Source: an uncultured Anaerolineaceae bacterium (GTDB lineage: Bacteria > Chloroflexota > Limnocylindria > Limnocylindrales > CSP1-4). Taken from it: DNA of 64,000 nucleotides. Numbering within the stretch: position 1 is the first letter of the stretch; every line of letters starts with the position of its first letter. Positions 1 through 64,000 of the stretch are shown here, in pieces. The stretch is from positions 1,434-65,433 of the forward strand of contig CAZYTQ010000001.1 of assembly GCA_964650135.1 (NCBI GenBank), given 5' to 3'. The position numbers were made by a program, and so were the translations under genes. Below the pieces are notes generated by a model, which was not told the DNA's origin, did not search any database, and saw nothing but the letters and a program-made list of their open reading frames with translations.

Positions 1-2
1 AC

Positions 3-158
3 CCCATGGACGACCCGCTGCCCCAGCCGGTGATCCTCGATGGTGGTCTGATGGCGCCACTCCCCGAGCTGCCCGGCTTCGGTCACATGGTCGATGTCGA
101 GTGGGTGCGCAGCCAGCCCCACGACGACCCGACCGGCATCCTGGCCGAGCTTGGCTGA
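3..158 (+). CDS. Enolase-superfamily (mandelate racemase/muconate lactonizing enzyme family) protein, 3' fragment; the gene starts upstream of the window
   Basis: The translated C-terminus PMDDPLPQPVILDGGLMAPLPELPGFGHMVDVEWV closely matches the C-terminus of the complete enolase-family ORF at 14170..15324 (HPMDDPLVQPVVRDGLMDPLPDLPGFGVLVDPAWI). Stop TGA at 156-158. Confidence 0.55.
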   Translation, partial: PMDDPLPQPVILDGGLMAPLPELPGFGHMVDVEWVRSQPHDDPTGILAELG

Positions 159-690
159 TCCGGATCGTCCGGGCACCGACGCACCGGGCGCCGACACGCC
201 GCGCCGCCGGATCCCCGGCGCCGACACGGGGTGGTGGTTCGAGGACGCCGTGCCGGGCACGCTCATCCGTCATCCACACGGACGTACCATCGACGAGTCG
301 GAGCATGTCTGGCTCGCGTGGGTCACCCACAACGTGAGCGATGTCCACGGCGACCGCCATGCCGCGGCGCAGGGCGCCTTCGGTGTGCCCCTCGTGCTGG
401 GGGCGCTGACGGCGGCGATCATCATCGGCCTCGCGGAACCCGCGGTCGCCCCGCCGACGCTCACGTCCGCGCTCCGATCGCCCGGCTGGCGCTCGATCCG
501 GCTGTCCGGGCCGGTGACCGCGGGTGACACCCTGGTCGCGCGGTCGCGCGTCGAGGCGGTCCGGGACGGACCGCACCCGGACCTCGGGCTCGTGACACGG
601 ACGATCACCGGGCTCGACCAGACGGGTCGCGTGGTGGCCATCATCGAGGAGGTGGATCGCGCCGTGGCGCGTCGTCTGGCCGCGGCCTGA
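94..690 (+). CDS. MaoC-like (hotdog-fold) dehydratase/hydratase family protein. The start is uncertain; the ATG at 94 overlaps the upstream gene by 65 nt
   Basis: WWFEDAVPGTLIRHPHGRTIDESEHVWLAWVTHNVSDVHGDRHAAAQGAFGVPLVLGAL resembles the MaoC dehydratase signature (FEDF..G..IRHP.GRTI.E.D). No in-frame ATG/GTG lies between 158 and the conserved FED region, so the 94 start is kept. Confidence 0.5.
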   Translation: MSSGCAASPTTTRPASWPSLADPDRPGTDAPGADTPRRRIPGADTGWWFEDAVPGTLIRHPHGRTIDESEHVWLAWVTHNVSDVHGDRHAAAQGAFGVPLVLGALTAAIIIGLAEPAVAPPTLTSALRSPGWRSIRLSGPVTAGDTLVARSRVEAVRDGPHPDLGLVTRTITGLDQTGRVVAIIEEVDRAVARRLAAA

Positions 691-821
691 CGTCGGGTCA
701 CGCCGGCAGGAGTCGCTGGGGCCGGGCCGAACGTCGCCGGTTCTGGGTCGGTGGCTCCCACGGACGCCGTACCCTACCGGGACATCGGCCCCTCGGGCCG
801 AGCGGCGACGGGGGTCTCCTG

Positions 822-1538
822 GTGCGACCCGCACGGGAGGGACACGGGCGACTCGGCCCGGACATGGAGGCAGGAGTGGAACGAGACTGGGACACACTCA
901 TCCGACAGCCAGGGATCTTCGACAGCGCGGCTCGCGGCGGTCTGACCGCGTGGTCCCCTGCGGACGGTGCCCTCGTCGGCGATTCGCTGGGCCCGATCAT
1001 GCACTCCCACGATGAGGCGACCGAGATCTTCTACTTCCTTCGCGGCGCCTGTCGCCTGGAGGTCGGGCATGGCGAGGAGCTCCTGGAAGCACGAGACTTC
1101 ATCCTCGTCCCTCCGGATGTCCCGCACAACTTCTGGTCGAACTCGGTCGAACCGGTCGTGGTCTTCTGGCTCGTGGTCCCCAACCTCATGGACAACAAGT
1201 GGCGGACGGACGGCTTCCGGGGGCAGCAATCCGGCTGGCCGAACCATCGGGCGACACTCGACGCGGACGGTGTCCTGCCGAGCGACGATCGGATCGCGAG
1301 CGTCGCACACGTGCTGCGAGCGGGCGACAGCCTCACCCAGGAAGCCATGGCACCCGGTGGCGAGGTCATCCTCGTCACGGCAGGGGATGTGACGTGGGAG
1401 TCGGGCGATGGACCGTCCCACGCGATGGGCATGGGTGCGTGGCGCCGTGTCGACAGCGGGGGCCACTGGTCGGTCACGCCGCAGGGATCGGAGCCCGCCG
1501 AGATCCTGGTCATGCGGATCGGCGCCGCACCACGGTAG
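822..1538 (+). CDS. Cupin-domain protein
   Basis: HSHDEATEIFYFLRG...LEVGHGEE and VPPDVPHNFWS resemble the two cupin motifs. The true start may be the internal Met (MEAGVERDWD). Confidence 0.5.
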   Translation: MRPAREGHGRLGPDMEAGVERDWDTLIRQPGIFDSAARGGLTAWSPADGALVGDSLGPIMHSHDEATEIFYFLRGACRLEVGHGEELLEARDFILVPPDVPHNFWSNSVEPVVVFWLVVPNLMDNKWRTDGFRGQQSGWPNHRATLDADGVLPSDDRIASVAHVLRAGDSLTQEAMAPGGEVILVTAGDVTWESGDGPSHAMGMGAWRRVDSGGHWSVTPQGSEPAEILVMRIGAAPR

Positions 1539-1565
1539 GCATCCAGCCCTCGGACGGGCACGGTC

Positions 1566-2441
1566 CTAGCCTCGGACCCCTCCGGCCGCGAGACCTCGGA
1601 TGAAGTACCGCTGCCCCACGAGGTACAGGATGAGCATCGGCAGGCTGGCGAGCAACATCCCGGTCATGGCCACCGGCACATCGGCGTTGTAGCGGGAGCC
1701 GAACACGGTCACTCCCACCATCAGCGTCCGCAGCTCGTCGCGGGGGAGCATCACCAGCGCGATGAGCAAGTCGTTCCAGACCCAGAGCGCGTTGACCACG
1801 ATGAGCGTCGCGAGCGCTGGTGCGGTGAGCGGTAGCAACAACCGGACGAGCACCGTATGGCTTGCGGCCCCATCGATGCTCATGGCCTCGATGAGCGCGT
1901 TCGGCACCGAGCGGAAGAAGCTCGTCAGCAGGTACACCGAGAACGGCGTGAGCAGCCCCGCGTAGACCAGGATGACGCCCGCATGGGTGCTGGTGAGGCC
2001 CAGGCGCGAGAGAAGCAGGAACAGTGGCAGCACCAGCACCACGGGCGGCACGATCATGAGCGCCGTCACCACCGCCAGGAGGAGCGTCTGGGCCGGGAAG
2101 CGCATCCGTGCGAACGCGAACGCCGCGGGTGCCGAGACCGCCAGCGAGAGCACCACGGACCCGGTCGCGAGGATCACGCTGTTGAGCAACCACTGACCGA
2201 AGCGACCGCCCCGCATCGCCTCCTCGATGTTGCCCAGATACGGGGTGGACGGCGGCCCGATCTTGTCGAGGGCGTATCCGTCCTGCGTCTTGAGCGCCGT
2301 GAAGACCACGAACAGGCCCGGCAGGATCACCAGCAACACGGCCCCGACGAGGGCGACCTCCTTGAGCAGCGTGCCGCTCGATGGTCGTCGCCACCGTCGC
2401 TCGCCACGCCGCGCGTCATCGGTCGTGCTGTGGCTCGTCAT
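1566..2441 (-). CDS. Carbohydrate ABC transporter permease (MalG/AraQ-type inner membrane component)
   Basis: Multi-TM hydrophobic protein containing an EAA-like loop (EAMSIDGASHTVLVRLLLPLTAPAL). Start chosen at the Met that gives a 4-nt ATGA overlap with the upstream permease gene. Confidence 0.85.
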   Translation of the reverse strand: MTSHSTTDDARRGERRWRRPSSGTLLKEVALVGAVLLVILPGLFVVFTALKTQDGYALDKIGPPSTPYLGNIEEAMRGGRFGQWLLNSVILATGSVVLSLAVSAPAAFAFARMRFPAQTLLLAVVTALMIVPPVVLVLPLFLLLSRLGLTSTHAGVILVYAGLLTPFSVYLLTSFFRSVPNALIEAMSIDGAASHTVLVRLLLPLTAPALATLIVVNALWVWNDLLIALVMLPRDELRTLMVGVTVFGSRYNADVPVAMTGMLLASLPMLILYLVGQRYFIRGLAAGGVRG

Positions 2442-3313
2442 GCCATCTCCTCGACATGCGTCTGCTGCCGGACCTTGAACATCGGCACCACCAGCAGCAC
2501 CGTCACGATGAACAGGAGCACGGCCACCGCTGAGGCGATGCCCGGCAGGCTGCCTCGGAACGCATAGTTGTAGATGTACAGCTCGATGATCTGGGTGGCG
2601 GTCCCGGGTCCGCCGCGGGTCACGACGTAGACGTACGCGAACACCGCCGAGAGCATCGTGATGACGCTGATGATCGAGTAGAACTCGATCACCGGCTTGA
2701 GCTCCGGGACGATGATGTGGCGCAGTCGCCGCCACCAGCCCGCGCCATCGATCATGGCGGCCTCAGCGACCTCCTCGTTGAGGGCCGTCATCCGCGCCGA
2801 GAACAGGATGATGCCGAAGCCGATCTCCCGCCACAGGATGATGAACATGATCGTCCAGAGCGCCAGCGTGGGGTCGCCGATCCAGTCGAGCGCGAGTCCG
2901 TCCAGCCCCACGCCCCGGAGCGAGGTGTTGACCGCCCCGTTCAGCTGGACCATGTTGCTGAACACCGTCCCCACGATGGGGATGGCGAGGATGTAGGGCA
3001 CGAACAGGATGGCCCGGTAGAGCCGATAGCCGGGCACCCGGTCGTGGAGCATCGCGGCCACGAGCAGGGCGCTCACCACGAGGATGGGGACCGCGAGCAA
3101 CAGCAGCGCGCTGTGGACGATCGATTCGAGGAACAGGGGGTCGGCGACGATGCTCCGGTAGTTGTCCAGCCCGATGAACGGTCCGTCCGCTCCCCGGACA
3201 CGCTTGGTGCTGAAGTCGAAGATGGCCAGGATGGGATAGCCGAACACGAACAGCAGCAGCAGGACCATGGGCGCGAGGTACAGGAGCGGCGTCAGCCGAC
3301 CCGTGCGCAGCAT
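2438..3313 (-). CDS. Carbohydrate ABC transporter permease (MalF/UgpA-type)
   Basis: Six-TM BPD_transp_1-like protein with conserved loop EAAMIDGAGWWRRLRHIIVPELKP. Confidence 0.85.
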   Translation of the reverse strand: MLRTGRLTPLLYLAPMVLLLLFVFGYPILAIFDFSTKRVRGADGPFIGLDNYRSIVADPLFLESIVHSALLLLAVPILVVSALLVAAMLHDRVPGYRLYRAILFVPYILAIPIVGTVFSNMVQLNGAVNTSLRGVGLDGLALDWIGDPTLALWTIMFIILWREIGFGIILFSARMTALNEEVAEAAMIDGAGWWRRLRHIIVPELKPVIEFYSIISVITMLSAVFAYVYVVTRGGPGTATQIIELYIYNYAFRGSLPGIASAVAVLLFIVTVLLVVPMFKVRQQTHVEEMA

Positions 3314-3321
3314 CCTGCGGT

Positions 3322-4101
3322 CTAGAAGGTGCTCGTCAGGCCGCCATCCACGATCAGGATCTGGCCTGTCATGTACCGGCAGTAGTCGGAGGCCAGGAAC
3401 ACTGCCGTCCCCGAGACGTCCTCGGGCACACCGGTGCGGGCCATGGGCACCTTGCGTCGCTCGACATAGAACGCCTGGAAGTCGTCGGTCGTGGTCTCAT
3501 CGATCCCGTCGATGAATGACATGGGGGTCCGCATGAAGCCGGGCGCGATGGCGTTGGCGGCGATGCCATGTGGCGCCAGCTCCACCGCGAGTGACTTGGT
3601 GAACGCGATGATGCCGCCCTTGGCGGCGTTGTACGCGCCAGCCTCCCCGCTGGCCATCATCCCCTGGATCGAGGTGATGCTGACGATGCGGCCGGAGCGC
3701 TTGGCGACCATGTGTGGCACCACGAGCTTGGTGCCCATGTAGACCGCCTCGAGGTTCACGGTGATCTGCGCGCGCCAGTCCTCGAGCGTGTCCGTGAGGA
3801 TGGTGCCGTATCGTGCGATGGCCGCGTTGTTGACCAGGATGTCGATGCCGCCCAGCCTCGCCACCGCGTCCTCGACCGCCGCCTGATACGCGTCGTAGTC
3901 GGTGATATCGAGCGCGTGGGCGTGCGCGCTGCCGCCCGCGTCCACGATGCTGCGTCGGGTCTCTTCGAGGCTGTCGGGGTTCCGCTCCAGGAGTACGACC
4001 GTCGCGCCCTCGGCCGCATACTCCTGCGCGATGACCCGGCCGAGACCTTGCCCCGCGCCCGTGATGAGGGCGACCCTGGCCGCCAGCAGATCCCGTCCCA
4101 T
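3322..4101 (-). CDS. SDR family NAD(P)-dependent oxidoreductase
   Basis: TGAGQGLG Rossmann motif, NNAA, and catalytic YNAAKGG (YxxxK). Confidence 0.85.
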   Translation of the reverse strand: MGRDLLAARVALITGAGQGLGRVIAQEYAAEGATVVLLERNPDSLEETRRSIVDAGGSAHAHALDITDYDAYQAAVEDAVARLGGIDILVNNAAIARYGTILTDTLEDWRAQITVNLEAVYMGTKLVVPHMVAKRSGRIVSITSIQGMMASGEAGAYNAAKGGIIAFTKSLAVELAPHGIAANAIAPGFMRTPMSFIDGIDETTTDDFQAFYVERRKVPMARTGVPEDVSGTAVFLASDYCRYMTGQILIVDGGLTSTF

Positions 4102-4155
4102 GGGCGTGCTACCGACGTGCCGCGAGGCGGCCGACCGGGACCGTCACGGTCGCGG

Positions 4156-5523
4156 TCAGAGCGCGAGGTCCTCGGCCCACAGGGCGTACTTCTCCAACAG
4201 ATCGGGGTTCTGCTCGCGCCACTTCTGGGCGACCTGCGCGGCGTTGTCACCCGCCTGCTCGCCCGTGAACTCACCCGACACGATCTTCTGGGAGTTGACG
4301 AACATGGCGTCGGTCCAGAAGAGCGTGGGCATCAGGTTCGAGATGTAGGGCACGGTCTCGCCATCCACCCACCGCTGCCAGATCGAGAGCAGCGTGGGGT
4401 CCGTGACCACCGAGCCATCCCAGCCGCTGTTGGTGGGGAACTGCTGGACCTGGTCCCACAGGGCACCCACCCGCTCCTCCGACTGGAGGAAGGTGAGGAA
4501 GTCGGCGGCGAGCTCCTTGTTGGCGCTCTGCGACGAGATGCCCAGCCCCTGGTTGTCGAAGATCGGCACGCCCGCCATCTTCCCGGTGCCGAACACCGGG
4601 AAGGTCATCGCCCCCACGGTGTCCGGTCCGAGCCGCGAGATGGCGTCGGGCACCAGCGGACCCACGATCTGGGTCATGGCTGCCTGTCCGGTGCTGAACA
4701 GGTCGATGCCGGGGTACAGGTCGATGGAGTTCATGTCGTTGTTGAAGTTGCCGGCATTCCACAGCTCGGCGAGACGCGACCACGCCTCGTAGTACTTGGG
4801 CTCCCGCCAGTCGAGGGTGCCCGCGAAGAGGTTGAGGGCGTCAGCCGCGGAGTCCAGGTTCTGGCCCGTGGCGTGGCCCATGTACCACTCGCCCCACGGC
4901 CCGTCCTTGAGGCCCGCGCTGATGGGCGTGACACCGGATGCCTTGAGGGCCTCGCACGCGGCCAGCAGCTCATCCCAGGTCGCCGGCGGCGTGTCCGCAT
5001 CGAGACCCGCAGCATCGAACATGGCCTTGTTGTAGACCCACAGCAACGGCACGCTGTACCAGCCGACGCGGTACTGCTGGCCCTGGAAGACCGAGAGCGG
5101 CGTCGCTTGCGACGCCGCCAGGACCTCGTCGCTGATGAGCCCGTTCAGTGGCTCGAGGTATCCCAGCCAGACGCTCTCCATGTGGTAGATGCCGTTCCAC
5201 AGGAATTGGATGTCTGGTGGTGCTCCCGCGGCGGACGCGGTCTGGAACTCGGAGATGACCACGCTCGTGTCCTGGAGCGTGGACTCGATGGAGTTGCTCG
5301 AGCGCGACTGCCAGAGGCCGATGCTCTCGTCGAGCCAGCCCTCGAGGCCCGGCGCCTCCTGCTCGCCCCACCACCACAGCTTCAGCGTCTGGTCGGTGGG
5401 CAGTCCCTGTGCTCTCGCTCCTGGGACGCCGAACGGCGACCGCCCGAGGAGCGGCGCGGCACCGGCGGCCACCATCGCCCCAGCACCGACCTGCAACAGC
5501 CTTCGACGGGAGATCCGGTCCAT
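4156..5523 (-). CDS. ABC transporter substrate-binding protein (family 1 extracellular solute-binding) with Tat-type signal
   Basis: N-terminal RRRLLQVGAGAMVAAGAAPLL twin-arginine signal peptide. Size and composition are typical of sugar SBPs. First gene of a minus-strand SBP-SDR-permease-permease operon. Confidence 0.8.
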   Translation of the reverse strand: MDRISRRRLLQVGAGAMVAAGAAPLLGRSPFGVPGARAQGLPTDQTLKLWWWGEQEAPGLEGWLDESIGLWQSRSSNSIESTLQDTSVVISEFQTASAAGAPPDIQFLWNGIYHMESVWLGYLEPLNGLISDEVLAASQATPLSVFQGQQYRVGWYSVPLLWVYNKAMFDAAGLDADTPPATWDELLAACEALKASGVTPISAGLKDGPWGEWYMGHATGQNLDSAADALNLFAGTLDWREPKYYEAWSRLAELWNAGNFNNDMNSIDLYPGIDLFSTGQAAMTQIVGPLVPDAISRLGPDTVGAMTFPVFGTGKMAGVPIFDNQGLGISSQSANKELAADFLTFLQSEERVGALWDQVQQFPTNSGWDGSVVTDPTLLSIWQRWVDGETVPYISNLMPTLFWTDAMFVNSQKIVSGEFTGEQAGDNAAQVAQKWREQNPDLLEKYALWAEDLAL

Positions 5524-5673
5524 ACCACTCCTCGATGCACCCGGGTGTCCCGACGCTGCCTCCTCGCACGGGATGGACGCACCATAGCGCGCGAGTCAAG
5601 GACGATGCAGGTCCACCGCGCACGGCCGTGGGCCCGTCGCGTGGATCCGTCCCGTCGGGCCGCGCCGGTCCGG

Positions 5674-5702
5674 TTGACGCCGGCCCGGCCCGGTCCTAGC
5701 CT
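5674..5702 (+). promoter_or_regulatory. Candidate promoter: -35 TTGACG (5674-5679), 17-nt spacer, -10 TAGCCT (5697-5702), upstream of the lactonase gene at 5738
   Basis: Hexamers read directly from the sequence. The same architecture plus a conserved downstream stretch recurs upstream of the paralogous gene at 24831. Confidence 0.35.
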
Positions 5703-5737
5703 CCAGACGACACACATCGAAGGGAGACATCGCGAAC

Positions 5738-6574
5738 GTGGAGCTGCGAGTCCTGGCTGACGGCCTCGACCATCCGGAGGGCCTCGCGTGGGACCCGGCC
5801 GGATCGATCATCGCGGGTGGCGAGGACGGTCAGCTGTATCGGGTCGACATCCACGGGGATGGCGTGACGCTCCTGGGCAGACCGGGGGGCTACATCCTGG
5901 GTATCGCCATCGACGGTCAGGGCCGCATCTTCTGGTGCGACCAGGACACGCGTTCGGTGATGCGATATGACCCGGCGACCGGACACGCGGCCACCTGGAG
6001 CACGGGTGCTCCGGAGACGCCCTTCCGGGTGCCCAACGCGCTCGTGTTCGACGCGGCGGGTCGGCTCTACGTGTCGGAGTCAGGTGACTGGACGACGCAT
6101 GACGGGGCGCTCTTCGTGATCGAGTCGGATGGCACGACACGGCTCGCGTCCACCGAGACGCGCGACTTCCCCAACGGCATCGCGATCGACCCGGCGGGCA
6201 CGTGGCTGTATCTGGTCGAGACATCGGGGCCGGCGGTCGCCCGGTTCCCCATCCGTGCCGACGGGGCACTCGGGCCCCGCGAGGTCGCCGTCCGACTGCC
6301 ACGGACCGTCCCCGATGGGCTTGCGTTCGTCGACGACGGACGGCTGCTCATCTCGTGCTATCGCCCGGACGCCATCATGATCTGGGATGGCTCGGAGGCG
6401 ACCACGCTCGTCGATGACTGGACCGGCCTCGACCTGTGCTCGCCGACCAACCTCGCGTTCTTCGGCGAGGACCTCGATCGCCTGGCGACCGCGAACCTCG
6501 GCCTGGAGCACCTGACGGAGGTCACCAGCGGCCTCCGTGGGGCACCGCTCCGCTATCCCGTGCTCCCTGCGTGA
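5738..6574 (+). CDS. SMP-30/gluconolactonase/LRE-family lactonase (six-bladed beta-propeller)
   Basis: DHPEGLAWDP, GRIFWCD, NALVFDAAGRLYVSESG, PNGIAIDP and PDGLAF motifs are typical of SMP-30/gluconolactonase. GTG start. Close paralog of 24831..25673. Confidence 0.85.
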   Translation: MELRVLADGLDHPEGLAWDPAGSIIAGGEDGQLYRVDIHGDGVTLLGRPGGYILGIAIDGQGRIFWCDQDTRSVMRYDPATGHAATWSTGAPETPFRVPNALVFDAAGRLYVSESGDWTTHDGALFVIESDGTTRLASTETRDFPNGIAIDPAGTWLYLVETSGPAVARFPIRADGALGPREVAVRLPRTVPDGLAFVDDGRLLISCYRPDAIMIWDGSEATTLVDDWTGLDLCSPTNLAFFGEDLDRLATANLGLEHLTEVTSGLRGAPLRYPVLPA

Positions 6575-7386
6575 CCGACGCGGCACCACCCGACCTCCTG
6601 GCTGGCCGGGTCGCGGTCGTCACCGGCGCGGGTCGTGGCATCGGCCTGGGCATCGCTGAGCGGCTCGCGACCGCGGGTGCTCGAGTGGTCATCGGCGAGC
6701 TGGTGGAGGAGCGGGGGAGGTCAGCCGCGGAGCGCCTCGCGAGCCAGGGCCTGGCGGTCGAGGCGGTCCAGCTGGATGTGGCGAGCGGCACATCGTGCGC
6801 CGCGATGGTGGAGACCGTCGTGGGTCGTCTTGGCCGGATCGACATCCTGGTCAACAACGCAGGCCTGTTCCGACTGCATCCCTCCGAGACGATGCCCGAG
6901 GAGGATTGGCGGCTCCAGATCGACGTCATGCTGACCGGCGTGTTCCTGTGCACCCAAGCGGTTGGTCGGGTGATGATCGAGCAGCAGGGCGGCAGCATCG
7001 TCAGCATCGCGTCCATCGGTGGCATGGGCGGGTGGCCCATGCGCTCGGCGTACAACGCCGCCAAGGCGGGTGTCATCGTGCTCACGGAGGTGCTCGCCAC
7101 CGAGTGGGCCCACCATGGCATCCGGCTCAACTGCGTCTCGCCGGGCGTCACCCGGACCGACATGATGGATGTGGCGGTGAAGCAGGGCGTGGCGAGCCTC
7201 GAGCGCTACGAGCGCCGGACGCCGTTGGGTCGGGTCGCGGAGGTGTCGGAGATCGCGAGCGCCGTCCTGTTCCTGGCCTCCGATCGGGCGAGCTACATCA
7301 CGGGTCAGAACCTCCGGGTGGACGGCGGGTGGGTGCCCTGGGGCAACCTCCACGCGGTCGGCTTCCCCGAGCAGGACCCGGCGTGA
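6571..7386 (+). CDS. SDR family oxidoreductase
   Basis: VVTGAGRGIG, NNAG, YNAAKAG. GTG start overlapping the upstream stop (GTGA). Confidence 0.8.
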   Translation: MTDAAPPDLLAGRVAVVTGAGRGIGLGIAERLATAGARVVIGELVEERGRSAAERLASQGLAVEAVQLDVASGTSCAAMVETVVGRLGRIDILVNNAGLFRLHPSETMPEEDWRLQIDVMLTGVFLCTQAVGRVMIEQQGGSIVSIASIGGMGGWPMRSAYNAAKAGVIVLTEVLATEWAHHGIRLNCVSPGVTRTDMMDVAVKQGVASLERYERRTPLGRVAEVSEIASAVLFLASDRASYITGQNLRVDGGWVPWGNLHAVGFPEQDPA

Positions 7387-8147
7387 GCAGGACCGCTGGT
7401 CGGACCGTCGTCATCACGGGTGCCGCACGAGGTCTCGGTCTGGGCATGGCTCGCAGGTTCGCGGCGGCCGGCGACCGGGTCGTGCTCACCGATGTCGACA
7501 GCATCACGGGTGCCGCAGCCGCCGCGGCGCTCGCTGGACAGAGCGCGCGGGTGAGCTTCCGGGCGCTCGACGTGCGTGACCCGGCCATGGTGGACGAGGT
7601 GGTCAGGGCCACCCTCGCAGACCACGGCGCCATCGACGTGTGGGTCAACAACGCCGGGATCGCCCGCACGGCTCCCGCGGAGACGCTCGCTGTCGAGGAC
7701 TGGGACGAGAGCATCGCGGTGCTGCTCTCGGGTGCCTTCCACTGCGCGCGATCGGCGGGACGAGTGATGCTCGCACAGGGACGCGGGGTCATCGTCAACA
7801 TCGCGTCGGTCAACGGGTTCCACCCGATCGAGGGGCGGGTCGCCTATTCGGTCGCCAAGGCAGGTCTGGTCATGCTCACCCAGGCGCTTGGCATCGAGTG
7901 GGCGGCGCGTGGGGTCCGGGTCGTCGGCATCGCACCAGGCGTGGTGATGACCGACCTCGTGGCGCAGGGCGTCAGTGCGGGCACGGCGTCCGTGGAGGTG
8001 TATGAGCGTCGCACGCCCATGGGTCGACTGGGCGAGGTGGATGAGGTCGCGGAGGCGGTCGTGTTCCTGGCCAGCGACGACGCCTCATACATCGTGGGCG
8101 AGACGCTCCGGGTCGATGGCGGCTGGACCGCCTACCAGCTGTTCTAG
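7383..8147 (+). CDS. SDR family oxidoreductase
   Basis: ITGAARGLG, NNAG, YSVAKAG. GTGA overlap with the upstream SDR. Confidence 0.8.
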   Translation: MSRTAGRTVVITGAARGLGLGMARRFAAAGDRVVLTDVDSITGAAAAAALAGQSARVSFRALDVRDPAMVDEVVRATLADHGAIDVWVNNAGIARTAPAETLAVEDWDESIAVLLSGAFHCARSAGRVMLAQGRGVIVNIASVNGFHPIEGRVAYSVAKAGLVMLTQALGIEWAARGVRVVGIAPGVVMTDLVAQGVSAGTASVEVYERRTPMGRLGEVDEVAEAVVFLASDDASYIVGETLRVDGGWTAYQLF

Positions 8148-8162
8148 CCAACCAGGAGGACG

Positions 8163-8615
8163 ATGACGGTGCAGGTCAGCGGCACACAGCACACAGGCTT
8201 CTCGGTCGTCGATCTCGATCGGTCGATCGAGCTCTTCGCGCTCCTGGGGTGCGAGGTGATCTGGCGACGCGAGATCACGGACGCCTACTTCCGGGAGATC
8301 GTGGGGCTGCCCGACACGGTCGTCCAGGCAGCGCATCTTCGGATCCCGGGCACGGGTCACGTCGTGGAGCTGTTCCAGTACGGACCCCAGGGTGAGCCGG
8401 CGAACCTCCGGCCCAACGAGCCTGGGCATGCACACCTGTGTTTCCTGGTCGATGACCTGCCGGCCGCCTATGACGAGCTGCGCGCCAAGGGAGTGCGCTT
8501 CACGTCCTCCCCGGTGCTCATCACCGCGGGCGTGAACACGGGCGGGTACGGCGTGTACCTGGTCGACTCCAGCGGCATCACCCTCGAGCTGTTCCAGCCG
8601 CCTCGACCGGCCTGA
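8163..8615 (+). CDS. VOC (glyoxalase/bleomycin-resistance/dioxygenase) family protein
   Basis: ~150 aa with the paired beta-alpha-beta-beta-beta pattern: HTGFSVVDLDRSIELF...HLCFLVDDL...GVRF. Confidence 0.7.
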   Translation: MTVQVSGTQHTGFSVVDLDRSIELFALLGCEVIWRREITDAYFREIVGLPDTVVQAAHLRIPGTGHVVELFQYGPQGEPANLRPNEPGHAHLCFLVDDLPAAYDELRAKGVRFTSSPVLITAGVNTGGYGVYLVDSSGITLELFQPPRPA

Positions 8616-8722
8616 GGGGCACGTCCCCAGCCTGCGGGGATCTCGACGGCCCGGCGTCGAAGCGGACATCACGCATGACGCGCTCGTCGATGGGTTGCGA
8701 GCTCGCGTGACCGCACCAAGCG

Positions 8723-8732
8723 CAACCGTTTG
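8723..8732. promoter_or_regulatory. LacI-type operator-like element CAACCGTTTG (9/10 match to the CAAACGTTTG core at 17971-17980), abutting the -35 box of the promoter below
   Basis: Sequence match only. Confidence 0.3.
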
Positions 8733-8762
8733 TTGACACGGCCCCGATCGTTGCGCTACGGT
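8733..8762 (+). promoter_or_regulatory. Candidate promoter for the ABC operon starting at 8838: -35 TTGACA (8733-8738), 18-nt spacer, -10 TACGGT (8757-8762)
   Basis: Consensus-like hexamers read from the sequence, about 75 nt upstream of the SBP start. Confidence 0.4.
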
Positions 8763-8837
8763 GCCGGCTCCGGTACGGTCGGGGCATGTCGGTCCCCGCT
8801 CGGTGGGCCGGCATCGCGAGTTCCGAGGAGGACGGTC

Positions 8838-10256
8838 GTGGATCAGGAGACCCTGGCAGGGCGGGTCGCGCGGCGACCCATGCGGCAGCGCGCCGTCGCG
8901 GCCGCGATCGGCAGCGCGGTGCTGGTGACCGGATTGTCCGCAGGGGCGGTCGGTGCCCAGTCGCCAGCGGCAGGGGCGTTCGACCCGATGGCCTGCGCCG
9001 GCAAGGTCGTGCGCATCGCCCTCGTGGACGGCGAGCGGGACGATCTGGGCCTGCGCGACAAGGAGGCGGAGATCGAGGCCGCGACCGGCATCGATATCCA
9101 GCTCACCACCATGGCGCTCGCGCAGCTGAACGAGTCCGTCGCCCAGAACCTGCGGGCGCCCGAGTCCGCGTTCGACATCGTCCACACCATCGGCTTCAAC
9201 GTGGCCGGCACCGCTGGCGCGGGACTGCTGGAGGAGCTGACGCCATATGTCAGCGACCCGGCGAAGACACCCGCGGACTACGACTTCGCGGACTTCCCGG
9301 CCGGGCAGCTGGAGTACACCGGGTACTTCGACCCGGCGACCGGCGAGTTCGGTGGGGACCAGCTGTATCTCATCCCGGGCATCCACAGCGGGTCGGTGCT
9401 GCTGTTCTATCGCAGCGACCTCCTCGGCGGCGAGGGCCAGCCGGCCGTGCCCACGACCTGGGCGGAGTACCTCGCGGCTGCCGAGCAGCTGACCACCGAC
9501 GACGTGGCGGGCAGTGCCATGGTGGGCGCCAACGACGTGTCCAACTTCCTGGTGGACTGGTACAGCCGCTTCGTCACGATGGGCGGTCAGCTGACCACCG
9601 GTGACAAGAACGACAAGACCCTCAACACGAACCTCACCAGCCCCGAGGCGATCGCCGCCCTCCAGAACATGATCGACCTGCTGCCGTACTCGCCGGCTGC
9701 GGTCACGAGCTACGGTTTCACGGAGGCGCTGGACGCGTTCCAGACCGGCAGGGTGGCGATGTGGCCGGCGTGGGCGACCATCGCCGGTGCGCTGTACGGC
9801 CCGGACTCCCCGGTCAAGGACACGGTCGCGGTGGCTCCCATGCCTGCCGAGGACGGCAACCCGCGCGGTGTCCGTGGTGGCTGGGGTCTGGGCATCCCCG
9901 CCAACCTCACCCAGGAGCAGAAGGATTGCGCCTGGCTGCTGCTCACGCAGATCACCTCGAAGGACTTCGAGAAGTATCAGGTCATGACCTATCAGACCGA
10001 TCCCAACCGGATCTCGACCGGCTCCGACGCTGAGATCGTGGCGGCGCTGCCGTACATCCCGGCCGCGGTCGGCGCCATCGAGAGCGCGCAGATCCTTGAG
10101 GTCGCCAACATCCCCCAGACCTTCGAGATCGTGGGTGCGGTGGCACGTGAGATCAACCTCGCGCTGACGGGTGCCCAGGACGCACCCACGGCGATGGCCA
10201 ATGCCCAGGCCGCCGCGGAGTCGATCCTCAAGGCTGGTGGCCACCTGGCCGAGTGA
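8838..10256 (+). CDS. ABC transporter substrate-binding protein (family 1 extracellular solute-binding, sugar-type)
   Basis: GTG start 7 nt after a GAGGAGG RBS. The N-terminal signal (RRPMRQRAVAAAIGSAVLVTGLSAGAVGA) and ~470 aa size fit a sugar SBP. Confidence 0.85.
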   Translation: MDQETLAGRVARRPMRQRAVAAAIGSAVLVTGLSAGAVGAQSPAAGAFDPMACAGKVVRIALVDGERDDLGLRDKEAEIEAATGIDIQLTTMALAQLNESVAQNLRAPESAFDIVHTIGFNVAGTAGAGLLEELTPYVSDPAKTPADYDFADFPAGQLEYTGYFDPATGEFGGDQLYLIPGIHSGSVLLFYRSDLLGGEGQPAVPTTWAEYLAAAEQLTTDDVAGSAMVGANDVSNFLVDWYSRFVTMGGQLTTGDKNDKTLNTNLTSPEAIAALQNMIDLLPYSPAAVTSYGFTEALDAFQTGRVAMWPAWATIAGALYGPDSPVKDTVAVAPMPAEDGNPRGVRGGWGLGIPANLTQEQKDCAWLLLTQITSKDFEKYQVMTYQTDPNRISTGSDAEIVAALPYIPAAVGAIESAQILEVANIPQTFEIVGAVAREINLALTGAQDAPTAMANAQAAAESILKAGGHLAE

Positions 10257-10284
10257 CCCTCGACCAGCGATAACGGACCTCATC

Positions 10285-10311
10285 GAGGCGGTGGCCCCAG
10301 GCCACCGCCTC
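10285..10311 (+). promoter_or_regulatory. Perfect inverted repeat (12-bp stem GAGGCGGTGGCC / GGCCACCGCCTC, 3-nt loop) in the SBP-permease intergenic gap
   Basis: Read directly from the sequence. A typical intercistronic stabilizer/attenuator position for ABC operons. Confidence 0.6.
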
Positions 10312-10333
10312 CAGCGTCGCACCCCTGACACCC

Positions 10334-11239
10334 GTGACCGGCACCAGCGCGGAGCACCGTGGTCACCCGCTGCACACGCGGCGGGATGTGCTGCTGCTCG
10401 TCGCGCCCGCCGCGCTGTACCTGGTGGCGTTCTCGGTCTTCCCGCTCATCTACAGCCTGGGCATCAGCTTCTTCGACTGGAGCCAGACGACCAGCACGTT
10501 CACGTTCATCGGACTGGACAACTACGCACGCCTCGCCGCGGACCCGGTGTTCTGGCAGGCATCCATCAACACCGCGATCCTGGTCATCGCGTCCATCGCC
10601 ATCCAGGTGGTCCTGGGGACCGCGCTCGCCCTGTTCTTCGACCTCCACCTGCGCGGTTCCTGGATCGTCCGCGGTGTGCTCATCCTGCCGATGCTGCTCA
10701 CGCCCGTGGTGGTGGGGCTCATGTGGCGAGCCCTGCTCAACCCCGACTGGGGCATGGTCAACTGGATGCTCGGTGAGCTGGGGCTGCCGCAGCCGCTGTG
10801 GCTCGCCGATCCCAAGCTGGCGCTGATCACGCTCGTCCTGGTGGACTCCTGGCAGTGGACGCCGTTCATCATGGTCATCGTGTTCGCGCGTCTCCAGGCG
10901 CTGCCGCAGGACGTGTTCGAGGCATCGGCCGTGGACGGCGCCGGGCGGGCTGCGACGCTCAGGCGCATCACGCTGCCACTGCTTGGGCCGGCCATCGTGT
11001 TCGCGGCGGTCTTCCGGTCCATCGACGCCTTCCGCTCGTTCGATGTGGTGTTCGGGCTCACCTACGGCGGGCCCGGCCGCCTCACCACGACGCTCAGCTT
11101 CTACGCCTGGGAGACCGGCTTCAGCTTCACGCGCTACGGCTACGCCTCCGCCATCGCGTACGTGATGGTGGTCGTCGCGACGATCGCGTTCACGGTCTTC
11201 GCCACGCGCTTCGCGCTGCGCCGGGCGGACGCCAGATGA
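10334..11239 (+). CDS. Carbohydrate ABC transporter permease (MalF/UgpA-type)
   Basis: Six-TM protein with EASAVDGAGRAATLRRITLPLLGPAI (EAA loop). Confidence 0.85.
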   Translation: MTGTSAEHRGHPLHTRRDVLLLVAPAALYLVAFSVFPLIYSLGISFFDWSQTTSTFTFIGLDNYARLAADPVFWQASINTAILVIASIAIQVVLGTALALFFDLHLRGSWIVRGVLILPMLLTPVVVGLMWRALLNPDWGMVNWMLGELGLPQPLWLADPKLALITLVLVDSWQWTPFIMVIVFARLQALPQDVFEASAVDGAGRAATLRRITLPLLGPAIVFAAVFRSIDAFRSFDVVFGLTYGGPGRLTTTLSFYAWETGFSFTRYGYASAIAYVMVVVATIAFTVFATRFALRRADAR

Positions 11240-12069
11240 GGACGCGGCGACTGGAGCGTGCGTTCGCCTATCTGCTCCTGGTGCTCATCGCCATCATCGG
11301 GTTCGCGCCGTTCGTGGTCATCGTGCTCCTGAGCACCAAGGCCCGCATCGAGATCCTCCAGGTACCGCCCTCCCTCGACCTCGATATCGACCAGATCGTG
11401 ACCAACTATCGCGACGTGCTCATCAACCGTGGGTTCCTGGGCTACACCGTGAACTCGATCATGGTCACGACCATCACGGTGGTCGTGGCGCTGATGATCG
11501 CGGCGCCCGCCGCGTACGCCTTCTCGCGCATCCCGTTCGCGCGCCGCGATGGCTGGGCGAACACGGTGCTCAGCCTGCGCTTCATGCCGGCGGTGGCCGT
11601 GGCCATCCCGATCCTGCTGATGATGCGGTTCATCGACCTCGACGACACGCTGCCGGGCCTGGTCATCCCCTACGTGGCCTTCAGCCTGCCGCTCGCCATC
11701 TGGATCCTCATCGGCTTCTTTGACGAGATCCCTCGCGAGCTCGATGATGCGGCCATGGTGGACGGCTGCACCCGCCTGCGGGTGCTGTGGTCGGTGATGC
11801 TGCCCCTCGTCCGACCCGGGCTCATCGTGGCGGCGATCTTCGCGGCCATCTTCATCTGGAACGAGTTCCTGGTGGGCATGTACATCGTCAACTCCCAGGG
11901 CCTCAAGACGATCCCCCTCGGCGCTGCGGGCCTGATCTCCGCGCAACGGCCCATCGACTGGAACGTGGCCGCCACGGTCGGCGTCGTGACCATCATCCCC
12001 ATCTTCCTGTTCTCGCTGTTCGTGCAGCGATACATCGTGCGCGGGATCACCGCAGGAGCTGTCAAGTGA
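11236..12069 (+). CDS. Carbohydrate ABC transporter permease (MalG-type)
   Basis: ATGA overlap with the upstream permease. DDAAMVDGCTRLRVLWSVMLPLVRPGL EAA loop. Confidence 0.85.
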   Translation: MRTRRLERAFAYLLLVLIAIIGFAPFVVIVLLSTKARIEILQVPPSLDLDIDQIVTNYRDVLINRGFLGYTVNSIMVTTITVVVALMIAAPAAYAFSRIPFARRDGWANTVLSLRFMPAVAVAIPILLMMRFIDLDDTLPGLVIPYVAFSLPLAIWILIGFFDEIPRELDDAAMVDGCTRLRVLWSVMLPLVRPGLIVAAIFAAIFIWNEFLVGMYIVNSQGLKTIPLGAAGLISAQRPIDWNVAATVGVVTIIPIFLFSLFVQRYIVRGITAGAVK

Positions 12070-12965
12070 GCGGATCCGACACACCCACCCACGAGCTGCT
12101 CGCCGACGGGCTCGGCTGGGCGGAAGGCCCCACGGTCCTGCCCGACGGCCGCATCTGCTTCGTGGAGAGCTATCGCAGCCAGGTCTCGGTCTGGCAGCGC
12201 GACCGGGGTGTGCGTCGCTACGCGTACACCGCGGGTGCGCCCAACTCGTGCGTCCTTGGGGATGGGGGCCGGATGTATGTCTGCCAGAACGGCGGCACGG
12301 TCGGGCCGTGGCGGGCCGAGGAGATGTCCGTGCCCTCGATCCAGGTCATCGAGTCGGAGGGCGGACCAGCGCGCATCATCGCGACCGAGCTCGACGGCCG
12401 GACCTTCCATGGCCCCAATGACCTGGTCTTCGGCCCGGATGGCCGCCTCTACTTCACCGACCCGGGCACCTATCGCCCGGCCGATCCGGAGCCGTCGTAC
12501 CTGTTCGTGCTGGAGGCCGATGGCTCCGGTCGTCTGCTCGCGGAGCTCGACCCGCCCACGTTCCCCAACGGCATCGCCATCGAGGCGGACGGCAGCGTCG
12601 TGTGGGCCGAGTCGTACACCGGCATGGTGCGTCGGCTCCGTCCCGGGACGGGCGTCATCGAGGACATCGCGAGGCTGCCCGGCGAGAAGCCCGTCGCGGA
12701 CGGCATGGCCGTGGGCGCCGACGGCCGGCTGTACGTGACGACCGTCAACGGAGGGGGCATCGATGTCATCCGTTCGGACGGCACCTACGACCGCTTCATC
12801 AAGGCCGGTGCCATCCCCACCAACTGCGTGTTCGCGGGCACCGACCTGATCATGACCGACGCGGGTGTCCTCGCGGATTCGGCCGATGCATCCTTCGGGG
12901 GCCAGGTCTGGCGCATCCCGCTGGGTGTCACCGGCCTGCCCACCTGGACCGGCCGCATCGGCTGA
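12066..12965 (+). CDS. SMP-30/gluconolactonase/LRE-family lactonase
   Basis: GTGA overlap with the permease stop. LGWAEGPTVLPDGRICFVES, GRLYFTDPG, PNGIAIEADG beta-propeller lactonase motifs. Confidence 0.8.
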   Translation: MSGSDTPTHELLADGLGWAEGPTVLPDGRICFVESYRSQVSVWQRDRGVRRYAYTAGAPNSCVLGDGGRMYVCQNGGTVGPWRAEEMSVPSIQVIESEGGPARIIATELDGRTFHGPNDLVFGPDGRLYFTDPGTYRPADPEPSYLFVLEADGSGRLLAELDPPTFPNGIAIEADGSVVWAESYTGMVRRLRPGTGVIEDIARLPGEKPVADGMAVGADGRLYVTTVNGGGIDVIRSDGTYDRFIKAGAIPTNCVFAGTDLIMTDAGVLADSADASFGGQVWRIPLGVTGLPTWTGRIG

Positions 12966-13019
12966 CGCCCACCCCTTCGAGCGGCCCGAGCGGGCCGACC
13001 CACCATCCACGAGGACGAC

Positions 13020-13325
13020 ATGGACTTCCTGGTGCACATCACGTTCACCTGGCCGGCCGGCATCACGGCCGACGAGCAGCAGCGGCTCATCACCGCGGAG
13101 GGGCAGCGTGCCCGCGAGCTGGCTGCAGCCGGCCATCTCAAGCGGCTCTGGCGCATCCCCGGTCAGCGTGCCAACTGGGGCATCTGGCACGCTGCTGACG
13201 CCACGGAGCTCCACGCGGCGCTGTCGTCGCTGCCGATGTTCCCCCACCTGGTCGCCACGGTCCACCTCCTTGGCGACCATCCCAACGACCCCGCCAGCTG
13301 GACCGACCAGGAGGCCACGAGGTGA
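13020..13325 (+). CDS. Muconolactone delta-isomerase (MLI/CatC) family protein
   Basis: This 101-aa protein aligns with CatC along its length (LWRI.G..AN......A....ELH..L..LP.FP pattern: LKRLWRIPGQRANWGIWHAADATELHAALSSLPMFPHL). Confidence 0.65.
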   Translation: MDFLVHITFTWPAGITADEQQRLITAEGQRARELAAAGHLKRLWRIPGQRANWGIWHAADATELHAALSSLPMFPHLVATVHLLGDHPNDPASWTDQEATR

Positions 13326-14140
13326 CCGACCAGCGCGCTGCGGATGACCAGGAGCTCACCATCCCGGCGGGCTTCGTGGATGGCCTGTTCGACCTGGGCG
13401 GCCGGGTGGCCGTCGTGACCGGCGCCGGCTCGGGTCTCGGCCGGGCGATCTCCATCGGCTATGCCCAAGCGGGCGTGACCGTGGTCGTTGCTGACGTGAA
13501 CGATCAGGGCACCTCGGAGACCGTGGACCTCATCCGCGCCCAGGGCGGAGCGGCTACCGCGCACCATCTCGATGTGACCTCGAAGGAGCAGGTCGATGGG
13601 CTTGCCGAGCTGGTGGTCCGCGACCACGGGCACGTGGACATCCTGGTCAACTCGGCCGGCTCCGCGTTCCGCTCGCCCGCCGAGGACTTCCCGGAGGAGC
13701 GCTTCGACTTCATCCTGGACCTGAACCTCAAGGGCACCTACCTATGCTGCCAGGCATTCGGGCGACCGATGCTTGCCCAAGGCAAGGGCAGCATCATCAA
13801 CCTGGCCTCGATCGGCTCGTTCATCGCGTATCCGTGGGCGAGCGCCTATCTCGCGTCGAAGGGCGGCGTCCTGGGTGTCACGCGTGCGCTCGCGCTCGAG
13901 TGGCGTGACCGGGGCGTCAGGGTCAACGGCATCGGACCCACGCTCATGGACTCGCCCCTGACGCGTGCCGCCGCTCAGCGCACCTCGATCACGGCAGACT
14001 GGATCAAGGGGCGCATGCTGCGACCCCGGCTGGGCCTGCCGCGTGAGCTCATCGGTGCGGCGATCTTCCTCGCCAGCGACGCCGCGGAGCTGGTCACCGG
14101 CCATACCCTGATGTGCGACGACGGGTACCTGGTCGCATAG
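13322..14140 (+). CDS. SDR family oxidoreductase
   Basis: VVTGAGSGLG, NSAG, YLASKGG. Confidence 0.8.
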   Translation: MTDQRAADDQELTIPAGFVDGLFDLGGRVAVVTGAGSGLGRAISIGYAQAGVTVVVADVNDQGTSETVDLIRAQGGAATAHHLDVTSKEQVDGLAELVVRDHGHVDILVNSAGSAFRSPAEDFPEERFDFILDLNLKGTYLCCQAFGRPMLAQGKGSIINLASIGSFIAYPWASAYLASKGGVLGVTRALALEWRDRGVRVNGIGPTLMDSPLTRAAAQRTSITADWIKGRMLRPRLGLPRELIGAAIFLASDAAELVTGHTLMCDDGYLVA

Positions 14141-14169
14141 CACCGTGAGGCTCTAGACTGGTCAGGCCA

Positions 14170-15324
14170 GTGAATGTGGAGGGATCAGTGCCCGACGTCG
14201 ATCGTATCGTCCGTGTCCGTGCGGCGACCATCCTGCATGAGCTCGAGGTGCCCATCGTGTTCGGCACCTGGATCATGCGCCACCGCGAGTTCTTCCTCGT
14301 GCGCATCGACGCCGAGAGCGGGCTCACCGGATTCGCCTTCGGCCTGACCCGTGATGGACCCCTGGCGGCCATCATCGAGCGGACCATCGGGCCCCAGTAC
14401 GTGGGGGAGCCGGTGACCGATCCCGAGACGGCCTTCCACAAGGCGCTCTGGTCGAACAACTCGGTCCATGCGGCCGGTATCGGCATGCGGGCCCTGTCCG
14501 TCGTGGATTGCGCCGCGTGGGACCTCGCGGCGAAGGCCGCCGGCCAGAACATCACCGCGTACCTCGGAGGTGGCCGGGAGCGCATGCCCGTCACAGGCAT
14601 CGTGGGCTACCCGCCGAGCATCAGCCCTCAGGCGACCGTCGACCAGGTCACGGCGCTCTGGGACCAGGGCTGGCGCCGATTCAAGCTGCCCATCGGGCCC
14701 ACCCGCGACGAGTCGATCGCGCGTCTGCGGGCAGCTCGCGAGGCCTACCCGGACGCATGGCTGGGCATCGATGCCAACTTCCTGCACAAGACGTCCGCGG
14801 ACGCCATCGAGTTCGGCCGGCGCCTCGACGGCCTGGATGTCGGGTGGTTCGAGGACATCGTGCCCCCCGGCGACGCCCAGATGGTGCGCGAGATCCGGGA
14901 GGGCATCTCCACGCCCGTCGCGATGGGCGACGAGCAGGGCGGCTCGTATCACCCACAGGCGCTGCTGAAGTTCGATGCCGTGGACGTCAACCGCGTGGAC
15001 GCCACGACGAATGGCGGCATCACCCGGTTGCGAGGCATCGCGCAGCAGGTCAAGGAGCACGGCAACCAGCTGTCGACCCACATGTATCCCCACATCCACA
15101 GCCAGGTCATGGGGGCGCTCGGCCACACCGACGTGCCCATCGAGTGGGGGGTGCCCTATACGGGCGTCCACCCCATGGACGACCCGCTGGTCCAGCCTGT
15201 CGTGCGCGACGGGCTCATGGACCCGCTGCCGGACCTGCCCGGCTTCGGCGTACTGGTCGATCCGGCGTGGATCGCCCAGCAGTCCCAGGTCACCGACACC
15301 CAGGGGTTGCTGGACGACCTGTAG
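14170..15324 (+). CDS. Enolase-superfamily protein (mandelate racemase/muconate lactonizing enzyme family; probable acid-sugar dehydratase)
   Basis: ~384 aa. The metal-ligand region (GIDANFLHKT...DVGWFEDIVPPGD...MGDEQG) is consistent with MR/MLE-family D-E-D ligands. The C-terminus resembles the fragment at 3..158. Confidence 0.75.
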   Translation: MNVEGSVPDVDRIVRVRAATILHELEVPIVFGTWIMRHREFFLVRIDAESGLTGFAFGLTRDGPLAAIIERTIGPQYVGEPVTDPETAFHKALWSNNSVHAAGIGMRALSVVDCAAWDLAAKAAGQNITAYLGGGRERMPVTGIVGYPPSISPQATVDQVTALWDQGWRRFKLPIGPTRDESIARLRAAREAYPDAWLGIDANFLHKTSADAIEFGRRLDGLDVGWFEDIVPPGDAQMVREIREGISTPVAMGDEQGGSYHPQALLKFDAVDVNRVDATTNGGITRLRGIAQQVKEHGNQLSTHMYPHIHSQVMGALGHTDVPIEWGVPYTGVHPMDDPLVQPVVRDGLMDPLPDLPGFGVLVDPAWIAQQSQVTDTQGLLDDL

Positions 15325-15382
15325 CTCGCCCGCGGTCGCCACTCCCGTCTCCCATCCTCGCCGCGTCACACCGGAGGTTCCC

Positions 15383-15859
15383 GTGCCTACCATCACCCGC
15401 CCGCATCACATGGGTATCCAGGTCGCCGACCTCGAGCGGTCACTGGCCTTCTACCGCGACATCCTCGGCTTCGAGGTGGTGTTCCAGTGGAACCCGCAGG
15501 CCGAGTACATCCGGACGATCGTGGGCTACCCGGACGCGGACATCCATGCCGCGATCCTGCGGATGCCCGCCGACACCGGCGTGTTCCTGGAGATCCTGGA
15601 GTACCGCAACGTCGAGAAGACGCCCGTCGATACCCGAACGGCCAATCCGGGCACCGCGCATCTCGCGTTCTTCACGGATGACTGCGACGCGTTGTACGAG
15701 GAGCTGGTCGCCAAGGGCGTCAAGTCGGTCAACCCGCCCGTGACCCCGACCATCGGCCCCAACACCGGTGGCCGGGCGGTGTACATGATCGACCCCGACG
15801 GTATCCGGGTGGAGTTCATCACGTCGAAGCAGGCCTTCGACGGCACGCCCAACGAGTAG
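15383..15859 (+). CDS. VOC (glyoxalase/dioxygenase-fold) family protein
   Basis: GTG start 5 nt after a GGAGG RBS. HHMGIQVADLERSLAFYRDILGFEV...HLAFFTDD. Confidence 0.7.
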   Translation: MPTITRPHHMGIQVADLERSLAFYRDILGFEVVFQWNPQAEYIRTIVGYPDADIHAAILRMPADTGVFLEILEYRNVEKTPVDTRTANPGTAHLAFFTDDCDALYEELVAKGVKSVNPPVTPTIGPNTGGRAVYMIDPDGIRVEFITSKQAFDGTPNE

Positions 15860-15866
15860 GCCCGCC

Positions 15867-16823
15867 ATGACGGACCTGGTGATGACGGTCCGGGGCCCCG
15901 TCGACGCGTCGACGCTGGGCTTCGGCCTGCCCCACGAGCATCTGCGCGTCGACCTCATCCGGGTGTTCCCCGCCGCGATGCTGGCATTCGACTTCCAGCT
16001 CCTCGACGAGGAGCTCCAGACCGACGAGGCGCGTCGGTTCGTGGATGCGGTCCAGGCCGGTGGCTGGCCGGGCGTCCCCTGGATCGTGGACGTGACGACC
16101 GATGCGCGGATGGGTCGTGACCCGGCCTTCCTGCAGCGCGTCTCGGAGGCGCTCGACATGCCCATCGTCATGGGCTGCGGCCGCTACCGCGAGCCGTGGT
16201 ACGAACCCGGCTTCGCGGAGCGCACCACCCGCCAGCTCGGGGACCTCCTGACCGCCGAGATCGAGCAGGGGGTCGGCGACACCGGCATCCGAGCCGGCAT
16301 CATCGGCGAGCTGGGAGCCGATCACGACTTCGTGAGCCCTGCCGAGGAGCGCACGCTCAGGGCCGCGGCGATCGCACATGCCCGCACCGGCGTGCCCATC
16401 ACGCTCCATGCTCGATTCGGCCAGGTGGGCATCGCCCAGCTGGACATCCTCGAGGAGGGCGGCGTGCGACCCTCCCGGATCATCGTGGGCCACACGGACA
16501 CGGATCCGGATCTCGACTACCACGAGGCCATCGCCCGTCGGGGAGCGTGGGTCCAGTACGACTGCATCAGAGGGCGCGTGCCCCTGGTGCCCGAGCGTCG
16601 CGTGCGCTACCTGCTGGAGGCCCGTCGTCGTGGCTTCCTGGACCGGGTGCTGCTCTCGCACGACGTGTGTGCCTTGTCGATGCTGCGGGCATACGGCGGC
16701 ACCGGCTACGACTACCTGCCACGCGACTTCATGGGACTGCTGCGGGAGCGTGGCTTCCTGGAGGAGGAGCTGCTCGGCCTCGTCATCGAGCAGCCACGCC
16801 AGGCGATGGTGCCGGCGGTCTGA
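15867..16823 (+). CDS. Phosphotriesterase-family (PTE-like lactonase, PLL) amidohydrolase-fold protein
   Basis: N-terminal LGFGLPHEHL (PTE-family HxH metal motif) and ~318 aa TIM-barrel size. Distant paralogs at 23664 and 37043. Confidence 0.8.
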   Translation: MTDLVMTVRGPVDASTLGFGLPHEHLRVDLIRVFPAAMLAFDFQLLDEELQTDEARRFVDAVQAGGWPGVPWIVDVTTDARMGRDPAFLQRVSEALDMPIVMGCGRYREPWYEPGFAERTTRQLGDLLTAEIEQGVGDTGIRAGIIGELGADHDFVSPAEERTLRAAAIAHARTGVPITLHARFGQVGIAQLDILEEGGVRPSRIIVGHTDTDPDLDYHEAIARRGAWVQYDCIRGRVPLVPERRVRYLLEARRRGFLDRVLLSHDVCALSMLRAYGGTGYDYLPRDFMGLLRERGFLEEELLGLVIEQPRQAMVPAV

Positions 16824-16824
16824 G

Positions 16825-17949
16825 TCATCCATCCCGGTCGCGGACGAGCGAGCGTGGTGGGTTCCAGTGCGCAGTACGTGAGGTCGAGTCCCGCGCGATG
16901 AGCTGCGGCTCGCCGGCGACCACGATCTCCCGGCGAGGGTTGCCGCCGAGACGCCACATCAGCTCATCGACGGCCTGACGGCCGAGCTCCTCGAGGGGCA
17001 GCACGACCGTGGTCAGCGCGGGCCGCAGGAAGTGCGCCACGGGGAAGTCGTGGAGCGCCACGACGCTCAGGTCCTCCGGCACCCGCCGGCCGAGCCCCTG
17101 TGCGGCTCCGACCACGCCCGCGGCGACGATGATGTTGGTCGCCACGACCCCGGTGACGTCGTGGTCGGTGAGCAGGCGCAACGCCGCCGCGTGGCCGGAA
17201 TCGGGGTCCCAGCCTTCGCCATGGACGGTCGTCACGGATGCTCCCACCCGCGCGGCCGCTGCCGCGACACCGGCCTGACGCCGCTGGGTGTTGTCGATGC
17301 CCGATGGCCCGGCCACATGGCCCAGGCGTCGATGGCCCAGGGCCAGGAGATGGTCCGCGGCCACGGCTGCTGCTGCCCGATCATCCACGATCACGCTGCC
17401 CGCCACACCCGGAACGCGCCGGTTGACGATGACCATCGGGCGACGGCCCTGATCGAGCGCGCGCAGCACCTCGTCGTCCACGCGACCGGACGCGACCAGG
17501 AGGCCATCGACCCGGTCCTCGTGGAGCAATCGCGCGAAGGCAGGCTCCGAGGCATCGGCTCCCGCGCGATCCAGCTCGCGCACGATGACCACCATGTAAC
17601 CGAGCTCGGATGCCCGCTGCTCCGCGCCCTCCACGATGGGCGCGTAGAACGGGTTCATCAGGTCCGGCAGCACGAATCCGATGGTCCAGGTGCGTGCGAG
17701 GCGCAGGCCGCGCGCCTGGACGTTGGGCCGGTACTCGAGCTGGCGCAGGGAACGCTCGACCCGCTCCCTGGTCGTGTCCGAGACCCGCAGTCGTGGGTCA
17801 CCGTTGACGACCCGCGACACGACGCTGACATCCACGTCCGCGTGGGCGGCCACGTCCCGCAGGGTGGTCGGCCGTGTGCCGCTCGGGCCCACCAGACCCG
17901 TTGCGTCCCCGGCACGGGCGTGACCCGTCGTGCCTCTTGACGCCGCCAT
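16825..17949 (-). CDS. LacI-family transcriptional regulator
   Basis: N-terminal HTH (TTLRDVAAHADVDVSVVSRVVNG) followed by a periplasmic-binding-like effector domain. Start taken at MAASRG; the MTKR start 36 nt upstream would bury the operator in coding sequence. Confidence 0.85.
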   Translation of the reverse strand: MAASRGTTGHARAGDATGLVGPSGTRPTTLRDVAAHADVDVSVVSRVVNGDPRLRVSDTTRERVERSLRQLEYRPNVQARGLRLARTWTIGFVLPDLMNPFYAPIVEGAEQRASELGYMVVIVRELDRAGADASEPAFARLLHEDRVDGLLVASGRVDDEVLRALDQGRRPMVIVNRRVPGVAGSVIVDDRAAAAVAADHLLALGHRRLGHVAGPSGIDNTQRRQAGVAAAAARVGASVTTVHGEGWDPDSGHAAALRLLTDHDVTGVVATNIIVAAGVVGAAQGLGRRVPEDLSVVALHDFPVAHFLRPALTTVVLPLEELGRQAVDELMWRLGGNPRREIVVAGEPQLIARDSTSRTAHWNPPRSLVRDRDG

Positions 17950-17965
17950 GTCCGACCTCGTAGCC

Positions 17966-17984
17966 TTGGTCAAACGTTTGGTCA
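17966..17984. promoter_or_regulatory. Candidate LacI operator TTGGTCAAACGTTTGGTCA (core palindrome CAAACGTTTG; TGGTCA direct repeats flanking AACGTT)
   Basis: Read from the sequence. It lies in the 57-nt divergent gap between lacI-like 16825..17949 (-) and the ABC ATPase gene at 18007 (+). The central CG palindrome is typical of LacI-family operators. Confidence 0.45.
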
Positions 17985-18006
17985 TCACCGCCCCGCAGTG
18001 TAGAGG

Positions 18007-18768
18007 ATGGATGTGCGCGAGCCGACCCTGCTGACGGCCGTGGGCCTGCGCAAGGCCTTCGGGCACGTCCAGGCGCTGCGCGGTGTGGACCTCGAGATCC
18101 ACGAGGGCGAGATCCTGGGGATCATCGGTGACAACGGCGCGGGCAAGTCCACCCTCATCGGCTGCCTGAGCGGGGTCATCCGACCCGATACGGGCTCCAT
18201 CATCGTGGATGGCCACGACGTCACGTTCGAAGGTCCGCACGACGCTCGCGAGCATGGCATCGAGACGGTGTTCCAGGATCTCGCGCTGGCCCCCGACCTC
18301 GAGCCGGCCATCAACCTGTATCTCGGCCGGGAGATCGTGCGGCCGGGCGTCCTGGGTCGTCTCCGCTTCGCCGATCGGGGTGCCATGCGGCGCGAGGCGG
18401 CGACACGTCTCAGCCAGCTGGGCATCGACCTGCCGCGTCTCGACCGACCCGTGTCGTACCTCTCGGGTGGCCAGCGTCAGGCCGTCGCCATCGCCCGCGC
18501 ACTCATCTGGGCCCGTCGGCTGCTGCTGCTCGACGAGCCGACCGCCGCGCTGGGCGTTCGCCAGTCGCGCATGGTCCACGACGTCATCCGTCGGGTGCGT
18601 GACCAGGGCGTGACCGTGGTCCTCATCAGTCACAACATGTCGGATGTGCTGGCGCTCACGGATCGGGTGGTGGCGATGCGCCTCGGCTCGGTGGCGGCCA
18701 CCTTCCGGACCCGGGAGGCGACCACGGACGACCTCGTCGCCGCCATCACCGGCTCGCGGGCTGCATGA
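18007..18768 (+). CDS. Sugar ABC transporter ATP-binding protein (single NBD, FrcA-like)
   Basis: Walker A GDNGAGKST, signature LSGGQRQ, Walker B LLLDEPTAAL. Confidence 0.85.
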   Translation: MDVREPTLLTAVGLRKAFGHVQALRGVDLEIHEGEILGIIGDNGAGKSTLIGCLSGVIRPDTGSIIVDGHDVTFEGPHDAREHGIETVFQDLALAPDLEPAINLYLGREIVRPGVLGRLRFADRGAMRREAATRLSQLGIDLPRLDRPVSYLSGGQRQAVAIARALIWARRLLLLDEPTAALGVRQSRMVHDVIRRVRDQGVTVVLISHNMSDVLALTDRVVAMRLGSVAATFRTREATTDDLVAAITGSRAA

Positions 18769-19901
18769 CCGGACCTGCGGCGCGCGTCGAGGGAACCCCG
18801 GTGGCCCAGGCTCCCCGGAGCCTCCGGAGCCTGCTCGACCGCTTCCTCATCGGCTCCAACGGCGCCATCTTCGTGGCGCTCGTGGTGCTCATCGTGGTCT
18901 TCTGGCTGGCATCGCCGAACGGTGCCTTCCTGTCGTCGCTCAGCGTGCGCGCCATGATCCTCGCCGCGTCGAGTGTGCTGGTCGTCGCGGTCGGCGCGAC
19001 CTTCGTGCTCATCGCGGGCCAGCTCGACCTGTCCATCGGATCGGTGCTGGTGCTCTCGGGCGTCGTGGGCATCAAGGTCATGACGAGCCTCGTGGACGCG
19101 GGCCTGGGCGACCTCATCGCCATCGTCACCGGCTGCCTCGCGGTGCTCGTCGTGGGCCTCGCCTGCGGCGTGGTCAACGGCCTGATCACGGTCCGGCTGC
19201 GCATCCCTTCGTTCATCGTGACCCTCGGGACCCTCAGCATCGCACTGGGCATCGCACAGCTGATCTCGGTCGGTCCGCTGTCGCAGCAGGTCCCGGACGC
19301 GATGAGGGACACCATCGGCCGGGGATCCCTGATGGGTGTCCCGTGGCCCGCGGTCATCGCCATCGGGGTCGCCTTCGCGGGCTGGGTGGTGCTCTCCCAG
19401 ACCACGCTCGGGCTCGCCTGCTACGCGGTCGGATCCAACCGTGAGGCGGCGCGCCGCGCGGGCCTGCCCATCGGCCGGCTCACGATCCTCGTGTTCGCGA
19501 TCATGGGTGTCTGTGCGGGCATCGCGGCCATCATCGACATGTCCCGGTTCACCACCGTCTCGGTCGCGGGCTACACCAACACCGCTCTCGCGGCGATCGC
19601 CGCGGTGATCATCGGCGGTACCAGCCTGTTCGGGGGCCGGGGCACCATCACGGGCACCGTCGTGGGCACCAGCATCCCCGTCGTGCTCCTGAGCGGCCTG
19701 GTCATCCTCCGGGTCGACCCCTTCTGGCAGAACATCGTGATCGGGGCGATGCTCATCGTCGCGGTCGCCTTCGACCAGCTGCAGCGGGAACGTATCTCGC
19801 GCGGCCTGTCCGGTGGCGGGGCTCCCGAGACGTCGCCACCCACCGATCCAGGGATCCCCGGGGATCCGTCGGCGCCTGCCGACGGGCCCGGTCCAGCCTG
19901 A
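18765..19901 (+). CDS. Sugar ABC transporter permease (RbsC/BPD_transp_2-type)
   Basis: ATGA overlap with the ATPase stop. Roughly 10 TM helices, Ala/Gly-rich. Confidence 0.85.
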   Translation: MTGPAARVEGTPVAQAPRSLRSLLDRFLIGSNGAIFVALVVLIVVFWLASPNGAFLSSLSVRAMILAASSVLVVAVGATFVLIAGQLDLSIGSVLVLSGVVGIKVMTSLVDAGLGDLIAIVTGCLAVLVVGLACGVVNGLITVRLRIPSFIVTLGTLSIALGIAQLISVGPLSQQVPDAMRDTIGRGSLMGVPWPAVIAIGVAFAGWVVLSQTTLGLACYAVGSNREAARRAGLPIGRLTILVFAIMGVCAGIAAIIDMSRFTTVSVAGYTNTALAAIAAVIIGGTSLFGGRGTITGTVVGTSIPVVLLSGLVILRVDPFWQNIVIGAMLIVAVAFDQLQRERISRGLSGGGAPETSPPTDPGIPGDPSAPADGPGPA

Positions 19902-19927
19902 TCCAGCGTCACGCAGAGGAGGCACCG

Positions 19928-20959
19928 ATGCACCTGGTCCAACGTTCGCTCGGCACGGGGGCCATCGCCCTGGCCGCGACCCTGCTCGCCGGCTCCGCGG
20001 TGCTCGCGCAGTCGCCGGCCACCTCGCCTGCCACGTCCGGGGGGACCGGCGTGGACGGCACGGGCAAGACCATCACGCTCGTGAGCGGCGTCCAGAACAA
20101 CCCCTACTTCGCGTCCATGGAGTGCGGCGCGCGCGTGGCCGGGCGAGACACCGGCGCCACCATCGACATCCAGGCACCGGCACAGTTCGATGCGAACCTC
20201 CAGAACCAGGTCATCCAGGCCGCTGCAGCGGTCGCACCGGACGGCCTGGTCATCGATGCGGTCTTCGCCGTCGAGGCGGCGCCGATCGTCCAGGAGATCA
20301 TCGACTCGGGCATCCCGGTGTCCATCATCGAGGAGCCGCTTGACACGACCGGCCAGGTCGCCACGCTGATGTCCGACCAGGTGGCCATGGGCCGGATGGC
20401 GGCCGAGATCCTGTTCGAGCGGATCGGTGACGCCGGCAAGGTCTATGTCATCGACTTCCAGGCCGGCGTGCCCAGCACGGATGGCCGCCTGACGGGCTTC
20501 AAGGAGGTCGTCGCGGATCATCCGAACATCGAGTTCGTGGGCTCCGACTACACGGGCGACGACCCGGCGGCGGCTGCCCAGGTGTTCTCGGGTGTGCTCC
20601 AGGCCCATCCTGACCTCAAGGGTGTCTGGGGCACGAACCTCTATGGCGTCCAGGGTGTCATCACGGCGCTCGAGGAGGCCGGTCTGTCCGACCAGGTGAC
20701 CGTCATGGCGCCCGATACGTTGCCCAACGAGATCGACTGGCTCCGGGACGGCAGCGTGTATGCGCTGGTGGGCCAGAAGCCCTACGAGCTGGGCTACCAG
20801 GGCGTGACCAGCATCCTCGAGCATCTCGCGGGTGCCCGCGAGAGGTCCGACGAGCGGGTCGTCATCGAGGACCCGTTCGTGGTCGTGACGCAGGAGAACA
20901 TGGACGACCCAGAGGTCTCCCGGTACTTCAACGCCTTCGACTGCGAGGTCTCGGGCTGA
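19928..20959 (+). CDS. Sugar ABC transporter substrate-binding protein (periplasmic-binding-protein type I, RbsB-like)
   Basis: Signal peptide (GAIALAATLLAGSAVLA). ~340 aa. KTITLVSGVQNNPYFASMECGA is typical of PBP-I sugar binders. Confidence 0.85.
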   Translation: MHLVQRSLGTGAIALAATLLAGSAVLAQSPATSPATSGGTGVDGTGKTITLVSGVQNNPYFASMECGARVAGRDTGATIDIQAPAQFDANLQNQVIQAAAAVAPDGLVIDAVFAVEAAPIVQEIIDSGIPVSIIEEPLDTTGQVATLMSDQVAMGRMAAEILFERIGDAGKVYVIDFQAGVPSTDGRLTGFKEVVADHPNIEFVGSDYTGDDPAAAAQVFSGVLQAHPDLKGVWGTNLYGVQGVITALEEAGLSDQVTVMAPDTLPNEIDWLRDGSVYALVGQKPYELGYQGVTSILEHLAGARERSDERVVIEDPFVVVTQENMDDPEVSRYFNAFDCEVSG

Positions 20960-20975
20960 CCCTGGCCACATCCCG

Positions 20976-21003
20976 TGCGATCGCGGCTGGAGCCGCGGTC
21001 GCA
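20976..21003 (+). promoter_or_regulatory. Imperfect inverted repeat GCGATCGCGGCT..AGCCGCGGTCGC (12-bp stem with one G-U wobble) just downstream of the SBP gene
   Basis: Read from the sequence. Analogous position to the 10285 stem-loop. Confidence 0.35.
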
Positions 21004-21031
21004 CCACCCCATCAGCGGAGCGGAGCACACG

Positions 21032-21829
21032 ATGGCTGAACCCCCGTCCCCCAGGACCGTCCTCGTCACGGGTGCCGCGCACGGCATCGGGCGGGCCATC
21101 TGCCTCGGTTTCGCGGCCGAGGGCGATCGGGTGGTCGTCAACGACGTCGATGAGGCGAAGACCGCCGAGACCGTGGCCGCGGTGCGCGCCGCGGGTGGCA
21201 CGGCTGTCGGCATCGGCGCGGACATCGGCGACAAGGCGCAGGTGGACGCGATGTTCGCGCGTGCCGAGGCCGAGCTGGGCACGGTCGGCGTGGTCGTCAA
21301 CAACGCGGCCTGGTACGAGTTCATCAACCCCAGCCAGCAGACCGTCGAGAGCTTCGAGAGGAACTTCAACGTCGACGTGACCGCGATGTTCCACACCATG
21401 AAGGCCGCACTGCCGGGCATGCAGCGCCTGGGAGGCGGGGTCATCGTGAGCATCGCCTCGCTTAACGCCTACGTGACCATCCCCCAGAACGCGGCGTACT
21501 CCGCGGCCAAGGCTGCCGTCGTGGCCCTCACCCGCGGCTTCGCGCTCGAGCTGGGCCCTCTTGGCATCCGTGTCTGCTCGGTGTCCCCGGGCTTCACGGC
21601 CACGCCGGTCGTCCAGGTCTACCTCGACGCGCTGACGCCCGAGCGGCGCAAGGAGGAGCTCGGTGCCTACGACGAGCGGATGCCCCTGCGCCGACTCGGC
21701 AGGCCCGAGGAGATCGCGGATGCGGTCGTCTTCCTCGCCTCGCCCAAGGCATCCTTCATCACGGGCACGGACCTGCTCGTCGATGGCGGCATGTACTGCC
21801 TCAACAAGGCGTTCTCGTACAACCCATGA
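21032..21829 (+). CDS. SDR family oxidoreductase
   Basis: VTGAAHGIG, NNAA, YSAAKAA. Start at the internal Met (MAEPPSPRTVLVTG). Confidence 0.8.
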   Translation: MAEPPSPRTVLVTGAAHGIGRAICLGFAAEGDRVVVNDVDEAKTAETVAAVRAAGGTAVGIGADIGDKAQVDAMFARAEAELGTVGVVVNNAAWYEFINPSQQTVESFERNFNVDVTAMFHTMKAALPGMQRLGGGVIVSIASLNAYVTIPQNAAYSAAKAAVVALTRGFALELGPLGIRVCSVSPGFTATPVVQVYLDALTPERRKEELGAYDERMPLRRLGRPEEIADAVVFLASPKASFITGTDLLVDGGMYCLNKAFSYNP

Positions 21830-21904
21830 GGGTGCCGGCGTCCCTCGACGGGTGCCGGCGAACCCAGGGCGGGCATTCACACCCGCCACCACGGAGGGAT
21901 CCGC

Positions 21905-22240
21905 ATGTTCGACATGGTCCGGCGCGCCGGTGACCTGCTGTTCGTCAACGGGATGGTCGGGCGGACCCCGGCCGGCCCGGTCGTCGAGGGCGGCATCCGT
22001 CCCCAGACCCGCCGCTGTCTCGAGCGCATCGAGGAGGTCCTCGACGGCGAGGGTCGTGACCGCACCCACATCGTGCGCTGCCGGTTCTTCCTCACCGACA
22101 TGCGTGAATGGCCGGCGGCTCGCGAGGAGGTCGATGCCTTCTTCGGCGAGCATTGCCCGCCCTCCACGGCGGTCGGCGTGACCGCGCTCGTGGAGCCGGG
22201 CATGTGCATCGAGATCGAGGTCGAGGCATCCGCCGCGTGA
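21905..22240 (+). CDS. RidA (YjgF/TdcF/L-PSP) family protein
   Basis: ~111 aa. Characteristic tail HCPPSTAVGVTALVEPGMCIEIEVEA and RRCLERIEEVL fit the RidA fold. Confidence 0.65.
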   Translation: MFDMVRRAGDLLFVNGMVGRTPAGPVVEGGIRPQTRRCLERIEEVLDGEGRDRTHIVRCRFFLTDMREWPAAREEVDAFFGEHCPPSTAVGVTALVEPGMCIEIEVEASAA

Positions 22241-23667
22241 CCGATCGATCCGTCGGGCGTGGCACCCGCTTCTCGGGGCCGATCCGGGTCGGCCTGTTGA
22301 CGCCGTACTGGGCGTTCTTCGACGACCACTTCCCGGCTGACTATCGGCCATCACAGGAGGCATACACCGAGCAGCTGGCCGGAGCGCTGGAGGCGCACGG
22401 TCTGGAGGTGACACGATCGGGGCTGCTGGACGGTGAGCCGGCCGCTGCCGTGGCGCGGCAGCGGTTCGCGGATGCCGATGTGCGGGTGGTCGTGGTCGCC
22501 GCGACGATGGCCGCCCCACCCACGTTCGGTGCCTCGGCATTGGCCGACTTCCATGGCCCCACCGTGATCTGGGACGACCGACGAACCGCGCATCTCGTCA
22601 CGGACGTGGATGAGGTGGAAGCGACCCGGGCATCCAGCATGCTCGGCTCGGTGATGCTCGCCAACGTGCTGTCCCGGGAGGGCAAGCGGTTCCTCACGGT
22701 GACCACGGACGGTGACGCGAGCCCGGTGGCGCGAGCGGTCGTGGGGGCGGCCGCCGCGGACGCCGTGCGTGGCGCGCGGCTGGGCCTGCTGGGCGGTGCG
22801 GTCATCGGGTATGGCGACGTCATCCTCGATGCGGAGCACGCCGCGGACCTCGGCGTCGATCTCGTGACCATCGATGGTCCAGCGGTGGAGACGGCGTTGG
22901 CGCAGGCGTTCCGGACACCTCTTGCCGCGCTGCCGGCTGGTGTGCGTGTCATGGGCGGCGTGGAGCCGCTGCTGGAGCGCAGCCTGCGCACCCATCGCTT
23001 CCTCGAGGCCGTGGCCGACATCGGGTCACTCGATGCGCTGGCCCTCAACTGCCACTCCGACGTGCTCCGCTGGAGCGAGCGCCTGGGGGTCGTCGCATGT
23101 CTGGGCTCATCGATGCTGTGGTCCACAGGGGTGCCGGTCGCATGCACCGGGGATGGCGCCACGGCCGTCGCCCTGATGCTCGGCGCCCGCATCGCCGGGG
23201 CCGCGCAGTACAGCGAGGGCTATCTCGTGGAGAGCGCCACGGGCGAGCTCGTGGTGTCCTCGTGTGGCATGGCGGACCTGTCGCTGGCCGGGGATGGCGT
23301 GCCGCGGCTGTGCCCCAACGAGCTGTACCCCGGCCGCAATGGGATGGGCATCGCGACACGCTTCGACTTCGCGGCCGGGCCGGCGACCATCGCGGCCTTC
23401 GGCCCCGGCACGCCCACGATGCCCCATCGGATCGTCGTGTCCGCGGGAGACCTCAGCGGCCGGGGTTTCGAGCATCTGAACGGACCGAGCGGCACGATCG
23501 GCTTCGATGACCCGGCATCGCCGGGTGCGAGCGCTGCCTGGATCGACGTCGCGCCGGCCCATCACCTCGCGCTGATGCGTGGTGACCGGCGTCCGGAACT
23601 GCGCGCCGCGAGCCGGTTCCTGGGCGTGGCATGCATCGAGATCGGACCGCAGGGGAGGGTGGCATGA
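22237..23667 (+). CDS. Putative sugar isomerase-like protein (L-arabinose/L-fucose isomerase-like; assignment uncertain)
   Basis: GTGA overlap with the ridA-like stop. ~476 aa. Sequence is loosely reminiscent of AraA/FucI-like proteins (VGLLTPYWAFFDDHF..). No strong motif. Confidence 0.3.
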   Translation: MTDRSVGRGTRFSGPIRVGLLTPYWAFFDDHFPADYRPSQEAYTEQLAGALEAHGLEVTRSGLLDGEPAAAVARQRFADADVRVVVVAATMAAPPTFGASALADFHGPTVIWDDRRTAHLVTDVDEVEATRASSMLGSVMLANVLSREGKRFLTVTTDGDASPVARAVVGAAAADAVRGARLGLLGGAVIGYGDVILDAEHAADLGVDLVTIDGPAVETALAQAFRTPLAALPAGVRVMGGVEPLLERSLRTHRFLEAVADIGSLDALALNCHSDVLRWSERLGVVACLGSSMLWSTGVPVACTGDGATAVALMLGARIAGAAQYSEGYLVESATGELVVSSCGMADLSLAGDGVPRLCPNELYPGRNGMGIATRFDFAAGPATIAAFGPGTPTMPHRIVVSAGDLSGRGFEHLNGPSGTIGFDDPASPGASAAWIDVAPAHHLALMRGDRRPELRAASRFLGVACIEIGPQGRVA

Positions 23668-24740
23668 GCGACACGGACACGAACGACACGCGAGACCTGG
23701 TCGGACGGATCCTGACGGTGCTCGGCCCCATCGATCCAGCCGACGCCGGCCCCGCGCTCCTCCACGAGCATCTGCTCAATGACATCGAGCGGATGGTCCC
23801 CGAGCCCACCGAACCCGAGGCGCGGCGGCTGTTTCACCAGCCCGTCACGCTGGAGCACCTCGGCGAGATCCTGTGGTCCCGCGAGGGGATGCTGTCGAAG
23901 GACAACATCGACCAGGGGTCCATCGAGCTGCGCGCCGACGAGCTGACGCGCTATCGGGCGGTGGGTGGCGGAACCCTGGCCGAGGTCTCGGCCATCGGCC
24001 TGCGCCACGATGCGCGTGAGCTGCCCGAGCTGTCGCGACGGTCCGGCATCCACATCGTGGCGGGCAGCGCGTTCTTCGTCGAGGCGCTCACCCCACCGGA
24101 GTCCCTCGAGAGGAGCATCGAGCAGCTGGCGGCAGTGCTCATCGGCGAGCATCGCAGCGGCATCGGGGACAGCGGGGTCCGCGCGGGGTTCCTGGGCGAG
24201 GTGGGCACCGGTGCGCCCGTCATGCCCTTCGAGGAGCGGTCGCTCCGGGCGAGCGTGCTCGCGATGCATGAGACGGGCATGGGCATGATGGTCCACACCG
24301 ACCCGTGGGCGAAGGCCGGCCTGGATGTCGTGGACATCCTCGAGGATGCCGGCGCCGACCTGTCCCGCGTCGTCATCGGTCACCTCAACCCGACCCTGCC
24401 GGACATCGGCTACCACCGGGCCATCGCCGAGCGTGGCGCCGTGCTGGGCTACGACCTGTGCGGCTATGACATCGTCCAGCGACCGGGTCGCTTCCCGGCC
24501 CGCGACTGGGAGACGGCCGATGCGGTGGCCACGCTCGTGGGGGAGGGCCATGGCGCCCGGATCATCCTGTCCATGGACACCGCGCTCAAGACCGACTACG
24601 TGCGCTATGGCGGTTGGGGCTACGGCCACGTCCTGAGCCACATGGTGCCGCTGCTCCGCGAACGCGGCCTCGACGATGGCACCATCCGGACCATCACGAC
24701 CGACACCCCGGCGCGCATCCTGACGCTGACACCCAGCTGA
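23664..24740 (+). CDS. Phosphotriesterase-family (PTE-like lactonase) protein
   Basis: ATGA overlap with the upstream gene. GPALLHEHLLNDI HxH motif. ~358 aa. Confidence 0.8.
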   Translation: MSDTDTNDTRDLVGRILTVLGPIDPADAGPALLHEHLLNDIERMVPEPTEPEARRLFHQPVTLEHLGEILWSREGMLSKDNIDQGSIELRADELTRYRAVGGGTLAEVSAIGLRHDARELPELSRRSGIHIVAGSAFFVEALTPPESLERSIEQLAAVLIGEHRSGIGDSGVRAGFLGEVGTGAPVMPFEERSLRASVLAMHETGMGMMVHTDPWAKAGLDVVDILEDAGADLSRVVIGHLNPTLPDIGYHRAIAERGAVLGYDLCGYDIVQRPGRFPARDWETADAVATLVGEGHGARIILSMDTALKTDYVRYGGWGYGHVLSHMVPLLRERGLDDGTIRTITTDTPARILTLTPS

Positions 24741-24761
24741 TCGGGGTCCGATGCCGCACCG

Positions 24762-24791
24762 TTGACGCGGACGGCCCGTGCCCTCTAGCCT
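24762..24791 (+). promoter_or_regulatory. Candidate promoter: -35 TTGACG (24762-24767), 18-nt spacer, -10 TAGCCT (24786-24791). This duplicates the element at 5674-5702
   Basis: Read from the sequence. The downstream stretch CCAGcgGACACACgAT parallels CCAGacGACACACaTC at 5703-5718. Confidence 0.35.
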
Positions 24792-24830
24792 CCAGCGGAC
24801 ACACGATTTCCCGACGACGAGGTGACGCAC

Positions 24831-25673
24831 ATGGCGAGCGGACGCGTGCTGGCGGGTGGGCTCGACCATCCGGAGGGCCTGGCGTGGGATCCCGTGACGG
24901 GCACCATCGTCGCGGGCGGTGAGGCAGGCCAGCTGTATCGGGTGGACATCGCGACCGGGGCAGTGACCACGATCGCCCAGACCGGGGGTTACGTCCTCGG
25001 CATCGCCATCGATGGGGCGGGGCGCATCTTCTGGTGTGACCAGGTCCACCACGCGGTCATGCGCTTCGATCCCGTGACCGGCGTCCACGATGCATGGAGC
25101 CGCGGTGCGCCAGACGTGCCGCTGCGCATCCCCAACGCGTTGGTGTTCGACGCTGTGGGCCGGCTGTACGTCTCGGAGTCGGGGTCATGGGCCGACCACG
25201 ACGGGGGTGTGTTCATCGTGGAGCCCGACGGCACGACCCGCGTCGGCTCCACCGAGACACGTGACTTCGCCAACGGGGTCGCGATCGATCCGACGGGCGC
25301 CCACCTGTACGTGCTCGAGACATCGGGCCCGGCGCTGGTCCGGCTGCCCATCACGGCCGACGGGTCACTGGGTCCCCGGGAGCTGGTGACGACGCTGCCG
25401 CGCACGGTCCCCGATGGCCTGGCGTTCGCTGCCGACGGGCGACTGCTCATCTCCTGCTTCCGGCCGGATGCGATCCTGGCGTGGGACGGCCACACGGTCA
25501 CCACGCTCCTCGACGACTGGACCGGCCTGACGCTCAGCGCGCCGACCAACATCGCGTACTTCGGTGACGGCCTGATACGTCTCGGGGCGGCGAACATCGG
25601 CTTCCAGCATCTCGCCGAGATCGAGGGTGCCCCGGTCGGTGCCCCGCTCCACGCCCCGATGCTGCCCGCGTGA
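24831..25673 (+). CDS. SMP-30/gluconolactonase/LRE-family lactonase (paralog of 5738..6574, roughly 65-70% identical by eye)
   Basis: GLDHPEGLAWDP, GRIFWCDQ, NALVFDAVGRLYVSESG, PDGLAF. ATG at 24831 is chosen over GTG at 24822 because it aligns with the paralog N-terminus. Confidence 0.85.
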   Translation: MASGRVLAGGLDHPEGLAWDPVTGTIVAGGEAGQLYRVDIATGAVTTIAQTGGYVLGIAIDGAGRIFWCDQVHHAVMRFDPVTGVHDAWSRGAPDVPLRIPNALVFDAVGRLYVSESGSWADHDGGVFIVEPDGTTRVGSTETRDFANGVAIDPTGAHLYVLETSGPALVRLPITADGSLGPRELVTTLPRTVPDGLAFAADGRLLISCFRPDAILAWDGHTVTTLLDDWTGLTLSAPTNIAYFGDGLIRLGAANIGFQHLAEIEGAPVGAPLHAPMLPA

Positions 25674-25715
25674 CGCCCGCCTGATGGGGCCCATCGGCGG
25701 GCGGCCCGGTCGTCC

Positions 25716-26765
25716 ATGAGCCCGCCGCGTGCGGCGGCGCCCGGCCGGCCCCCGACGCTCCGCGACGTGGCGGCCCGGGCGGGTGTGGATCCGAGCGTCG
25801 TCTCGCGCGTGCTCAACGCCGACCGCACGCTCAAGATCACGGACACGACCCGGGAACGGGTGCTCGCGTCGGTCCAGGCGCTGGGCTATCGACCCAACGC
25901 GCTCGCACGTGGCCTGCGCATGTCGACCACCTCGGCGCTCGGCCTCGTGCTGCCCGAGGTCTCCAACCCGGTCTACGGGCCGATCGTGGTGGGTGCCGAA
26001 CGACGTGCCGCGGAGGCGGGCTTCGTGCTCATCCTGGGCAGCGGCGCGGATGCCGCGACCACGGAGGCGTCATTCGCCCGCCTGCTCCAGGAGGGCCGTG
26101 TCGATGCGCTCCTGGTCGCGTCCGCGACGGTCGAGGACGAGCTGCTGCGTGGGCTGGCGCGCGGCTCGGCGCCGGTGATCGCGGTCAATCGGCGCATCGC
26201 GGGGGCCGTGGGGTCCATCGTCGTCGACGATGCGGCCGGCGCGAGCATGGCGACCCGTCATCTCATCGAGCTGGGTCATCGACACATCACCCATGTCTCG
26301 GGCCCCCCCGCGATGGACACGACGGCACGTCGCCAGGCGGGCTACGAGACCGCGATGACCGAGGCCGGTCTCTCGCCGCGTGTCGTGGCGGGCCGTGGCT
26401 GGGACGCTGCGTCGGGTCACGCGGTGGCCCCCGAGGTGCTCCACGACCCGCGGATGAGCGCGGTGTTCGTGGCCAACATCATGGCCGCCATCGGCGTCAT
26501 CCGCGCCGCTCGCGAGCGGGGACAGCGGGTGCCCGATGATCTCGCGGTGGTGGCGCTCCACGACTCGCCGGTCGCGGAGTATTTCGAGCCACCCCTGACG
26601 ACGGTCCGCCTGCCGCTGGAGCAGCTGGGACGGGCGGCCGTGGAGCTGGTCCTCGAGCGCATCGCTGGCGCCGCGCCACGAGACGTGCTGCTGGACGACC
26701 CGCCGGAGCTCCTGGTGCGCGGCTCCGCACGTCGCCTCAAGGCCCATCGCGGCGCCCGCCGGTAG
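25716..26765 (+). CDS. LacI-family transcriptional regulator (paralog of 16825..17949)
   Basis: HTH PTLRDVAARAGVDPSVVSRVLNADRTL plus a sugar-binding-like effector domain. Confidence 0.85.
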   Translation: MSPPRAAAPGRPPTLRDVAARAGVDPSVVSRVLNADRTLKITDTTRERVLASVQALGYRPNALARGLRMSTTSALGLVLPEVSNPVYGPIVVGAERRAAEAGFVLILGSGADAATTEASFARLLQEGRVDALLVASATVEDELLRGLARGSAPVIAVNRRIAGAVGSIVVDDAAGASMATRHLIELGHRHITHVSGPPAMDTTARRQAGYETAMTEAGLSPRVVAGRGWDAASGHAVAPEVLHDPRMSAVFVANIMAAIGVIRAARERGQRVPDDLAVVALHDSPVAEYFEPPLTTVRLPLEQLGRAAVELVLERIAGAAPRDVLLDDPPELLVRGSARRLKAHRGARR

Positions 26766-26894
26766 CCGCGCCGTCACCCGATCGGCACTCGATCGACGCC
26801 CTCTTGACACCGACGGGCGCGACCGGCCACACTGCCCGGCAAGGCACGCAGGAAATCGTTTGACTGCTGCCACGGACGGACGAGGAGGAAGGTC

Positions 26895-27902
26895 ATGAGG
26901 TCGATGCGCGTCGCATCGCTGGGCGCCACGCTGGGTGTCCTGGTCCTGGGCTCGGCGGCCCTCGCACAATCCCCGTCGGCACCCGCCGCCGGATCGCCGG
27001 CAGCGGCGGACTGCGGCACGGGTGTCCAGAAGCTGGGCTACTCGCCGCTCAACATGGAGTTCGATTACTTCCGGTTCACGGAGCAGGGTCTGCGCGAGAT
27101 CGCCGATGCCTGCGGCATCGAGCTGGCGATCGCGGATCCCAAGGGTGACGCGGCAGGCCAGGTGTCGGGCATCGAGAACCTCATCGCGGCGGGCATCCAG
27201 GGCGTGGGCATCGTGTCCATCGATCCGGTGGCCATCACCACGGCGGTGGAGGCGGCCCACGCGGCGGGCATCCCGGTCGTGTCCCAGGTGTCCACCTTCG
27301 AGGGCGCCGATGCCTATGTCGGCCTTCCGGAGCATGAGTTCGGACGACTCCAGGGCCAGGCGAACGGCCAGGCGCTGCTCGCGCTCAAGCCGGGCAAGGA
27401 GACCTACACGGTCGCGGTCCTCAATGCCGACTCGTTGGGCACGGGTCTCCTCGACCGCAAGCAGGGCCTCATCGACGGGCTCAACGAGTCGGTCACCAAC
27501 TACGAGATCGTCTCGGACGTCGAGGCGTGGGCCGAGGACACGGCACTCACCGCGGTGGAGACCATCCTCCAGGCGCATCCGGACCTCGACCTGATCATGA
27601 CCGTCAACGACCCCGGCTCGCTGGGCGCTCGCTCGGCGGTCCAGTCGGCCGGCAAGGCGCTCAACACGGACGTCATCGTGGGTGGGCTGGGCATCGACAA
27701 GCGCGTCCTCGAGGGCGTCCTCGCGGGCGACTTCCCGGCCTCGGTGAGCCCGGAGCCGGTGAACACGGGCCGGATGATCGCGCAGGCGCTCATCACGCTC
27801 GCCAGCGGTGGCACGGTCGAGACGCAGATCGACGTCCCGCCGGTGCTCATCACCGGGGAGAACGCGCAGGCCTACATCGACCTGCTGTATCCCGCCCAGT
27901 GA
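26895..27902 (+). CDS. Sugar ABC transporter substrate-binding protein (PBP type I, RbsB-like)
   Basis: Signal peptide (VASLGATLGVLVLGSAALA). GAGGAGGAAGG RBS upstream. Confidence 0.85.
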   Translation: MRSMRVASLGATLGVLVLGSAALAQSPSAPAAGSPAAADCGTGVQKLGYSPLNMEFDYFRFTEQGLREIADACGIELAIADPKGDAAGQVSGIENLIAAGIQGVGIVSIDPVAITTAVEAAHAAGIPVVSQVSTFEGADAYVGLPEHEFGRLQGQANGQALLALKPGKETYTVAVLNADSLGTGLLDRKQGLIDGLNESVTNYEIVSDVEAWAEDTALTAVETILQAHPDLDLIMTVNDPGSLGARSAVQSAGKALNTDVIVGGLGIDKRVLEGVLAGDFPASVSPEPVNTGRMIAQALITLASGGTVETQIDVPPVLITGENAQAYIDLLYPAQ

Positions 27903-29512
27903 CCTTGGCCGGAAACGGACCGGCCGTGACCGGGGGTGGGCTCGACCCGCTCCCGGTCGCTGCTGCCACGGGCTCGCCCACTGCCGCCGACACTCCGGCG
28001 TCGGCGGTCGTGCCCGCGCTCGCCGCCCTCGACGTCCACCGGGCGTTCGAGGCGGTCCGCGCACTCCGGGGTGTCTCGCTCGCCGTCGCGGCGGGCGAGA
28101 TCCTCGGGCTGGTGGGTGCCAATGGTGCCGGCAAGTCCACGCTCATCCGGATCCTGACCGGCGATCTCGCGCCGGACAGCGGCGAGGTCCGGGTCCGAGG
28201 CGAGGCCGTGCAGCTGTCGAGCGTCCGTGACGCCCAGGCGCTGGGCATCGGGGTGGTCCGCCAGGAGCTCGACCTGGTCCCGGACCTGACGGTCGCGGAG
28301 AACCTGTTCCTGGGTGAGGAGCACCGCTTCCCGCGCAGCGCGTGGCGTCTCGACCGCGCAGCCATGGGCCGTGCCGCGACGCCCCTCCTCGATGCGGTCG
28401 GGCTGCACCTGGACCCGACGGTGCGGGTCGCGTCGCTGTCCATCGGCGATCGCCAGCTCGTGGCTGCCGCCCGCGCGTTGCGCGACGCAGCCACCGTGAT
28501 GCTGCTCGACGAGCCGACCTCGTCGCTGACGCCCTGGGAGACCGATCGTCTGTTCACGACCCTCCGTGCGCTCGCGGCTCGGGGCGTGGCCATCATCTAC
28601 ATCTCGCACCGCCTCGACGAGATCGGCGCGCTGTGCGACCGGGTCACGGTCATCCGCGACGGCGCCAACGTCGGTGACTTCGCCGAGCCGGTCCACCAGC
28701 TGGACGCCATCGTCGCGGCCATGACCCCGGGGATCGGCGAGCCAGGTGAGCGGCGTGCTCGTCGGGACGTAGCCCTGGACGAGCCGGTGATCGAGGCGCG
28801 CGGCCTGCGGGTGGGTCGCCACGGGCCCGCTGACCTGGTGCTCCACCGAGGCGAGATCCTGGGTGTCTTCGGGCTCGTCGGCGCGGGACGCAGCACCATC
28901 GCGCGGGCGCTCACCGGGTCGCTCCGGCCAGATGAGGGCGAGGTCATCGTGCGGGGCCGGGCGGTCCGGATGCGGTCGCCCTGGGACGGCTATCGCGCGG
29001 GGGTCGCGTATCTCGCCGAGGACCGCAAGGCCGAGAGCATCCTGCCGGGCCTCTCGATCCGACTCAACGTGGGTGTGCGGGCGCCCGGTGACACCGCCCA
29101 CGGCGGAATCCTGGACATGGGCCGCCTGCGGGCGTTGGCCCGCAGGACCATCGATCGCCTCGCCATCAAGACACCCTCCGACCAGGCGCTCATCGAGCAG
29201 CTGAGCGGTGGCAACCAGCAGAAGGTCGTGGTCGGTCGACTGCTCGCCGAGCAGCTGGACGTGCTGGTCCTCGACGAGCCGACCCATGGCATCGATGTGA
29301 AGGCGAAGCGAGAGCTGCTGGACCTGCTGCGGGATCTCGCGGCGGAGGGCAAGGGCATCCTGCTCATCAGCTCCGAGCTGGCCGAGCTGGTGTCGGTGGC
29401 CGACCGCATCGTGGTGTTCCGCAACGGACGCGTGGTCGCCGACTTCGATGCCGCCGAGGCGACAGAGACCGGCCTGGTGGGTGCGGCAGCGGGTCGCAGC
29501 CGCGCCGCATGA
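27899..29512 (+). CDS. Sugar ABC transporter ATP-binding protein (two fused NBDs, RbsA/MglA-type)
   Basis: GTGA overlap with the SBP stop. Two Walker A sites (GANGAGKST; second GLVGAGRST) and two signature-like motifs (SIGDRQ; LSGGNQQK). Confidence 0.85.
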   Translation: MTLAGNGPAVTGGGLDPLPVAAATGSPTAADTPASAVVPALAALDVHRAFEAVRALRGVSLAVAAGEILGLVGANGAGKSTLIRILTGDLAPDSGEVRVRGEAVQLSSVRDAQALGIGVVRQELDLVPDLTVAENLFLGEEHRFPRSAWRLDRAAMGRAATPLLDAVGLHLDPTVRVASLSIGDRQLVAAARALRDAATVMLLDEPTSSLTPWETDRLFTTLRALAARGVAIIYISHRLDEIGALCDRVTVIRDGANVGDFAEPVHQLDAIVAAMTPGIGEPGERRARRDVALDEPVIEARGLRVGRHGPADLVLHRGEILGVFGLVGAGRSTIARALTGSLRPDEGEVIVRGRAVRMRSPWDGYRAGVAYLAEDRKAESILPGLSIRLNVGVRAPGDTAHGGILDMGRLRALARRTIDRLAIKTPSDQALIEQLSGGNQQKVVVGRLLAEQLDVLVLDEPTHGIDVKAKRELLDLLRDLAAEGKGILLISSELAELVSVADRIVVFRNGRVVADFDAAEATETGLVGAAAGRSRAA

Positions 29513-30522
29513 GCGAGGGCATGGAGGGCGCGACACCGGAGAGCGCCGTCGCAGAGGGCCCGATGCCGGCGGCTGGCTCGCGCATCGGGGGTGACTTCTG
29601 GGCGCGCTACGGGGTGCTCCTGGCGCTGCTCGTGATGGCCGTCGTGTTCGTGGTCCTGAGCGACCGCTTCCTGACCCAGGACAACCTGGTCAACATCCTG
29701 CGCCAGTCCGCGGTCACCGCCATCGCCGCGGTGGGCGCCACGATGGTGCTCATCGCAGGCGGCATCGACATCAGCCAGGGCGCCGTGATGGCGTTCGCGG
29801 GGCTCGCGGCCGTGATCATCATCGAGCAGATGGGTGGCCCGGACATCGTGGCCATCGTCGTCGCGCTCGCCTTCGCGACGCTGTTCGGCCTCGCCAACGG
29901 TGTCCTTGCGGAGACCATCCGGATCCCGGCGTTCATCGCGACCCTGGGCACGGCCCTGGTCATCCGGGGCGTGGCGTTCGTGTACACGGAGGGTCGATCC
30001 ATCGGCCTGTCGGGCGATGCGGGCGAGCTGCTCAAGTGGCTCGGCCGGGGCTTCATCGGGCCGCTGCCGGTGCCGGTCGTGCTCATGATCGTGCTGTACA
30101 TCGTGGCGGCATGGGTGATGGCGCGGACCACGTGGGGCCTCCACACCTATGCCGTGGGGTCCGCGGAACGGGCCGCCCGCATCGCGGGGGTCCGAGTGTC
30201 GCGGCACCGCATCGAGGTGTACGCGGTGGCGGGCCTGCTGTCGGGTCTCGCGGGCGTGGTCCTCGCCGGACGTCTCGCATCCGCAGCGCCCGGTCTGGCG
30301 ACGGGTGCCGAGTTCGACATCCTGACCGCGGTCGTGCTGGGTGGCACGTCCATCTACGGTGGCCGCGGCAACGTGCTCCGGACGCTGCTCGGCGCGGTGT
30401 TCCTGGCCACCATGACCAACGGCCTCATCCTGCTCAACGTGCCCAGCTTCTACCAGACCATCACGGTGGGCGTGGTGCTCCTCGTGGCGCTCTCGCTCGA
30501 CCGTCTGCGCAGCCGCGGATGA
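29509..30522 (+). CDS. Sugar ABC transporter permease (RbsC-type)
   Basis: ATGA overlap. Multi-TM protein similar to 18765..19901. Confidence 0.85.
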   Translation: MSEGMEGATPESAVAEGPMPAAGSRIGGDFWARYGVLLALLVMAVVFVVLSDRFLTQDNLVNILRQSAVTAIAAVGATMVLIAGGIDISQGAVMAFAGLAAVIIIEQMGGPDIVAIVVALAFATLFGLANGVLAETIRIPAFIATLGTALVIRGVAFVYTEGRSIGLSGDAGELLKWLGRGFIGPLPVPVVLMIVLYIVAAWVMARTTWGLHTYAVGSAERAARIAGVRVSRHRIEVYAVAGLLSGLAGVVLAGRLASAAPGLATGAEFDILTAVVLGGTSIYGGRGNVLRTLLGAVFLATMTNGLILLNVPSFYQTITVGVVLLVALSLDRLRSRG

Positions 30523-31910
30523 GCGACCCGATGACGGGACAGGGAGACCGGCCGGTGGGTCAGCCCTGGGCGATGCTCCAGGACACCTTCGGTGACCCGG
30601 TCATGACCCGGGTGTTCTCGCAGGCCGAGACCATCCGTGCCTGGCTGCGCGTGGAGCGCGAGCTCGCCGTGGCCCAGGCGGGCGTGGGGGTCATCCCGGC
30701 CGAGGCCGCGGCCGCGATCGTGGCGCGCATCGATGGCATGGGCATCCCGGACGGGGCGCTGGCCGCGGGGATCCGCCATGTGGGCTATCCCATCGTGGGT
30801 CTGCTGGGTGCCGTCGGCCGCGACGCACCAGCGGACGTCGCCGCATATCTCCACTGGGGGGCCACGACCCAGGACATCATGGACACGGGCCTGGCGCTGC
30901 AGCTGGCCGCCGCGCTCGACCGGCTCGAGACGCTCGTGCGGACGCTCGGTGACGTGGTCGCGGGGATCGCCCGGGACCATCGCTCGAGCATCATGGCTGC
31001 CCGCACCCATGGCCAGCAGGCCGTGCCCACGACATTCGGCGCCAAGGCGGCGACCTGGCTCGCGGAGATCACCCGACAGCGACAGCGGCTGCGCGAGGCA
31101 CGACCGCGTATCGAGGTCGTGGAGCTGTTCGGGGCCGGTGGCACGACCGCCGCCATGGGCCCCCACGCGGCCATCATCCGGGGCGAGGTCGCCCGGCTCC
31201 TGGGTCTCGCGGACACCGGCGTGCCATGGCACGCCGCGCGCGATGGCGTCGCGGAGGCATGCATGCTCGCAGCGTCGCTCGCGTCCAGCTGTGTGCGCAT
31301 CGCGCGCGAGGTCATCGACCTCGCGCGGACCGAGGTCGGGGAGGTCCACGAGACCCTCAGCCACGGCCGCGGCTCGTCCTCCACGATGCCCCAGAAGGCG
31401 AACCCGATCCTGAGCGAATCGATCGTCGGCATGGGCAGCATCGCGCTCAGCCTGATGCCCGCCGCTCTCACGGCCATGCAGGTGCGGCACGAGCGTGCCG
31501 CCGGCGAGTGGCAGATCGAGTGGGACGTGGTGCCAGGCGTCATGACCATGGCCGCGGGATGCCTCGCGCTGAGCGCCGAGCTGCTGGGTGCCCTGAGCGT
31601 GGACCCGGCGCGCATGCGGGCCAACCTGGAGCTGGACGGCGGGCTGGTGATGGCCGAGGCGCTCATGATGGGCATCGCCCCGGTCGCGGGCCGGGCACGC
31701 GCCCACGAGCTGGTGTACGACCTGTGCGCCCGGGCGCGGGTCGAGGGGCGCTCGCTGCACGACGTGGTCGGGACGGAGCTGCCCGCCGATCTGGCGGCAC
31801 GGCTGCCGGATGCGGCGGCGCTGCTCGATCCGGCGCGTTACCTGGGTGAGACGGAGGCCATCGTGGATGCGGCGCTCGCTGGCTGGGCGCACGCGAGGGA
31901 GGTCGCATGA
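30519..31910 (+). CDS. Fumarate-lyase superfamily protein, PcaB/3-carboxy-cis,cis-muconate cycloisomerase-like (also resembles adenylosuccinate lyase)
   Basis: Signature GSSSTMPQKANP (GSSxMPxKxN). ~463 aa. ATGA overlap with the permease stop. Confidence 0.65.
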   Translation: MSDPMTGQGDRPVGQPWAMLQDTFGDPVMTRVFSQAETIRAWLRVERELAVAQAGVGVIPAEAAAAIVARIDGMGIPDGALAAGIRHVGYPIVGLLGAVGRDAPADVAAYLHWGATTQDIMDTGLALQLAAALDRLETLVRTLGDVVAGIARDHRSSIMAARTHGQQAVPTTFGAKAATWLAEITRQRQRLREARPRIEVVELFGAGGTTAAMGPHAAIIRGEVARLLGLADTGVPWHAARDGVAEACMLAASLASSCVRIAREVIDLARTEVGEVHETLSHGRGSSSTMPQKANPILSESIVGMGSIALSLMPAALTAMQVRHERAAGEWQIEWDVVPGVMTMAAGCLALSAELLGALSVDPARMRANLELDGGLVMAEALMMGIAPVAGRARAHELVYDLCARARVEGRSLHDVVGTELPADLAARLPDAAALLDPARYLGETEAIVDAALAGWAHAREVA

Positions 31911-32896
31911 TCGAGCTGCGGACGGACCGGTTGCTGGTCCGGGTCGACGAGGAGCGTGGCGCGGACATCGTCCATGTCGGGCGGGACCCGCAGCACAACG
32001 CGCTGTTCCACGGGGACTGGCTGGCACCCTTGCGGGCGAGCCGATCGGTGACGTGGGGGGACCCGGTCAACGACTGGATGTCCGAGTACCGCGGAGACTG
32101 GCAGGAGCTGTTCCCCAACGCGGGCGACGCGTGCGAGGTCATGGGCACCCCGCTGCCCTTCCACGGCGAGGTATCCACCGCGCGCTGGGAGGTCGTGGAG
32201 CGCGCCGACGACCGCGTGGTCCTGCGTACCGCGGCGCGCTTGCCGCTCGTGCTCGAGCGCACGATGACCATCGATGCCGATCACGCGGCGCTGCGCATCG
32301 AGGAGCGCGCACTGAACGAGTCCGATCTCCGGGTCCCGTTCATCTGGGGCCACCATCCGGCGTTCGCGGTCACCGAGTCGAGCGTGCTGGACATCCCCGC
32401 GGACCGCATCGAGGCGTCCACGGCCTTCCCGGACGAGGACGGCGACATCGAACCTGGGTCGAGCGGCACCTGGCCCACGCTCCCGGGACGGGACGGCCGA
32501 CCCGTGGACCTGCGACTGCCCGTGCTGCCGCGACGGGTCCACCGACTGGTGTGGCTGCCCGACATGCCATCCGCCTGGGCGGCCATCCGTGACCCGCGCA
32601 GCGGCAGTGGCGTGGCGCTCGCATGGGACCAGGCCACGTTCCCGCACGCGTGGTTGTGGCAGGAGGTGCTGACACCGGGCATGCCCTGGTTCGAGCGCAG
32701 TCGCATCACGGCCATCGAGCCCCACATGTCGTGGCCGTCCGAGGGGCTGGCCGCGGCCATCGAGCGGGGGCAGGCAGGATGGCTGGAGCCGCGTGGCAGC
32801 CACGAGACGTGGATCACCTGCGCGCTGTTCGAGGCGACGGATCGATCGGTCGGCAGCGTCACGCGTGCCGGCGAAGTGAGGGAGGGACAGGCATGA
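31907..32896 (+). CDS. Hypothetical protein, possibly an aldose-1-epimerase (mutarotase)-like fold
   Basis: ATGA-coupled to its neighbours. No motif recognised with confidence. Confidence 0.25.
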   Translation: MIELRTDRLLVRVDEERGADIVHVGRDPQHNALFHGDWLAPLRASRSVTWGDPVNDWMSEYRGDWQELFPNAGDACEVMGTPLPFHGEVSTARWEVVERADDRVVLRTAARLPLVLERTMTIDADHAALRIEERALNESDLRVPFIWGHHPAFAVTESSVLDIPADRIEASTAFPDEDGDIEPGSSGTWPTLPGRDGRPVDLRLPVLPRRVHRLVWLPDMPSAWAAIRDPRSGSGVALAWDQATFPHAWLWQEVLTPGMPWFERSRITAIEPHMSWPSEGLAAAIERGQAGWLEPRGSHETWITCALFEATDRSVGSVTRAGEVREGQA

Positions 32897-33690
32897 CACA
32901 GAGCGTCGTGGTCACGGGCTGTGGCACGGGCCTGGGGCGGGCCATCTTCGAGCGACTCATCGGTGACGGCTGGGCGGTCGTCGGCCTGGAGCTGGACCCG
33001 GTCCGCGCGGCGGACGCCAAGGGCGTGGCCGGAGCGGGTGACGTCGTCATCGGTGACGCGGGCTCACGCGATGACCTGCGCCGGGCGCGCGACCGAGCCG
33101 TGGCCCTCGCACCCCTCGGCGGCTGGGTGAACAACGCGGCCCTGCCGCTGCCAGGCAACCTCCACGACCCGGTCCAGGATGAGGTGGAGCGTCTGTTCCG
33201 GGTGTCGCTCATGGGCTACTACTGGGGCTGCTCGGAGGCGATCCAGCAGTTCGTGGCCCAGCGGAGCGCGGGTGCCATCGTCAACATCTCGTCGATCCAC
33301 GCGCGGGCCGCGTTCACCGGATGGGCGGCATATGACACCGCCAAGGGGGGTATCAACGCGCTCACCCGATACATCGCGGTGGAGTACGGCCCGGTGGGCA
33401 TCCGTGCCAACGCCATCGAACCCGGTGCGATGCGCACGGAGCTGCTCCAGCAGGTCATCGACCGCGATCCGGATCCGGCCCGCATGGAGCGCGACATGGC
33501 AGCGATCCACCCGATGAACCGGGTGGGGGAGGCATCCGAGGTCGGCTCGGTCGCCTCGTTCCTGCTGTCGGCGGACGCCTCGTTCGTGAGCGGCCAGTGC
33601 ATCCCCGTGGATGGTGCCGCGACCGCGCGCTGCTATGTCTACCCGGTGGATCCGACCCTGGTCGAGGCGTACGGTCTCGACACGCCGTGA
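32893..33690 (+). CDS. SDR family oxidoreductase
   Basis: VVTGCGTGLG, NNAA, YDTAKGG. ATGA overlap. Confidence 0.8.
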   Translation: MTQSVVVTGCGTGLGRAIFERLIGDGWAVVGLELDPVRAADAKGVAGAGDVVIGDAGSRDDLRRARDRAVALAPLGGWVNNAALPLPGNLHDPVQDEVERLFRVSLMGYYWGCSEAIQQFVAQRSAGAIVNISSIHARAAFTGWAAYDTAKGGINALTRYIAVEYGPVGIRANAIEPGAMRTELLQQVIDRDPDPARMERDMAAIHPMNRVGEASEVGSVASFLLSADASFVSGQCIPVDGAATARCYVYPVDPTLVEAYGLDTP

Positions 33691-34388
33691 GCGTCGCGGT
33701 CATCACGGGTGTCTCGTCGGGCATCGGCGAGGCGACCGCCCGGCAGCTGCTGGCGGCTGGCTGGCAGGTGCGAGGCTGGGACATCGGAGAGCCGCGGCTC
33801 GAGGGCGTGACCTGGACCCGGGTCGACGTGAGCGATCCGGACTCGGTGGCCGCCGCCGCCGCCGAGGTCGAGGAGGTGGCCCTGCTGGTGAACGCGGCCG
33901 GCATCGCGGACCGGGCGCCCGCTGCCACCATGCGCGTGGAGCAATGGCGACGGGTCATCGATGTGGACCTGTCCGGCACGTTCTACTGCGCCCAGGCACT
34001 CCACGCGGCCCTGAAGGCCGCCCGGGGTGTGGTCGTCAACGTGGCGTCCGTGGCCGGCCATCGGGCGTTCGCGGGGCGCGCCAACTACTGCGCCGCGAAG
34101 GCCGGTGTGGTGATGCTCACCCAGGTGCTGGGCCAGGAGTGGGCCACCGACGGCATCCGGGTCCTTGCCGTGAGCCCTGGGTTCGTGGCGACAGAGATGG
34201 TGGTCGCGGGCATCGAGGGTGGCTGGGTCTCCGAGTCGGCCATCCGGGGCCGCACACCCATGGACCGGCTGGCGGATCCCGACGAGATCGCGCGCTCGAT
34301 CGTCGCGCTCGCGGGCGACACGTTCAGCTACGCCACGGGCGCGGCCATCCTGATCGACGGTGGCTGGACCGCCAACGGCGGCTTCTGA
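33687..34388 (+). CDS. SDR family oxidoreductase
   Basis: ITGVSSGIG, NAAG, YCAAKAG. GTGA overlap. Confidence 0.75.
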   Translation: MSVAVITGVSSGIGEATARQLLAAGWQVRGWDIGEPRLEGVTWTRVDVSDPDSVAAAAAEVEEVALLVNAAGIADRAPAATMRVEQWRRVIDVDLSGTFYCAQALHAALKAARGVVVNVASVAGHRAFAGRANYCAAKAGVVMLTQVLGQEWATDGIRVLAVSPGFVATEMVVAGIEGGWVSESAIRGRTPMDRLADPDEIARSIVALAGDTFSYATGAAILIDGGWTANGGF

Positions 34389-34533
34389 CCGCAGCGACCC
34401 GGGCGCGGGATGACGCCCGGCGGTGCTCCGAAGATACCTCTCGACAAGCGATTGTTCGTGGCGTAGCATCAGGCCGACGCTGGCGGGCGGACGAACGACC
34501 CGGTACCAGCGTGTCAAGGAGAACGCTGACGTC

Positions 34534-35811
34534 GTGACGACCCCTGATCCCGAGCACTCGCCCGGACCGCTGGCTGGCCTCAGGGTCATCGACGCCGCGG
34601 TCCTGTTCGCGGGGCCCGTCATCGGCACCCTGCTCGGGGACTTCGGCGCCGATGTCATCAAGGTCGAGCATCCCCGGGGCGATGCCCTGCGCACGCTTGG
34701 CTGGCAGAAGGACGGGGTCTCGCTGTGGTGGGCGTTCGTCAGTCGCAACAAGCGGTTGGTGTCGATCGACTTCGGGGAGCCCGAGGGCGCCGAGCTGCTC
34801 AAGGAGCTGGTCAAGGACGCGGATGTGCTCATCGAGTCGTTCCGGCCGGGGACGTTCGAGCGCTGGGGCCTGGGTCCGGACGTGCTCCACGCCATCAACC
34901 CCAACCTGGTCATGGTGCGTTGCTCGGGCTACGGCCAGACCGGTCCGTACAGTCCGCGACCGGGCTTTGGCACGGTCGCCGAGTCCATCAGCGGGTACGC
35001 GCACATCAATGGCCAGCCGGATGGTCCGCCGACGCTGCCCCCGTTCGCATTGGGTGATGGTGTCGCGTCGATGTTCGGCACCTTCGCGACCATGTTCGCG
35101 CTGTGGCATCGGACCGTGAACGGTGGGCCCGGGCAGGTCATCGACCTGGCCATCTATGAGCCACTGTTCTGGCTGCTGGGCCCCCAGGCGTTGGTCTACG
35201 ACCAGCTGGGCTACATCCAGAACCGGACGGGCAGCAGCACCGACTGGACCGCACCGCGCAACGCGTTCCAGACGAGCGATGGCAAGTGGCTCGGCCTGTC
35301 GGCCAGCTCCCAGTCCATCGCCGACCGCGTGCTGCGTCTCGTGGGCCATGCCGAGGTCGTGGACGAGCCATGGTTCCAGGACCACGCCGGCCGTGTCGAG
35401 CACCAGGACATGCTCAACCGTTACATCGGCGACTGGATCGCACGTCACACGCTCGCCGAGGTCATGGCGGCCTTCGAGCGCGAGCAGGCCGTGGTCGGGC
35501 CCATCTATGACATCTCGGACATCTTCAAGGACCCTCAGTACATCGCCCGCGACACCATCACCACCGTGGATGACCCGCGGCTCGGGCGCGCCAGGGTCCA
35601 GAACGCCATCCCGCGCCTGACGTTGACACCCGGACGCGTGCGTCATCTGGGTGGCGACCTGGGCCAGGACAACCAGGCGGTGCTGGGCGGGGAGCTCGGT
35701 CACTCGGCCGAGGACCTGGAGCGGCTGCGCGCAGCGGGCATCGTGGGCGGACCACCGTTGACCAGCACGGCCAGCGGCCCGCTGGACGACCGCGCCTCGG
35801 ACGAAGGCTGA
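34534..35811 (+). CDS. CoA-transferase family III (CaiB/BaiF-type) protein
   Basis: GLRVIDAAVLFAGPVIGTLLGDFGADVIKVEHP matches the family III N-terminal motif. GTG start at 34534 (alternative GTG at 34513), AGGAGA upstream. Confidence 0.8.
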   Translation: MTTPDPEHSPGPLAGLRVIDAAVLFAGPVIGTLLGDFGADVIKVEHPRGDALRTLGWQKDGVSLWWAFVSRNKRLVSIDFGEPEGAELLKELVKDADVLIESFRPGTFERWGLGPDVLHAINPNLVMVRCSGYGQTGPYSPRPGFGTVAESISGYAHINGQPDGPPTLPPFALGDGVASMFGTFATMFALWHRTVNGGPGQVIDLAIYEPLFWLLGPQALVYDQLGYIQNRTGSSTDWTAPRNAFQTSDGKWLGLSASSQSIADRVLRLVGHAEVVDEPWFQDHAGRVEHQDMLNRYIGDWIARHTLAEVMAAFEREQAVVGPIYDISDIFKDPQYIARDTITTVDDPRLGRARVQNAIPRLTLTPGRVRHLGGDLGQDNQAVLGGELGHSAEDLERLRAAGIVGGPPLTSTASGPLDDRASDEG

Positions 35812-35910
35812 CAGCCGACGCCGGGGCCGTCCTGTGACCGCGATCAGGGCTCGCATCGGACGCGGAACCCTGCCACCATCTGGAGCCGGCGGGGCCGACA
35901 CCGCGGCGCG

Positions 35911-36957
35911 GTGACCCGGAAGCAGGGAGCGAACGCTGTGGCCAATCTCAAGGATGTCGCACGACGTGCGGGCGTCGATCCATCGACGGCGTCGCGTGTG
36001 CTTCGCAACGACCCCAACCAGCAGGTCAGGCCTGACACCCGGGAGCGGATCCTGGAGGCCGCCCGGGAGTTGAGGTATCGGCCGAATGCACTGGCACGCG
36101 GCCTGCGCACGCGGCGCACCGACACCATCGGCCTGGTCATCCCGAGCCTCGACAACCTTGGCTTCGCGGACGTGACCCATGGCATCCAGTCGGCGGCCGC
36201 GGCGGCCCGTCGGATGGTCATGGTCATCGAGGCCAGCGCGGTCCCTGACGCGATGCAGGATGTCTCCGAACGGCTCATCGCCGATGGTCGCGTGGACGGC
36301 CTCATCGTGGCGTTCGCGTCGGTCGATGACGACCTCGTGTCCCAGCTCGCCGAGCGCGGCATCCCGCTCGTGCTCGTCAATCGGCGCACGAGCCGGGTCC
36401 ACGGATCCGTGGTCGTTGACGACGAGCAGGGCAGTCGCATCGCGGTCGAGCATCTCGTCGGCCTGGGTCATCGTCGCGTCGGCTTCCTGGGCATCGACGC
36501 CGACACGGACACCGCCCGACGCCGTCTGACGGGCTATGGCAGGGCCATGACCGCTGCCGGGATCCCCATCGAGCCGGGCTGGCTCGCGGCGGCCCCGCCG
36601 ACCGAGGACGGCGGGCGAAGGGCCGTGCGGACCGTCATCTCGGCCACCGGCGCCAACCAGCCGACGGCCTACTTCGTGGCGAGCCTCATGAGCGCCATCG
36701 GGGCGCTCGCAGAGCTGCGTGCGAGCGGTCGCCGCGTCCCCGAAGACGTCTCGATCGTTGCGTTCAACGACCACCCGTTCGCGGCCCATACCGCGCCGCC
36801 CTTGACCACGGTCCGGATGCCTGCCGAGCGCATGGGCGAGGAAGCGGTCCGCATGCTGCTCGATGCGATCTCGGGCGTGCCGGCGCATGACCTGATGATC
36901 GAGGACGGCCCGGAGCTCGTGGTCCGTCAGTCCACCGGGGCACCGCCGGCCGTCTGA
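35911..36957 (+). CDS. LacI-family transcriptional regulator (third paralog)
   Basis: HTH NLKDVARRAGVDPSTASRVLRND plus an effector domain. Confidence 0.85.
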   Translation: MTRKQGANAVANLKDVARRAGVDPSTASRVLRNDPNQQVRPDTRERILEAARELRYRPNALARGLRTRRTDTIGLVIPSLDNLGFADVTHGIQSAAAAARRMVMVIEASAVPDAMQDVSERLIADGRVDGLIVAFASVDDDLVSQLAERGIPLVLVNRRTSRVHGSVVVDDEQGSRIAVEHLVGLGHRRVGFLGIDADTDTARRRLTGYGRAMTAAGIPIEPGWLAAAPPTEDGGRRAVRTVISATGANQPTAYFVASLMSAIGALAELRASGRRVPEDVSIVAFNDHPFAAHTAPPLTTVRMPAERMGEEAVRMLLDAISGVPAHDLMIEDGPELVVRQSTGAPPAV

Positions 36958-37042
36958 GCCAACGGTCCGTGGAACGGCGCCCGCTCGGCGCTGGCATGAT
37001 GCTCGGCGCACGGCATGATCCGCCGCGGCTTCGGGGCGTCCG

Positions 37043-38110
37043 TCAGCCGGCGAGGACGCGACGTGGGTTCTCGACCAGTATCCGCTCGATATCGGTCTCT
37101 CCGAGGCCCACCTCGCGCAACCGATGCTGGCTGTCCCGCAGGATGTGCCCGTAGCCGAACCCGCCATATCGCAGCAGCTGGCTCTTCGTGAACACGTCGT
37201 GGGAGAGCAGCAACCGGTCGCCGTGGCCATCGGCGACCAGCTGCGCGACGGCTCGTGCCCGGGTGAGGTCGCTGGGCGTCCAGAACGGCGGCGTGACCGG
37301 CGAACGGGGCGCGAACACCTCCGTGCCCCACGTGTCGTACTCCACGTAGGCGCCGCGAGCGGCGATCGTGCGGTGATACCTGAGGACCTCGTCCTCGGTC
37401 GTGTCCAGGTGGCCGAACGCGATGTCCAGATGGCCCATGATCACCCGGGTCAGGTCCGCCCCTGCTGATTCCAGCACGTCCAGCACATGCAGCCCGGCAC
37501 GTGCCGCGATGTGCACATGGACGCTGATGGCCAGACCGGTCGCGCGCTGGGCACGCGCCGCGGCCCGGAGCACTCGTTCCTCGCGGGGATGCAGCGGGTG
37601 CCAGGTCCCCAGCTCCCCGATCACACCGGGCCGGATGCCGGTGTCCTCGACGCCACCCTCGATCTCCGCGATGAGTCGATCGGCGATCGACCCCACGGGC
37701 TCGTGCTCCAGGCTGGCCGGATGGACCGGGTGGATGTAGTGGCCCGAGCCCATCACGATGGTCAGGCCCGTGCGCTCGGCGATCTCACGCAGGACCAGGG
37801 GGTCCCGGTGGGCATCCGGGGGAGTCGTGTCCACGATCGTGCCGCCGCCCAGCGCCCCGAACGTGGCCACTTCCTCCACCGCGACCGCCACATCGTCGAG
37901 CAGCAGGTTGTCGCGGACCGCGAACAGGTTCCGGCGCAGCAGATGGAGCGAGCCCATGCCCACGGACGCTTCGCCCATCCGTGCCAGCACCGGATCGTCC
38001 GATGCCACGTAGTAGTGCCGGCTGTCGCTCATCAGATGCTCGTGGGTCAGCACGACCCCCAGTCGATCCCCGGGGACCGGTCCAGTGACGCTCATGACGG
38101 CGTCCGACAT
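37043..38110 (-). CDS. Phosphotriesterase-family (PTE-like lactonase) protein
   Basis: GVVLTHEHLMSD HxH motif. ~355 aa. Start at MSDAVMSV (alternative Met 15 nt downstream). Confidence 0.8.
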   Translation of the reverse strand: MSDAVMSVTGPVPGDRLGVVLTHEHLMSDSRHYYVASDDPVLARMGEASVGMGSLHLLRRNLFAVRDNLLLDDVAVAVEEVATFGALGGGTIVDTTPPDAHRDPLVLREIAERTGLTIVMGSGHYIHPVHPASLEHEPVGSIADRLIAEIEGGVEDTGIRPGVIGELGTWHPLHPREERVLRAAARAQRATGLAISVHVHIAARAGLHVLDVLESAGADLTRVIMGHLDIAFGHLDTTEDEVLRYHRTIAARGAYVEYDTWGTEVFAPRSPVTPPFWTPSDLTRARAVAQLVADGHGDRLLLSHDVFTKSQLLRYGGFGYGHILRDSQHRLREVGLGETDIERILVENPRRVLAG

Positions 38111-38196
38111 GATCACCTCCCGCTCCGCGGCCTCGCGTCGATGTGTCCCGACGATCGATTCGCTGACACCGGGCGACCCCATCGCGCCACCGTGGG

Positions 38197-38994
38197 TCAC
38201 CGACGCAGCGACGGGACCTCGGCCTCGATGATGGGCCCCATCGACTGGAGCGCCTGGTGGGTCTCGCGGGTGAAGTCGTCCTCGGTCATCGAGGCGAGTC
38301 GCGCCTGGGGGACCTGGATGTGACGGGCCATCAGCTCCGCGGCCGCGTCGGCGTCACATGCCCGGGCCGCGTCGATGATCGCCGCGTGCTCCGCGACGGA
38401 CCGGTCGAGGCCGCCGCGCAGCAATGCCGACGGGCGCCGATACATGACCAGCTGGGCCATCAGCCGCCGATAGACGTCGAGCAGCTTGGAGTTGCCGGAC
38501 GCCACGATCCAGGCTTCGTGGAACGCGACGTTCGCGTCATAGAACCCCAGGAAGTCATCGACCGCGGCGCACTCCACCATGCGTGCCTGGGCGTGCGCGA
38601 ACGATTCGAACGCCTCCTCGCCCAGGATCGGCACCGCGAGCCGGACGGCGAGCATCTCCAGGGACTCACGCACCTGGTACGCCTCGAGGAAGTCCCGTCG
38701 AGTGAGCGTGCTCACGATCGCTCCGCGGCGGGGCGTGATGGTCACGAGGCCCTCGGCGGCGAGATCCCCGAGCGCCTCCCGGATGGGGCCTCGACTCACG
38801 CCCAGAGCGCCCGCGAGCGGCACCTCCTGGAGCACCGTGCCGGGCGCGATGCGGCTGGCCAGGATGCCGCCGCGGAGATGCTCGTACACGCGTTCCCGGA
38901 GCGTCTTGTTGTCGAAGCCGTCCACGGTCCGCCTTTCCATCTGCACGACAGCATCCCAAGGATATCCATCGTGGCGCGGTCTCGACGTGGCCAC
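38197..38994 (-). CDS. GntR-family (FadR/FCD-type) transcriptional regulator
   Basis: N-terminal winged HTH (LRERVYEHLRGGILASRIAPGTVLQEVPLAGALGVSRGPIREAL) and an FCD-like C-terminal domain. 4-nt overlap with the downstream PTE-like gene. The true start may be the internal Met at 38940. Confidence 0.8.
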   Translation of the reverse strand: MATSRPRHDGYPWDAVVQMERRTVDGFDNKTLRERVYEHLRGGILASRIAPGTVLQEVPLAGALGVSRGPIREALGDLAAEGLVTITPRRGAIVSTLTRRDFLEAYQVRESLEMLAVRLAVPILGEEAFESFAHAQARMVECAAVDDFLGFYDANVAFHEAWIVASGNSKLLDVYRRLMAQLVMYRRPSALLRGGLDRSVAEHAAIIDAARACDADAAAELMARHIQVPQARLASMTEDDFTRETHQALQSMGPIIEAEVPSLRR

Positions 38995-39006
38995 GGCGCC
39001 GCGACT

Positions 39007-39019
39007 TGTTGACTGTCAA
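39007..39019. promoter_or_regulatory. Perfect 13-bp palindrome GTTGAC-T-GTCAAC in the divergent gntR-like/amidohydrolase intergenic region; candidate GntR operator
   Basis: Read from the sequence. Fits the GntR-family operator pattern (GT-N-AC containing palindrome) and lies 25 nt upstream of the ATG at 39044. Confidence 0.45.
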
Positions 39020-39043
39020 CACTGCCCCGCGCATACTACATCG

Positions 39044-39781
39044 ATGGTGCTCGACAGCCACATGCACGTGGGCGACTTCCCGTACTTCGGGGTGGCCATC
39101 GACCGCGATGGGCTGGTGGCCACGATGCGCGAGCACGGGGTCGACACCGGCATGGTGTTCCATCCCGATAACCAGCTGGTCCGCGACATCATCGGCCGCA
39201 CGCCGGGTCTGTACGGACTGGTGTGGGTGAACCCGCGCGAGCCGGGCGCAGCGGCTTCGGTGGCCCGGCTCCTCGATGAGCCGGGGTCGCGATTCCGGGG
39301 CGTCAAGATGCACCCGCTGCTCGACGGATACCACCCGGACGACCCGATGGTCCATCCGGTCATGGAGGTCCTTCGCGAGCGACAGCTGCCGGCCCTCATC
39401 CACTGCGGTCACCCCATCTTCTCGCTGCCGTGGAGCATCGAGGAGCTCATCCGCCGCTTCCAGGACGTGCCCGTGATCCTGGGTCACATGGGACATGGCA
39501 ACATCGTCTACATCAACGCCTCGATCGATGTCGCGGCCCGCAACCCGCGGGTGTACCTGGAGACCTCCGGCATGCCGATGCATTCCAAGATCCGCGAGGC
39601 GGTCGAGCGCGCCGGTCCCGAGCGTGTCCTGTACGGGTCGGACGCCCCCTTCCATCACCTGACGGTGGAGCTCGCGAAGGTGCGCGTGAGCGGTCTGCCG
39701 GATCCGATCACGGACGCGGTCCTCGGCCAGAACGCCCAACGGTTGTTCTTTGGCTCGACCGCCCCCGACGTGGTCGCATGA
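39044..39781 (+). CDS. Amidohydrolase-2 family (TIM-barrel metal-dependent hydrolase) protein
   Basis: N-terminal DSHMHVGD (HxH metal site). ~245 aa. GHMGHGN and DAPFHH later in the sequence. Confidence 0.65.
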   Translation: MVLDSHMHVGDFPYFGVAIDRDGLVATMREHGVDTGMVFHPDNQLVRDIIGRTPGLYGLVWVNPREPGAAASVARLLDEPGSRFRGVKMHPLLDGYHPDDPMVHPVMEVLRERQLPALIHCGHPIFSLPWSIEELIRRFQDVPVILGHMGHGNIVYINASIDVAARNPRVYLETSGMPMHSKIREAVERAGPERVLYGSDAPFHHLTVELAKVRVSGLPDPITDAVLGQNAQRLFFGSTAPDVVA

Positions 39782-39911
39782 AGGGTCCCTCCCGGGCCGC
39801 ACCCGCGGATCCCCGAGCCGAGGACGGCCCACACTGAGCGCGCCACATTCGAACGTGGAGGGCAAGCCGCCGTCGGCGGACACCCGACCAGCAATGAGGA
39901 GGTTCTCGTCC

Positions 39912-40976
39912 ATGTCGGAACGAACGATGCGACGCGGGGTCCGCGTCTGGTCCGTCGGCCTGACGGCCGCGTTGCTGGCCGGGTCCGCGGTGCCTGTGCT
40001 CGCACAGGATGCGACCACACCGCCCATCACCACGATCGCCTACATCTCGCCCGAGGCGGGCACCGACTTCGGCTGGAACCAGCAGGGGCTGGCGGGTGCG
40101 GAGGCTGCCGCCGCGAGCATCGGCGCCGTGCTCATCAAGGCCGATGGCTCGGGCTATGACGACCCGGCACCCATCCTCAACCAGCTCCGGGAGGATGGTG
40201 CCCAGTTCATCATCGCCCAGGCGAGCGGCTACACGACCACGGCCGCCCAGTTCGCGCGTGACAACGGCATCCCGTCGATCGTGTGGGATCAGCCGGACGA
40301 GACCACGGCTGGCCTGGTCCAGGCGTTCGAGACCAACAGCCAGGAGGGCGGCTACCTCGCGGGCGTGCTCGCGGCGTTGACCAGCACGACCGGCACCGTG
40401 GGCATCGTCATCTCCGCGGATGACGTGAACTGGCACAAGCAGGCAGGCGGCTTCGCGGCCGGTGCCAAGGCCACCAACCCGGACATCCAGATCCTCCAGG
40501 CCCAGATCGGGCCCGCCGGCTATGGCGACGCGGCAGGTGGCAAGTCCACCACCGAGGCGATCATCGCGGGTGGCGCGGACGTCATCTTCGGCATGGGCGA
40601 CGGCTCGTCCTTCGGCATGCTCCAGGCGATCGAGACGGCCACCCCGCCGGCAGGCGCGGACAAGGTCTGGTTCATCGACGTGATCGGCGACAAGACCTCC
40701 ATCGACGCGCAGGGCGTCCTGCTCTCCTCGGTCGTGTGGGACTTCGCACCCGGATACATCCAGGCGCTCGCGGACGTGGCGGCCGGCACGTTCGGCAGCA
40801 CGGGCTACACGCTCGATGCGGCGAATGGGGGCATCAAGCTGCTCCAGACCGACAAGATCGGCGCGGATGCCTGGGCGGCCGTCGAAGCGGCCCAGGCCGG
40901 CATCGCCGACGGCACCATCACGGTCCCGCTCACGCCGACCCAGGCCGAGGTCGACGCGGTCGTCACCGGCCAGTAG
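39912..40976 (+). CDS. BMP-family (basic membrane protein/PnrA-like, nucleoside-type) ABC transporter substrate-binding protein
   Basis: GAGGAGG RBS 9 nt before the ATG. Signal peptide (VWSVGLTAALLAGSAVPVLAQ). IAYISPEAGTDFGWNQQG and composition fit BMP/PnrA SBPs. Confidence 0.75.
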   Translation: MSERTMRRGVRVWSVGLTAALLAGSAVPVLAQDATTPPITTIAYISPEAGTDFGWNQQGLAGAEAAAASIGAVLIKADGSGYDDPAPILNQLREDGAQFIIAQASGYTTTAAQFARDNGIPSIVWDQPDETTAGLVQAFETNSQEGGYLAGVLAALTSTTGTVGIVISADDVNWHKQAGGFAAGAKATNPDIQILQAQIGPAGYGDAAGGKSTTEAIIAGGADVIFGMGDGSSFGMLQAIETATPPAGADKVWFIDVIGDKTSIDAQGVLLSSVVWDFAPGYIQALADVAAGTFGSTGYTLDAANGGIKLLQTDKIGADAWAAVEAAQAGIADGTITVPLTPTQAEVDAVVTGQ

Positions 40977-41028
40977 TCCACCCCATGGGCGAGCGAGGAC
41001 CGTCACGCGCGTGGGCTCCTCGCTCGTC

Positions 41029-42681
41029 ATGACGCAGCCATCCGCGACCGCGGGGATCGAGATCCCCGCGGTCGAGCTGTCCGGTATCACCAAGGCGTTC
41101 CCCGGCGTCCTCGCCAACGACCACATCAGCCTTCGGGTGATGGGCGGGGAGGTCCTGTGCCTCCTGGGCGAGAACGGCGCCGGCAAGTCGACGCTCATGA
41201 GCATCCTCTCGGGTCTCTATCAGCCCGATGAGGGCACCATCCGGGTGCATGGCCGCGAGGTGCGCATCGACTCGCCACGGGCGGGTCGTGACCTGGGCAT
41301 CGGCATGGTCTATCAGCACCTGAGCCTCATCCCGACCCTGAGCGTCCTCGAGAACCTGATGCTCGGCTCGGAGCCGCGCATGGTCCTCGACGAGGCCGCT
41401 GCCCGCCGCCGGTTCGACGACCTCGCCGCGACGCTCGCCGTGCACATCGATCCGACGATCCGCGTCGGGGCGCTGGCGCTCGGCCAGCAGCAGTACGTGG
41501 AGATCATCAAGGCCCTCTGGAAAGGCTCACGGGTGCTCATCCTGGATGAGCCCACCTCGATGCTCACGCCCCAGGGCATCGAGGAGCTGCAGAAGGTGCT
41601 GCTGGGTCTCAAGGCTGCCGGGATGGCCATCATCTTCATCACCCACAAGCTCCACGAGGCCATCGCCATCGGCGATCGCGTGACGGTGCTCAAGACGGGT
41701 CGCGTGGTGGGCTCGCTCGGTCCTGCCGACATCGAGGGCGTGGACCCTGCCGTCATCCAGCGTCGCATCGTGGGCATCATGTTCGGTGACGACACCCCGG
41801 ACGTGGATGCCATCGCCGAGCTGCGCGAGGATCTCCAGGTCGCCACCGACGGAGCGGAGGCCGGCTCCGTCGCGCCAGCGGTCGACCGGCCGGTCGTGCT
41901 CGAGCTCGAGGGGGTCGCCGCCTCGGGTGGTCACGGCCAGCACAGCCTCGTCGACGCCACGTTCGAGCTGCGCGCGGGCGAGATCCTGGGCGTGGCAGGC
42001 ATGGACGGCAGCGGTCAGCACGCGCTCGCCGAGGTCATCGCGGGGCAGCGCCGGACGACCGCGGGCACGATCCGCCTCGAAGGTCGCCCCATCGAGGACG
42101 CGAACGTGGGTCGACGCCAACGCGCCGGGCTGCGCTATGTGACCGACGATCGTCTGGGCGAAGGCGTCGTGGGACGCTACCCGGTGAGCCTCAACCTCGT
42201 CCTCAAACGCATCGGGGACGCGCCCTTCTGGCGTCGGGGCACGCTCGACCGCGGCGCCATCGATGCGAACGCACGGGACCTGGTGGAACGGTTCGACATC
42301 CGCACGCCGAGCATCGACACCCACATCGGCAAGCTCAGCGGCGGCAACATCCAGAAGGCGCTGCTGGCCCGGGAGCTCTCGTTCGACCCACGGGTGGTGG
42401 TCTTCAACAAGCCCACGCACGGGCTCGATGTGCGGACCATCGGGGTGGTCCGGGAGCGCATCCGGGAGCTGGCTGCGCGTGGTGTCGGCATCATCGTCAT
42501 CTCCACCGACCTGGACGAGCTGCTCGACCTCTCCGAGCGCATCATCGTGCTGTCGCGCGGCCGGATCGTGGGCATCCTCGCCAACGGCCCGGACGCGGCG
42601 ACGCGGGTCGGCGAGCTGGTCATCGGTGCCCAGGCGGCGCCCCGTGGGGCTCCTGACACGCCACCGCGGGCCGCCGCGTGA
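41029..42681 (+). CDS. ABC transporter ATP-binding protein with two fused NBDs (BMP-family transporter ATPase)
   Basis: Walker A GENGAGKST, signature LSGGNIQK, two NBD repeats. Start at MTQPS (alternative GTG at 41011). Confidence 0.85.
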   Translation: MTQPSATAGIEIPAVELSGITKAFPGVLANDHISLRVMGGEVLCLLGENGAGKSTLMSILSGLYQPDEGTIRVHGREVRIDSPRAGRDLGIGMVYQHLSLIPTLSVLENLMLGSEPRMVLDEAAARRRFDDLAATLAVHIDPTIRVGALALGQQQYVEIIKALWKGSRVLILDEPTSMLTPQGIEELQKVLLGLKAAGMAIIFITHKLHEAIAIGDRVTVLKTGRVVGSLGPADIEGVDPAVIQRRIVGIMFGDDTPDVDAIAELREDLQVATDGAEAGSVAPAVDRPVVLELEGVAASGGHGQHSLVDATFELRAGEILGVAGMDGSGQHALAEVIAGQRRTTAGTIRLEGRPIEDANVGRRQRAGLRYVTDDRLGEGVVGRYPVSLNLVLKRIGDAPFWRRGTLDRGAIDANARDLVERFDIRTPSIDTHIGKLSGGNIQKALLARELSFDPRVVVFNKPTHGLDVRTIGVVRERIRELAARGVGIIVISTDLDELLDLSERIIVLSRGRIVGILANGPDAATRVGELVIGAQAAPRGAPDTPPRAAA

Positions 42682-43817
42682 CCACGACCACCGAGTCGAT
42701 CAGCGCCACGATCGTGCCCGAGGACGACGACGGCTCTCGCTGGCGGACGCTCCTTGGTCACCTGGCCACCTCGGTCGGACCCATCGTGCTCGCGTTCGTC
42801 GCGTCCGGGATCCTGCTGGCCATCATCGGTCGAGACCCCATCGCGTTCTATCGAGACATCCTGCAGGCCGGAGTGCTGCGGGCGTCGGGCCTCCAGGACA
42901 GCATCACACGCATGGCACCCGTGCTGCTGGTCGGTGCGGGTCTCGTGGTCGCCTTTCGCGGCAGCCTCTGGAACCTTGGTGTGGATGGCCAGTACCTGCT
43001 GGGCGCCGCGCTCGTGGCGGGCATCGGCCCGTGGCTCATGACGGTCGTCGCGTGGCCCATCGCGCTGGTGCTGCTGGCCATCATCGCCATCGGCGCGGGC
43101 GCCCTCTGGACCATCCCGCCGGCGGTCCTCAAGGCACGCTACGGGCTCAACGAGATCGTGACCACGCTCATGATGTCGTTCATCGGCGTGGCCATCGCGA
43201 ACATGCTCGTCAAGGGCCCATTCAAGGGCCCTCAGATGGTGCCCCAGACGGGCGTCATCCCACCCGAGCACATGTTGCCGAGCTTGTTCGGTACGAGCAT
43301 CGATGTGGGGGTCCCGTTGTCCCTGCTGGTCGTCCTCATCGTCCATATGGTGCTCACGAGGACCTCGTTCGGGGCCCGCCTGGACGTCCTGGGTGCCAGT
43401 CCGCGTGCCGCCATCCACCTGGGGATCGACGTGCCGCGCCTCATCGTCGTGGCATTCCTGCTCAGCGGCGGCCTCATCGGTCTGGCGGCCTTCGTGGACA
43501 TCGCGGGCGTGTTCGGGTTCATGCGTTCCGACTGGGATCCGGCGTACGGTCTCAAGGTGGTGCCGCTGGTGTTCCTCGCGCGCCTCAACGTGCTGGCCAT
43601 GATCCCGCTGGCACTGTTCTTCGGCATCCTGTCCATCGGCGGCGACTACGCCACGCGGCGGGCCGACCTGCCGAGCGACTTCCTGCTCGTGTTCATGGGT
43701 CTCATGTTCCTGTTCATGGTCGTGACCCAGTACCTCACGAACGCGCGGCCGAGCCGTCCCTCGCTCCGACGGACCCGCGGGGTCGCATCCGCGGTCGCCC
43801 CCGGGGATGCGGCATGA
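42678..43817 (+). CDS. ABC transporter permease (BMP-family, YufP-like)
   Basis: ATGA overlap. Multi-TM protein. Confidence 0.8.
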   Translation: MTTTTESISATIVPEDDDGSRWRTLLGHLATSVGPIVLAFVASGILLAIIGRDPIAFYRDILQAGVLRASGLQDSITRMAPVLLVGAGLVVAFRGSLWNLGVDGQYLLGAALVAGIGPWLMTVVAWPIALVLLAIIAIGAGALWTIPPAVLKARYGLNEIVTTLMMSFIGVAIANMLVKGPFKGPQMVPQTGVIPPEHMLPSLFGTSIDVGVPLSLLVVLIVHMVLTRTSFGARLDVLGASPRAAIHLGIDVPRLIVVAFLLSGGLIGLAAFVDIAGVFGFMRSDWDPAYGLKVVPLVFLARLNVLAMIPLALFFGILSIGGDYATRRADLPSDFLLVFMGLMFLFMVVTQYLTNARPSRPSLRRTRGVASAVAPGDAA

Positions 43818-44749
43818 GCGACCTCCTCACGCCCACGTTCCTGACGGCCCTGCTGGCGGCGGGCATCGTGGCCGGCGTGCCGCTGCTCTATGCCAGCCTC
43901 GGCGAGACCATCGCGGAGCGGTCCGGCGTGCTCAACGTCGGCCTCGAGGGCTTCATGATCTCGGGCGCGTTCGTCGCCTTCATGGTCACCCTCGCGACCG
44001 GTGAGCCCTGGCTGGGCTTCCTCGCTGGGGGCATCGCGGGGGCCCTGGTGTCGCTGGTGATGGTCGTGTTCTGTATCCGGATGGGCCTGGACCAGATCGT
44101 CGTGGGCATCGCGGTCATCCTGCTGGCCGAGGGCGCCACGAGCGTGATGCATCACATCTGGTACTCCGGGACCTATCCCAGGCTCCCGTCCGTGCCGGTG
44201 CTCAAGGTGCCGATCCTGTCCGAGGTCCCGATCCTCGGGGGGAGCCTGTTCAGCCAGCCGCTCATCGTGTATCTCGGCGTCGTGTTGGTGGCCGTCACGG
44301 CATGGGCCCTGCGACGGACCCGGATGGGTCTCGAGATCCGTGCGGCCGGTGAGCGACCGGACTCGCTGGACGCGGCGGGCGTCAGCGTGGTGCGCACGCG
44401 CACGCTCGCCGAGCTGATGTGCGGGTTCCTGGGCGGCATCGGGGGTGCCTACCTGTGCCTGGTGGGAGCCGGCACCTTCGTGCCCTTCGTGACCAATGGC
44501 ATGGGCTTCATCGCCATCGTCATCACGATGCTTGCGCGTGGTCGGCCGTGGTGGTCGGTCCTGGGTGGCCTGCTGTTCGGCATCTCGCTGTCGGCCGCGA
44601 CAGCGCTCCAGCTGGTGGGTATCCAGATCCCGCAGGACGTGGTGTTCATGCTGCCGTTCGTGTCGGTGATGGTGGTCCTGGTGCTCTTCGCTCGGGACGC
44701 GCGCCTGCCCTCGGCACTCGGCGTCCCGTATGTCCGGGGGGCCCGATGA
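43814..44749 (+). CDS. ABC transporter permease (BMP-family, YufQ-like)
   Basis: ATGA overlap. Multi-TM protein. Confidence 0.8.
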   Translation: MSDLLTPTFLTALLAAGIVAGVPLLYASLGETIAERSGVLNVGLEGFMISGAFVAFMVTLATGEPWLGFLAGGIAGALVSLVMVVFCIRMGLDQIVVGIAVILLAEGATSVMHHIWYSGTYPRLPSVPVLKVPILSEVPILGGSLFSQPLIVYLGVVLVAVTAWALRRTRMGLEIRAAGERPDSLDAAGVSVVRTRTLAELMCGFLGGIGGAYLCLVGAGTFVPFVTNGMGFIAIVITMLARGRPWWSVLGGLLFGISLSAATALQLVGIQIPQDVVFMLPFVSVMVVLVLFARDARLPSALGVPYVRGAR

Positions 44750-44819
44750 GGCGTCATCCCCGCCGAGTCGCCGGCTCGCGGCGGAGCGGCATCCGACCGA
44801 TCACCATGGAGGTGGACCG

Positions 44820-46019
44820 ATGGAGCCAGCAGATCTGACCCTGAGCGCAGGGCCCAACGATGTCTTCCCCGAGGTCCGGGCTGCCATGGGCGGCCCCGTG
44901 CTGTATCACTACGACCCCGTGTTCAAGGACCGATTCCGGGCCGCCGAGGCGGCCGTCGGCCGCATCTTCGGGTCGACCAGCCACGAGATCATCCTGATGC
45001 AGGGCGAGGCGATCCTGGGCCTGGAGGCGGCGGCACGTGCCCTCACGACCCGTGGCACGCCCTGCCTCAACCTCGTGTCGGGTGTGTTCGGCAAGGGATT
45101 CGGGATGTGGCTGTCGGCCATCGGCGCCGAGCTCCACGAGATCGAGGTCCCCTATGACCAGTCGATCGACCCCGCCGCAGTGGGGGCGTATCTCGACGCG
45201 CATCCGGACATCAAGGTGCTCGCGGTCGTCCACTCGGAGACGCCGTCGGGCACCGTGAACCCGGTCGATCGCATCGGCCCCATCTGTCGGGCACGCGGCG
45301 TGGTGACCATCGTGGATGCCGTGTCCTCGTACGGCGGGATCGAGCTGCGGCCCGAGGAATGGCAGCTGGACCTCGTGGTCGCGGGGCCCCAGAAGTGTCT
45401 CGGTGGACCCCCCGGCATGTCCCTGATGGCCATCTCCGACCAGGCATGGGCGGCCATCGAGGCCAATCCGGACGCGCCACGCGGGTCGTTCCTGAGCGTG
45501 CTCGACTGGCGCGACCTGTGGCATCGCGAGGGTCGCTTCCCGTTCACCCCCTCGGTACCCGACGTGATGGGCGTGCTGGCTGCCGCGGAGCTGCTGCTGG
45601 CCACGGGGACCGACGTCGTGCTGGCACGTCACGAGCGGGTCGCGCAGGCGTGTCGGGCCGGTGTCCGGGGCATGGGTCTCCGGCTGTGGGGCGTCTCCGA
45701 CGACATCCTCGCCGCATCGGTGACCTCCATCCGGGTGCCTGACGGCATCACGGACATCCAGGTGCGCGACCATGCCCGGGCGACGTACGGGGTGCAGCTG
45801 TCGGCCGGCCAGGGAGCGGGCAACATCATCCGCATCGGTCATATGGGCAACACGGCCCGGCCCGCGTTCGCCGTCGCCGGACTCGCGGCGATCGGCCAGA
45901 CGATGCGTGACCTGGGTGTCGAGATCGACATCGGGGCCGGTATCGACGCAGCGATGGCGTCGCTGTCCGGGACGGCACCGGGCATGTCGGCCCGTGCGGC
46001 GGCCGGGAGCCCGCCATGA
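44820..46019 (+). CDS. Class V aminotransferase (alanine-glyoxylate/serine-pyruvate aminotransferase-like, PLP-dependent)
   Basis: ~399 aa. Start at MEPADLTLSAGP after a GGAGGTGG RBS. Paralog of 50921..52096. Confidence 0.75.
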   Translation: MEPADLTLSAGPNDVFPEVRAAMGGPVLYHYDPVFKDRFRAAEAAVGRIFGSTSHEIILMQGEAILGLEAAARALTTRGTPCLNLVSGVFGKGFGMWLSAIGAELHEIEVPYDQSIDPAAVGAYLDAHPDIKVLAVVHSETPSGTVNPVDRIGPICRARGVVTIVDAVSSYGGIELRPEEWQLDLVVAGPQKCLGGPPGMSLMAISDQAWAAIEANPDAPRGSFLSVLDWRDLWHREGRFPFTPSVPDVMGVLAAAELLLATGTDVVLARHERVAQACRAGVRGMGLRLWGVSDDILAASVTSIRVPDGITDIQVRDHARATYGVQLSAGQGAGNIIRIGHMGNTARPAFAVAGLAAIGQTMRDLGVEIDIGAGIDAAMASLSGTAPGMSARAAAGSPP

Positions 46020-46915
46020 CCCGACTCGCCCCGTTCCGGCTCCACCAGCCGGCATCGGTGCCCGAGGCCACGGCCCTGCTCCGGGATCTGGGCGACGACG
46101 CCGCGGTCTACGCCGGCGGCACGGAGCTCCTGCTGCTGCTCAAGCTGGGCCTCGCGAGCGTGGCCGACCTGGTGGACCTCAAGCGGATCCCGGGTCTTGA
46201 CACGGTCTCGGTCGACGAGGACGGGGTGCTGCGCATCGGCGCGACCGCGACCCATCGACGCATCGAGCGCTCGCCCATCGTGGCTGCCGGCTGGCCGGCC
46301 CTCGCCTTCGTGGAAGGGCGCATCGCGAACATCCGTGTCCGGAGCGCCGGCACCCTGGGGGGCAACCTCTGCTTCGCCGACCCGCACTCGGACCCGGCGA
46401 CCCTGCTGCTGGCCGGGGATGCCCGGATCGTGGTCGGCGATGGGAAGACGGAGCGTACGCTCCGTCTCGGCGAGTTCCTGCTCGGGCCCTGGGAGACGGC
46501 ACTCCAGCCCGGCGAGCTGCTCCTGGCCATCGAGGTGCCCCCGCTGCCGGCCGGTGCCGGGATGTCCCATCAGCGGTTCCACGTGCACGAACGACCGGCG
46601 GCGACGGTCAGCAGTCTCGTGCGCGTGGAGGATGGCCGGCTGGCGGAGGTCAGGGTCGCGGTCGGTTCCGTGGGTCATCGATCGGTGCGTGTGCCGGAGG
46701 CCGAGACGCTGTTGACTGGCCAGGCGGCCGACGCCCTCGATGACCAGCTGCTGCGTGCCGCGGGCGAGCTGGCGGCGACCGCTGCCGAGCCGGACACGGA
46801 CAGCAACGGCACGGCCGTGTTCAAGGCGAACCTGGTGACCGTGCTCGTCGGACGGGCGGTCCGGGATGCCCTCGGCCGACATGGCCGCGATGACCAGCGC
46901 GGTCGCCCGACGTAA
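46016..46915 (+). CDS. FAD-binding subunit of a molybdenum hydroxylase (xanthine dehydrogenase family, CoxM/CutM-like)
   Basis: AVYAGGTELLLLLKLGL FAD-binding motif, TLGGNL, and CO-dehydrogenase-flavoprotein-like C-terminal region. ATGA overlap with the aminotransferase stop. Confidence 0.75.
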   Translation: MTRLAPFRLHQPASVPEATALLRDLGDDAAVYAGGTELLLLLKLGLASVADLVDLKRIPGLDTVSVDEDGVLRIGATATHRRIERSPIVAAGWPALAFVEGRIANIRVRSAGTLGGNLCFADPHSDPATLLLAGDARIVVGDGKTERTLRLGEFLLGPWETALQPGELLLAIEVPPLPAGAGMSHQRFHVHERPAATVSSLVRVEDGRLAEVRVAVGSVGHRSVRVPEAETLLTGQAADALDDQLLRAAGELAATAAEPDTDSNGTAVFKANLVTVLVGRAVRDALGRHGRDDQRGRPT

Positions 46916-46937
46916 CGCCTGAGTCCTGGAGGCCCCG

Positions 46938-48062
46938 ATGACCGACCCCCGAGATGCCTGGATCCGCGAGCAGGTCGCCGCACGACGGGAGCTGCTGGGT
47001 GGCGTCATCACAGCGGTCCATGCCACACCCGAGCTGGCGCACGAGGAGCATCGGACCGCGGCATCGCTGGTGCGCACGCTGGCGGAGCTCGGCCTCTCGG
47101 TCGAGACCGGCATCGCCGGCATGCCGACGGCCTTCCGCGCCACGCTGCGGGGCGACCTGCCCGGTCGGACCGTGGGCATCGTCGCCAACTACGACGCCGT
47201 GCCATCCGTGCCCCGACCGGGTGTCATCGAGCCCATCCATTCATGTGGCCACGGACCCAACAGCGCTGCGGTCGTGGGTGTCGTGGCGGCGCTGGCCGCG
47301 GATCGTGCGGCACTCCACGGGAGCGTCGTGGTGATGGGTTGTCCGGCGGACGAGATCCACGCGCCGAACACGGTGGCACGCGGCGGAGGCAAGGCACTCT
47401 CTGCCCGCGGAGGCGCATGGGCGGGTATCGACGTCGCGCTCTACGCCCACCCGGAGTTCCTCGACACGGCCTGGCTGGAGTCGGCCTGGATGCGTCGCGA
47501 CACCGCGAGCGTGTATGGCACGCGAGACCTCGCCGATGGCGCACCCCGGGCAGAGCTCCGGGCGCTCGCGGCCGCCGCGGAGGCCGCCATCGAGATCCCC
47601 GGCACGCGCCTGATGCTCGAGACGCTCGTCTTCGATGGCGATGTCGAGTCGAACACGGGCGTCGGGTGGAGCGCGCGGTTCCTGCTCTGGGCGCCCGACG
47701 AGGCCGGGATCGACCAGCTCGCCGCCTGGCTGCGTGAGCGGGTGGACGCGGACTGGGAGTCCGGCGACCTGTGGCCGGGCATCGCGCCCGACGACGGCGT
47801 GCGCGCCGCCGTGGCTGCCGCGCATCGAGCGGCCGGCCGGCAGTACGTGGAGCCGCCGATGCCGCTGCCCTTCGCGGCCGACTTCGGGGTCATCACGCGC
47901 ATGGTCCCGGCCGCGCTCGTGGGGGTCGGTCGACCCGGCGGCTGGGCGTTCCACACACCCGAGGGATACGCCCAGTTCTCGTCCGACGCGGGTCTCGACG
48001 CGGCCGTCGACACGGCGACCGTGCTCGCACTCGCCGCGGAGCGGCTGACCGCGCCCTCGTGA
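46938..48062 (+). CDS. M20D-family amidohydrolase (aminoacylase/hippurate hydrolase-like)
   Basis: HSCGHG metal-binding motif and ~374 aa size fit peptidase M20D. Confidence 0.7.
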   Translation: MTDPRDAWIREQVAARRELLGGVITAVHATPELAHEEHRTAASLVRTLAELGLSVETGIAGMPTAFRATLRGDLPGRTVGIVANYDAVPSVPRPGVIEPIHSCGHGPNSAAVVGVVAALAADRAALHGSVVVMGCPADEIHAPNTVARGGGKALSARGGAWAGIDVALYAHPEFLDTAWLESAWMRRDTASVYGTRDLADGAPRAELRALAAAAEAAIEIPGTRLMLETLVFDGDVESNTGVGWSARFLLWAPDEAGIDQLAAWLRERVDADWESGDLWPGIAPDDGVRAAVAAAHRAAGRQYVEPPMPLPFAADFGVITRMVPAALVGVGRPGGWAFHTPEGYAQFSSDAGLDAAVDTATVLALAAERLTAPS

Positions 48063-48499
48063 GGCGCTGGCTCGCGGTCGGAGTGGTCGCGGGCCTGCTG
48101 TTCGGGCTCGCTTGGGTCGCGCTGGCCGCGACCCTGCCACCACTGCGTGTCTCCTGCGATCCGGCGGTGCCCCAGGATGTGTGCACGGAGACCGCGGACG
48201 CGGGACTGCGTCGGGGGATGCCCCGGCTCCGGCCACTCATCACCGAGGCTGTCGTCGTGCCAGGGCCCGAGTTCCCCGATGGTCATGGCCACCGGGCGAC
48301 GGTACGCTACCTCCTGCTCCCCGGGCCGGTGGTCAACGAACGATTGTTCTTTGACACGGGTGGGCACTGGGGTGCCATCCCCGACCAGTCCGACGTCGCG
48401 CTGGCCCTGTGGGCGCTGCTGCCAGTGGCCACCGCGATCGCGGCGGGTGCGCTGATCGGTGTGTGGGTCGGCCGGCGGCGGGTCGGACCAGCGGCCTGA
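48059..48499 (+). CDS. Hypothetical small membrane protein (two predicted TM helices)
   Basis: GTGA overlap with the M20 stop. Hydrophobic N- and C-terminal segments. No recognisable family. Confidence 0.3.
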   Translation: MRRWLAVGVVAGLLFGLAWVALAATLPPLRVSCDPAVPQDVCTETADAGLRRGMPRLRPLITEAVVVPGPEFPDGHGHRATVRYLLLPGPVVNERLFFDTGGHWGAIPDQSDVALALWALLPVATAIAAGALIGVWVGRRRVGPAA

Positions 48500-48580
48500 C
48501 CGGCCATCGGACCAGCGGCCTGACCGGCCTTCGGGTCGGGTCAGCGGCGTGACACGCCGCCATCGGGTCGACCCGGCGGG

Positions 48581-49615
48581 CTACGGCGCGAGCAGGACCT
48601 TGACGGCCTCGCGGCCATCGAACACACGGTAGGCCTCCGCAGCATCCGCGAGCGGGAACCGGTGCGTGATGGCTGGTGTCGGGTCCAGCACGCCCGCGGC
48701 GAGCATGCGGACGATGCGGTCCCGGTCATCGAGACCGTGGCCCCATGTCACGCGGAGCGTCAGCTCCCTCTCGAACATGCGGCCCATGTCCAGCGGGAAG
48801 TCAGGCTCGAAGTGCGCGCCGATGACCGAGATCGTGCCCTGGCCACGCGCGAAGCCGATGGCCGCGAGCAGGGCGCCCGGCGATCCGGCGGCCTCGATCA
48901 CCCCGTCCGCACCCAGCCCATCGGTCGCGTCGGCGATCGCCTGGGCCGCCGCGTCCGGGGTGACCGCGGTGGTCGCGCCCATGCGCAGGGCGAGCTCGCG
49001 CCGCTGCACGATGCCGTCGACCGCGATGACGCAGCGTGCGACCTTCGCGGCGAGCTGGACGGCCATGAGGCCGACCGTGCCACAGCCCACGACGACCGCC
49101 ACATCCCCTGGCTGGAGATCGGCGCGTCGGACACCTGAGAGCCCCGTCGGGAGCATGTCGGCGAGGAAGACCGCTTGCTCGTCGGTGACACCGTCCGGCA
49201 GGACCAGGAGTGTCCGATCGGCACCGGGCACGCGCACGCGCTCGGCCTGCCCGCCGTGGAGCTGGCGGTACACCCCGGAATAGCCGAACAACGCCCGGTC
49301 CGGACACTGTGACGAGCGACCAGCCCGGCAGGTGATACAGGTGCCGCAGCTGATGGTCGAGTTCGAGACGACCCGGTCACCGGGTCGAAGGCCCCGGACC
49401 GCCGGCCCGACGGCCTCCACGATGCCCACGAACTCGTGGCCCAGGATGGTGCCGGCCAGGAACCCTGGCACCCAGCCGTGGTACGGGAACAGGTCCGCGC
49501 CGCACAGCGCGGTCGTGGTCACACGCACCACCGCGTCGCCCGGGTCATCGATCACCGGATCGGGCGTGTCGATGAGCTCCAGTCGCTCGGGACCCTGCGA
49601 CGCGAGTGCCTTCAT
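48581..49615 (-). CDS. Zinc-dependent alcohol dehydrogenase (MDR superfamily)
   Basis: GHEFVGIVEAVG (zinc/catalytic motif), structural-zinc Cys cluster CGTCITCRAGRSSQC, Rossmann motif VVGCGTVG. Confidence 0.8.
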   Translation of the reverse strand: MKALASQGPERLELIDTPDPVIDDPGDAVVRVTTTALCGADLFPYHGWVPGFLAGTILGHEFVGIVEAVGPAVRGLRPGDRVVSNSTISCGTCITCRAGRSSQCPDRALFGYSGVYRQLHGGQAERVRVPGADRTLLVLPDGVTDEQAVFLADMLPTGLSGVRRADLQPGDVAVVVGCGTVGLMAVQLAAKVARCVIAVDGIVQRRELALRMGATTAVTPDAAAQAIADATDGLGADGVIEAAGSPGALLAAIGFARGQGTISVIGAHFEPDFPLDMGRMFERELTLRVTWGHGLDDRDRIVRMLAAGVLDPTPAITHRFPLADAAEAYRVFDGREAVKVLLAP

Positions 49616-49721
49616 GGAGTCCGTACCTCCCCGTCGTGGCGCGGATGCCGGGTCGCCGCTCGTGCTCCCGGCACTCCCGCAGGATCCGGACGAGCCCGTG
49701 GAGGGCTCGCCCGGACACACG

Positions 49722-50732
49722 CTACTGCGTGGCGAACACCGTGGACCAGGCGTCCTTCATGGACACACCCACCCATTCGGGGTCCGACTCGAGCGCCGCG
49801 CCTCCCAGCGTCGGGATGCGGGCGTAGTCGAACTCCCGGTCGGCGTCATCGTGGAGGACCAGGACGGAGAGGCCCAGGTCGTCGTCGGACGTGGCCCATC
49901 TCATCATCCAGTAGTCGCCATCGGAGTTGCCCGCCGCGAAGATGGGCTTGCGTCCGGTGACGTCGTAGATGCTCAGCATCTTGGTCTCGCGCTCGTTGGC
50001 GAATCCTGGGCTGGCATCCCGGGTGATGCTGACAGAGCCGTCTTCGGCGGTCGCCACGGACCGCGCCATGGTGTTGCCGATGACCCGCTCGGGTGGGACG
50101 CCGAAGATGTCATCAGCGACGGCGCGGATGAACTGCTCCTCGGCTGCGGTCACGAGATAGACCGTGAAGTCGTTGGCTTCGAGATAGGCCAGCAGCTCCA
50201 TCATGGGCAGGTAGGTGCCGGTCGCGTTGGGCCGCCCCAGGGCGTCGTTCATGCTCGTCTGGAGCCATGCGAGGACCGCTGCCTCCCACTCCGCCTCGGT
50301 CATGTCGCCGTAGCCCGCATCGAGCATCCGCATCAGGTCGACCTGGGCGATGCTCGTGAGCACGTCGTAGTCGCCCTCCACGATGGGCGCGAAGGGCAGC
50401 TGGTCCGCCCACTCCGGGTGGTCGGCCGCCAAGGCGGCGACGCCTTCGCCGGCCCAGAGCGCGTCGAGGTAGAAGGGACGCTCGGCCCACAGCGTGCCGT
50501 CGATGTCGAACACCGCCAGTCGCTCCTCGACCGGAACGAAGTCGGCGCTCCCTTCGCGGGTCACCGCGTCCACGAACGACAGGATTCGCTCCCTGGGCTC
50601 CCCTGCGTTCCAGGACGGCAGTGGGTCGGTGCCCTCAGCGGCTGGTGGCGTGCTGCCCTGGGCGAGTGCTGGCGCGACCGCTCCCACGAGCAGTGTGGCG
50701 GCGACCAGGACGGGTGCGATGGTTCGTCTCAT
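49722..50732 (-). CDS. Secreted HAD-superfamily hydrolase
   Basis: Signal peptide MRRTIAPVLVAATLLVGAVAPALA followed by HAD motif I FDIDGTLW. Confidence 0.55.
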   Translation of the reverse strand: MRRTIAPVLVAATLLVGAVAPALAQGSTPPAAEGTDPLPSWNAGEPRERILSFVDAVTREGSADFVPVEERLAVFDIDGTLWAERPFYLDALWAGEGVAALAADHPEWADQLPFAPIVEGDYDVLTSIAQVDLMRMLDAGYGDMTEAEWEAAVLAWLQTSMNDALGRPNATGTYLPMMELLAYLEANDFTVYLVTAAEEQFIRAVADDIFGVPPERVIGNTMARSVATAEDGSVSITRDASPGFANERETKMLSIYDVTGRKPIFAAGNSDGDYWMMRWATSDDDLGLSVLVLHDDADREFDYARIPTLGGAALESDPEWVGVSMKDAWSTVFATQ

Positions 50733-50920
50733 GCGTGGATCCCCCCTCTGGATCTGGACTGCGAGCGGGCGGACCGACGTGATCGCCGCCCTGACATCGG
50801 ATGGCGTACTGGTGGTCGGTGGGTCGGACACCTCCTTCCTGTGCGTCTCCGCGAGCGGACCTGACACGGGGTCATGCTCGTCATCGGCATGCGCCGCCGG
50901 CGCCACGCCGCCAGTGGGCG

Positions 50921-52096
50921 TCAGCTGCCGAGCACCTCGAGCGCTGCCTCCAGGCCGGTGCCGATGTCGACGGCGACGCCGTAGTCGCGCAGGCCCTTGC
51001 CCAGGGCACTGAGCGCCACGATCGGATGTAGCGATGTCGCGGCGGGGCCCATGTGGCCCAGACGGAAGACGGCCTCGGTCATCGGGCCGTGCTCGCCATC
51101 GGAGATCATCACGCCGTACGTCGAGCGGATGTGGGCGATGACCTCCGCATTGGAGATGCCGTCCGGGACCTTCACGGCGGTCACGGCGTGCGACGCCGCA
51201 GCGTCGTCGGTCACCCACAGGTCCAGGCCCATGCCGCGCACACCGGCTCGACACGCGTTCGCCGCCCGTCGATGGCGCGCATACGATGCCTCCAGGCCAT
51301 CCTCGAACAGCTCCGCGAGCGCCGCGTCCACGCCGTTGATCTCGGCAACGGATGTGGTGTAGGGGAACTTGCGCCGACCCGCGTCGATCCAGCGGTCCTT
51401 CCAGTCGAGCAGCGACAGGTAGGAGCCACGCGGTGCTGCCGGGTTCGCGCGGAGCGCGGCCCATGCACGGTCGCTCACCGCCACGAAGGCCAGCCCCGGA
51501 GATGCCCCGAGCCCCTTCTGCGTCCCGCCGACCGTGATGTCCAGGCCCCAGTCGTCGTGATGGATGGGTGTGCCCGCGAACGCGGACACGGCATCCACGA
51601 TGGTCAGGGCGCCGTGACGGCGAGCGATCGGACCGATCTCGGCCATCGGGTTCAGGGATCCCGAGGGCGTCTCCGAGTGGACGACACCGACGAGGCCGAT
51701 GTCCGGATGCTCCACGAAGGCGCGCTCCACCGACGCGGGATCGATGGCCTCGTTCCAGGGCACCTCGATCTCGATGACCTCGGCACCCAGGTCCCGGAGC
51801 CAGTCTCCGAACCACTTGCCGAAGATCCCGGACACGAGGTTGAGCGCCTTCATCCCCGGTCGGGTGAGGCCCTTGGCGCCTGCCTCGAGGCCCAGGATCG
51901 CCTCGCCCATCATGACCACGACATCGCCCTGCGTGTGGAACACCTCGGCGACGCGCCGCTCCACATCGAGGAACCGCTGGAGATAGACGGGGTCGTACTC
52001 GTACAGGACCGGGCGGCCCAGACCCGCTCGTGCCCGTTCGGAGACCGCGACCGGGCCCCCGGTGTAGGTGAAGGTCGCGCCGTGGTCGGTGCTCAT
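50921..52096 (-). CDS. Class V aminotransferase (paralog of 44820..46019)
   Basis: Collinear with 44820..46019 along its full length (VLYEYDPVYLQRF / VLYHYDPVFKDRF; NLVSGIFGKWFG / NLVSGVFGKGFG; RLGHMGPAA / RIGHMGNTA). Confidence 0.75.
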   Translation of the reverse strand: MSTDHGATFTYTGGPVAVSERARAGLGRPVLYEYDPVYLQRFLDVERRVAEVFHTQGDVVVMMGEAILGLEAGAKGLTRPGMKALNLVSGIFGKWFGDWLRDLGAEVIEIEVPWNEAIDPASVERAFVEHPDIGLVGVVHSETPSGSLNPMAEIGPIARRHGALTIVDAVSAFAGTPIHHDDWGLDITVGGTQKGLGASPGLAFVAVSDRAWAALRANPAAPRGSYLSLLDWKDRWIDAGRRKFPYTTSVAEINGVDAALAELFEDGLEASYARHRRAANACRAGVRGMGLDLWVTDDAAASHAVTAVKVPDGISNAEVIAHIRSTYGVMISDGEHGPMTEAVFRLGHMGPAATSLHPIVALSALGKGLRDYGVAVDIGTGLEAALEVLGS

Positions 52097-52139
52097 GGGT
52101 CGGTGCTCCTCGGGTATCGGGCTGTGTCGATGGGGCGGG

Positions 52140-52541
52140 CTACGCCAGGGTCTCGATCTCCACGAGGAACCCGTCAGGGTCGCGGACGAAGAACCGACCA
52201 CCGCCCCACGGGGGTGACCAGGGCTCGCTCGCGAACGGCACGCCCCGAGCCGCCAGCTCGGTATGGACCGCATGGACGTCCGCCACACGCAGGACCAGCA
52301 CGGCCGACGGGTGAGCCGGGTCCGCGGGCGCGGTCATGACGTACCCGTCCAGATCCGACGCGGGATGTCCCTGCTCCGCGAGGCACAGACCCACGGGACC
52401 GTTCGAGAGGATCGCGAATGGCGGGTCGTCGAACCTCGCATCCAGGGTGAAGCCGAGGCCTTCCGTGTAGAAGGCCATGGACGCGCCAAAGTCCGACACC
52501 GCGAGGATGGGACCGCCGCTCAGGACTCGGAAGGAGGCCAT
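52140..52541 (-). CDS. VOC (glyoxalase/bleomycin-resistance) family protein
   Basis: ~133 aa. LAVSDFGASMAFYTEGLGF. Confidence 0.65.
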   Translation of the reverse strand: MASFRVLSGGPILAVSDFGASMAFYTEGLGFTLDARFDDPPFAILSNGPVGLCLAEQGHPASDLDGYVMTAPADPAHPSAVLVLRVADVHAVHTELAARGVPFASEPWSPPWGGGRFFVRDPDGFLVEIETLA

Positions 52542-52553
52542 GGCATCGGCCGC

Positions 52554-53288
52554 CTAGTGACGCGTGTGGCCGCCGTCGACCACGAGCATCGAGCCGGTCA
52601 CCCAGCGTGCCTCCTCGCTCACCAGGAACGCGACCGCCGGCGCGATGTCGGCTGCCAGGCCACGCCGCGGGATGGCCTGGAGCGACTGCACGAAATCGAA
52701 TGCCTCAGCGTGTGGTGAGGCCGCCGTACCCTCCGTCTCGGTCAGCCCGGGTGCCACGGCGTTGACCGTGATGCCGTGCTTGCCGAGCTCCGTGGCGAGT
52801 GCCCGTGTGAAGCCGAGCACGCCACCCTTGGAGGCGACGTAGTGGGCGAGGTTCGGGGTGCCTGCCACGATCACGTTCGAGGCGATGTTGACGATGCGGC
52901 CATAGCCGGCCTTGCGCATCTCGTCAGACGCGTGGCGGTTGGTCAGGAACGTGCCATCGAGGTTGACGGCCATGATCCGGCGCCACTCCGCGAAGTCCAC
53001 CTCGTCCCACGCGGTGAAGGGCACGATGGCTGCGTTGTTGACGAGGATGTCCAGCTTGCCGTAGGTGTCCACGGCTGCCTGCACCATCGCCTTGACCGAC
53101 GCCTCGTCCGAGACATCCGTCCGGATGCCGACGGCGGACGGCAGGCTCGCGGCCGCGGCCTTCGCGCCGTCCTCGTTGAGATCGGCGAGGACGACCGATG
53201 CGCCCTCGGCTGCCAGCTTGTCCGCGATGGCACGCCCGATGCCCTGGGCGCTGCCGGTGACGATCGCGACGCGACCTTCCAGTGTCAT
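52554..53288 (-). CDS. SDR family oxidoreductase
   Basis: VTGSAQGIG, NNAA, YVASKGG. Confidence 0.8.
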   Translation of the reverse strand: MTLEGRVAIVTGSAQGIGRAIADKLAAEGASVVLADLNEDGAKAAAASLPSAVGIRTDVSDEASVKAMVQAAVDTYGKLDILVNNAAIVPFTAWDEVDFAEWRRIMAVNLDGTFLTNRHASDEMRKAGYGRIVNIASNVIVAGTPNLAHYVASKGGVLGFTRALATELGKHGITVNAVAPGLTETEGTAASPHAEAFDFVQSLQAIPRRGLAADIAPAVAFLVSEEARWVTGSMLVVDGGHTRH

Positions 53289-53313
53289 GGTCGAACTCCT
53301 CCGGGATGTCGGG

Positions 53314-54060
53314 TCACTCGTAGTGCTCGGGAGCATGCTTCCACGACTCCCACGGACCCATGTCGTGGGAGGGGAAGATCTCCGCGTCGTGATCCTTTGC
53401 CATCTGCTTGATGCGCTTGATGGCGCTGATGGAGTCGACCGGGTCGAGGTGGAAGCCACCGATGATCATCCGGTCGAGCGTCTCCTGCGTGTACACCGCG
53501 TCACCGCAGAAGATCATCGGTCGACGACCCTCGGGCTCCGCGAGCAGGGAGTAGTGGCCGATGGTGTGACCGGGCGTCTCGAACAGGGTGAGGCCCCGGG
53601 CGATCTCGACGTCGCCCTCGAGGAACTCGACCTTGGTCACACCCCGCTCGTAGAACGTCACGTCGCTGTAGCCCAGGCGCTCGAACGGCTCGGGCACGAG
53701 ACCCGAGCGCAGCTCCCACTTGCTGGTGAGAAGCGTGGCGTTGGTGAGGTACTTGTTGCCGCCGACATGGTCGAAGTGGAAGTGCGAGTTGATGACGTAG
53801 TCGATCTCCTCGGGCTTGACGCCGATGACGTCCAGCTGTGCCGGGAGCGTCTGCTGGGGTGTCTGCTCGGGCAGCTCGAACGGCAGGACCTTGTTCACAT
53901 GGTCCAGGTCGTAGCCGGTGTCGAAGATGAACTTCCCCTCAGGGTGGTCGATGTAGACCCCGAACACGGGGAATCGGACAGGCGTCCCGACGTCGATGTG
54001 CCACAGGACGTCGGAACGGTCGATGACGAGCGACCCCAGGTCCAGCAGGTAGATCCGCAT
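53314..54060 (-). CDS. MBL-fold metallo-hydrolase, N-acyl-homoserine-lactonase (AiiA)-like
   Basis: HxHxDH zinc motif SHFHFDHVGG, downstream His/Asp ligands (GHTIGH, CGDAVY), ~248 aa. Confidence 0.7.
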   Translation of the reverse strand: MRIYLLDLGSLVIDRSDVLWHIDVGTPVRFPVFGVYIDHPEGKFIFDTGYDLDHVNKVLPFELPEQTPQQTLPAQLDVIGVKPEEIDYVINSHFHFDHVGGNKYLTNATLLTSKWELRSGLVPEPFERLGYSDVTFYERGVTKVEFLEGDVEIARGLTLFETPGHTIGHYSLLAEPEGRRPMIFCGDAVYTQETLDRMIIGGFHLDPVDSISAIKRIKQMAKDHDAEIFPSHDMGPWESWKHAPEHYE

Positions 54061-54090
54061 CGGGACACCTCCTCCGTGGTGGGCGACGAC

Positions 54091-55011
54091 CTAGCTGAGC
54101 GCCTTGCGCACCTTGACCAGCGACGCACCACGCTGTGAGCGCAGCGCGCCGACCTCTTCCTCGGTGTAGTCGAACAGGCCACCCTTGGTCTTCATGCCCA
54201 GGCGACCCCTCGCCACCAGGTCCCGGATGGTGGGGCTCACCTCGGACGCGTTCGACAGGTCCGGGTTGAGGTAGCCCGCCACGGCGGTGTAGATGTCCAT
54301 GCCCGCCATGTCCAGGAGGTGCATCGGCGGGATGACCGCGAGCTTGTAGCCGATGCCCCATTTGACGTTGAGGTCCAGCTCCTCGAGGTCCACGACGCCC
54401 TCGTCCACGAGCGCCAGGCACTCGCGCATGATCGCGTAGAGCACCCGGTTCTCGACGAACCCCGGGACCTCCTTCTTGAGCAGGCAGGGGAAGTAGCCCA
54501 CGTCCTTGATGACGGCGATGGTGTCGTCCACGGTGGACTGGCTCGTCTGCTCGCCGGGCACCACCTCGATCATGGGGATGAGGTGGGGCGGATTGGACCA
54601 GTGCATGACCACCACCCGCTCGGGGTGCTGGAGGTTCGCGGCGATCTTCGTGGCCGGGATGCCCGAGGTGTTGGACGCGAGGATGACCTCGGGTCCGACG
54701 TGCTGCTCGTACTCGGCGTAGACCTTCTGCTTGAGCTCGAGGTTCTCGGGGATCGCCTCGATCACGAGTTCGGCGCCCGCGAGCGCGGCCGAGACGCTGT
54801 CCGCGTAGCGCACGGAGCCGCCCTCGACGGTCGGGCTCTCCAGCCGGTCGAGCACGCCCCACGCCAGCTCATAGCCGGCCTTGGCGCGCTCCAGCGCCTC
54901 GGTGCTGGTGTCATAGAGCGCGACCTGATAGCCGGCACGCGCCATCACGGCGCCCATGCCGGGTCCCATCGTGCCGGTACCCATGATGGCGACGCTGCGA
55001 AACCTGGTCAT
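54091..55011 (-). CDS. 3-hydroxyacyl-CoA dehydrogenase family protein (NAD-binding)
   Basis: N-terminal Rossmann motif VAIMGTGTMG. SNTS active-site region. C-terminal dimerisation domain. Confidence 0.75.
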   Translation of the reverse strand: MTRFRSVAIMGTGTMGPGMGAVMARAGYQVALYDTSTEALERAKAGYELAWGVLDRLESPTVEGGSVRYADSVSAALAGAELVIEAIPENLELKQKVYAEYEQHVGPEVILASNTSGIPATKIAANLQHPERVVVMHWSNPPHLIPMIEVVPGEQTSQSTVDDTIAVIKDVGYFPCLLKKEVPGFVENRVLYAIMRECLALVDEGVVDLEELDLNVKWGIGYKLAVIPPMHLLDMAGMDIYTAVAGYLNPDLSNASEVSPTIRDLVARGRLGMKTKGGLFDYTEEEVGALRSQRGASLVKVRKALS

Positions 55012-57308
55012 CGTGACTCCTTCTCGAGCTCCTGGATCCGTCTCCAGACGCGTTCCGGTGTGAGTGGCAGGGCATGCATGGGCACGCCCGCATCCGCGAC
55101 CGCGGTGGCGAGCGCCGCGATGATGCCTGCGAAGGCGCCCTCGCCACAGCCCTTGGCGCCGAACGGCCCCGGCCCGTCGCCGTTCTCGACGATGACGCAG
55201 GTGGACCGCTCCGGCAGGTCCTGGGTGCTGGGGATGCGGTACTCCAGCAGGTCGTCGTTGGTCAGCAGCCCCTGCTCGAAGACCATCTCCTCGAACAATG
55301 CATTGCCGATGCCCTGCATCGTGGCCCCTTCGTCCTGTCGCTCCACGAGCTGGGGATTGATGGCGCGGCCGACATCCGCCACGGTGGCGGTGCGGGTGAC
55401 CTTCAGGGCACCCGTCGCGCGATCGAGCCGGACCTCGGCAGCGCCGATGCACACCTCCCAGAACACGGGCCCTTCGGCGTATGACCCCGTCCCCTCGGGA
55501 TGGACGCCCCCCTCACCGATGAGCTGGCCGCCCGACAGACCGAAGCGCCTCGCGATGAGCTCCGGGAACGAGCGTCGCTCATCGCCACACCACGCGGCAC
55601 CCTCGGCGAGCACGACATCGGCCTCCCGGCCCGGCCAGATCCGGCCGGCGATGGCGAGCAGGTCGTCGCGCACCTCCTGGGCGGCGCGCTGGACGGCCAG
55701 CCCGGCGAGCGTGGTGGAGCGGCTGGCACCGGTGGAGCGGTCGTAGGGCGTGAAGCGGGTGTCCGTGCCCATGCAGCGGACACGCTCGGCGTCCATGCCC
55801 AGGACCTCGGCGGCGATCTGGGCGAACGCCGTGCGCTGGCCCTGGCCCATCTCGGTGGAGCCGACCAGCACGATGGCCTCGCCATCCGCCTCCAGGCGCA
55901 CGACGGCACTGGACACCGGGTGTGCGCCGGCCGCGAGGAGGCCCACCGACAGGCCGCGGCCGATGTCGGGGTCCCGCGGGTCGTCCCAGCCGAGGGCAGC
56001 AGCGACCTTCTCGATGTCCCCGACGAGGTCCGCGTCGAGCGGCTTGCCGCCCGGTCGCACCTGCTCGCCCGGACGCAGCAGGTTGCGTCGTCGGACCTCG
56101 ACCGCGTCGATGCCGGCGCGTCGGGCCACCTCGTCCACCTGCATCTCGCCGACCCACTGGACATGCGAGGCGCCGAAGGCGCGGTATGAGCCCGATGGTG
56201 CGGTGTTGGTGTAGACGCACAGCGCATCCACGCGGACCCCCGACCATCGATACGGACCCGGTGCCGCATCCCCGCCCGTCGCGGTCACGCGCGGCCCGTT
56301 GTCGGCGTAGGCGCCCGTGTCGAAGGAGATGGTCGTGTCCCGCGCCAGCAGCCGACCGTGGGCGTCCGCGGCGGTGCGCATGCGGATCCGCGCACCATGA
56401 CGACGCGTCGTGACCATCGACTCCGACACCCGGTTGACGATGCGCACGGGACGTCCGGCCTTGCGTGCCAGGGCCACCGTGATGGGCTCCATCTTGGTGT
56501 ACGACTTGCTGCCGAACCCTCCGCCGAGATAGGGCACCACGATGCGCACCCTGCCCAGCGGCAGCTCGAACAGCGCCGCGATCTCCGCCCGCACCAGGAA
56601 CGGGTGCTGGCAGGTCGCCCACATGGTCACGCCGTCCGCGTCCCACTGGGCGATGACGCTGTGCGTCTCCATCGCGTACTGGTAGACGCCCGGGAACTCG
56701 TAGTCGCCCTCCACCACGATGGCAGCGTCTGCGAACAGCCCGTCCACCTCACCCCGCTCGAAGCCATAGCGATAGCACACGTTGCCGTCGCGCTCCGGGA
56801 GCGTGCCCAGGCCGTGGAACAGGCCGGGCCGCAGCGGCCCGTCATGGACCAGCGGCGCATCGGGTGCGAGCGCCTCCTCGATGGTGCCCACGATGGGCAG
56901 CTCGTCGTAGACCACCTCGATGGCCGCGACCGCAGCCTCGGCAGTGGCCTCGTCCTCGGCCGCGACCGCCGCCACGGGCTCGCCCGCGAACCGCACTCGG
57001 TCGATGGCCACGATGGGCCGGTCCTGGATGGCATGGCCCCAGTAGGGGTCGATGTCCAGGAGGTCGCCACCCGTGAGCACCGCCACCACGCCGGGCATCG
57101 CGAGTGCCGCGGACACGTCGACGGACACGATGCGTGCGTGCGGAGCAGGACTCCGGAGGACCTTGCCGTGGAGCATGCCCGGGACCTGCATGTCACCCAC
57201 GAAACGCGCCTCGCCACGCAGCTTCTCGGCAGCGTCCACGCGCCGCATGCTCCGCCCGACCTGGGGTGCGGGTGTACGGACGGGCCGGGCGGGCGCCTCG
57301 ATGGTCAT
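55008..57308 (-). CDS. Molybdopterin-binding large subunit of a xanthine dehydrogenase-family molybdenum hydroxylase (CoxL/aldehyde oxidase-like)
   Basis: 766 aa. GGGFGSK motif and overall layout of the aldehyde oxidase/xanthine dehydrogenase a/b hammerhead plus MoCo-binding domains. 4-nt overlap with the downstream gene. Confidence 0.85.
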   Translation of the reverse strand: MTIEAPARPVRTPAPQVGRSMRRVDAAEKLRGEARFVGDMQVPGMLHGKVLRSPAPHARIVSVDVSAALAMPGVVAVLTGGDLLDIDPYWGHAIQDRPIVAIDRVRFAGEPVAAVAAEDEATAEAAVAAIEVVYDELPIVGTIEEALAPDAPLVHDGPLRPGLFHGLGTLPERDGNVCYRYGFERGEVDGLFADAAIVVEGDYEFPGVYQYAMETHSVIAQWDADGVTMWATCQHPFLVRAEIAALFELPLGRVRIVVPYLGGGFGSKSYTKMEPITVALARKAGRPVRIVNRVSESMVTTRRHGARIRMRTAADAHGRLLARDTTISFDTGAYADNGPRVTATGGDAAPGPYRWSGVRVDALCVYTNTAPSGSYRAFGASHVQWVGEMQVDEVARRAGIDAVEVRRRNLLRPGEQVRPGGKPLDADLVGDIEKVAAALGWDDPRDPDIGRGLSVGLLAAGAHPVSSAVVRLEADGEAIVLVGSTEMGQGQRTAFAQIAAEVLGMDAERVRCMGTDTRFTPYDRSTGASRSTTLAGLAVQRAAQEVRDDLLAIAGRIWPGREADVVLAEGAAWCGDERRSFPELIARRFGLSGGQLIGEGGVHPEGTGSYAEGPVFWEVCIGAAEVRLDRATGALKVTRTATVADVGRAINPQLVERQDEGATMQGIGNALFEEMVFEQGLLTNDDLLEYRIPSTQDLPERSTCVIVENGDGPGPFGAKGCGEGAFAGIIAALATAVADAGVPMHALPLTPERVWRRIQELEKESR

Positions 57309-57311
57309 GGG

Positions 57312-57803
57312 TCAGACGCCCCCATGGACGCTGTCGCCCGCTTCCACGGGCACACCCGCGAGCTCGGCGGCAGCCGCGAGGATGCCCCGATATCCGGTAC
57401 AGCGACACAGGTTCCCCGACAGGCAGCGCTGCACGGCGTGCGCGTCGGTCAGGTCGCCGGCAGCGATGAGCGCATGGATGGTGAGCGCCATCCCAGGCGT
57501 GCAGAAGCCGCACTGGACGGCCGCGTGCCGCTCGAAGGCCTCAACGATGGCTGGCCACTCGTCGGTCTCACGCAGCCCTTCGATGGTCATGACCTCCCGG
57601 CCTTCGGCGTCCACCGCGAGCGTGGTACAGGCGCTGACGGGTGCGTCATCCACGAGCACCGTGCACGTGCCGCACACCTGGACGTCGCATGAGCGCTTGG
57701 CGCCCGTCAGGCCGAGGCGGTCCCGGAGCACATCCAGGAGCAGCTCCTGTGGCTCCACATCGATCCGGCGAGCCTGGCCGTTGACGACGCAGCGCAGGTC
57801 CAT
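57312..57803 (-). CDS. (2Fe-2S)-binding small subunit of the molybdenum hydroxylase (CoxS-like)
   Basis: Two Fe-S cysteine clusters (C-x4-C-G-x-C...C and QCGFCTPG / CRCTGY). Confidence 0.85.
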   Translation of the reverse strand: MDLRCVVNGQARRIDVEPQELLLDVLRDRLGLTGAKRSCDVQVCGTCTVLVDDAPVSACTTLAVDAEGREVMTIEGLRETDEWPAIVEAFERHAAVQCGFCTPGMALTIHALIAAGDLTDAHAVQRCLSGNLCRCTGYRGILAAAAELAGVPVEAGDSVHGGV

Positions 57804-58516
57804 CAGCTGGCCGTGGCCGTGCGCGAGCGCTCGACCCGCCGCGTCCAGGCGGCCCAGTAGTCGTCGAGGAAGGAGGGCTGGTACTTCTGTGGCCGCAGGA
57901 TCTCGGCGTCCACCCTGGGGATGGGCACGAACGGCCCCAGCGCGGCGGCCGTGACCTGGAACCGGATGGCGCGCTCGAGGGTCACGGCCGTGAGCACGGC
58001 CCAGCGGATGTCCTCACCCGCGATGACCACGCCGTGGTTCCGCAGGAGCGCCGCGCGGCGGTGGCCCAGCGCGGCGGCGACGGCTCGCCCCTGGCTGGCC
58101 TCGGTCACCAGCGCCGGACCCTCGTCGTAGATGCCGATCCCGTCGGTGAACAGGACCGCGTCGTGGGTCAGGAACTCGAGCCCGGCCGTGGTCGCGCCAA
58201 GGGCCGTGCCATAGACCGGATGGCCGTGGATGACCGAATCCACGTCCGGACGAGCGCGATACACCTCGGCATGCATCACCGACTCGAGATGCTGCTCGGG
58301 TGCCTCGAACGCGTGGTCGTCATCGAGGTCGAGCGCGATCACGTCCTCGGGCTCCACCTCGTCGAGACCCACGCCCTTGCGCTTGATCCAGATGGTCCGG
58401 GCACCCGGCTGTCGGGCGCTCACATGGCCGAGGGTGAGGTCGAGGTAGCCCTCGGACGCGATGACCCGGCAGGCGATGGCCACCGAGTGGCGAAGCTCGT
58501 CGATCGTGGGCATCAC
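57803..58516 (-). CDS. Class II aldolase/adducin-family protein
   Basis: ~237 aa. SVIHGHPVYGTALG and HGVV histidine motifs typical of the fuculose-phosphate-aldolase fold. Confidence 0.7.
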   Translation of the reverse strand: MMPTIDELRHSVAIACRVIASEGYLDLTLGHVSARQPGARTIWIKRKGVGLDEVEPEDVIALDLDDDHAFEAPEQHLESVMHAEVYRARPDVDSVIHGHPVYGTALGATTAGLEFLTHDAVLFTDGIGIYDEGPALVTEASQGRAVAAALGHRRAALLRNHGVVIAGEDIRWAVLTAVTLERAIRFQVTAAALGPFVPIPRVDAEILRPQKYQPSFLDDYWAAWTRRVERSRTATAS

Positions 58517-58902
58517 TGGTCACTGCGCCGTTCGGTCGGCGGATACTCCGGATGCGCGAACGCGAACACCATCACGACCGGTTCGTTGCCTATACTCACG
58601 ACCGCGTGCCAGACGCCGGCCGGGATGTAGAGCGCGGTGCCGGCCTCGTAGGGCACGCGATCGGCCTCCATCTGGAGGTGGCCGGTGCCGCTCACCACGT
58701 AGGCGAGCTCCTCGGTCTCGTGGCTCATGAGCGCCGTCGTCGTGCCGGGCGCGAAGCTGGAGACCCCGAACGCGGTGCCTGCGCCGACGCGGCTGCCGCT
58801 CAGCACGATGCGGCTCCAGCCGCCATCCGCCAGGGGGATGGGCTCGACCGAATGGATGGGGATCGCCGCCACGCCATCGGGGCGTGTCACCGCATCGGTC
58901 AT
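58513..58902 (-). CDS. Cupin-domain protein
   Basis: ~129 aa. HETEELAYVVSGTGHL...YIPAGVWH two-motif cupin pattern. Confidence 0.55.
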   Translation of the reverse strand: MTDAVTRPDGVAAIPIHSVEPIPLADGGWSRIVLSGSRVGAGTAFGVSSFAPGTTTALMSHETEELAYVVSGTGHLQMEADRVPYEAGTALYIPAGVWHAVVSIGNEPVVMVFAFAHPEYPPTERRSDQ

Positions 58903-58910
58903 GACCCCGG

Positions 58911-59918
58911 TCACACGTCCCACTGGCCATCGCGGACGATGTAGCCGCTGCCAGCGCCGCCTTCGATGATCTCGAGGGTGGCTCCCCGGACCACGCCATC
59001 GAGGTGGAGCCGGCACGAGTTCTGGCCGCCGGGATAGGCGTTCCGGTTGTCGCCCATCGCGAAGTGGACATTGCCGATGCGACCCTTCTCGGACGGGGAG
59101 CCGAGCGGCGAGATGGCGCTGGTGCCGAAGGCGAACTCGGCCACGATGTCCACGTTGGGCACGCCCTCGATGACCCGCGCCAGCTCCTTCGCGTCGCGCT
59201 CGCCCTCGATCTTCACGACACGGCCGTCCTTGACGTGCCAGTAGATGGGGGAGCTGACCACATCGACGCCGATGCCCAGCATGTTGCCGGTCACGGCGAT
59301 GACACCGTTGGTCGCGTTCTCCACCGAGGCGTAGGCCACCTCTCCCCAAAGCGGCAGGGGACCCATCATCCAGCCACGCTGGCGGATGGGTGTGACCTGC
59401 AGCGGGGGCCGCTCCTCGATGGAGACCGTGACGTCCGTCCCCTCGGGGGTCCAGACACGGCACTTCCGGACACCCTCGAGCTTCTTCATGGCCGCGACGG
59501 CCCGCTCGGTCGAGTCGAGGATGTCCTGGACCTTGATGTCCCACTCGCCCATGCCGCCCTCGACCGAGGCGATCTTGACGTTGTTGGCGCAGGACTCACG
59601 GACCGCGTTGACATGGGCGAAGCGATTGGCCCACTCGAGGTTGGTCATGATGATGATCTCGTCCGCGGCGAGCATCGCGTCATGCAGGTTCTTGGGTGGC
59701 GCCATCGGGAACAGCGTGTCACCGAGGCAACGTGCCACCTGGGTCTCGTTGTTCATGATCACGGGCCACGCGCCCTTCTCGGCGGCGACCTCCGCGACGA
59801 CACGGGCGATGGCCGCGTGCTCGTCGTCCGTGATGATGGTCACCACGTCGCCCTGCTCCACCGTGAAGCAGGTGTTCACGATCAGCTCCGCGTGCTCGCG
59901 GACCTTGCCCTCGTTCAC
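58911..59918 (-). CDS. Peptidase-M29 (aminopeptidase T)-fold protein, NicX-like
   Basis: N-terminal LIVNTCFTVEQGDVVTIITD resembles the M29 N-terminus. ~335 aa. This fold family includes 2,5-dihydroxypyridine dioxygenase. Confidence 0.45.
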   Translation of the reverse strand: MNEGKVREHAELIVNTCFTVEQGDVVTIITDDEHAAIARVVAEVAAEKGAWPVIMNNETQVARCLGDTLFPMAPPKNLHDAMLAADEIIIMTNLEWANRFAHVNAVRESCANNVKIASVEGGMGEWDIKVQDILDSTERAVAAMKKLEGVRKCRVWTPEGTDVTVSIEERPPLQVTPIRQRGWMMGPLPLWGEVAYASVENATNGVIAVTGNMLGIGVDVVSSPIYWHVKDGRVVKIEGERDAKELARVIEGVPNVDIVAEFAFGTSAISPLGSPSEKGRIGNVHFAMGDNRNAYPGGQNSCRLHLDGVVRGATLEIIEGGAGSGYIVRDGQWDV

Positions 59919-60976
59919 GGTCGGGTCACCTCCACTGTCGCCGCGTCGGACCCTCGCAGGGCCGGCAGCACATCGCGCGCGAACCGCTCGACCTGCCCGA
60001 ACTGGTCGAGCGAGCCGAAGCGGCAGATGAAGTGGTCGACGCCCGCCTCCGCGAACGTCCGGAACCAGCTGATGATCTGCTCCGGGGAGCCCACCGGCCC
60101 CCAGTTGTCGAGACGTGTCGCCTTGGACAGCTCCGGGTAGTACTGGCTGATGTACTCGCCGAACGCGGTCCGCGCAGCCTCCTCAGAATCCCCGATGTTG
60201 AGCGTCACCTGATAGCTCACGGTCAGGCGCCTGGCGTCATCGCCCGTCTCCCTGGCCACCTCGTCGAGATAGCCCAGCTGCTCGACCAGCTCCTCCGGAT
60301 GCTGTGCCCGGCAGCAGGTCATCCAGCCCTCGCCGTAGCGCAGGATGCGCCGGCACGCATTCTTCATCGTGCGCACCATCTTCTCGTCGGCGGCATCGGT
60401 GACCAGACGCGGGTTGGACACGATCCAGAAGGGCGGGGGCTGCTGGATGGGCATCAGGGGCCCCATCTCGGTGCCTGAGTAGAAGCTGATGTCCGTGTAG
60501 TCGTACTGGGCCCCGTGGTGGGTGACGGTTCCCGTGGTCCACAGCTGGCGCACGATGTCGAGGCCTTCCTCGAAGATCGAGAAGCGCTTGTCGAAGTGGA
60601 GGCCAAGGGCGGCGAACTCGCGCTTCACCCCCTCCTCGGGGTTGCCGGCGCAGGGCCCGAAGATGGTCCGGCCGCCCGACAGCACATCGAGGGTCGCCCA
60701 CTCGAGCGCGAGGTACAGCGGGTTGCGTGGCGACGTGACGATGCACGCCGTCCCCAGCTTGACGCGCGAGGTGCGCTGCGAGAGCGCGGAGAGCAACGCC
60801 ATCGATTCGTAGCGGGGCTTGGAGAACAGTGAATCCCCGACCCACAGCGAATCGAACCCCAGACCCTCCACCGTCTGCGCCAGGTCGAGCAGCTCCGGGA
60901 TGCCATAGCCGGGCGCGATGAGCGGCTCCCGGTTGTTCAGGTTGACGCCGAAGCCCAGGGCGCTGGATGCCGTCAC
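59915..60976 (-). CDS. LLM-class (luciferase-like) flavin/F420-dependent oxidoreductase
   Basis: FGVNLNN...GFDSLWVGDSLF and TIM-barrel LLM layout. 4-nt overlap with the downstream gene. Confidence 0.7.
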   Translation of the reverse strand: MTASSALGFGVNLNNREPLIAPGYGIPELLDLAQTVEGLGFDSLWVGDSLFSKPRYESMALLSALSQRTSRVKLGTACIVTSPRNPLYLALEWATLDVLSGGRTIFGPCAGNPEEGVKREFAALGLHFDKRFSIFEEGLDIVRQLWTTGTVTHHGAQYDYTDISFYSGTEMGPLMPIQQPPPFWIVSNPRLVTDAADEKMVRTMKNACRRILRYGEGWMTCCRAQHPEELVEQLGYLDEVARETGDDARRLTVSYQVTLNIGDSEEAARTAFGEYISQYYPELSKATRLDNWGPVGSPEQIISWFRTFAEAGVDHFICRFGSLDQFGQVERFARDVLPALRGSDAATVEVTRP

Positions 60977-61165
60977 GGGCGCTGTGCCTCCTCCTCCGTC
61001 CTGTCGAACGTCCCCTCGGGATCACGTGTCAACAGTCGACATGACGCATCGTACATCCCTCGCCGCACGTCGTAAAGGCCGGTCAGGCCGGTCGCTGTGC
61101 CACCATGCGGCTCGTCCCGTGAGGGTGCGCATGGCCGCGCCGGCGGGTACACGAGGCACCGACGA

Positions 61166-61621
61166 GTGGCATCGATCACAGGCTTCTTCCACGGGGGCAT
61201 CACGGTCAGCGACATGGACCGCGCGCTCATCTTCTATCGGGACGGGCTGGGGCTGGAGGTCGAGTTCGACCGCATCCTCGATGGCCCGTATCTCAACACC
61301 GTGCTCGCGCTCGACCACACGAGCATCCGCGCGGCCTACCTGCGCATCCCCGGGGGCGGCTTCGTGGAGCTCCTCGAATACCGTGGCATCGAGCGGCTGT
61401 CGGCCGCGTCCCGACCCTGTGACCCTGGGGCCGGTCACCTGTGCCTGTATGTCGATGACGTGGAGGCGATGCACGCGCGCGTGGTCGGCCTCGGGTTCCG
61501 CGCCCGTTCCGAGCATGTCGTGGACATCACCTCGGGACCCAACCAGGGCGCGCGGTCCTGCTACCTGCTGGACCCTGATGGCTTCCCCGTCGAGCTGTTC
61601 CAGCGGCGACCAGGCGTCTGA
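61166..61621 (+). CDS. VOC (glyoxalase/dioxygenase-fold) family protein
   Basis: ITGFFHGGITVSDMDRALIFYRDGLGLEV...HLCLYVDDV. GTG start chosen at 61166 within ORF 61097..61621. Confidence 0.6.
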   Translation: MASITGFFHGGITVSDMDRALIFYRDGLGLEVEFDRILDGPYLNTVLALDHTSIRAAYLRIPGGGFVELLEYRGIERLSAASRPCDPGAGHLCLYVDDVEAMHARVVGLGFRARSEHVVDITSGPNQGARSCYLLDPDGFPVELFQRRPGV

Positions 61622-61778
61622 GGACAGCCCGCCCGGCGGTCATGGCACCCCCGCCCGGCGGGATGCGGCCGCCCGGCGCGACGGCCGAGGCGACACAGGA
61701 CATTCGGCCGAGGCGTCTCCCGGGGACCCGCTCCTAGCATCGGCGGCGTCGTCCCAGTCGCCCCGGAGGCTCTCCCTC

Positions 61779-64000
61779 GTGTCCTGGTGTCATGCGTCGC
61801 GTCGTGCCGTGAGCCTGCTCGCGCTCCTCGCCATCGGAAGCTGGTCAGGCGGCACGGCGCAGCCCGCGCATGCCCAGGCGGTCACCCCCGCGTCCGCACC
61901 GCTGGCCCCCGACTGCATCGCCGAGACCGAGGTCAACGACCAGCCGGAGCAGGCCCCCGAGATGCGCAGCGCGATCTGCGTCACGGGCACCCTGCCCGAG
62001 CGGCTCGACCAGGATCTCATCCTGTGGACGGTGGAGCCCGCCGAGGCGCTCATCACGTGGCGCATCACGGTCGTCGGCATCCCGACCACCATCACCTCGG
62101 TCCACGTGTTCGACATCCGGACCGAGCCGGGCGTGTTCCCCATCGACGCCCGGGAGTTCCTGCGGGTCGACTCGTCGGCGACCGATGACACCCCGGGCGT
62201 GGAGACCGGAGTCTCGCTGCGCGCGGGCACCTATCTCCTGGGGATCTCGCGGGGGGACCCGGCGAAGGGGCCTCCGGCTCCTCCGGGTGAGTACCGCGTG
62301 TCCATCGAGCGGGAGCTCGAGCTGCCACCGAACGGTGATGTCGAGCCCAACGACGACACATCCAGCGCGACGCCCATCCGTCTGCCGTTCTCGCTCGTCG
62401 GGGATGGCGCGGGGACACCCGACCTGTTTCGCTGGACGGTCACGGACGACGAGGCGGACATCCCCGTGCAGCTCGACCTGCGGACCGTGGCGGGCGACTC
62501 GCTCCGGATGCGCCTGCTCGACGCGGCTGGTGCCCAGCTCGCGGTCGCGGATGTCCAGCGTGACGGATACGCCCACCTGTATGACCTGGTCCTGCCGGCC
62601 GCCGATTACCTGGTGGAGATCGCCGGCAGTGGCGCGGGGCCGCTCGGCTACGTGCTGTCGAGCGGCACGCCCACCGACCCGGCAGCCGACGCCGAGCCCA
62701 ACGACGGTCCAGAGCAGGCGCTCTCGATGGACATCGGGGACACCCGCACCGGGCGTCTGGCGGGTGCCCGTGACATCGACCACTACCGGGTCTCCATCCC
62801 CGCGGATGCGGCCGGTCGCCGTCTGGAGGTGGCCGTGCGTGTCAGCAGCGCGGAACCGCGGCGCCTGTGCCTCATCGGCCCTGACCTGGACGAGATCCAG
62901 TGTCGGTCCGGCAGGGGCGACATCGTGCTGTCCAACCTCGTGCTGGCGTCGGGCGACCATCTCATCGAGGTGGACGGCACCGAGGATACGGAACACGGCT
63001 ATCGATTGTCCGTCGTGGATGCAGGACCCGTGGCCGCCGATCACGAGACGGAGCCCAACGACCTGCCCGACGTCGCCACGCCCTTCGACCCGTCGCTGGT
63101 GATGCACGGTCGATCGGCCAACGGCGACGACGACCACTACATGATCGAGGTGACGGGCGAGCCCACGGTGTGGCGCCTCGACGTGACCGGCACGGGCATC
63201 CGAGACGTGCTCTGGATCGAGCCCGACCGGGAGGTCCGCGGCACGGCCGACGTCGCGCGCGACGGGACCTCGGCATCGCTCTGGGACATGTACCTCATCC
63301 CGGGCCGTCACTGGGTGATGGTGGACACGACGGGCGAGGACTACACCATCACCATGACCCCGCTGGGCCCGCTCGCACCGGGCACCGAGCGAGAGCCCAA
63401 CGACGACGCCGACAACGCCGAGCCGCTGGATCTTGGCGTCGAGCGAACCGGCCGGCTGCCGGGACCGGGTGACACCGACGTCGTCCGCTTCAGCCTCGAG
63501 GCCGCGGAGCATCTCCTGCTGCGGCTGGAGCCGCCCGCCGACGACACGGTGCGCCTGCGGCTGACGACCGGTGGCACCGAGATCATGCGGACCCGCCAAC
63601 CGGTCACAGGTGAGCCCTTCCTCTACGACGCCTGGCTGGAGGTCGGCGACTACGAGGTGACCCTCACCACCGAGGGAGGCAGCATCCAGCCGTACCACCT
63701 GCTCGTGGAGCGTGGCGACCCCTGGGACCTGCCCGCGGACCTCGAGCCCAACGACGTGCGGTCAGCCGCTCGGGACATCCCGGCGGGTCTGGTCATCCGG
63801 GGCGGCGGCTTCGGCCAGCGTGCCGAGGACACCGACTGGTTCCGGATCCCCGCGACCGGGCTGGCCGACCGGGGCGAGGTGCTGGTGGTGCGCGCGCTCG
63901 GTGGCGAGCTGCGGGTGGACCTCACCGACGCGCAGGGCAGCCAGGTGGGCATCGATCCGGACGAGACACGCGGCACGTGGACCTCGCGCGCGCTGCCGCC
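61779..64000 (+). CDS. Large secreted protein, N-terminal ~740 aa only (no stop codon before the window end), composed of at least six tandem PPC-like (pre-peptidase C-terminal, PF04151-like) beta-sandwich repeats
   Basis: GTG at 61779 lies 9 nt after a GGAGG RBS. Signal peptide SRRAVSLLALLAIGSWSGGTAQPAHA. Each module starts E(P/V)ND...A.P(I/L) and carries the PPC hallmark DxDx(Y/W/F)R(V/F/I) (DLILWTV, DLFRWTV, DIDHYRV, DDDHYMI, DTDVVRF, DTDWFRI). The ORF is open in frame 0 to position 64000, so it is missing from the supplied ORF track. Confidence 0.7.
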   Translation, partial: MSWCHASRRAVSLLALLAIGSWSGGTAQPAHAQAVTPASAPLAPDCIAETEVNDQPEQAPEMRSAICVTGTLPERLDQDLILWTVEPAEALITWRITVVGIPTTITSVHVFDIRTEPGVFPIDAREFLRVDSSATDDTPGVETGVSLRAGTYLLGISRGDPAKGPPAPPGEYRVSIERELELPPNGDVEPNDDTSSATPIRLPFSLVGDGAGTPDLFRWTVTDDEADIPVQLDLRTVAGDSLRMRLLDAAGAQLAVADVQRDGYAHLYDLVLPAADYLVEIAGSGAGPLGYVLSSGTPTDPAADAEPNDGPEQALSMDIGDTRTGRLAGARDIDHYRVSIPADAAGRRLEVAVRVSSAEPRRLCLIGPDLDEIQCRSGRGDIVLSNLVLASGDHLIEVDGTEDTEHGYRLSVVDAGPVAADHETEPNDLPDVATPFDPSLVMHGRSANGDDDHYMIEVTGEPTVWRLDVTGTGIRDVLWIEPDREVRGTADVARDGTSASLWDMYLIPGRHWVMVDTTGEDYTITMTPLGPLAPGTEREPNDDADNAEPLDLGVERTGRLPGPGDTDVVRFSLEAAEHLLLRLEPPADDTVRLRLTTGGTEIMRTRQPVTGEPFLYDAWLEVGDYEVTLTTEGGSIQPYHLLVERGDPWDLPADLEPNDVRSAARDIPAGLVIRGGGFGQRAEDTDWFRIPATGLADRGEVLVVRALGGELRVDLTDAQGSQVGIDPDETRGTWTSRALP
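61929..64000 (+). repeat. Tandem in-frame coding repeats, period ~340-415 nt, each beginning with the 12-mer GAGCCCAACGAC (62343, 62694, 63051, 63393, 63744; degenerate first copy GAGGTCAACGAC at 61929)
   Basis: 12-mer positions read directly from the sequence. All are in the same frame as the ORF starting at 61779. Confidence 0.6.

Follow-up and report, generated by a model that had tools for sequence, protein, structure and literature searches.

In the window, that is the whole stretch of 64,000 nucleotides analysed here, 48 kb hold seven genes of three lactone-hydrolase families: three PTE-family, three SMP-30/gluconolactonase-like (SGL) and one MBL-fold gene. All seven lie where the first-pass annotation had placed them, gene calling by GC3 gave the identical set, and in an HMM search all exceeded the Pfam thresholds (gathering threshold, GA, 26.3 bits for PF08450, SGL, and 22.4 bits for PF02126, PTE). 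"Lactonase" is used here as a family-level label assigned by sequence. Pfam likewise confirmed the kinds of neighbours described earlier: ABC systems of sugar type, SDRs and a member of the enolase superfamily. In total, the window contains three LacI regulators, four sugar-type ABC systems (two CUT1, two CUT2) and nine SDRs. From left to right, with operons assigned from gene spacing only, the features are:

94..690, plus strand: MaoC-like (mesaconyl-CoA-hydratase-like) protein at the left window edge (PF01575, 38 bits)
1566..5523, minus: CUT1 ABC module a, two permeases, an SDR and a solute-binding protein (BPD_transp_1 twice, adh_short, SBP_bac_1), without ATPase gene and divergent from SGL1
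5738..6574, plus: SGL1, six-bladed beta-propeller of the SMP-30/gluconolactonase family (PF08450, 75.6 bits)
6571-7386 and 7383-8147, plus: two SDRs downstream of SGL1 (Pfam; 4-base overlaps)
8163-8615, plus: VOC/glyoxalase-fold protein (Pfam); start codons of the genes in 6571..8615 checked, gene order as in locus L072
8730..12069, plus: CUT1 ABC module b, solute-binding protein and two permeases, upstream of SGL2 (Pfam)
12066..12965, plus: SGL2, beta-propeller lactonase-family protein (PF08450, 100.4 bits)
13020..13325, plus: muconolactone-isomerase-family protein, 101 aa (PF02426, 96.2 bits)
13322..14140, plus: SDR_c dehydrogenase (Pfam)
14188..15324, plus: enolase-superfamily enzyme, acid-sugar-dehydratase- or cycloisomerase-like (MR_MLE_N/C)
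15383..15859, plus: VOC_c, VOC/glyoxalase fold (PF00903, 73.8 bits)
15867..16823, plus: PTE1, binuclear metallohydrolase, nearest to the PHP type (PF02126, 193.9 bits)
16825..17892, minus, start codon approximate: LacI-family regulator 1 (LacI and Peripla_BP_3)
18007..21829, plus: CUT2 ABC module d (ATPase, permease, binding protein) and SDR_d (Pfam)
21905..22240, plus: RidA/L-PSP family protein (PF01042, 72.7 bits)
22237..23667, plus: L-arabinose/L-fucose isomerase-fold protein, 476 aa (AF2 and Foldseek)
23664..24740, plus: PTE2, hydrolase of the Rsp3690/PTER ("RTX") type (PF02126, 184.4 bits)
24822..25673 (start 24831 in the database gene call), plus: SGL3, beta-propeller lactonase-family protein (PF08450, 56.9 bits)
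25716..26765, plus: LacI-family regulator 2 (Pfam)
26895..30522, plus: CUT2 ABC module e, binding protein, ATPase and permease (Pfam)
30519..35811, plus: row of five genes (Pfam, NCBIfam), namely a PcaB/adenylosuccinate-lyase-family lyase (30519-31910), a mutarotase-like DUF4432 protein (31907-32896; Pfam), two SDRs (32893-34388) and a family III CoA-transferase (34423-35811)
35911..36957, plus, start codon approximate: LacI-family regulator 3 (Pfam)
37043..38200, minus: PTE3, hydrolase of the Rsp3690/PTER type (PF02126, 217.9 bits)
38197..38994, minus: GntR/FCD regulator upstream of PTE3 (Pfam; 4-base overlap)
39044..48062, plus: Amidohydro_2 protein, Bmp-type ABC system, PPAT-like protein, CO-dehydrogenase-type FAD subunit and M20 amidohydrolase (Pfam)
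50921..58516, minus: vitamin B6 catabolic cluster (NCBIfam and Pfam)
53314..54060, minus, within the latter: 4-pyridoxolactonase, MBL fold (PF00753, 87.1 bits; HFHFDH motif)

For a density control, HMMs built from the window paralogs were run on 61 loci, together about 0.95 Mb, 52 of which (L003-L054) had been fetched as homologues of PTE2. Among these 52, a second PTE gene within 10 kb was found at six loci and an SGL gene at seven, while three PTE or three SGL genes occurred at none. The nearest in density were only the sister MAG locus L002 (two PTE and one SGL gene in 21 kb) and L058; the combination of three PTE and three SGL genes was matched by none of the about 60 comparison loci. As an illustration with assumed numbers, five PTE genes placed at random in a 4.5-Mb genome would fall three within 22 kb with p ~7e-4. 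It is very improbable that the genes, as members of large families in a paralog-rich genome, lie together by coincidence. SGL-domain proteins are indeed widespread, with 45% of bacterial proteomes containing them (PMC9843451), catabolic enzymes are known to have multiplied into paralogs in Chloroflexota such as SAR202 (PMC6946804), and a second PTE gene is sometimes close by, as at the six loci above. However, the same sets of genes are grouped, though differently ordered, in ten or more independent contigs, and the hydrolases are translationally coupled to their neighbours: 4-base start/stop overlaps tie SGL2 (to the upstream permease), PTE2 (to the isomerase-fold gene), PTE3, SDRs and others to adjacent genes.

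The host is a high-GC Chloroflexota bacterium and the supercluster is chromosomal. L002 (Chloroflexi MAG ACE_CHL4) is collinear with the window over 21 kb at 83-99% amino-acid identity. The core set comprises SGL2, the muconolactone-isomerase-like protein, an SDR, the enolase-superfamily enzyme, VOC proteins and PTE1, followed by RidA, the Pfam-less arabinose-isomerase-fold protein, DUF4432, an SDR, the CoA-transferase and LacI. In the contigs of relatives it makes up one contiguous cluster, which in this window is interrupted by extra transporters and by PTE2, SGL3 and PTE3. L055 has the order SDR-MIase-SDR-MR_MLE-VOC-PTE1(77%)-RidA-isomerase-VOC, contiguous with DUF4432-SDR-CoA-transferase(85%)-LacI and then GntR/Amidohydro_2-Bmp-ABC; the block from DUF4432 to LacI comes there directly after the isomerase-fold gene. 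L056, L059 and L064 share SBP-perm-perm-SGL2-MIase-SDR-MR_MLE-VOC-VOC-isomerase (module b orthologues, 71-86%; SGL2 orthologues in unchanged position, 83-85%), L061 has MR_MLE-PTE1-...-RidA-isomerase-VOC-CoA-transferase, and a JGI contig RidA-isomerase-SGL-PTE-LacI-CUT2 ABC. The muconolactone-isomerase-family gene is in relatives always followed by an SDR and MR_MLE, and RidA adjoins the isomerase-fold gene in nine other loci. The cluster is accompanied by MaoC and/or HpcH lyase in L055, L058 and L061, and PTE1 orthologues (62-77%) are found in the same three loci. The isomerase-fold gene is the hub of the conserved cluster. Its product matches no Pfam or NCBIfam model, with distant homologues carrying PF11762; the AF2 model (pLDDT 91.4) matches L-arabinose isomerase in Foldseek (TM 0.77, E 6e-24). 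Operon coupling, cluster conservation and rearrangement in relatives are shown here, as are family membership and intact catalytic ligands.

PTE1, PTE2 and PTE3 are old paralogs of only 31-37% pairwise identity, which argues for distinct substrates. PTE1, the final gene of the SGL2 operon, retains all ligands (HxH, E, H, H, D) and has as best PDB match E. coli PHP (1bf6/4lef, 157 bits), an entry without depositor-assigned function; PHP is not known to act on any substrate. PTE2 matches 3k2g, 9efa and 3rhg (206, 196 and 173 bits), and the Glu of its "LGEVG" motif aligns with the metal ligand Glu174 of PTER. PTE3 scores 231 bits against 3k2g; it lies downstream of the GntR/FCD regulator, with which it is predicted to be co-transcribed, and is missing at the equivalent LacI/GntR junction of L055. 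Possibly, though we consider it unlikely, the PTE-family proteins, PTE2 and PTE3 at the least, act as esterases or amidases that cleave acyl substituents, for example O-acetyl or N-acyl, off imported molecules, leaving the propellers and the MBL protein as the only true lactonases. The best solved relatives of the PTE-family proteins in this respect are the metal-dependent carboxylesterases Rsp3690 and Pmi1525 (PMC5341072) and the N-acetyltaurine amidase/amidohydrolase PTER (PMC11374699, PMC12873775), with which PTE1-3 share a Glu-bridged metal centre, and the adjacency of PTE and SGL genes in the window and the JGI contig suggests non-redundant jobs. On the other hand, identity to these relatives is low, the proposed proton donor His305 of PTER is replaced at the aligned position by Ala, Cys or Phe, and either SGL2 or PTE1 is present in five of six relative loci of the core cluster, which hints at equivalent roles; moreover, a lactone is a cyclic ester, hence the chemistry does not discriminate.

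The three propellers all keep a lactonase propeller fold and the calcium-binding E/N/N/D tetrad, which in SGL3 (E18, N105, N151, D198) is invariant or nearly so among 28 homologues. SGL1 and SGL3 are paralogs (67% identity). The AF2 model of SGL3 (pLDDT 96.7) has the lactonase propeller fold, with Rpa3624 as top PDB match (TM 0.85), followed by DFPase, SMP30 and Drp35; SGL2 matches Rpa3624 (7ris/8djf) with 80 bits. This protein, the nearest solved relative of the SGL proteins, hydrolyses hydrophobic lactones but is inactive on gluconolactone and AHLs (PMC9843451).

The MBL protein, annotated at first as AiiA-like, turned out to be a 4-pyridoxolactonase: it exceeds the cut-off of equivalog NF047925 (367.5 versus 325 bits) and misses that of AiiA (116.7 versus 375). 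Its gene overlaps that of a pyridoxal 4-dehydrogenase (380.3 bits, cut-off 325) in a vitamin B6 catabolic cluster, which further encodes a PPAT-like transaminase (416 bits, best match, below the cut-off of 600), a VOC protein, an FHMPC-dehydrogenase-like protein (410 bits, best match, below the cut-off of 500), large and 2Fe-2S subunits of a Mo-hydroxylase and a class II aldolase-fold protein. The lactonase would convert the 4-pyridoxolactone formed by the adjacent dehydrogenase to 4-pyridoxate, a known reaction that sets it apart from the other six. The rival reading, an island of PLL-type and AiiA-type lactonases for quorum quenching or AHL scavenging, is largely refuted and extremely improbable. 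It could draw on the family-level likeness of PTE and MBL folds to AHL lactonases and on weak matches of the MBL protein to AiiA/AttM/AhlS models (97-117 bits), but the MBL protein fails all AHL-lactonase models. PTE1-3 carry Glu in place of the carboxylated Lys of the PLL metal centre (PMC4323659) and group by PDB matches with the PHP and RTX clades rather than with the PLL structures SsoPox, Dr0930, GKL and PPH, Rpa3624 lacks AHL activity, and no luxI/luxR-type gene or acylase is present in the window. The seven genes instead belong to a conserved catabolic supercluster of Chloroflexota and a vitamin B6 degradation cluster.

As for the supercluster, we see about an even chance that it encodes, under LacI control and fed by ABC importers, an oxidative breakdown of sugar-like compounds via lactone intermediates, by a pathway not characterised so far that lacks canonical downstream enzymes. 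In the presence of substrate, LacI- or GntR-type repressors would release the operons, and sugar-like compounds would be imported by the CUT1 and CUT2 systems. Interconversion of isomers would fall to the arabinose-isomerase-fold protein together with the mutarotase-like DUF4432, and SDRs would oxidise a ring carbon to yield a lactone. Lactone or ester rings would be opened by the calcium-dependent propellers and the binuclear, Glu-bridged PTE-family hydrolases, the muconolactone-isomerase-like protein possibly interconverting lactone forms. The enolase-superfamily enzyme would dehydrate or cycloisomerise the acid, and the product would reach central metabolism via VOC proteins, further SDRs, the CoA-transferase and the MaoC hydratase. 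We infer every substrate here, the order of steps, and that the PTE-family proteins act as lactonases and not as esterases or amidases.

Oxidative sugar pathways through lactones, as proposed in the first-pass annotation, hold in part. They are consistent with the LacI regulators, the ABC types, the SDRs (SDR_d, 20975-21829, passes the NCBIfam glucose 1-dehydrogenase subfamily model with 226.6 versus 215 bits), the acid-sugar-dehydratase-like enzyme and the isomerase-fold protein; against them, the window contains no DHDPS-type aldolase/dehydratase, FAH hydrolase or aldehyde dehydrogenase, the canonical non-phosphorylative downstream enzymes, and Rpa3624 does not act on gluconolactone. That the characterised relatives of PTE2 and PTE3 are not lactonases also counts against the sugar-lactone reading. 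The "several parallel pathways" of that annotation are only half right: comparison with relatives points to one conserved supercluster onto which extra modules have accreted. About as likely as not, it is built of modules linked to transporters, each bringing dehydrogenases and a ring-opening hydrolase of its own; it borders on the B6 cluster.

Rather improbable, although less so than quorum quenching or coincidence, are non-sugar substrates that form lactones (muconolactone-type, alicyclic or hydrophobic), degraded in a beta-ketoadipate-like sequence of cycloisomerase, lactone isomerase, hydrolase and CoA-transferase. The muconolactone isomerase family member, the PcaB-like lyase (360 bits against the model for 3-carboxy-cis,cis-muconate cycloisomerase), the MR_MLE enzyme, the CoA-transferase, MaoC and, in relatives, HpcH would fit, as would the preference of Rpa3624 for hydrophobic lactones and a possible ring-cleaving dioxygenase role of VOC-fold proteins. 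However, the beta-ketoadipate-like scores all stay below equivalog cut-offs (CatC, 63 versus 130.6 bits), and outside the B6 genes all equivalog scores are far below them. The enolase-superfamily protein scores far higher with acid-sugar dehydratases (L-talarate/galactarate dehydratase as best NCBIfam match, 113 bits, far below cut-off) than with muconate cycloisomerase (38 bits), its PDB matches at about 85-91 bits being galactonate dehydratase 5olc, 4ggb, TalrD/GalrD and anhydrogalactonate cycloisomerase. Regulators are of the LacI type and transporters of the CUT1/CUT2 sugar types, the hub gene has the arabinose-isomerase fold, a GH51 arabinofuranosidase adjoins the cluster in L059, and neither a ring-hydroxylating nor an intradiol dioxygenase was found.

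As a point against the sugar reading, the muconolactone-isomerase-like protein, PcaB-like lyase and CoA-transferase would suit a muconolactone-type route just as well. SDR_c has GolD/DthD as best NCBIfam family (222 bits, below cut-off). In the row right of PTE3, the Amidohydro_2 protein weakly matches LigW decarboxylase as nearest PDB entry, and the pyridoxamine-pyruvate-transaminase-like gene (44820-46019) has PPAT as best match (453 bits, cut-off 600). The divergent SGL1 unit, with ABC genes on the minus and SGL-SDR-SDR-VOC on the plus strand, is repeated in L071 and L072.

Because G+C is ~70% throughout the window, raw ORF lists were crowded with shadow ORFs. Genes were called with a codon-position GC model, which gave ~60 genes, many of them with 4-base start/stop overlaps. 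Two overlapping long ORFs, 60918-63998 (+) and 61845-63698 (-), have high GC3 and no Pfam match in either frame; the former extends beyond the window end. The seven genes that the first-pass annotation had assigned to lactone-hydrolase families are real, all scoring above the Pfam gathering thresholds.

Lactone-hydrolase-family genes and the vitamin B6 cluster of the window
5738-6574 (+), SGL1, SMP-30/gluconolactonase-like beta-propeller protein (PF08450, 75.6 bits, threshold 26.3)
12066-12965 (+), SGL2, same family (100.4 bits, same threshold)
24822 or 24831 to 25673 (+), SGL3, same family, with two candidate starts (56.9 bits, same threshold)
15867-16823 (+), PTE1, phosphotriesterase-family protein (PF02126, 193.9 bits, threshold 22.4, profile positions 1-298)
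23664-24740 (+), PTE2, same family (184.4 bits, same threshold and profile positions)
37043-38200 (-), PTE3, same family (217.9 bits, same threshold and profile positions)
53314-54060 (-), metallo-beta-lactamase-fold (MBL) gene (PF00753)
44820-48062 (+) and 50921-60976 (-), vitamin B6 catabolic cluster, with pyridoxal 4-dehydrogenase (PLDH) and 4-pyridoxolactonase (PDLA) above equivalog cut-offs

As a density control, HMMs built from the window paralogs were run on 61 loci (~0.95 Mb). Among the 52 loci around PTE2 homologues (L003-L054), a second PTE lay within 10 kb in six and an SGL in seven, and none held three PTE or three SGL by these HMMs. Only two of the 61 loci, L002 (from the sister lineage) and L058, came near the density of the window. 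By this control on fetched loci, clustering of the seven genes is well above the level of the relatives.

The MBL gene had been described as AiiA-like. Its HFHFDH sequence (HxHxDH, residues 93-98) is a motif common to the whole MBL superfamily. The protein reaches 367.5 bits over its full length on the NCBIfam equivalog NF047925 (4-pyridoxolactonase, cut-off 325) and stays below every AHL-lactonase cut-off (AiiA 116.7 < 375, AttM 114 < 390, AhlS 97 < 475, YtnP 46 < 425, AidB 34 < 360), and the label is therefore corrected to 4-pyridoxolactonase. The gene at 52554-53336, which overlaps it, encodes the SDR-type pyridoxal 4-dehydrogenase that makes its substrate (NF047923, 380.3 bits, cut-off 325), and the same MBL-SDR pair occurs on a 1.8-kb Logan contig (L001). 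Nearby, too, are genes for a Mo-hydroxylase, a class II aldolase-fold protein and an FHMPC-dehydrogenase-like protein (best match at 410 bits, below the cut-off of 500), as well as one of two PPAT-like transaminases, the other being encoded 5 kb away. The two transaminases are 50% identical, and PPAT is their best match (416 and 453 bits) yet below its cut-off of 600. The genes around the MBL gene are a vitamin B6 catabolic cluster.

In Mesorhizobium loti, pathway I of vitamin B6 breakdown has eight enzymes: PPAT, pyridoxal 4-dehydrogenase, 4-pyridoxolactonase, 4-pyridoxic acid dehydrogenase, FHMPC dehydrogenase, HMPDC decarboxylase, MHPC oxygenase and AAMS hydrolase. The window, from a Chloroflexota host and not a rhizobium, shares the overlapping PLDH and PDLA genes (both above cut-off) and, adjacent to them, the FHMPC-dehydrogenase-like, two PPAT-like and class II aldolase-fold genes, the last of which has the fold of HMPDC decarboxylase. 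Neither a GMC-type dehydrogenase (such as 4-pyridoxic acid dehydrogenase), nor an FAD monooxygenase (such as MHPC oxygenase), nor a hydrolase of the alpha/beta fold (such as AAMS hydrolase) was found in it; in their place it holds the Mo-hydroxylase, a cupin, an LLM oxidoreductase, a Zn-ADH and HAD, M20, VOC and Amidohydro_2 genes. Compared with the Mesorhizobium pathway, the cluster is incomplete, and it may be a variant of that pathway. PLDH and PDLA have been tied to exchange of B6 catabolites among marine microbes (bioRxiv 10.64898/2026.01.20.700305). The Mo-hydroxylase, of the CO-dehydrogenase/xanthine-dehydrogenase type, has its FAD subunit at 46016-46915 (+), ~8 kb from the large and 2Fe-2S subunits on the opposite strand (55008-57803).

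PTE1-3 are old paralogs with pairwise identities of 31-37%. The metal ligands H23, H25, E148, H181, H209 and D266 (PTE1 numbering) are invariant among them and, judged by sequence, the three proteins look catalytically competent. The bridging carboxylate is a Glu, aligned with Glu174 of PTER. With the lactonases of the PLL-A and PLL-B groups (SsoPox, PPH, AhlA/QsdA, Dr0930, GKL) they have the Pfam family, the fold and the general hydrolytic mechanism in common, whereas the metal ligands of PLLs are four His, an Asp and a carboxylated Lys as the bridge (PMC4323659), at whose position PTE1-3 have G-E. The PHP and RTX clades are set apart from the quorum-quenching PLLs (PMC4323659), and it is here that the closest structures are found: the top PDB match of PTE1 is E. 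coli PHP (157 bits), that of PTE2 and PTE3 is Rsp3690 (206 and 231 bits), followed by PTER and Pmi1525, while the PLL structures 3fdk, 4if2 and 3f4c/3ojg rank below PHP or Rsp3690 for all three. Glu bridge and PHP/RTX kinship contradict a reading of these genes as PLL-type quorum-quenching lactonases, and the tempting label "PTE-like lactonase" is corrected to members of the PHP and RTX clades. Quorum quenching as the role of the island, which the PTE and MBL folds might have suggested, is hardly credible given this bridge and the failed AHL-lactonase models.

With E. coli PHP, Rsp3690, Pmi1525 and animal PTER, their best PDB matches, PTE1-3 share a (beta/alpha)8 binuclear centre built from HxH, the bridging Glu, H, H and D, though at ~30-40% identity at most. 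They lack the catalytic residues of a PTER-type N-acyl amidohydrolase apart from the Asp: His305, the proton donor proposed in the PTER literature, is not kept, its position being Ala in PTE2, Cys in PTE1 and Phe in PTE3, and the position of Tyr131 is Phe, Arg or His; Asp303 is conserved (sponge PTER numbering). E. coli PHP is a PDB entry without depositor-assigned function, and we know of no substrate for it since the structure was solved in 1998. Characterised relatives of PTE2 and PTE3 are esterases (PMC5341072) and another is an N-acetyltaurine amidase (PMC11374699), so that the PTEs might be deacylases. This is a possibility we hold only tentatively. Unlike these relatives, PTE1-3 sit in sugar-type operons beside beta-propeller lactonases. 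A lactonase role for PTE1-3 is itself something we infer, not a property of the family. A plasmid search with PTE1 gave a best match of 41% on a Curtobacterium plasmid, in an unrelated IclR-PTE-MFS context.

SGL1 and SGL3 are 67% identical, and SGL2 is distant from both. The six-bladed propeller fold is predicted by a structural model for SGL3 (pLDDT 96.7), by the identity of 67% for SGL1 and by sequence for SGL2. The best structural match of the SGL3 model is Rpa3624 of Rhodopseudomonas palustris (PDB 7RIS, 8DJF; TM 0.85), also the best sequence match of the SGLs albeit at only 24% identity, and DFPase, SMP30, Drp35 and XC5397 come next. A tetrad of E14, N100, N146 and D193 (SGL1 numbering) is invariant across SGL1-3 and varies little or not at all in 28 homologues. 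By motif, order and spacing its SGL3 members E18, N105, N151 and D198 are the counterparts of the Ca ligands E15, N123, N172 and D229 of Rpa3624 (PMC9843451); the match rests on motifs, spacing and the fold search, because PDB alignments of the SGL subfamily were filled by LRP and Pizza repeat proteins. That SGL1-3 are hydrolases of lactones is a well supported prediction, whereas specificity for sugar lactones is not well supported, and their "gluconolactonase" label needs correction. Rpa3624 prefers hydrophobic lactones, of the gamma, delta and epsilon types, and hydrolyses neither gluconolactone nor AHLs (PMC9843451). Together with the muconolactone-isomerase-like gene of the window, this would suit a muconolactone-type or hydrophobic-lactone route, which we consider unlikely. 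The SGLs of the window lie in sugar-type operons, a further difference from Rpa3624.

The context is of the carbohydrate type, with LacI regulators, CUT1 and CUT2 importers and an isomerase-fold hub gene. The short-chain dehydrogenase SDR_d (20975-21829) exceeds the glucose 1-dehydrogenase subfamily cut-off (226.6 > 215). The enolase-superfamily enzyme (14188-15324) has acid-sugar dehydratases and cycloisomerases as nearest kin, but its 113 bits on TalrD/GalrD fall far short of the cut-off, 500. Outside the B6 genes all matches to NCBIfam equivalogs are far below cut-off and give no substrate. The only direct hint at the substrate class of the SGL2 module, arabinose-containing glycans, is a GH51 alpha-L-arabinofuranosidase in a related locus (L059, 1-695), just upstream of the orthologue of the binding-protein gene SBP1_b. 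Of what the first-pass annotation had read into the region, the sugar-type oxidative context stands; the alternative of AHL lactones and quorum quenching does not, and one of the seven genes belongs to B6 catabolism. Both CUT1-type ABC systems, 1566-5523 (-) and 8730-12069 (+), are without an ATPase gene and presumably depend on an MsiK/MsmX-type ATPase that is shared and has its gene elsewhere; in the first, an SDR gene stands between binding protein and permeases, as in the related loci L071 and L072.

Known non-phosphorylative routes (Weimberg and Dahms pentose, L-fucose and L-rhamnose diketo-hydrolase, hexuronate) share with the window an ABC importer with LacI-type regulator, a sugar dehydrogenase of the SDR family, a lactonase of the SMP-30 type, a dehydratase or cycloisomerase from the enolase superfamily and a small protein that is possibly a lactone isomerase or mutarotase. 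An oxidative hexuronate route, for example, involves a galactarolactone isomerase and a cycloisomerase (PMC6353982). The window differs in lacking the DHDPS-type aldolase/dehydratase, FAH hydrolase and aldehyde dehydrogenase: by Pfam, none of its ~60 genes is a DHDPS-family aldolase/dehydratase, an FAH diketo-hydrolase or a KGSA dehydrogenase. Instead it has the arabinose-isomerase-fold protein, RidA, two VOC proteins, DUF4432, a family III CoA-transferase and MaoC. Since the canonical downstream enzymes are absent and muconolactone-isomerase-like, VOC, RidA, DUF4432, PcaB-like lyase and CoA-transferase genes stand in their place, the pathway is an uncharacterised one. To our knowledge PTE-family hydrolases are part of none of the described non-phosphorylative routes, and a literature search for a link between the two found none. 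The Amidohydro_2 gene (39044-39781) was considered as an eighth lactonase, its family including LigI and fuconolactonase, and rejected: the nearest solved protein is the decarboxylase LigW, a weak match.

The isomerase-fold protein (22237-23667 (+), 476 aa) has no Pfam or NCBIfam match, and its homologues are annotated as L-fucose/L-arabinose isomerase-like in the source records. Its predicted structure (pLDDT 91) shows the three-domain AraA/FucI fold, with a Foldseek TM of 0.77 (E 6e-24) to AraA structures at ~15% identity and 0.66 to FucI. Among the residues kept in all homologues (E327, H273, H442, H443, D306) or in nearly all (E337), there may be counterparts of the Mn-binding Glu/Glu/His/His set. 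Homologues above 40% identity are all metagenomic, the few with a taxon label being Chloroflexota; a metagenome scan for the family gave nine loci, mostly short, and a plasmid search two weak partial matches only.

VOC and RidA genes nearly always adjoin these homologues, and gene order is kept over longer distances. A collinear 21-kb locus (L002) with 83-99% amino-acid identity was found by the PTE2 scan in the MAG "Chloroflexi bacterium ACE_CHL4"; other PTE2 homologues, mostly at 30-38% and from Dehalococcoidia, have unrelated neighbourhoods and served the density control only. L055 contains, contiguously, SDR-MIase-SDR-MR_MLE-VOC-PTE1 (77%)-RidA-isomerase-VOC-DUF4432-SDR-CoA-transferase (85%)-LacI, MIase being the muconolactone-isomerase-like and MR_MLE the enolase-superfamily gene, and continues without a break into GntR/Amidohydro_2-Bmp-ABC. 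L056, L059 and L064 have SBP-perm-perm-SGL2 (83-85%)-MIase-SDR-MR_MLE-VOC-VOC-isomerase, L061 has MR_MLE-PTE1-...-RidA-isomerase-VOC-CoA-transferase, and a JGI contig has RidA-isomerase-SGL-PTE-LacI-CUT2 ABC. The SGL1 unit, ABC (-)/SGL-SDR-SDR-VOC (+), recurs in L071 and L072, and MaoC at 94-690 of the window corresponds to the MaoC and HpcH genes alongside the cluster in relatives. We infer that 8.7-37 kb is one ancestral cluster now broken up by added modules, namely LacI_1 with CUT2 system d, PTE2-SGL3-LacI_2 with CUT2 system e and the PcaB-like lyase, and PTE3. Chance co-location is very improbable in view of the recurring gene sets and the density control. A recently acquired mobile island was rejected: there is no tRNA gene, GC is uniform (0.66-0.73) and synteny with L002 is conserved.

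The muconolactone-isomerase-like gene (13020-13325 (+)) scores 96 bits in Pfam and below the CatC equivalog cut-off; the order MIase-SDR-enolase-superfamily is fixed in at least six loci, within a sugar-type ABC operon, an unusual setting for the family. In L058 (6511-9076), enolase-superfamily and PTE genes are fragmented and a PIN-domain gene is inserted, the fragments being either pseudogenes or assembly errors. In seven loci (L017, L020, L023, L028, L031, L034, L052), each from a MAG that bears the label Dehalococcoidia, Dehalococcoidales or Dehalococcoidaceae, the PTE2 homologue has an SGL ~4-7 kb away on the other strand. This is a second case, independent of the first, of PTE and SGL genes as neighbours.

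In the route we propose, a substrate would be imported and isomerised, oxidised by SDRs to lactones and ring-opened by hydrolases of the SGL family, the PTE family or both; the product would then be dehydrated or cycloisomerised, and CoA-dependent breakdown would come last. Substrates and step order are deduced from gene content, and for the model as a whole we see the chances as evenly balanced. Going further, ~8.7-37 kb might be the window copy of an undescribed Chloroflexota pathway in which PHP/RTX-type PTEs are lactone hydrolases of carbohydrate catabolism; this we put forward tentatively, as conjecture. Its conserved core would comprise the Pfam-less arabinose-isomerase-fold enzyme, RidA, two VOC proteins, the muconolactone-isomerase-like and enolase-superfamily enzymes, a beta-propeller lactonase, a Glu-bridged PHP-type PTE, DUF4432, SDRs, a CoA-transferase, a MaoC hydratase and an HpcH lyase. 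The pathway would convert a sugar-like substrate taken up from outside, which could be a deoxy, branched or uronic compound, with delta- and gamma-lactones and CoA esters as intermediates.

The recurring set of isomerase-fold, RidA, VOC, muconolactone-isomerase-like, enolase-superfamily, SGL and/or PTE and CoA-transferase genes fits no described pathway known to us. If PTE1 is the lactonase of this route, the PHP-type branch gains a testable physiological function, and if the undescribed-pathway reading is true, the PHP/RTX clades gain their first physiological role; if PTE1 is not such a lactonase, the island is one more paralog-rich Chloroflexota catabolic cluster. The locus is of value chiefly for a gene set that is conserved and testable and through which PHP-type PTEs might be given a function. 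It also places vitamin B6 catabolism beside a large carbohydrate-type catabolic supercluster in a Chloroflexota lineage.

SAR202 Chloroflexota likewise have many SDR, enolase-superfamily and CoA-transferase paralogs, and lactone intermediates have been proposed for their catabolic enzymes; PTE or SMP-30 families are unmentioned in these papers (PMC5395668, PMC6946804). The window differs in its 70% GC and in its closest relative, a MAG labelled only "Chloroflexi bacterium". Richness in paralogs extends beyond the lactonase families: the 64 kb also encode nine SDRs with pairwise identities of 26-50%, four VOC/glyoxalase-fold proteins, two cupins, three LacI regulators and one GntR regulator.

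Follow-up and report, generated by a model that had tools for sequence, protein, structure and literature searches.

Organization and regulation of the gene cluster

The window analysed here is 64 kb long, with about 70% GC over its whole length, and it carries a 23-kb gene cluster between positions 38197 and 60976, which correspond exactly to the stop of a GntR-family gene and the start of a gene for a luciferase-like (LLM) oxidoreductase. Because of this GC content, genes were called by GC3/frame scoring, and the calls were checked against Pfam and NCBIfam. The families listed for this region in a first-pass annotation were all borne out by Pfam: GntR/FCD; Amidohydro_2; a Bmp protein with an ABC ATPase and two permeases; two Aminotran_5 proteins; the large and 2Fe-2S subunits of a Mo-hydroxylase; M20; an MBL lactonase; an M29-like protein; a cupin; a class II aldolase; the LLM protein; a 3HCDH-type dehydrogenase; a Zn-dependent alcohol dehydrogenase (Zn-ADH) and a HAD hydrolase. 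That list did not include an SDR (52554-53288) or a VOC/glyoxalase-fold protein (VOC1, 52140-52541; PF00903), both encoded on the minus strand. The genes form three transcription units, in which start and stop codons of neighbouring genes overlap or abut; the minus-strand operon comprises 13 genes packed in this way, the LLM gene being the first. The suggested gene-neighbourhood comparison found over 50 loci, spread across two phyla, that share this gene order; together with the overlapping or abutting codons, this recurrence indicates that the grouping is not random.

The regulator gene lies at 38197-38946 on the minus strand (Pfam GntR and FCD); in most Actinomycetota loci, a GntR gene immediately precedes the LLM operon. 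In the window, a perfect palindrome, TGTTGACTGTCAACA (39007-39021), is found between the divergent GntR and Amidohydro_2 genes, and a second site, TGTCGACTGTTGACA (61027-61041), precedes the LLM start by 51 bp and is common to the LLM operon and the divergent gene of a second VOC-fold protein (VOC2; 61166-61621, plus strand; Pfam). This 15-bp palindrome is thus present at both cluster promoters, with just these two sites in 64 kb versus 0.48 expected by chance, and it is kept at the same position in relatives. An equivalent palindrome precedes LLM in all 24 Chloroflexota-type loci with enough upstream sequence, the distance being mostly 56-92 bp, at shortest 18 bp and at longest 162 bp. The shared palindrome supports the co-regulation of the cluster promoters, and the two sites can be considered candidate operators.

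Probable vitamin B6 uptake and upper pathway

In vitamin B6 degradation pathway I, the upper half converts pyridoxal and pyridoxamine to 4-pyridoxate and then to 3-hydroxy-2-methylpyridine-4,5-dicarboxylate (HMPDC). Five proteins of the window, namely a 4-pyridoxolactonase, the SDR (as a pyridoxal 4-dehydrogenase), a dehydrogenase of 5-formyl-3-hydroxy-2-methylpyridine-4-carboxylate (FHMPC) and two paralogues of pyridoxamine-pyruvate aminotransferase, have a B6-degradation enzyme of Mesorhizobium loti as their best match, and for three proteins the M. loti enzymes are by far the best solved homologues.

The lactonase (53314-54060, minus strand; MBL fold, HFHFDH motif) matches PDB 3aj3 with an E value of 9e-77 and 261 bits, against just 104 bits for AiiA; it scores 367.5 bits with NF047925 (cut-off 325), and JGI and NCBI annotate its homologues as 4-pyridoxolactonase. 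The SDR, which has the YxxxK motif, reaches 379.6 bits with NF047923 (cut-off 325). The FHMPC dehydrogenase homologue (54091-55011, minus strand) matches PDB 4om8 (E 4e-97, 328 bits; next match, 143) but its score with NF042925, 410 bits, is below the cut-off of 500. The first aminotransferase paralogue (44730-46019, plus strand, its start lying anywhere in 44730-44886) matches PDB 2z9u (E 5e-114, 385 bits), and the second is found at 50921-52096 on the minus strand; with NF046070 they score 453 and 416 bits, respectively, below the cut-off of 600. Since these aminotransferases and the FHMPC dehydrogenase homologue fall below their cut-offs, their specificities may differ.

The Bmp/PnrA-family substrate-binding protein (39894-40976, plus strand; signal peptide) is predicted to bind a B6 vitamer, as it scores 402.8 bits with NF047927, the NCBIfam model of a putative B6 ABC transporter substrate-binding protein (cut-off 400). 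It is followed on the same strand by an ATPase with two ABC_tran domains (41011-42681; Pfam), 50-55% identical to that of canonical B6 clusters, and by two permeases (42678-43817 and 43814-44749; Pfam BPD_transp_2, synteny). A purine-type role for the transporter and the class V aminotransferases was not supported, with 142 bits for PucG, the next family, against 385 for pyridoxamine-pyruvate aminotransferase. Likewise, the view that the gene set matched no nameable pathway does not hold for its upper half, given that the binding protein, the pyridoxal dehydrogenase and the lactonase pass NCBIfam B6 equivalog cut-offs.

The idea that the genes form a co-regulated island dedicated to the catabolism of an N-heterocycle was supported, and the 23-kb stretch is, with good probability, a GntR-controlled cluster for the import and breakdown of vitamin B6 in a high-GC member of the Chloroflexota. 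We also consider it likely that its early steps are those of the known bacterial pathway, while an uncharacterised set, centred on the Mo-hydroxylase, takes the place of the known enzymes of ring opening.

A probable lower module centred on a Mo-hydroxylase

Cultured Microbacteriaceae (L086-L088) have clusters sharing with the window, at 40-63% identity, the Bmp-ABC system, the aminotransferase, M20, Zn-ADH, VOC, lactonase, pyridoxal dehydrogenase and FHMPC dehydrogenase, but bearing instead of the remaining genes those for FAD_binding_3 (MHPCO), alpha/beta-hydrolase, AA_synth, PBP and GMC proteins. No homologue of the MHPCO flavin oxygenase, the AAMS alpha/beta-hydrolase, AA_synth, PBP or GMC was found in the window, and a search of 85 Mo-type loci for these five proteins yielded a single weak match to the MHPCO query, in one locus and at 27% identity. 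A canonical MHPCO may lie elsewhere in the genome, as its absence covers the window and the 85 related loci. The order GntR, LLM, M29-like, cupin, class II aldolase, Mo-hydroxylase S and L, FHMPC dehydrogenase, lactonase, pyridoxal dehydrogenase, VOC and Zn-ADH is held across Chloroflexota and Actinomycetota, the lower module being tightly syntenic in uncultured members of both. Among 57 loci that extend 9 kb or more downstream from the M29-like gene, the cupin is present in 56, the aldolase, Mo S and LLM in 55 each, the FHMPC dehydrogenase in 52, Mo L in 51, and the lactonase and pyridoxal dehydrogenase in 45 each. These data support the view that a conserved module of seven genes, encoding the LLM, M29-fold, cupin and divergent class II aldolase-fold proteins and the S, L and M subunits of the Mo-hydroxylase, takes the place of the canonical HMPDC decarboxylase, MHPCO and AAMS hydrolase; for none of these seven proteins was a characterised orthologue found. 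The FHMPC dehydrogenase homologue is the last enzyme common to the window and the canonical pathway.

The Mo-hydroxylase is made of a large molybdopterin subunit (55008-57308; Pfam), a 2x[2Fe-2S] small subunit (57312-57803; Fer2_2, Fer2), both on the minus strand, and an FAD-binding medium subunit (46016-46915; FAD_binding_5 and CO_deh_flav_C), whose gene lies apart in the plus-strand operon and is found in 40/57 loci. Among solved structures, the large subunit comes nearest to 4-HBCR alpha, quinoline 2-oxidoreductase, CODH and 6-hydroxypseudooxynicotine dehydrogenase, and overall it is closest to 4-HBCR and to hydroxylases of N-heterocycles. It matched no NCBIfam equivalog, including those of CODH and XDH, and it has a GGGFG motif and no CODH loop AYRCSFR. 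The enzyme could be an aldehyde oxidoreductase acting on pyridoxal or FHMPC. Ring hydroxylation, proposed here, has a precedent in HpdA, which accounts for the Mo-dependent conversion of 3-hydroxypyridine to 2,5-DHP (bioRxiv 10.1101/2020.01.08.898148).

The M29/NicX-fold protein (58911-59918, minus strand; PMC7910607; PMC4661694) has the size of NicX and, as had been noted, its fold. However, the dioxygenase reading is weakened, because the full M29 peptidase metal/catalytic hexad is retained (invariant in 82 sequences), and two of NicX's four Fe-ligand positions (His265, Ser302), as well as NicX Ser192, carry M29 peptidase residues, in a mapping that rests on low-scoring alignments. This makes an amidohydrolase more likely than a ring-cleaving dioxygenase, and the protein is probably a metallo-amidohydrolase. 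The intact peptidase site had been named beforehand as evidence against the island; a CODH-type Mo enzyme and a lack of co-regulation, named with it, were not observed.

The monocupin (58513-58914, minus strand; Cupin_2) is a candidate ring-cleaving dioxygenase, with a 2-His-1-Glu site (H65, E69, H103) aligned to the OxdC metal ligands and conserved across 79 sequences. The aldolase-fold metalloprotein (57803-58516, minus strand; Pfam) has the His triad H97/H99/H161; its best solved homologues are the pyruvic oxime dioxygenases (PODs) 8ix6, 8iqa and 8il8 (103-106 bits; PMC11841055), versus 60 bits for the Mlr6791 decarboxylase, and it may act as a decarboxylase or else as an Fe(II) oxygenase. 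It is just 33% identical to the aldolase-II protein of canonical clusters, and thus belongs to the swapped module. The LLM protein (59915-60976, minus strand; PF00296) most resembles F420-dependent subfamilies: its top NCBIfam matches are TIGR03619 and other F420 LLM families, all below cut-off, and its best PDB match is F420-dependent G6P dehydrogenase (66 bits).

Proposed route and accessory genes

Judging from homology, the Bmp-type system would import B6 vitamers, the two aminotransferases would convert pyridoxamine to pyridoxal, the SDR and the lactonase would yield 4-pyridoxate, and the FHMPC dehydrogenase homologue would give HMPDC, after which comparative genomics supports a departure from the known pathway. 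The Zn-ADH (48581-49615, minus strand; Pfam) is a candidate for one of the alcohol oxidations that fall to GMC oxidases elsewhere, turning either pyridoxine into pyridoxal or 4-pyridoxate into FHMPC; it is 58% identical to that of the Ruicaihuangia canonical cluster, whereas in other canonical clusters a GMC oxidase takes its place.

The individual lower steps we infer as follows. The Mo-hydroxylase would hydroxylate C6, the sole unsubstituted ring carbon, alpha to N, giving a 2,5-dihydroxypyridine-type (3,6-dihydroxy) ring, and the aldolase-fold enzyme would remove a carboxylate that is ortho to one of the ring hydroxyls. An Fe(II) enzyme, most likely the cupin or alternatively the POD-like aldolase-fold protein, would then open the ring, and the M29-fold dinuclear hydrolase would cut the resulting N-acetyl amide or imide, with release of acetate and ammonia. 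The LLM protein, probably F420-linked, would catalyse a redox reaction whose substrate is either a ring-opened intermediate or a partly reduced one. The O2-dependent step could be carried out by any of the cupin, the aldolase-fold protein or the LLM protein, and a hydrolytic ring opening is possible. Some loci (L002 and L003) have the lower module but no upper gene of the B6 pathway, so it may accept other hydroxypyridine carboxylates; in another (L022), an M29-like and cupin pair lies beside Mo-hydroxylases in a different context.

Among the remaining genes, that for a PTE-family, phosphotriesterase-like lactonase (37043-38200, minus strand; PF02126, 218 bits) overlaps the GntR stop by 4 nt, has no counterpart in any of the 85 related loci and is accessory. 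The secreted HAD hydrolase (49722-50732, minus strand; Pfam HAD, DIDGT motif), with a clear Sec signal peptide, MRRTIAPVLVAATLLVGAVAPALA, and present in just one other related locus, is accessory and possibly a B6-phosphate phosphatase. The small Amidohydro_2 TIM-barrel (39044-39781, plus strand; PF04909, 110 bits), a hydrolase or decarboxylase with an N-terminal HxH (DSHMH motif) and a weak match to the LigW decarboxylase, adjoins GntR/Bmp in Thermoleophilia loci (59-66% identity). The M20-family amidohydrolase (46938-48062, plus strand; Pfam and NCBIfam) also occurs in canonical-type B6 clusters, being 53% identical to the Rathayibacter soli copy. VOC1 is kept in both cluster types (40/57 loci; 49% identity to the canonical VOC protein), while VOC2 is lineage-specific, its divergent arrangement with LLM recurring in L007, L009-L011, L013 and L023.

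Gene organisation and upper pathway of a probable vitamin B6 cluster

At a GC content of ~70% throughout the window, a plain list of open reading frames proved unusable (28 kb yielded 110 frames of 100 aa or longer, with spurious ones predominating), and genes were therefore called by GC3/frame scoring, which gave a clean gene model without overlaps. Families were checked by Pfam and NCBIfam scans of the called genes; some nine small genes among those called ahead of the cluster (at 8163-25673) lay outside the Pfam scan, and tblastn covered the whole window. Every gene family that the first-pass annotation had named between 38197 and 60976 was recovered by Pfam and NCBIfam, and the HAD hydrolase that it had called secreted does carry a signal peptide. 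Its gene list had, however, missed the SDR and a VOC gene, and had not noted that the FAD subunit of the Mo-hydroxylase belongs to the other operon.

The cluster is organised as three transcription units. The first, on the minus strand, comprises the regulator gene (38197-38946), whose product carries GntR and FCD domains (Pfam), and a PTE-family gene (37043-38200) that overlaps it by 4 nt. The second runs divergently on the plus strand (39044-48062) and encodes an Amidohydro_2 protein, the Bmp binding protein with an ABC ATPase and two permeases, an Aminotran_5 enzyme, the Mo-hydroxylase FAD subunit (MoM) and an M20 protein. The third is a minus-strand operon of 13 genes, the majority of whose junctions overlap or abut, extending from 60976 down to 48581. 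Its 5' half encodes a luciferase-like oxidoreductase (LLM), an M29/NicX-fold protein (M29-like protein), a cupin, a class II aldolase-fold protein, and the 2Fe-2S (MoS) and molybdenum (MoL) subunits of the Mo-hydroxylase; its 3' half encodes a 3HCDH-type dehydrogenase, an MBL lactonase, an SDR, a VOC protein, another Aminotran_5 enzyme, the secreted HAD protein and a Zn-ADH. The PTE, HAD and VOC2 genes are lineage-specific accessories, as seen in a conservation check on related loci.

The first-pass annotation had held that a lack of co-regulation would speak against a catabolic island, and a shared palindrome was found at both promoters. A perfect palindrome, TGTTGACTGTCAACA, lies at 39007-39021 in the GntR/Amidohydro_2 intergenic region, and a close variant, TGTCGACTGTTGACA, at 61027-61041, 51 bp ahead of the LLM start. 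A search of the 64 kb with up to three mismatches gave no sites but these two, with 0.48 expected by chance, and TGTYGAC-N-GTYRACA likewise occurs nowhere else in the window. A degenerate form, TGTYGACNGTYRACA, is present in 34 of 85 related loci; with one mismatch allowed, it precedes LLM, in most cases by 56-92 bp and at the extremes by 18 and 162 bp, in each of the 24 Chloroflexota-type loci whose upstream sequence is long enough, while in Actinomycetota loci in which GntR stands before LLM the matches lie upstream of GntR instead. Since the palindrome occurs at both promoters and its position is kept in relatives, the pattern is the signature of a FadR/GntR-type operator, the predicted target of the GntR protein.

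The combination of a class V aminotransferase, an MBL lactonase, a 3HCDH-like protein, a class II aldolase, an SDR and a GntR regulator led to a test of the M. loti vitamin B6 pathway against solved structures. The best solved match of the lactonase was 4-pyridoxolactonase 3aj3 (261 bits, E 9e-77), the next family being the AiiA lactonases at 104 bits, and that of the 3HCDH-like dehydrogenase was FHMPC dehydrogenase 4om8 (328 bits, E 4e-97; next 143 bits). The aminotransferase at 44730 matched 2z9u-2z9x best, at 385 bits, ahead of the PucG family at 142 bits; these entries we take to be the M. loti pyridoxamine-pyruvate aminotransferase (PPAT), partly via reference 17 of PMC3538738. NCBIfam holds equivalog models specific for B6 enzymes, which were used with their own cut-offs. 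Three proteins pass: the Bmp binding protein (NF047927, 'putative B6 ABC transporter SBP', 402.8 bits against a cut-off of 400), the SDR (NF047923, 'pyridoxal 4-dehydrogenase, SDR-type', 379.6 against 325) and the lactonase (NF047925, 367.5 against 325). For the two aminotransferases (NF046070, 453 and 416 bits against 600) and the FHMPC dehydrogenase homologue (NF042925, 410 against 500), the B6 model is the best match, with scores that stay under its cut-off. The lactonase carries an HFHFDH (HxHxDH-type) motif, and its homologues in databases have already been named 4-pyridoxolactonase by JGI and NCBI.

Taken together, the structure matches, the NCBIfam models and the database naming of the lactonase identify the upper half of the island, at the level of sequence, as the predicted counterpart of the known route from pyridoxamine through pyridoxal, 4-pyridoxolactone, 4-pyridoxate and FHMPC to 3-hydroxy-2-methylpyridine-4,5-dicarboxylate (HMPDC). 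The earlier statement that the gene set matches no textbook pathway thus falls for this half, which is known and partly nameable by current annotation pipelines. There are two PPAT paralogues, one per operon (44730-46019 and 50921-52096), which are ~50% identical to each other; both are found in the window and its closest relatives, and most other loci have a single copy.

Two cluster types with a common upper part

As given in the references of PMC3538738, the canonical steps that follow are those of a GMC-type 4-pyridoxate dehydrogenase, an HMPDC decarboxylase of class II aldolase fold, the ring-opening flavin oxygenase MHPCO and the final alpha/beta-hydrolase (AAMS hydrolase). Pfam scans of the scanned called genes of the cluster and its flanks, the latter being unrelated sugar and sugar-acid clusters, returned no FAD_binding_3, alpha/beta-hydrolase or GMC protein, and tblastn with canonical MHPCO, AA_synth, alpha/beta-hydrolase, PBP and GMC queries found no homologue in the window. 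The same five proteins are absent from 85 loci of the window's type (Mo-type; 1.27 Mb), with the sole exception of one weak match of the MHPCO query in one locus (27% identity). Mo-type clusters are compact, and an unrecognised gene of MHPCO size would not fit in them. In place of the GMC-type pyridoxine 4-oxidase and 4-pyridoxate dehydrogenase, the window has a Zn-ADH.

Canonical loci came to light in the gene surroundings of homologues of the lactonase. In three from Microbacteriaceae (Rathayibacter soli, Ruicaihuangia caeni and one other) the composition is canonical, namely Bmp-ABC, aminotransferase, M20, lactonase, SDR, and GMC or Zn-ADH plus VOC, followed by FAD_binding_3, AA_synth, aldolase II, 3HCDH, alpha/beta-hydrolase and PBP; three further lactonase-homologue loci are composed as in the window. 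Identity to the canonical-cluster copy is 60% for the lactonase, 63% for the SDR, 51-59% for the FHMPC dehydrogenase, 58% for the Zn-ADH, 53% for M20, 51-53% for the aminotransferases, 49% for VOC and 40-55% for the transporter parts, and falls to 33% for the aldolase-fold protein. From these identities and the missing canonical homologues it follows that the two cluster types agree as far as FHMPC dehydrogenase and part ways thereafter, with lower modules that exclude each other: HMPDC decarboxylase, MHPCO, AAMS hydrolase, AA_synth and PBP in the canonical type, and LLM, the M29-fold protein, the cupin, the divergent aldolase-fold protein and the three Mo-hydroxylase subunits in the window. 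In the canonical actinobacterial clusters (L086-L088), AA_synth (PF06684) and PBP (PF01161) consistently adjoin MHPCO and the hydrolase; to our knowledge, neither is part of the eight-enzyme M. loti scheme.

Seen against the mlr6785-mlr6807 cluster of M. loti MAFF303099, the window shares the SDR pyridoxal 4-dehydrogenase (PLDH) and 4-pyridoxolactonase, along with homologues of PPAT and FHMPC dehydrogenase and a protein of class II aldolase fold, but has the Mo-hydroxylase subunits, the M29-fold protein, the cupin and LLM instead of the GMC pyridoxine 4-oxidase/4-pyridoxate dehydrogenase, MHPCO (FAD_binding_3) and the AAMS alpha/beta-hydrolase. With the type found in cultured Microbacteriaceae (Rathayibacter soli, Ruicaihuangia caeni) it also shares Bmp-ABC, M20, VOC and Zn-ADH, at 40-63% identity, whereas the regulator there is of the IclR type rather than GntR/FCD. 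The locus is probably a regulon for B6 whose lower pathway has been displaced. The proteins of the lower module fall outside NicX, XDH, CODH, MHPCO and AAMS hydrolase when tested for membership, the aldolase-fold protein would fall outside the canonical HMPDC decarboxylase as well, and the module has no characterised counterpart in the literature searched. That literature, incomplete in its coverage and so yielding absence of evidence only, held nothing relevant on a Mo-dependent or NicX-linked B6 pathway, and a 2026 preprint on marine B6 catabolites describes no such cluster.

The Mo-type cluster is widespread. The M29-like protein has 1323 database homologues, mostly in MAGs of Chloroflexota, Limnocylindrales and Armatimonadota and annotated 'aminopeptidase T' (Pfam PF02073 and PF26233 'NicX'). 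A scan with one genome per species gave 270 relatives, the closest of them 95% identical; the best 80 are all MAGs, from Chloroflexota, Thermoleophilia, Gaiellales, Solirubrobacterales and Acidimicrobiia, with a few Bacillota and Armatimonadota. The gene-neighbourhood comparison across genomes that had been proposed in the first-pass annotation, carried out by tblastn of all window proteins against related loci, revealed near-invariant synteny. The main run reads GntR, LLM, M29-like protein, cupin, aldolase-fold protein, MoS, MoL, FHMPC dehydrogenase homologue, lactonase, PLDH, VOC and Zn-ADH, all in one direction, and the divergent unit MoM, PPAT, permeases, ATPase, Bmp and, in some cases, Amidohydro_2. 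Among the 57 loci whose sequence reaches at least 9 kb past the M29-like gene on the downstream side, the cupin is present in 56, the aldolase-fold protein, MoS and LLM in 55 each, the FHMPC dehydrogenase homologue in 52, MoL in 51, the lactonase and the SDR in 45 each, VOC and MoM in 40 each, and Zn-ADH in 34. Minimal versions consist of GntR, the lower module and the FHMPC dehydrogenase homologue alone.

It is very unlikely that two unrelated pathways merely adjoin here, that is, a canonical B6 upper pathway with MHPCO and AAMS hydrolase encoded elsewhere, next to a separate module for a hydroxypyridine or an aromatic acid. The comparison covered loci rather than whole genomes, and the lower module (in loci L002 and L003) or the M29-like/cupin pair (in locus L022) does occur without B6 genes, as such an arrangement would have it. 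Yet the FHMPC dehydrogenase gene is translationally coupled to MoL by a 4-nt overlap and stands behind it in 52/57 loci, gene order is kept across phyla, both transcription units share a predicted operator, and canonical and Mo-type lower modules were never found together in any locus examined.

Several relatives depart from the common arrangement. In L002 (8133-18841) and L003 the lower module lacks FHMPC dehydrogenase and any B6 upper gene; it is preceded by CoxG, enoyl-CoA hydratase, acyl-CoA dehydrogenase, cyclase and CoA-transferase genes and followed by an FrhB/FdhB-like Fe-S flavoprotein and subunits of a 2-oxoacid:ferredoxin oxidoreductase, a variant that hints at another substrate or another electron route. 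In L022 (2667-14633) the M29-like protein and the cupin, 73% and 57% identical to the window copies, form a pair whose flanks carry two distinct sets of Mo-hydroxylase genes, two transposase fragments, CoxG and a decarboxylase of the UbiD family; outside the B6 context, too, the pair seems to accompany Mo-hydroxylases. The Mo-type clusters of L089 and L090 have an NCS1 (Transp_cyt_pur) permease (1501-2955) in place of the Bmp-ABC importer, lack the pyridoxal dehydrogenase, and have a PNPOx_N-domain gene ~8 kb off.

A candidate Mo-dependent route and its enzymes

Bacterial B6 catabolism is usually regarded as solved, with two pathways in a few Proteobacteria and Actinobacteria, in each of which a flavin oxygenase opens the ring. 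C6 is the single unsubstituted carbon of the B6 ring, alpha to the nitrogen, and a classical target of Mo-hydroxylases. We consider it about an even call that the window encodes a third, previously undescribed bacterial route for the B6 ring, in which molybdenum-dependent activation of C6 after HMPDC would be followed by dismantling of the ring by non-flavin metalloenzymes (the 2-His-1-Glu cupin and/or an Fe enzyme resembling pyruvic oxime dioxygenases (POD), an M29-fold amidohydrolase and an F420-type LLM), the MHPCO/AAMS module being displaced. Such displacement would hold in most Chloroflexota and in many non-Microbacteriaceae Actinomycetota of soil and water, and the minimal form of the cluster would be a dedicated catabolic unit for 4-pyridoxate or HMPDC. 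In the proposed sequence, the Bmp-ABC system would import B6 vitamers, which would be funnelled to 4-pyridoxate; Zn-ADH and FHMPC dehydrogenase would oxidise the 5'-carbon to give HMPDC; the Mo-hydroxylase would hydroxylate C6 of HMPDC or HMPC, yielding a 3,6-dihydroxy ring of the 2,5-DHP/gentisate kind; and the ring so primed could undergo Fe(II)-dependent cleavage, with the cupin or the POD-like protein as the catalyst. Decarboxylation would fall to the aldolase-fold enzyme, hydrolysis of an N-acetyl amide or imide to the M29-fold enzyme, and a redox step to LLM. The individual assignments within this lower pathway are tentative, each being somewhat more apt to fail than to hold.

The L (MoCo), S (two 2Fe-2S) and M (FAD) subunits of the Mo-hydroxylase all have their diagnostic Pfam domains, and a GGGFG motif is present. 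The nearest solved relatives of MoL are 4-hydroxybenzoyl-CoA reductase (336 bits) and quinoline 2-oxidoreductase (284), followed by CODH (273) and 6-hydroxypseudooxynicotine dehydrogenase (253), with PaoC and AOX at 183-190 bits. MoL reaches none of the NCBIfam equivalog cut-offs (4-HBCR 490 against 995, XdhA 441 against 780, CODH 294 against 991) and lacks the CODH active-site loop AYRCSFR. It thereby falls outside the characterised subfamilies compared, namely XDH, form I CODH, 4-HBCR and PaoABC. By these cut-offs and motifs CO dehydrogenase, xanthine dehydrogenase and purine catabolism were set aside, and the membership in a known unrelated subfamily such as CODH that the first-pass annotation had counted against its reading was not seen, all scores lying under the cut-offs. 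A documented precedent is HpdA, a Mo enzyme that converts 3-hydroxypyridine to 2,5-dihydroxypyridine (bioRxiv 10.1101/2020.01.08.898148). This four-component enzyme of Ensifer adhaerens HP1 belongs to the same superfamily, is encoded with a GntR regulator and an ABC transporter as in the window, and has a separate SRPBCC/CoxG subunit of a kind seen likewise in some relatives of the window cluster. The 3hpd cluster, however, continues into the standard maleamate pathway (hpdBCDE), which is absent from the window, and HpdA acts on 3-hydroxypyridine, whereas the substrate here would be a methyl-/carboxy-substituted 3-hydroxypyridine derived from B6.

The Mo enzyme might instead be an aldehyde oxidoreductase, a 'pyridoxal oxidase' or FHMPC oxidase; ring opening would then need no C6 hydroxylation and would be the work of the cupin, of LLM as a monooxygenase or of the aldolase-fold protein as a POD-like Fe(II) enzyme. 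Mo aldehyde oxidases oxidise pyridoxal in animals, and aldehyde oxidoreductases belong to the same family as the window's enzyme. Minimal loci with PPAT, the FHMPC dehydrogenase homologue and the lower module (L004, L036, L079 and L080) contain neither lactonase nor PLDH and so need another source of 4-pyridoxate, and the aldolase-fold protein is closest to a true Fe(II) dioxygenase (PMC11841055). In the window, on the other hand, such an activity would duplicate that of PLDH plus lactonase and that of FHMPC dehydrogenase; the closest solved relatives of MoL act on rings (4-HBCR, Qor and Kdh, 253-336 bits, as against 183-190 for PaoC/AOX), and the B6 ring offers exactly one classical site for Mo-hydroxylation. 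This alternative is judged unlikely.

For the M29-like protein, a single-sequence phmmer search of the PDB returned nothing at E ≤1, and no solved M29 enzyme, so that structure prediction and profile searches were required. An AlphaFold2 model from 16 sequences (pLDDT 81.6) matched NicX 7cn3 first in Foldseek against the PDB (TM 0.74/0.71, 15% identity, for a predicted structure), ahead of the longer M29 aminopeptidases PepS, AmpS and AmpT (TM 0.65-0.71), and a profile search from the family gave NicX at E 0.014 and PepS at E 0.15. PF02073 (M29) scores 42.7 bits against a threshold of 27, covering residues 5-60 only. With NicX of P. putida KT2440 the protein shares its overall fold, its size (335 against 350 aa), a match to PF26233 and a position in an N-heterocycle cluster adjoining a Mo-hydroxylase.

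The active site differs. In NicX, Fe(II) is bound by His265, Ser302, His318 and Asp320, and the substrate is positioned by His105 and Glu177-His189 (PMC7910607). Of the iron ligands the M29-like family keeps only the H-x-D pair (H305/D307). NicX Ser192 and His265 align to E193 and E261 in a low-scoring HMMER alignment, and the Ser302 position corresponds, in a mapping inferred from motif spacing, to the invariant H285, so that the Glu, Glu and His of the M29 peptidase state stand at these three positions. NicX Glu177 and His189 align, again at low score, to V175 and L190, and an invariant H102, in a low-pLDDT loop, could match NicX His105. PepS E319, H381 and D383 align, likewise at low score, to E261, H305 and D307 (HMMER), and the E-to-D span is 114 residues as against 113 in Lmo1603. 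Each of E193, E261, H285, Y295, H305 and D307 is kept in 80-82 of the 82 family sequences, the exceptions being two truncated ones with gaps. The M29 aminopeptidases (AmpS, AmpT, PepS, Lmo1603; PMC4661694) are thus matched in fold and site residues, but they are longer (~370-415 aa against 335 aa).

From the Foldseek match and the invariant M29 residues, the predicted family appears to combine the compact architecture of NicX with an ancestral peptidase active site. The NicX-like assignment of the first-pass annotation accordingly holds for fold and size and fails for the iron ligands and, apparently, for part of the substrate residues; the intact peptidase site, which it had held would count against its reading, was indeed found. 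A NicX-type dioxygenase cleaving a ring of the 2,5-DHP type was downgraded by this residue mapping. The protein would rather be a dinuclear amidohydrolase, a counterpart to AAMS hydrolase or to the deformylase/amidase of the nic pathway, although it may act as an iron oxygenase; the fixed place of its gene in a catabolic operon implies that the substrate is an amide of small size and not a peptide.

These results also bear on the purine/nicotinate hybrid proposed in the first-pass annotation. Spelled out, that reading would make Bmp a transporter of nucleosides, the Mo enzyme a dehydrogenase of xanthine or nicotinate and the M29-like protein a NicX dioxygenase. Resemblance at family level, the NicX fold as first Foldseek match and the PF26233 'NicX' matches of the family are what it has in its favour. 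With B6-specific equivalog models passed by the binding protein, the dehydrogenase and the lactonase, with PucG, XdhA and PucD models far under their cut-offs, with homologues of NicC, NicD, NicE, NicF (of the nic/maleamate pathway), uricase and allantoinase absent from the Pfam-scanned genes of the window, and with the NicX iron ligands and, apparently, part of its substrate residues not kept, it has become scarcely credible.

In the cupin, three of the four canonical ligand positions are kept (H65, E69 and H103, at least 95% conserved) and the first His is variable. A 2-His-1-Glu site is typical of cupin Fe(II) dioxygenases such as 3-hydroxyanthranilate dioxygenase. The aldolase-fold protein keeps the His triad H97, H99 and H161, and H82 is conserved too; its best solved matches are pyruvic oxime dioxygenases (8il8, 8iqa and 8ix6, 103-106 bits), with NovR at 82 bits and the true HMPDC decarboxylase Mlr6791 (2z7b) at 60 bits. 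PODs are Fe(II) dioxygenases on an aldolase scaffold, and members of their clade match one another at E <1e-60 (PMC11841055). With the class II aldolase-fold enzymes that act on non-sugar substrates (Mlr6791, PhtC, NovR/CloR and POD), the window protein has the His triad in common, and it keeps a His that corresponds to His104 of POD. It lies outside the POD clade, and the cluster context calls for a decarboxylation of the HMPDC type, as by Mlr6791. It may be either a decarboxylase or an oxygenase.

The nearest subfamilies of LLM are F420-dependent (TIGR03619, 117 bits; F420-G6PD, 66 bits), always under the cut-offs. A reading of LLM as an analogue of 4-pyridoxate dehydrogenase was downgraded, because Zn-ADH is common with canonical clusters and alternates there with GMC, and LLM occurs only with the swapped lower module.

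LLM and the M29 residues are also the ground for a reductive-hydrolytic opening, as in the nicotinate fermentation of Eubacterium barkeri: the Mo enzyme would form a 2-pyridone, LLM would reduce the ring with F420H2, the M29-fold hydrolase would open the lactam, and the cupin and aldolase-fold proteins would be a decarboxylase or an isomerase. The M29 hexad indicates a hydrolase, LLM resembles F420-dependent subfamilies, the cluster occurs mostly in F420-producing phyla, and L002 and L003 join the module to FrhB-like and 2-oxoacid:ferredoxin oxidoreductase genes. Such ring or ene reductions are, however, not established for the LLM family, the hosts appear to be aerobic lineages of soil and water, and the conserved 2-His-1-Glu cupin suits an oxygenase well. 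We regard this course as quite unlikely.

The locus and its at least 270 relatives suggest that abundant, mostly uncultured Chloroflexota and Actinomycetota of soil and freshwater recycle B6 by Mo-dependent chemistry, and that this recycling would extend to 4-pyridoxate, the excreted catabolite of B6. The variant is widespread in poorly studied phyla, and new chemistry is implied for four enzyme families. If confirmed, the Mo-dependent third route would give new activities to four poorly characterised enzyme families, including an M29 'peptidase' in small-molecule catabolism, and a functional label to genes annotated as aminopeptidase T, xanthine dehydrogenase family protein, cupin and aldolase; it would also supply a metagenome marker set for vitamin turnover and a candidate GntR repressor-operator pair responsive to B6 or 4-pyridoxate.

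Further frames in and around the cluster

Where the M20 and Zn-ADH genes converge, a gap of 520 bp contains an ORF of ~145 aa (48065-48499, plus strand) with hydrophobic N- and C-terminal segments and without family assignment; a 24-bp tandem duplication (48483-48534; 2.2 copies, 96% match) overlaps its 3' end. Just past the cluster, a strongly coding ORF (61809-64000, plus strand) of more than 729 aa runs off the window end and has no Pfam match at E ≤0.001. Positions 1-37000 hold several LacI-regulated clusters for the utilisation of sugars and sugar acids, unrelated to the B6 cluster, with SBP_bac_1 and Peripla_BP_4 transporters, SDRs, SMP-30 gluconolactonases, an enolase-superfamily protein, a family III CoA-transferase and an adenylosuccinate-lyase-like gene. 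Within an upstream LacI-regulated cluster of the sugar type, a well-coding ORF of 476 aa (22237-23667, plus strand), without a Pfam match, adjoins a second PTE-family gene (23664-24740).
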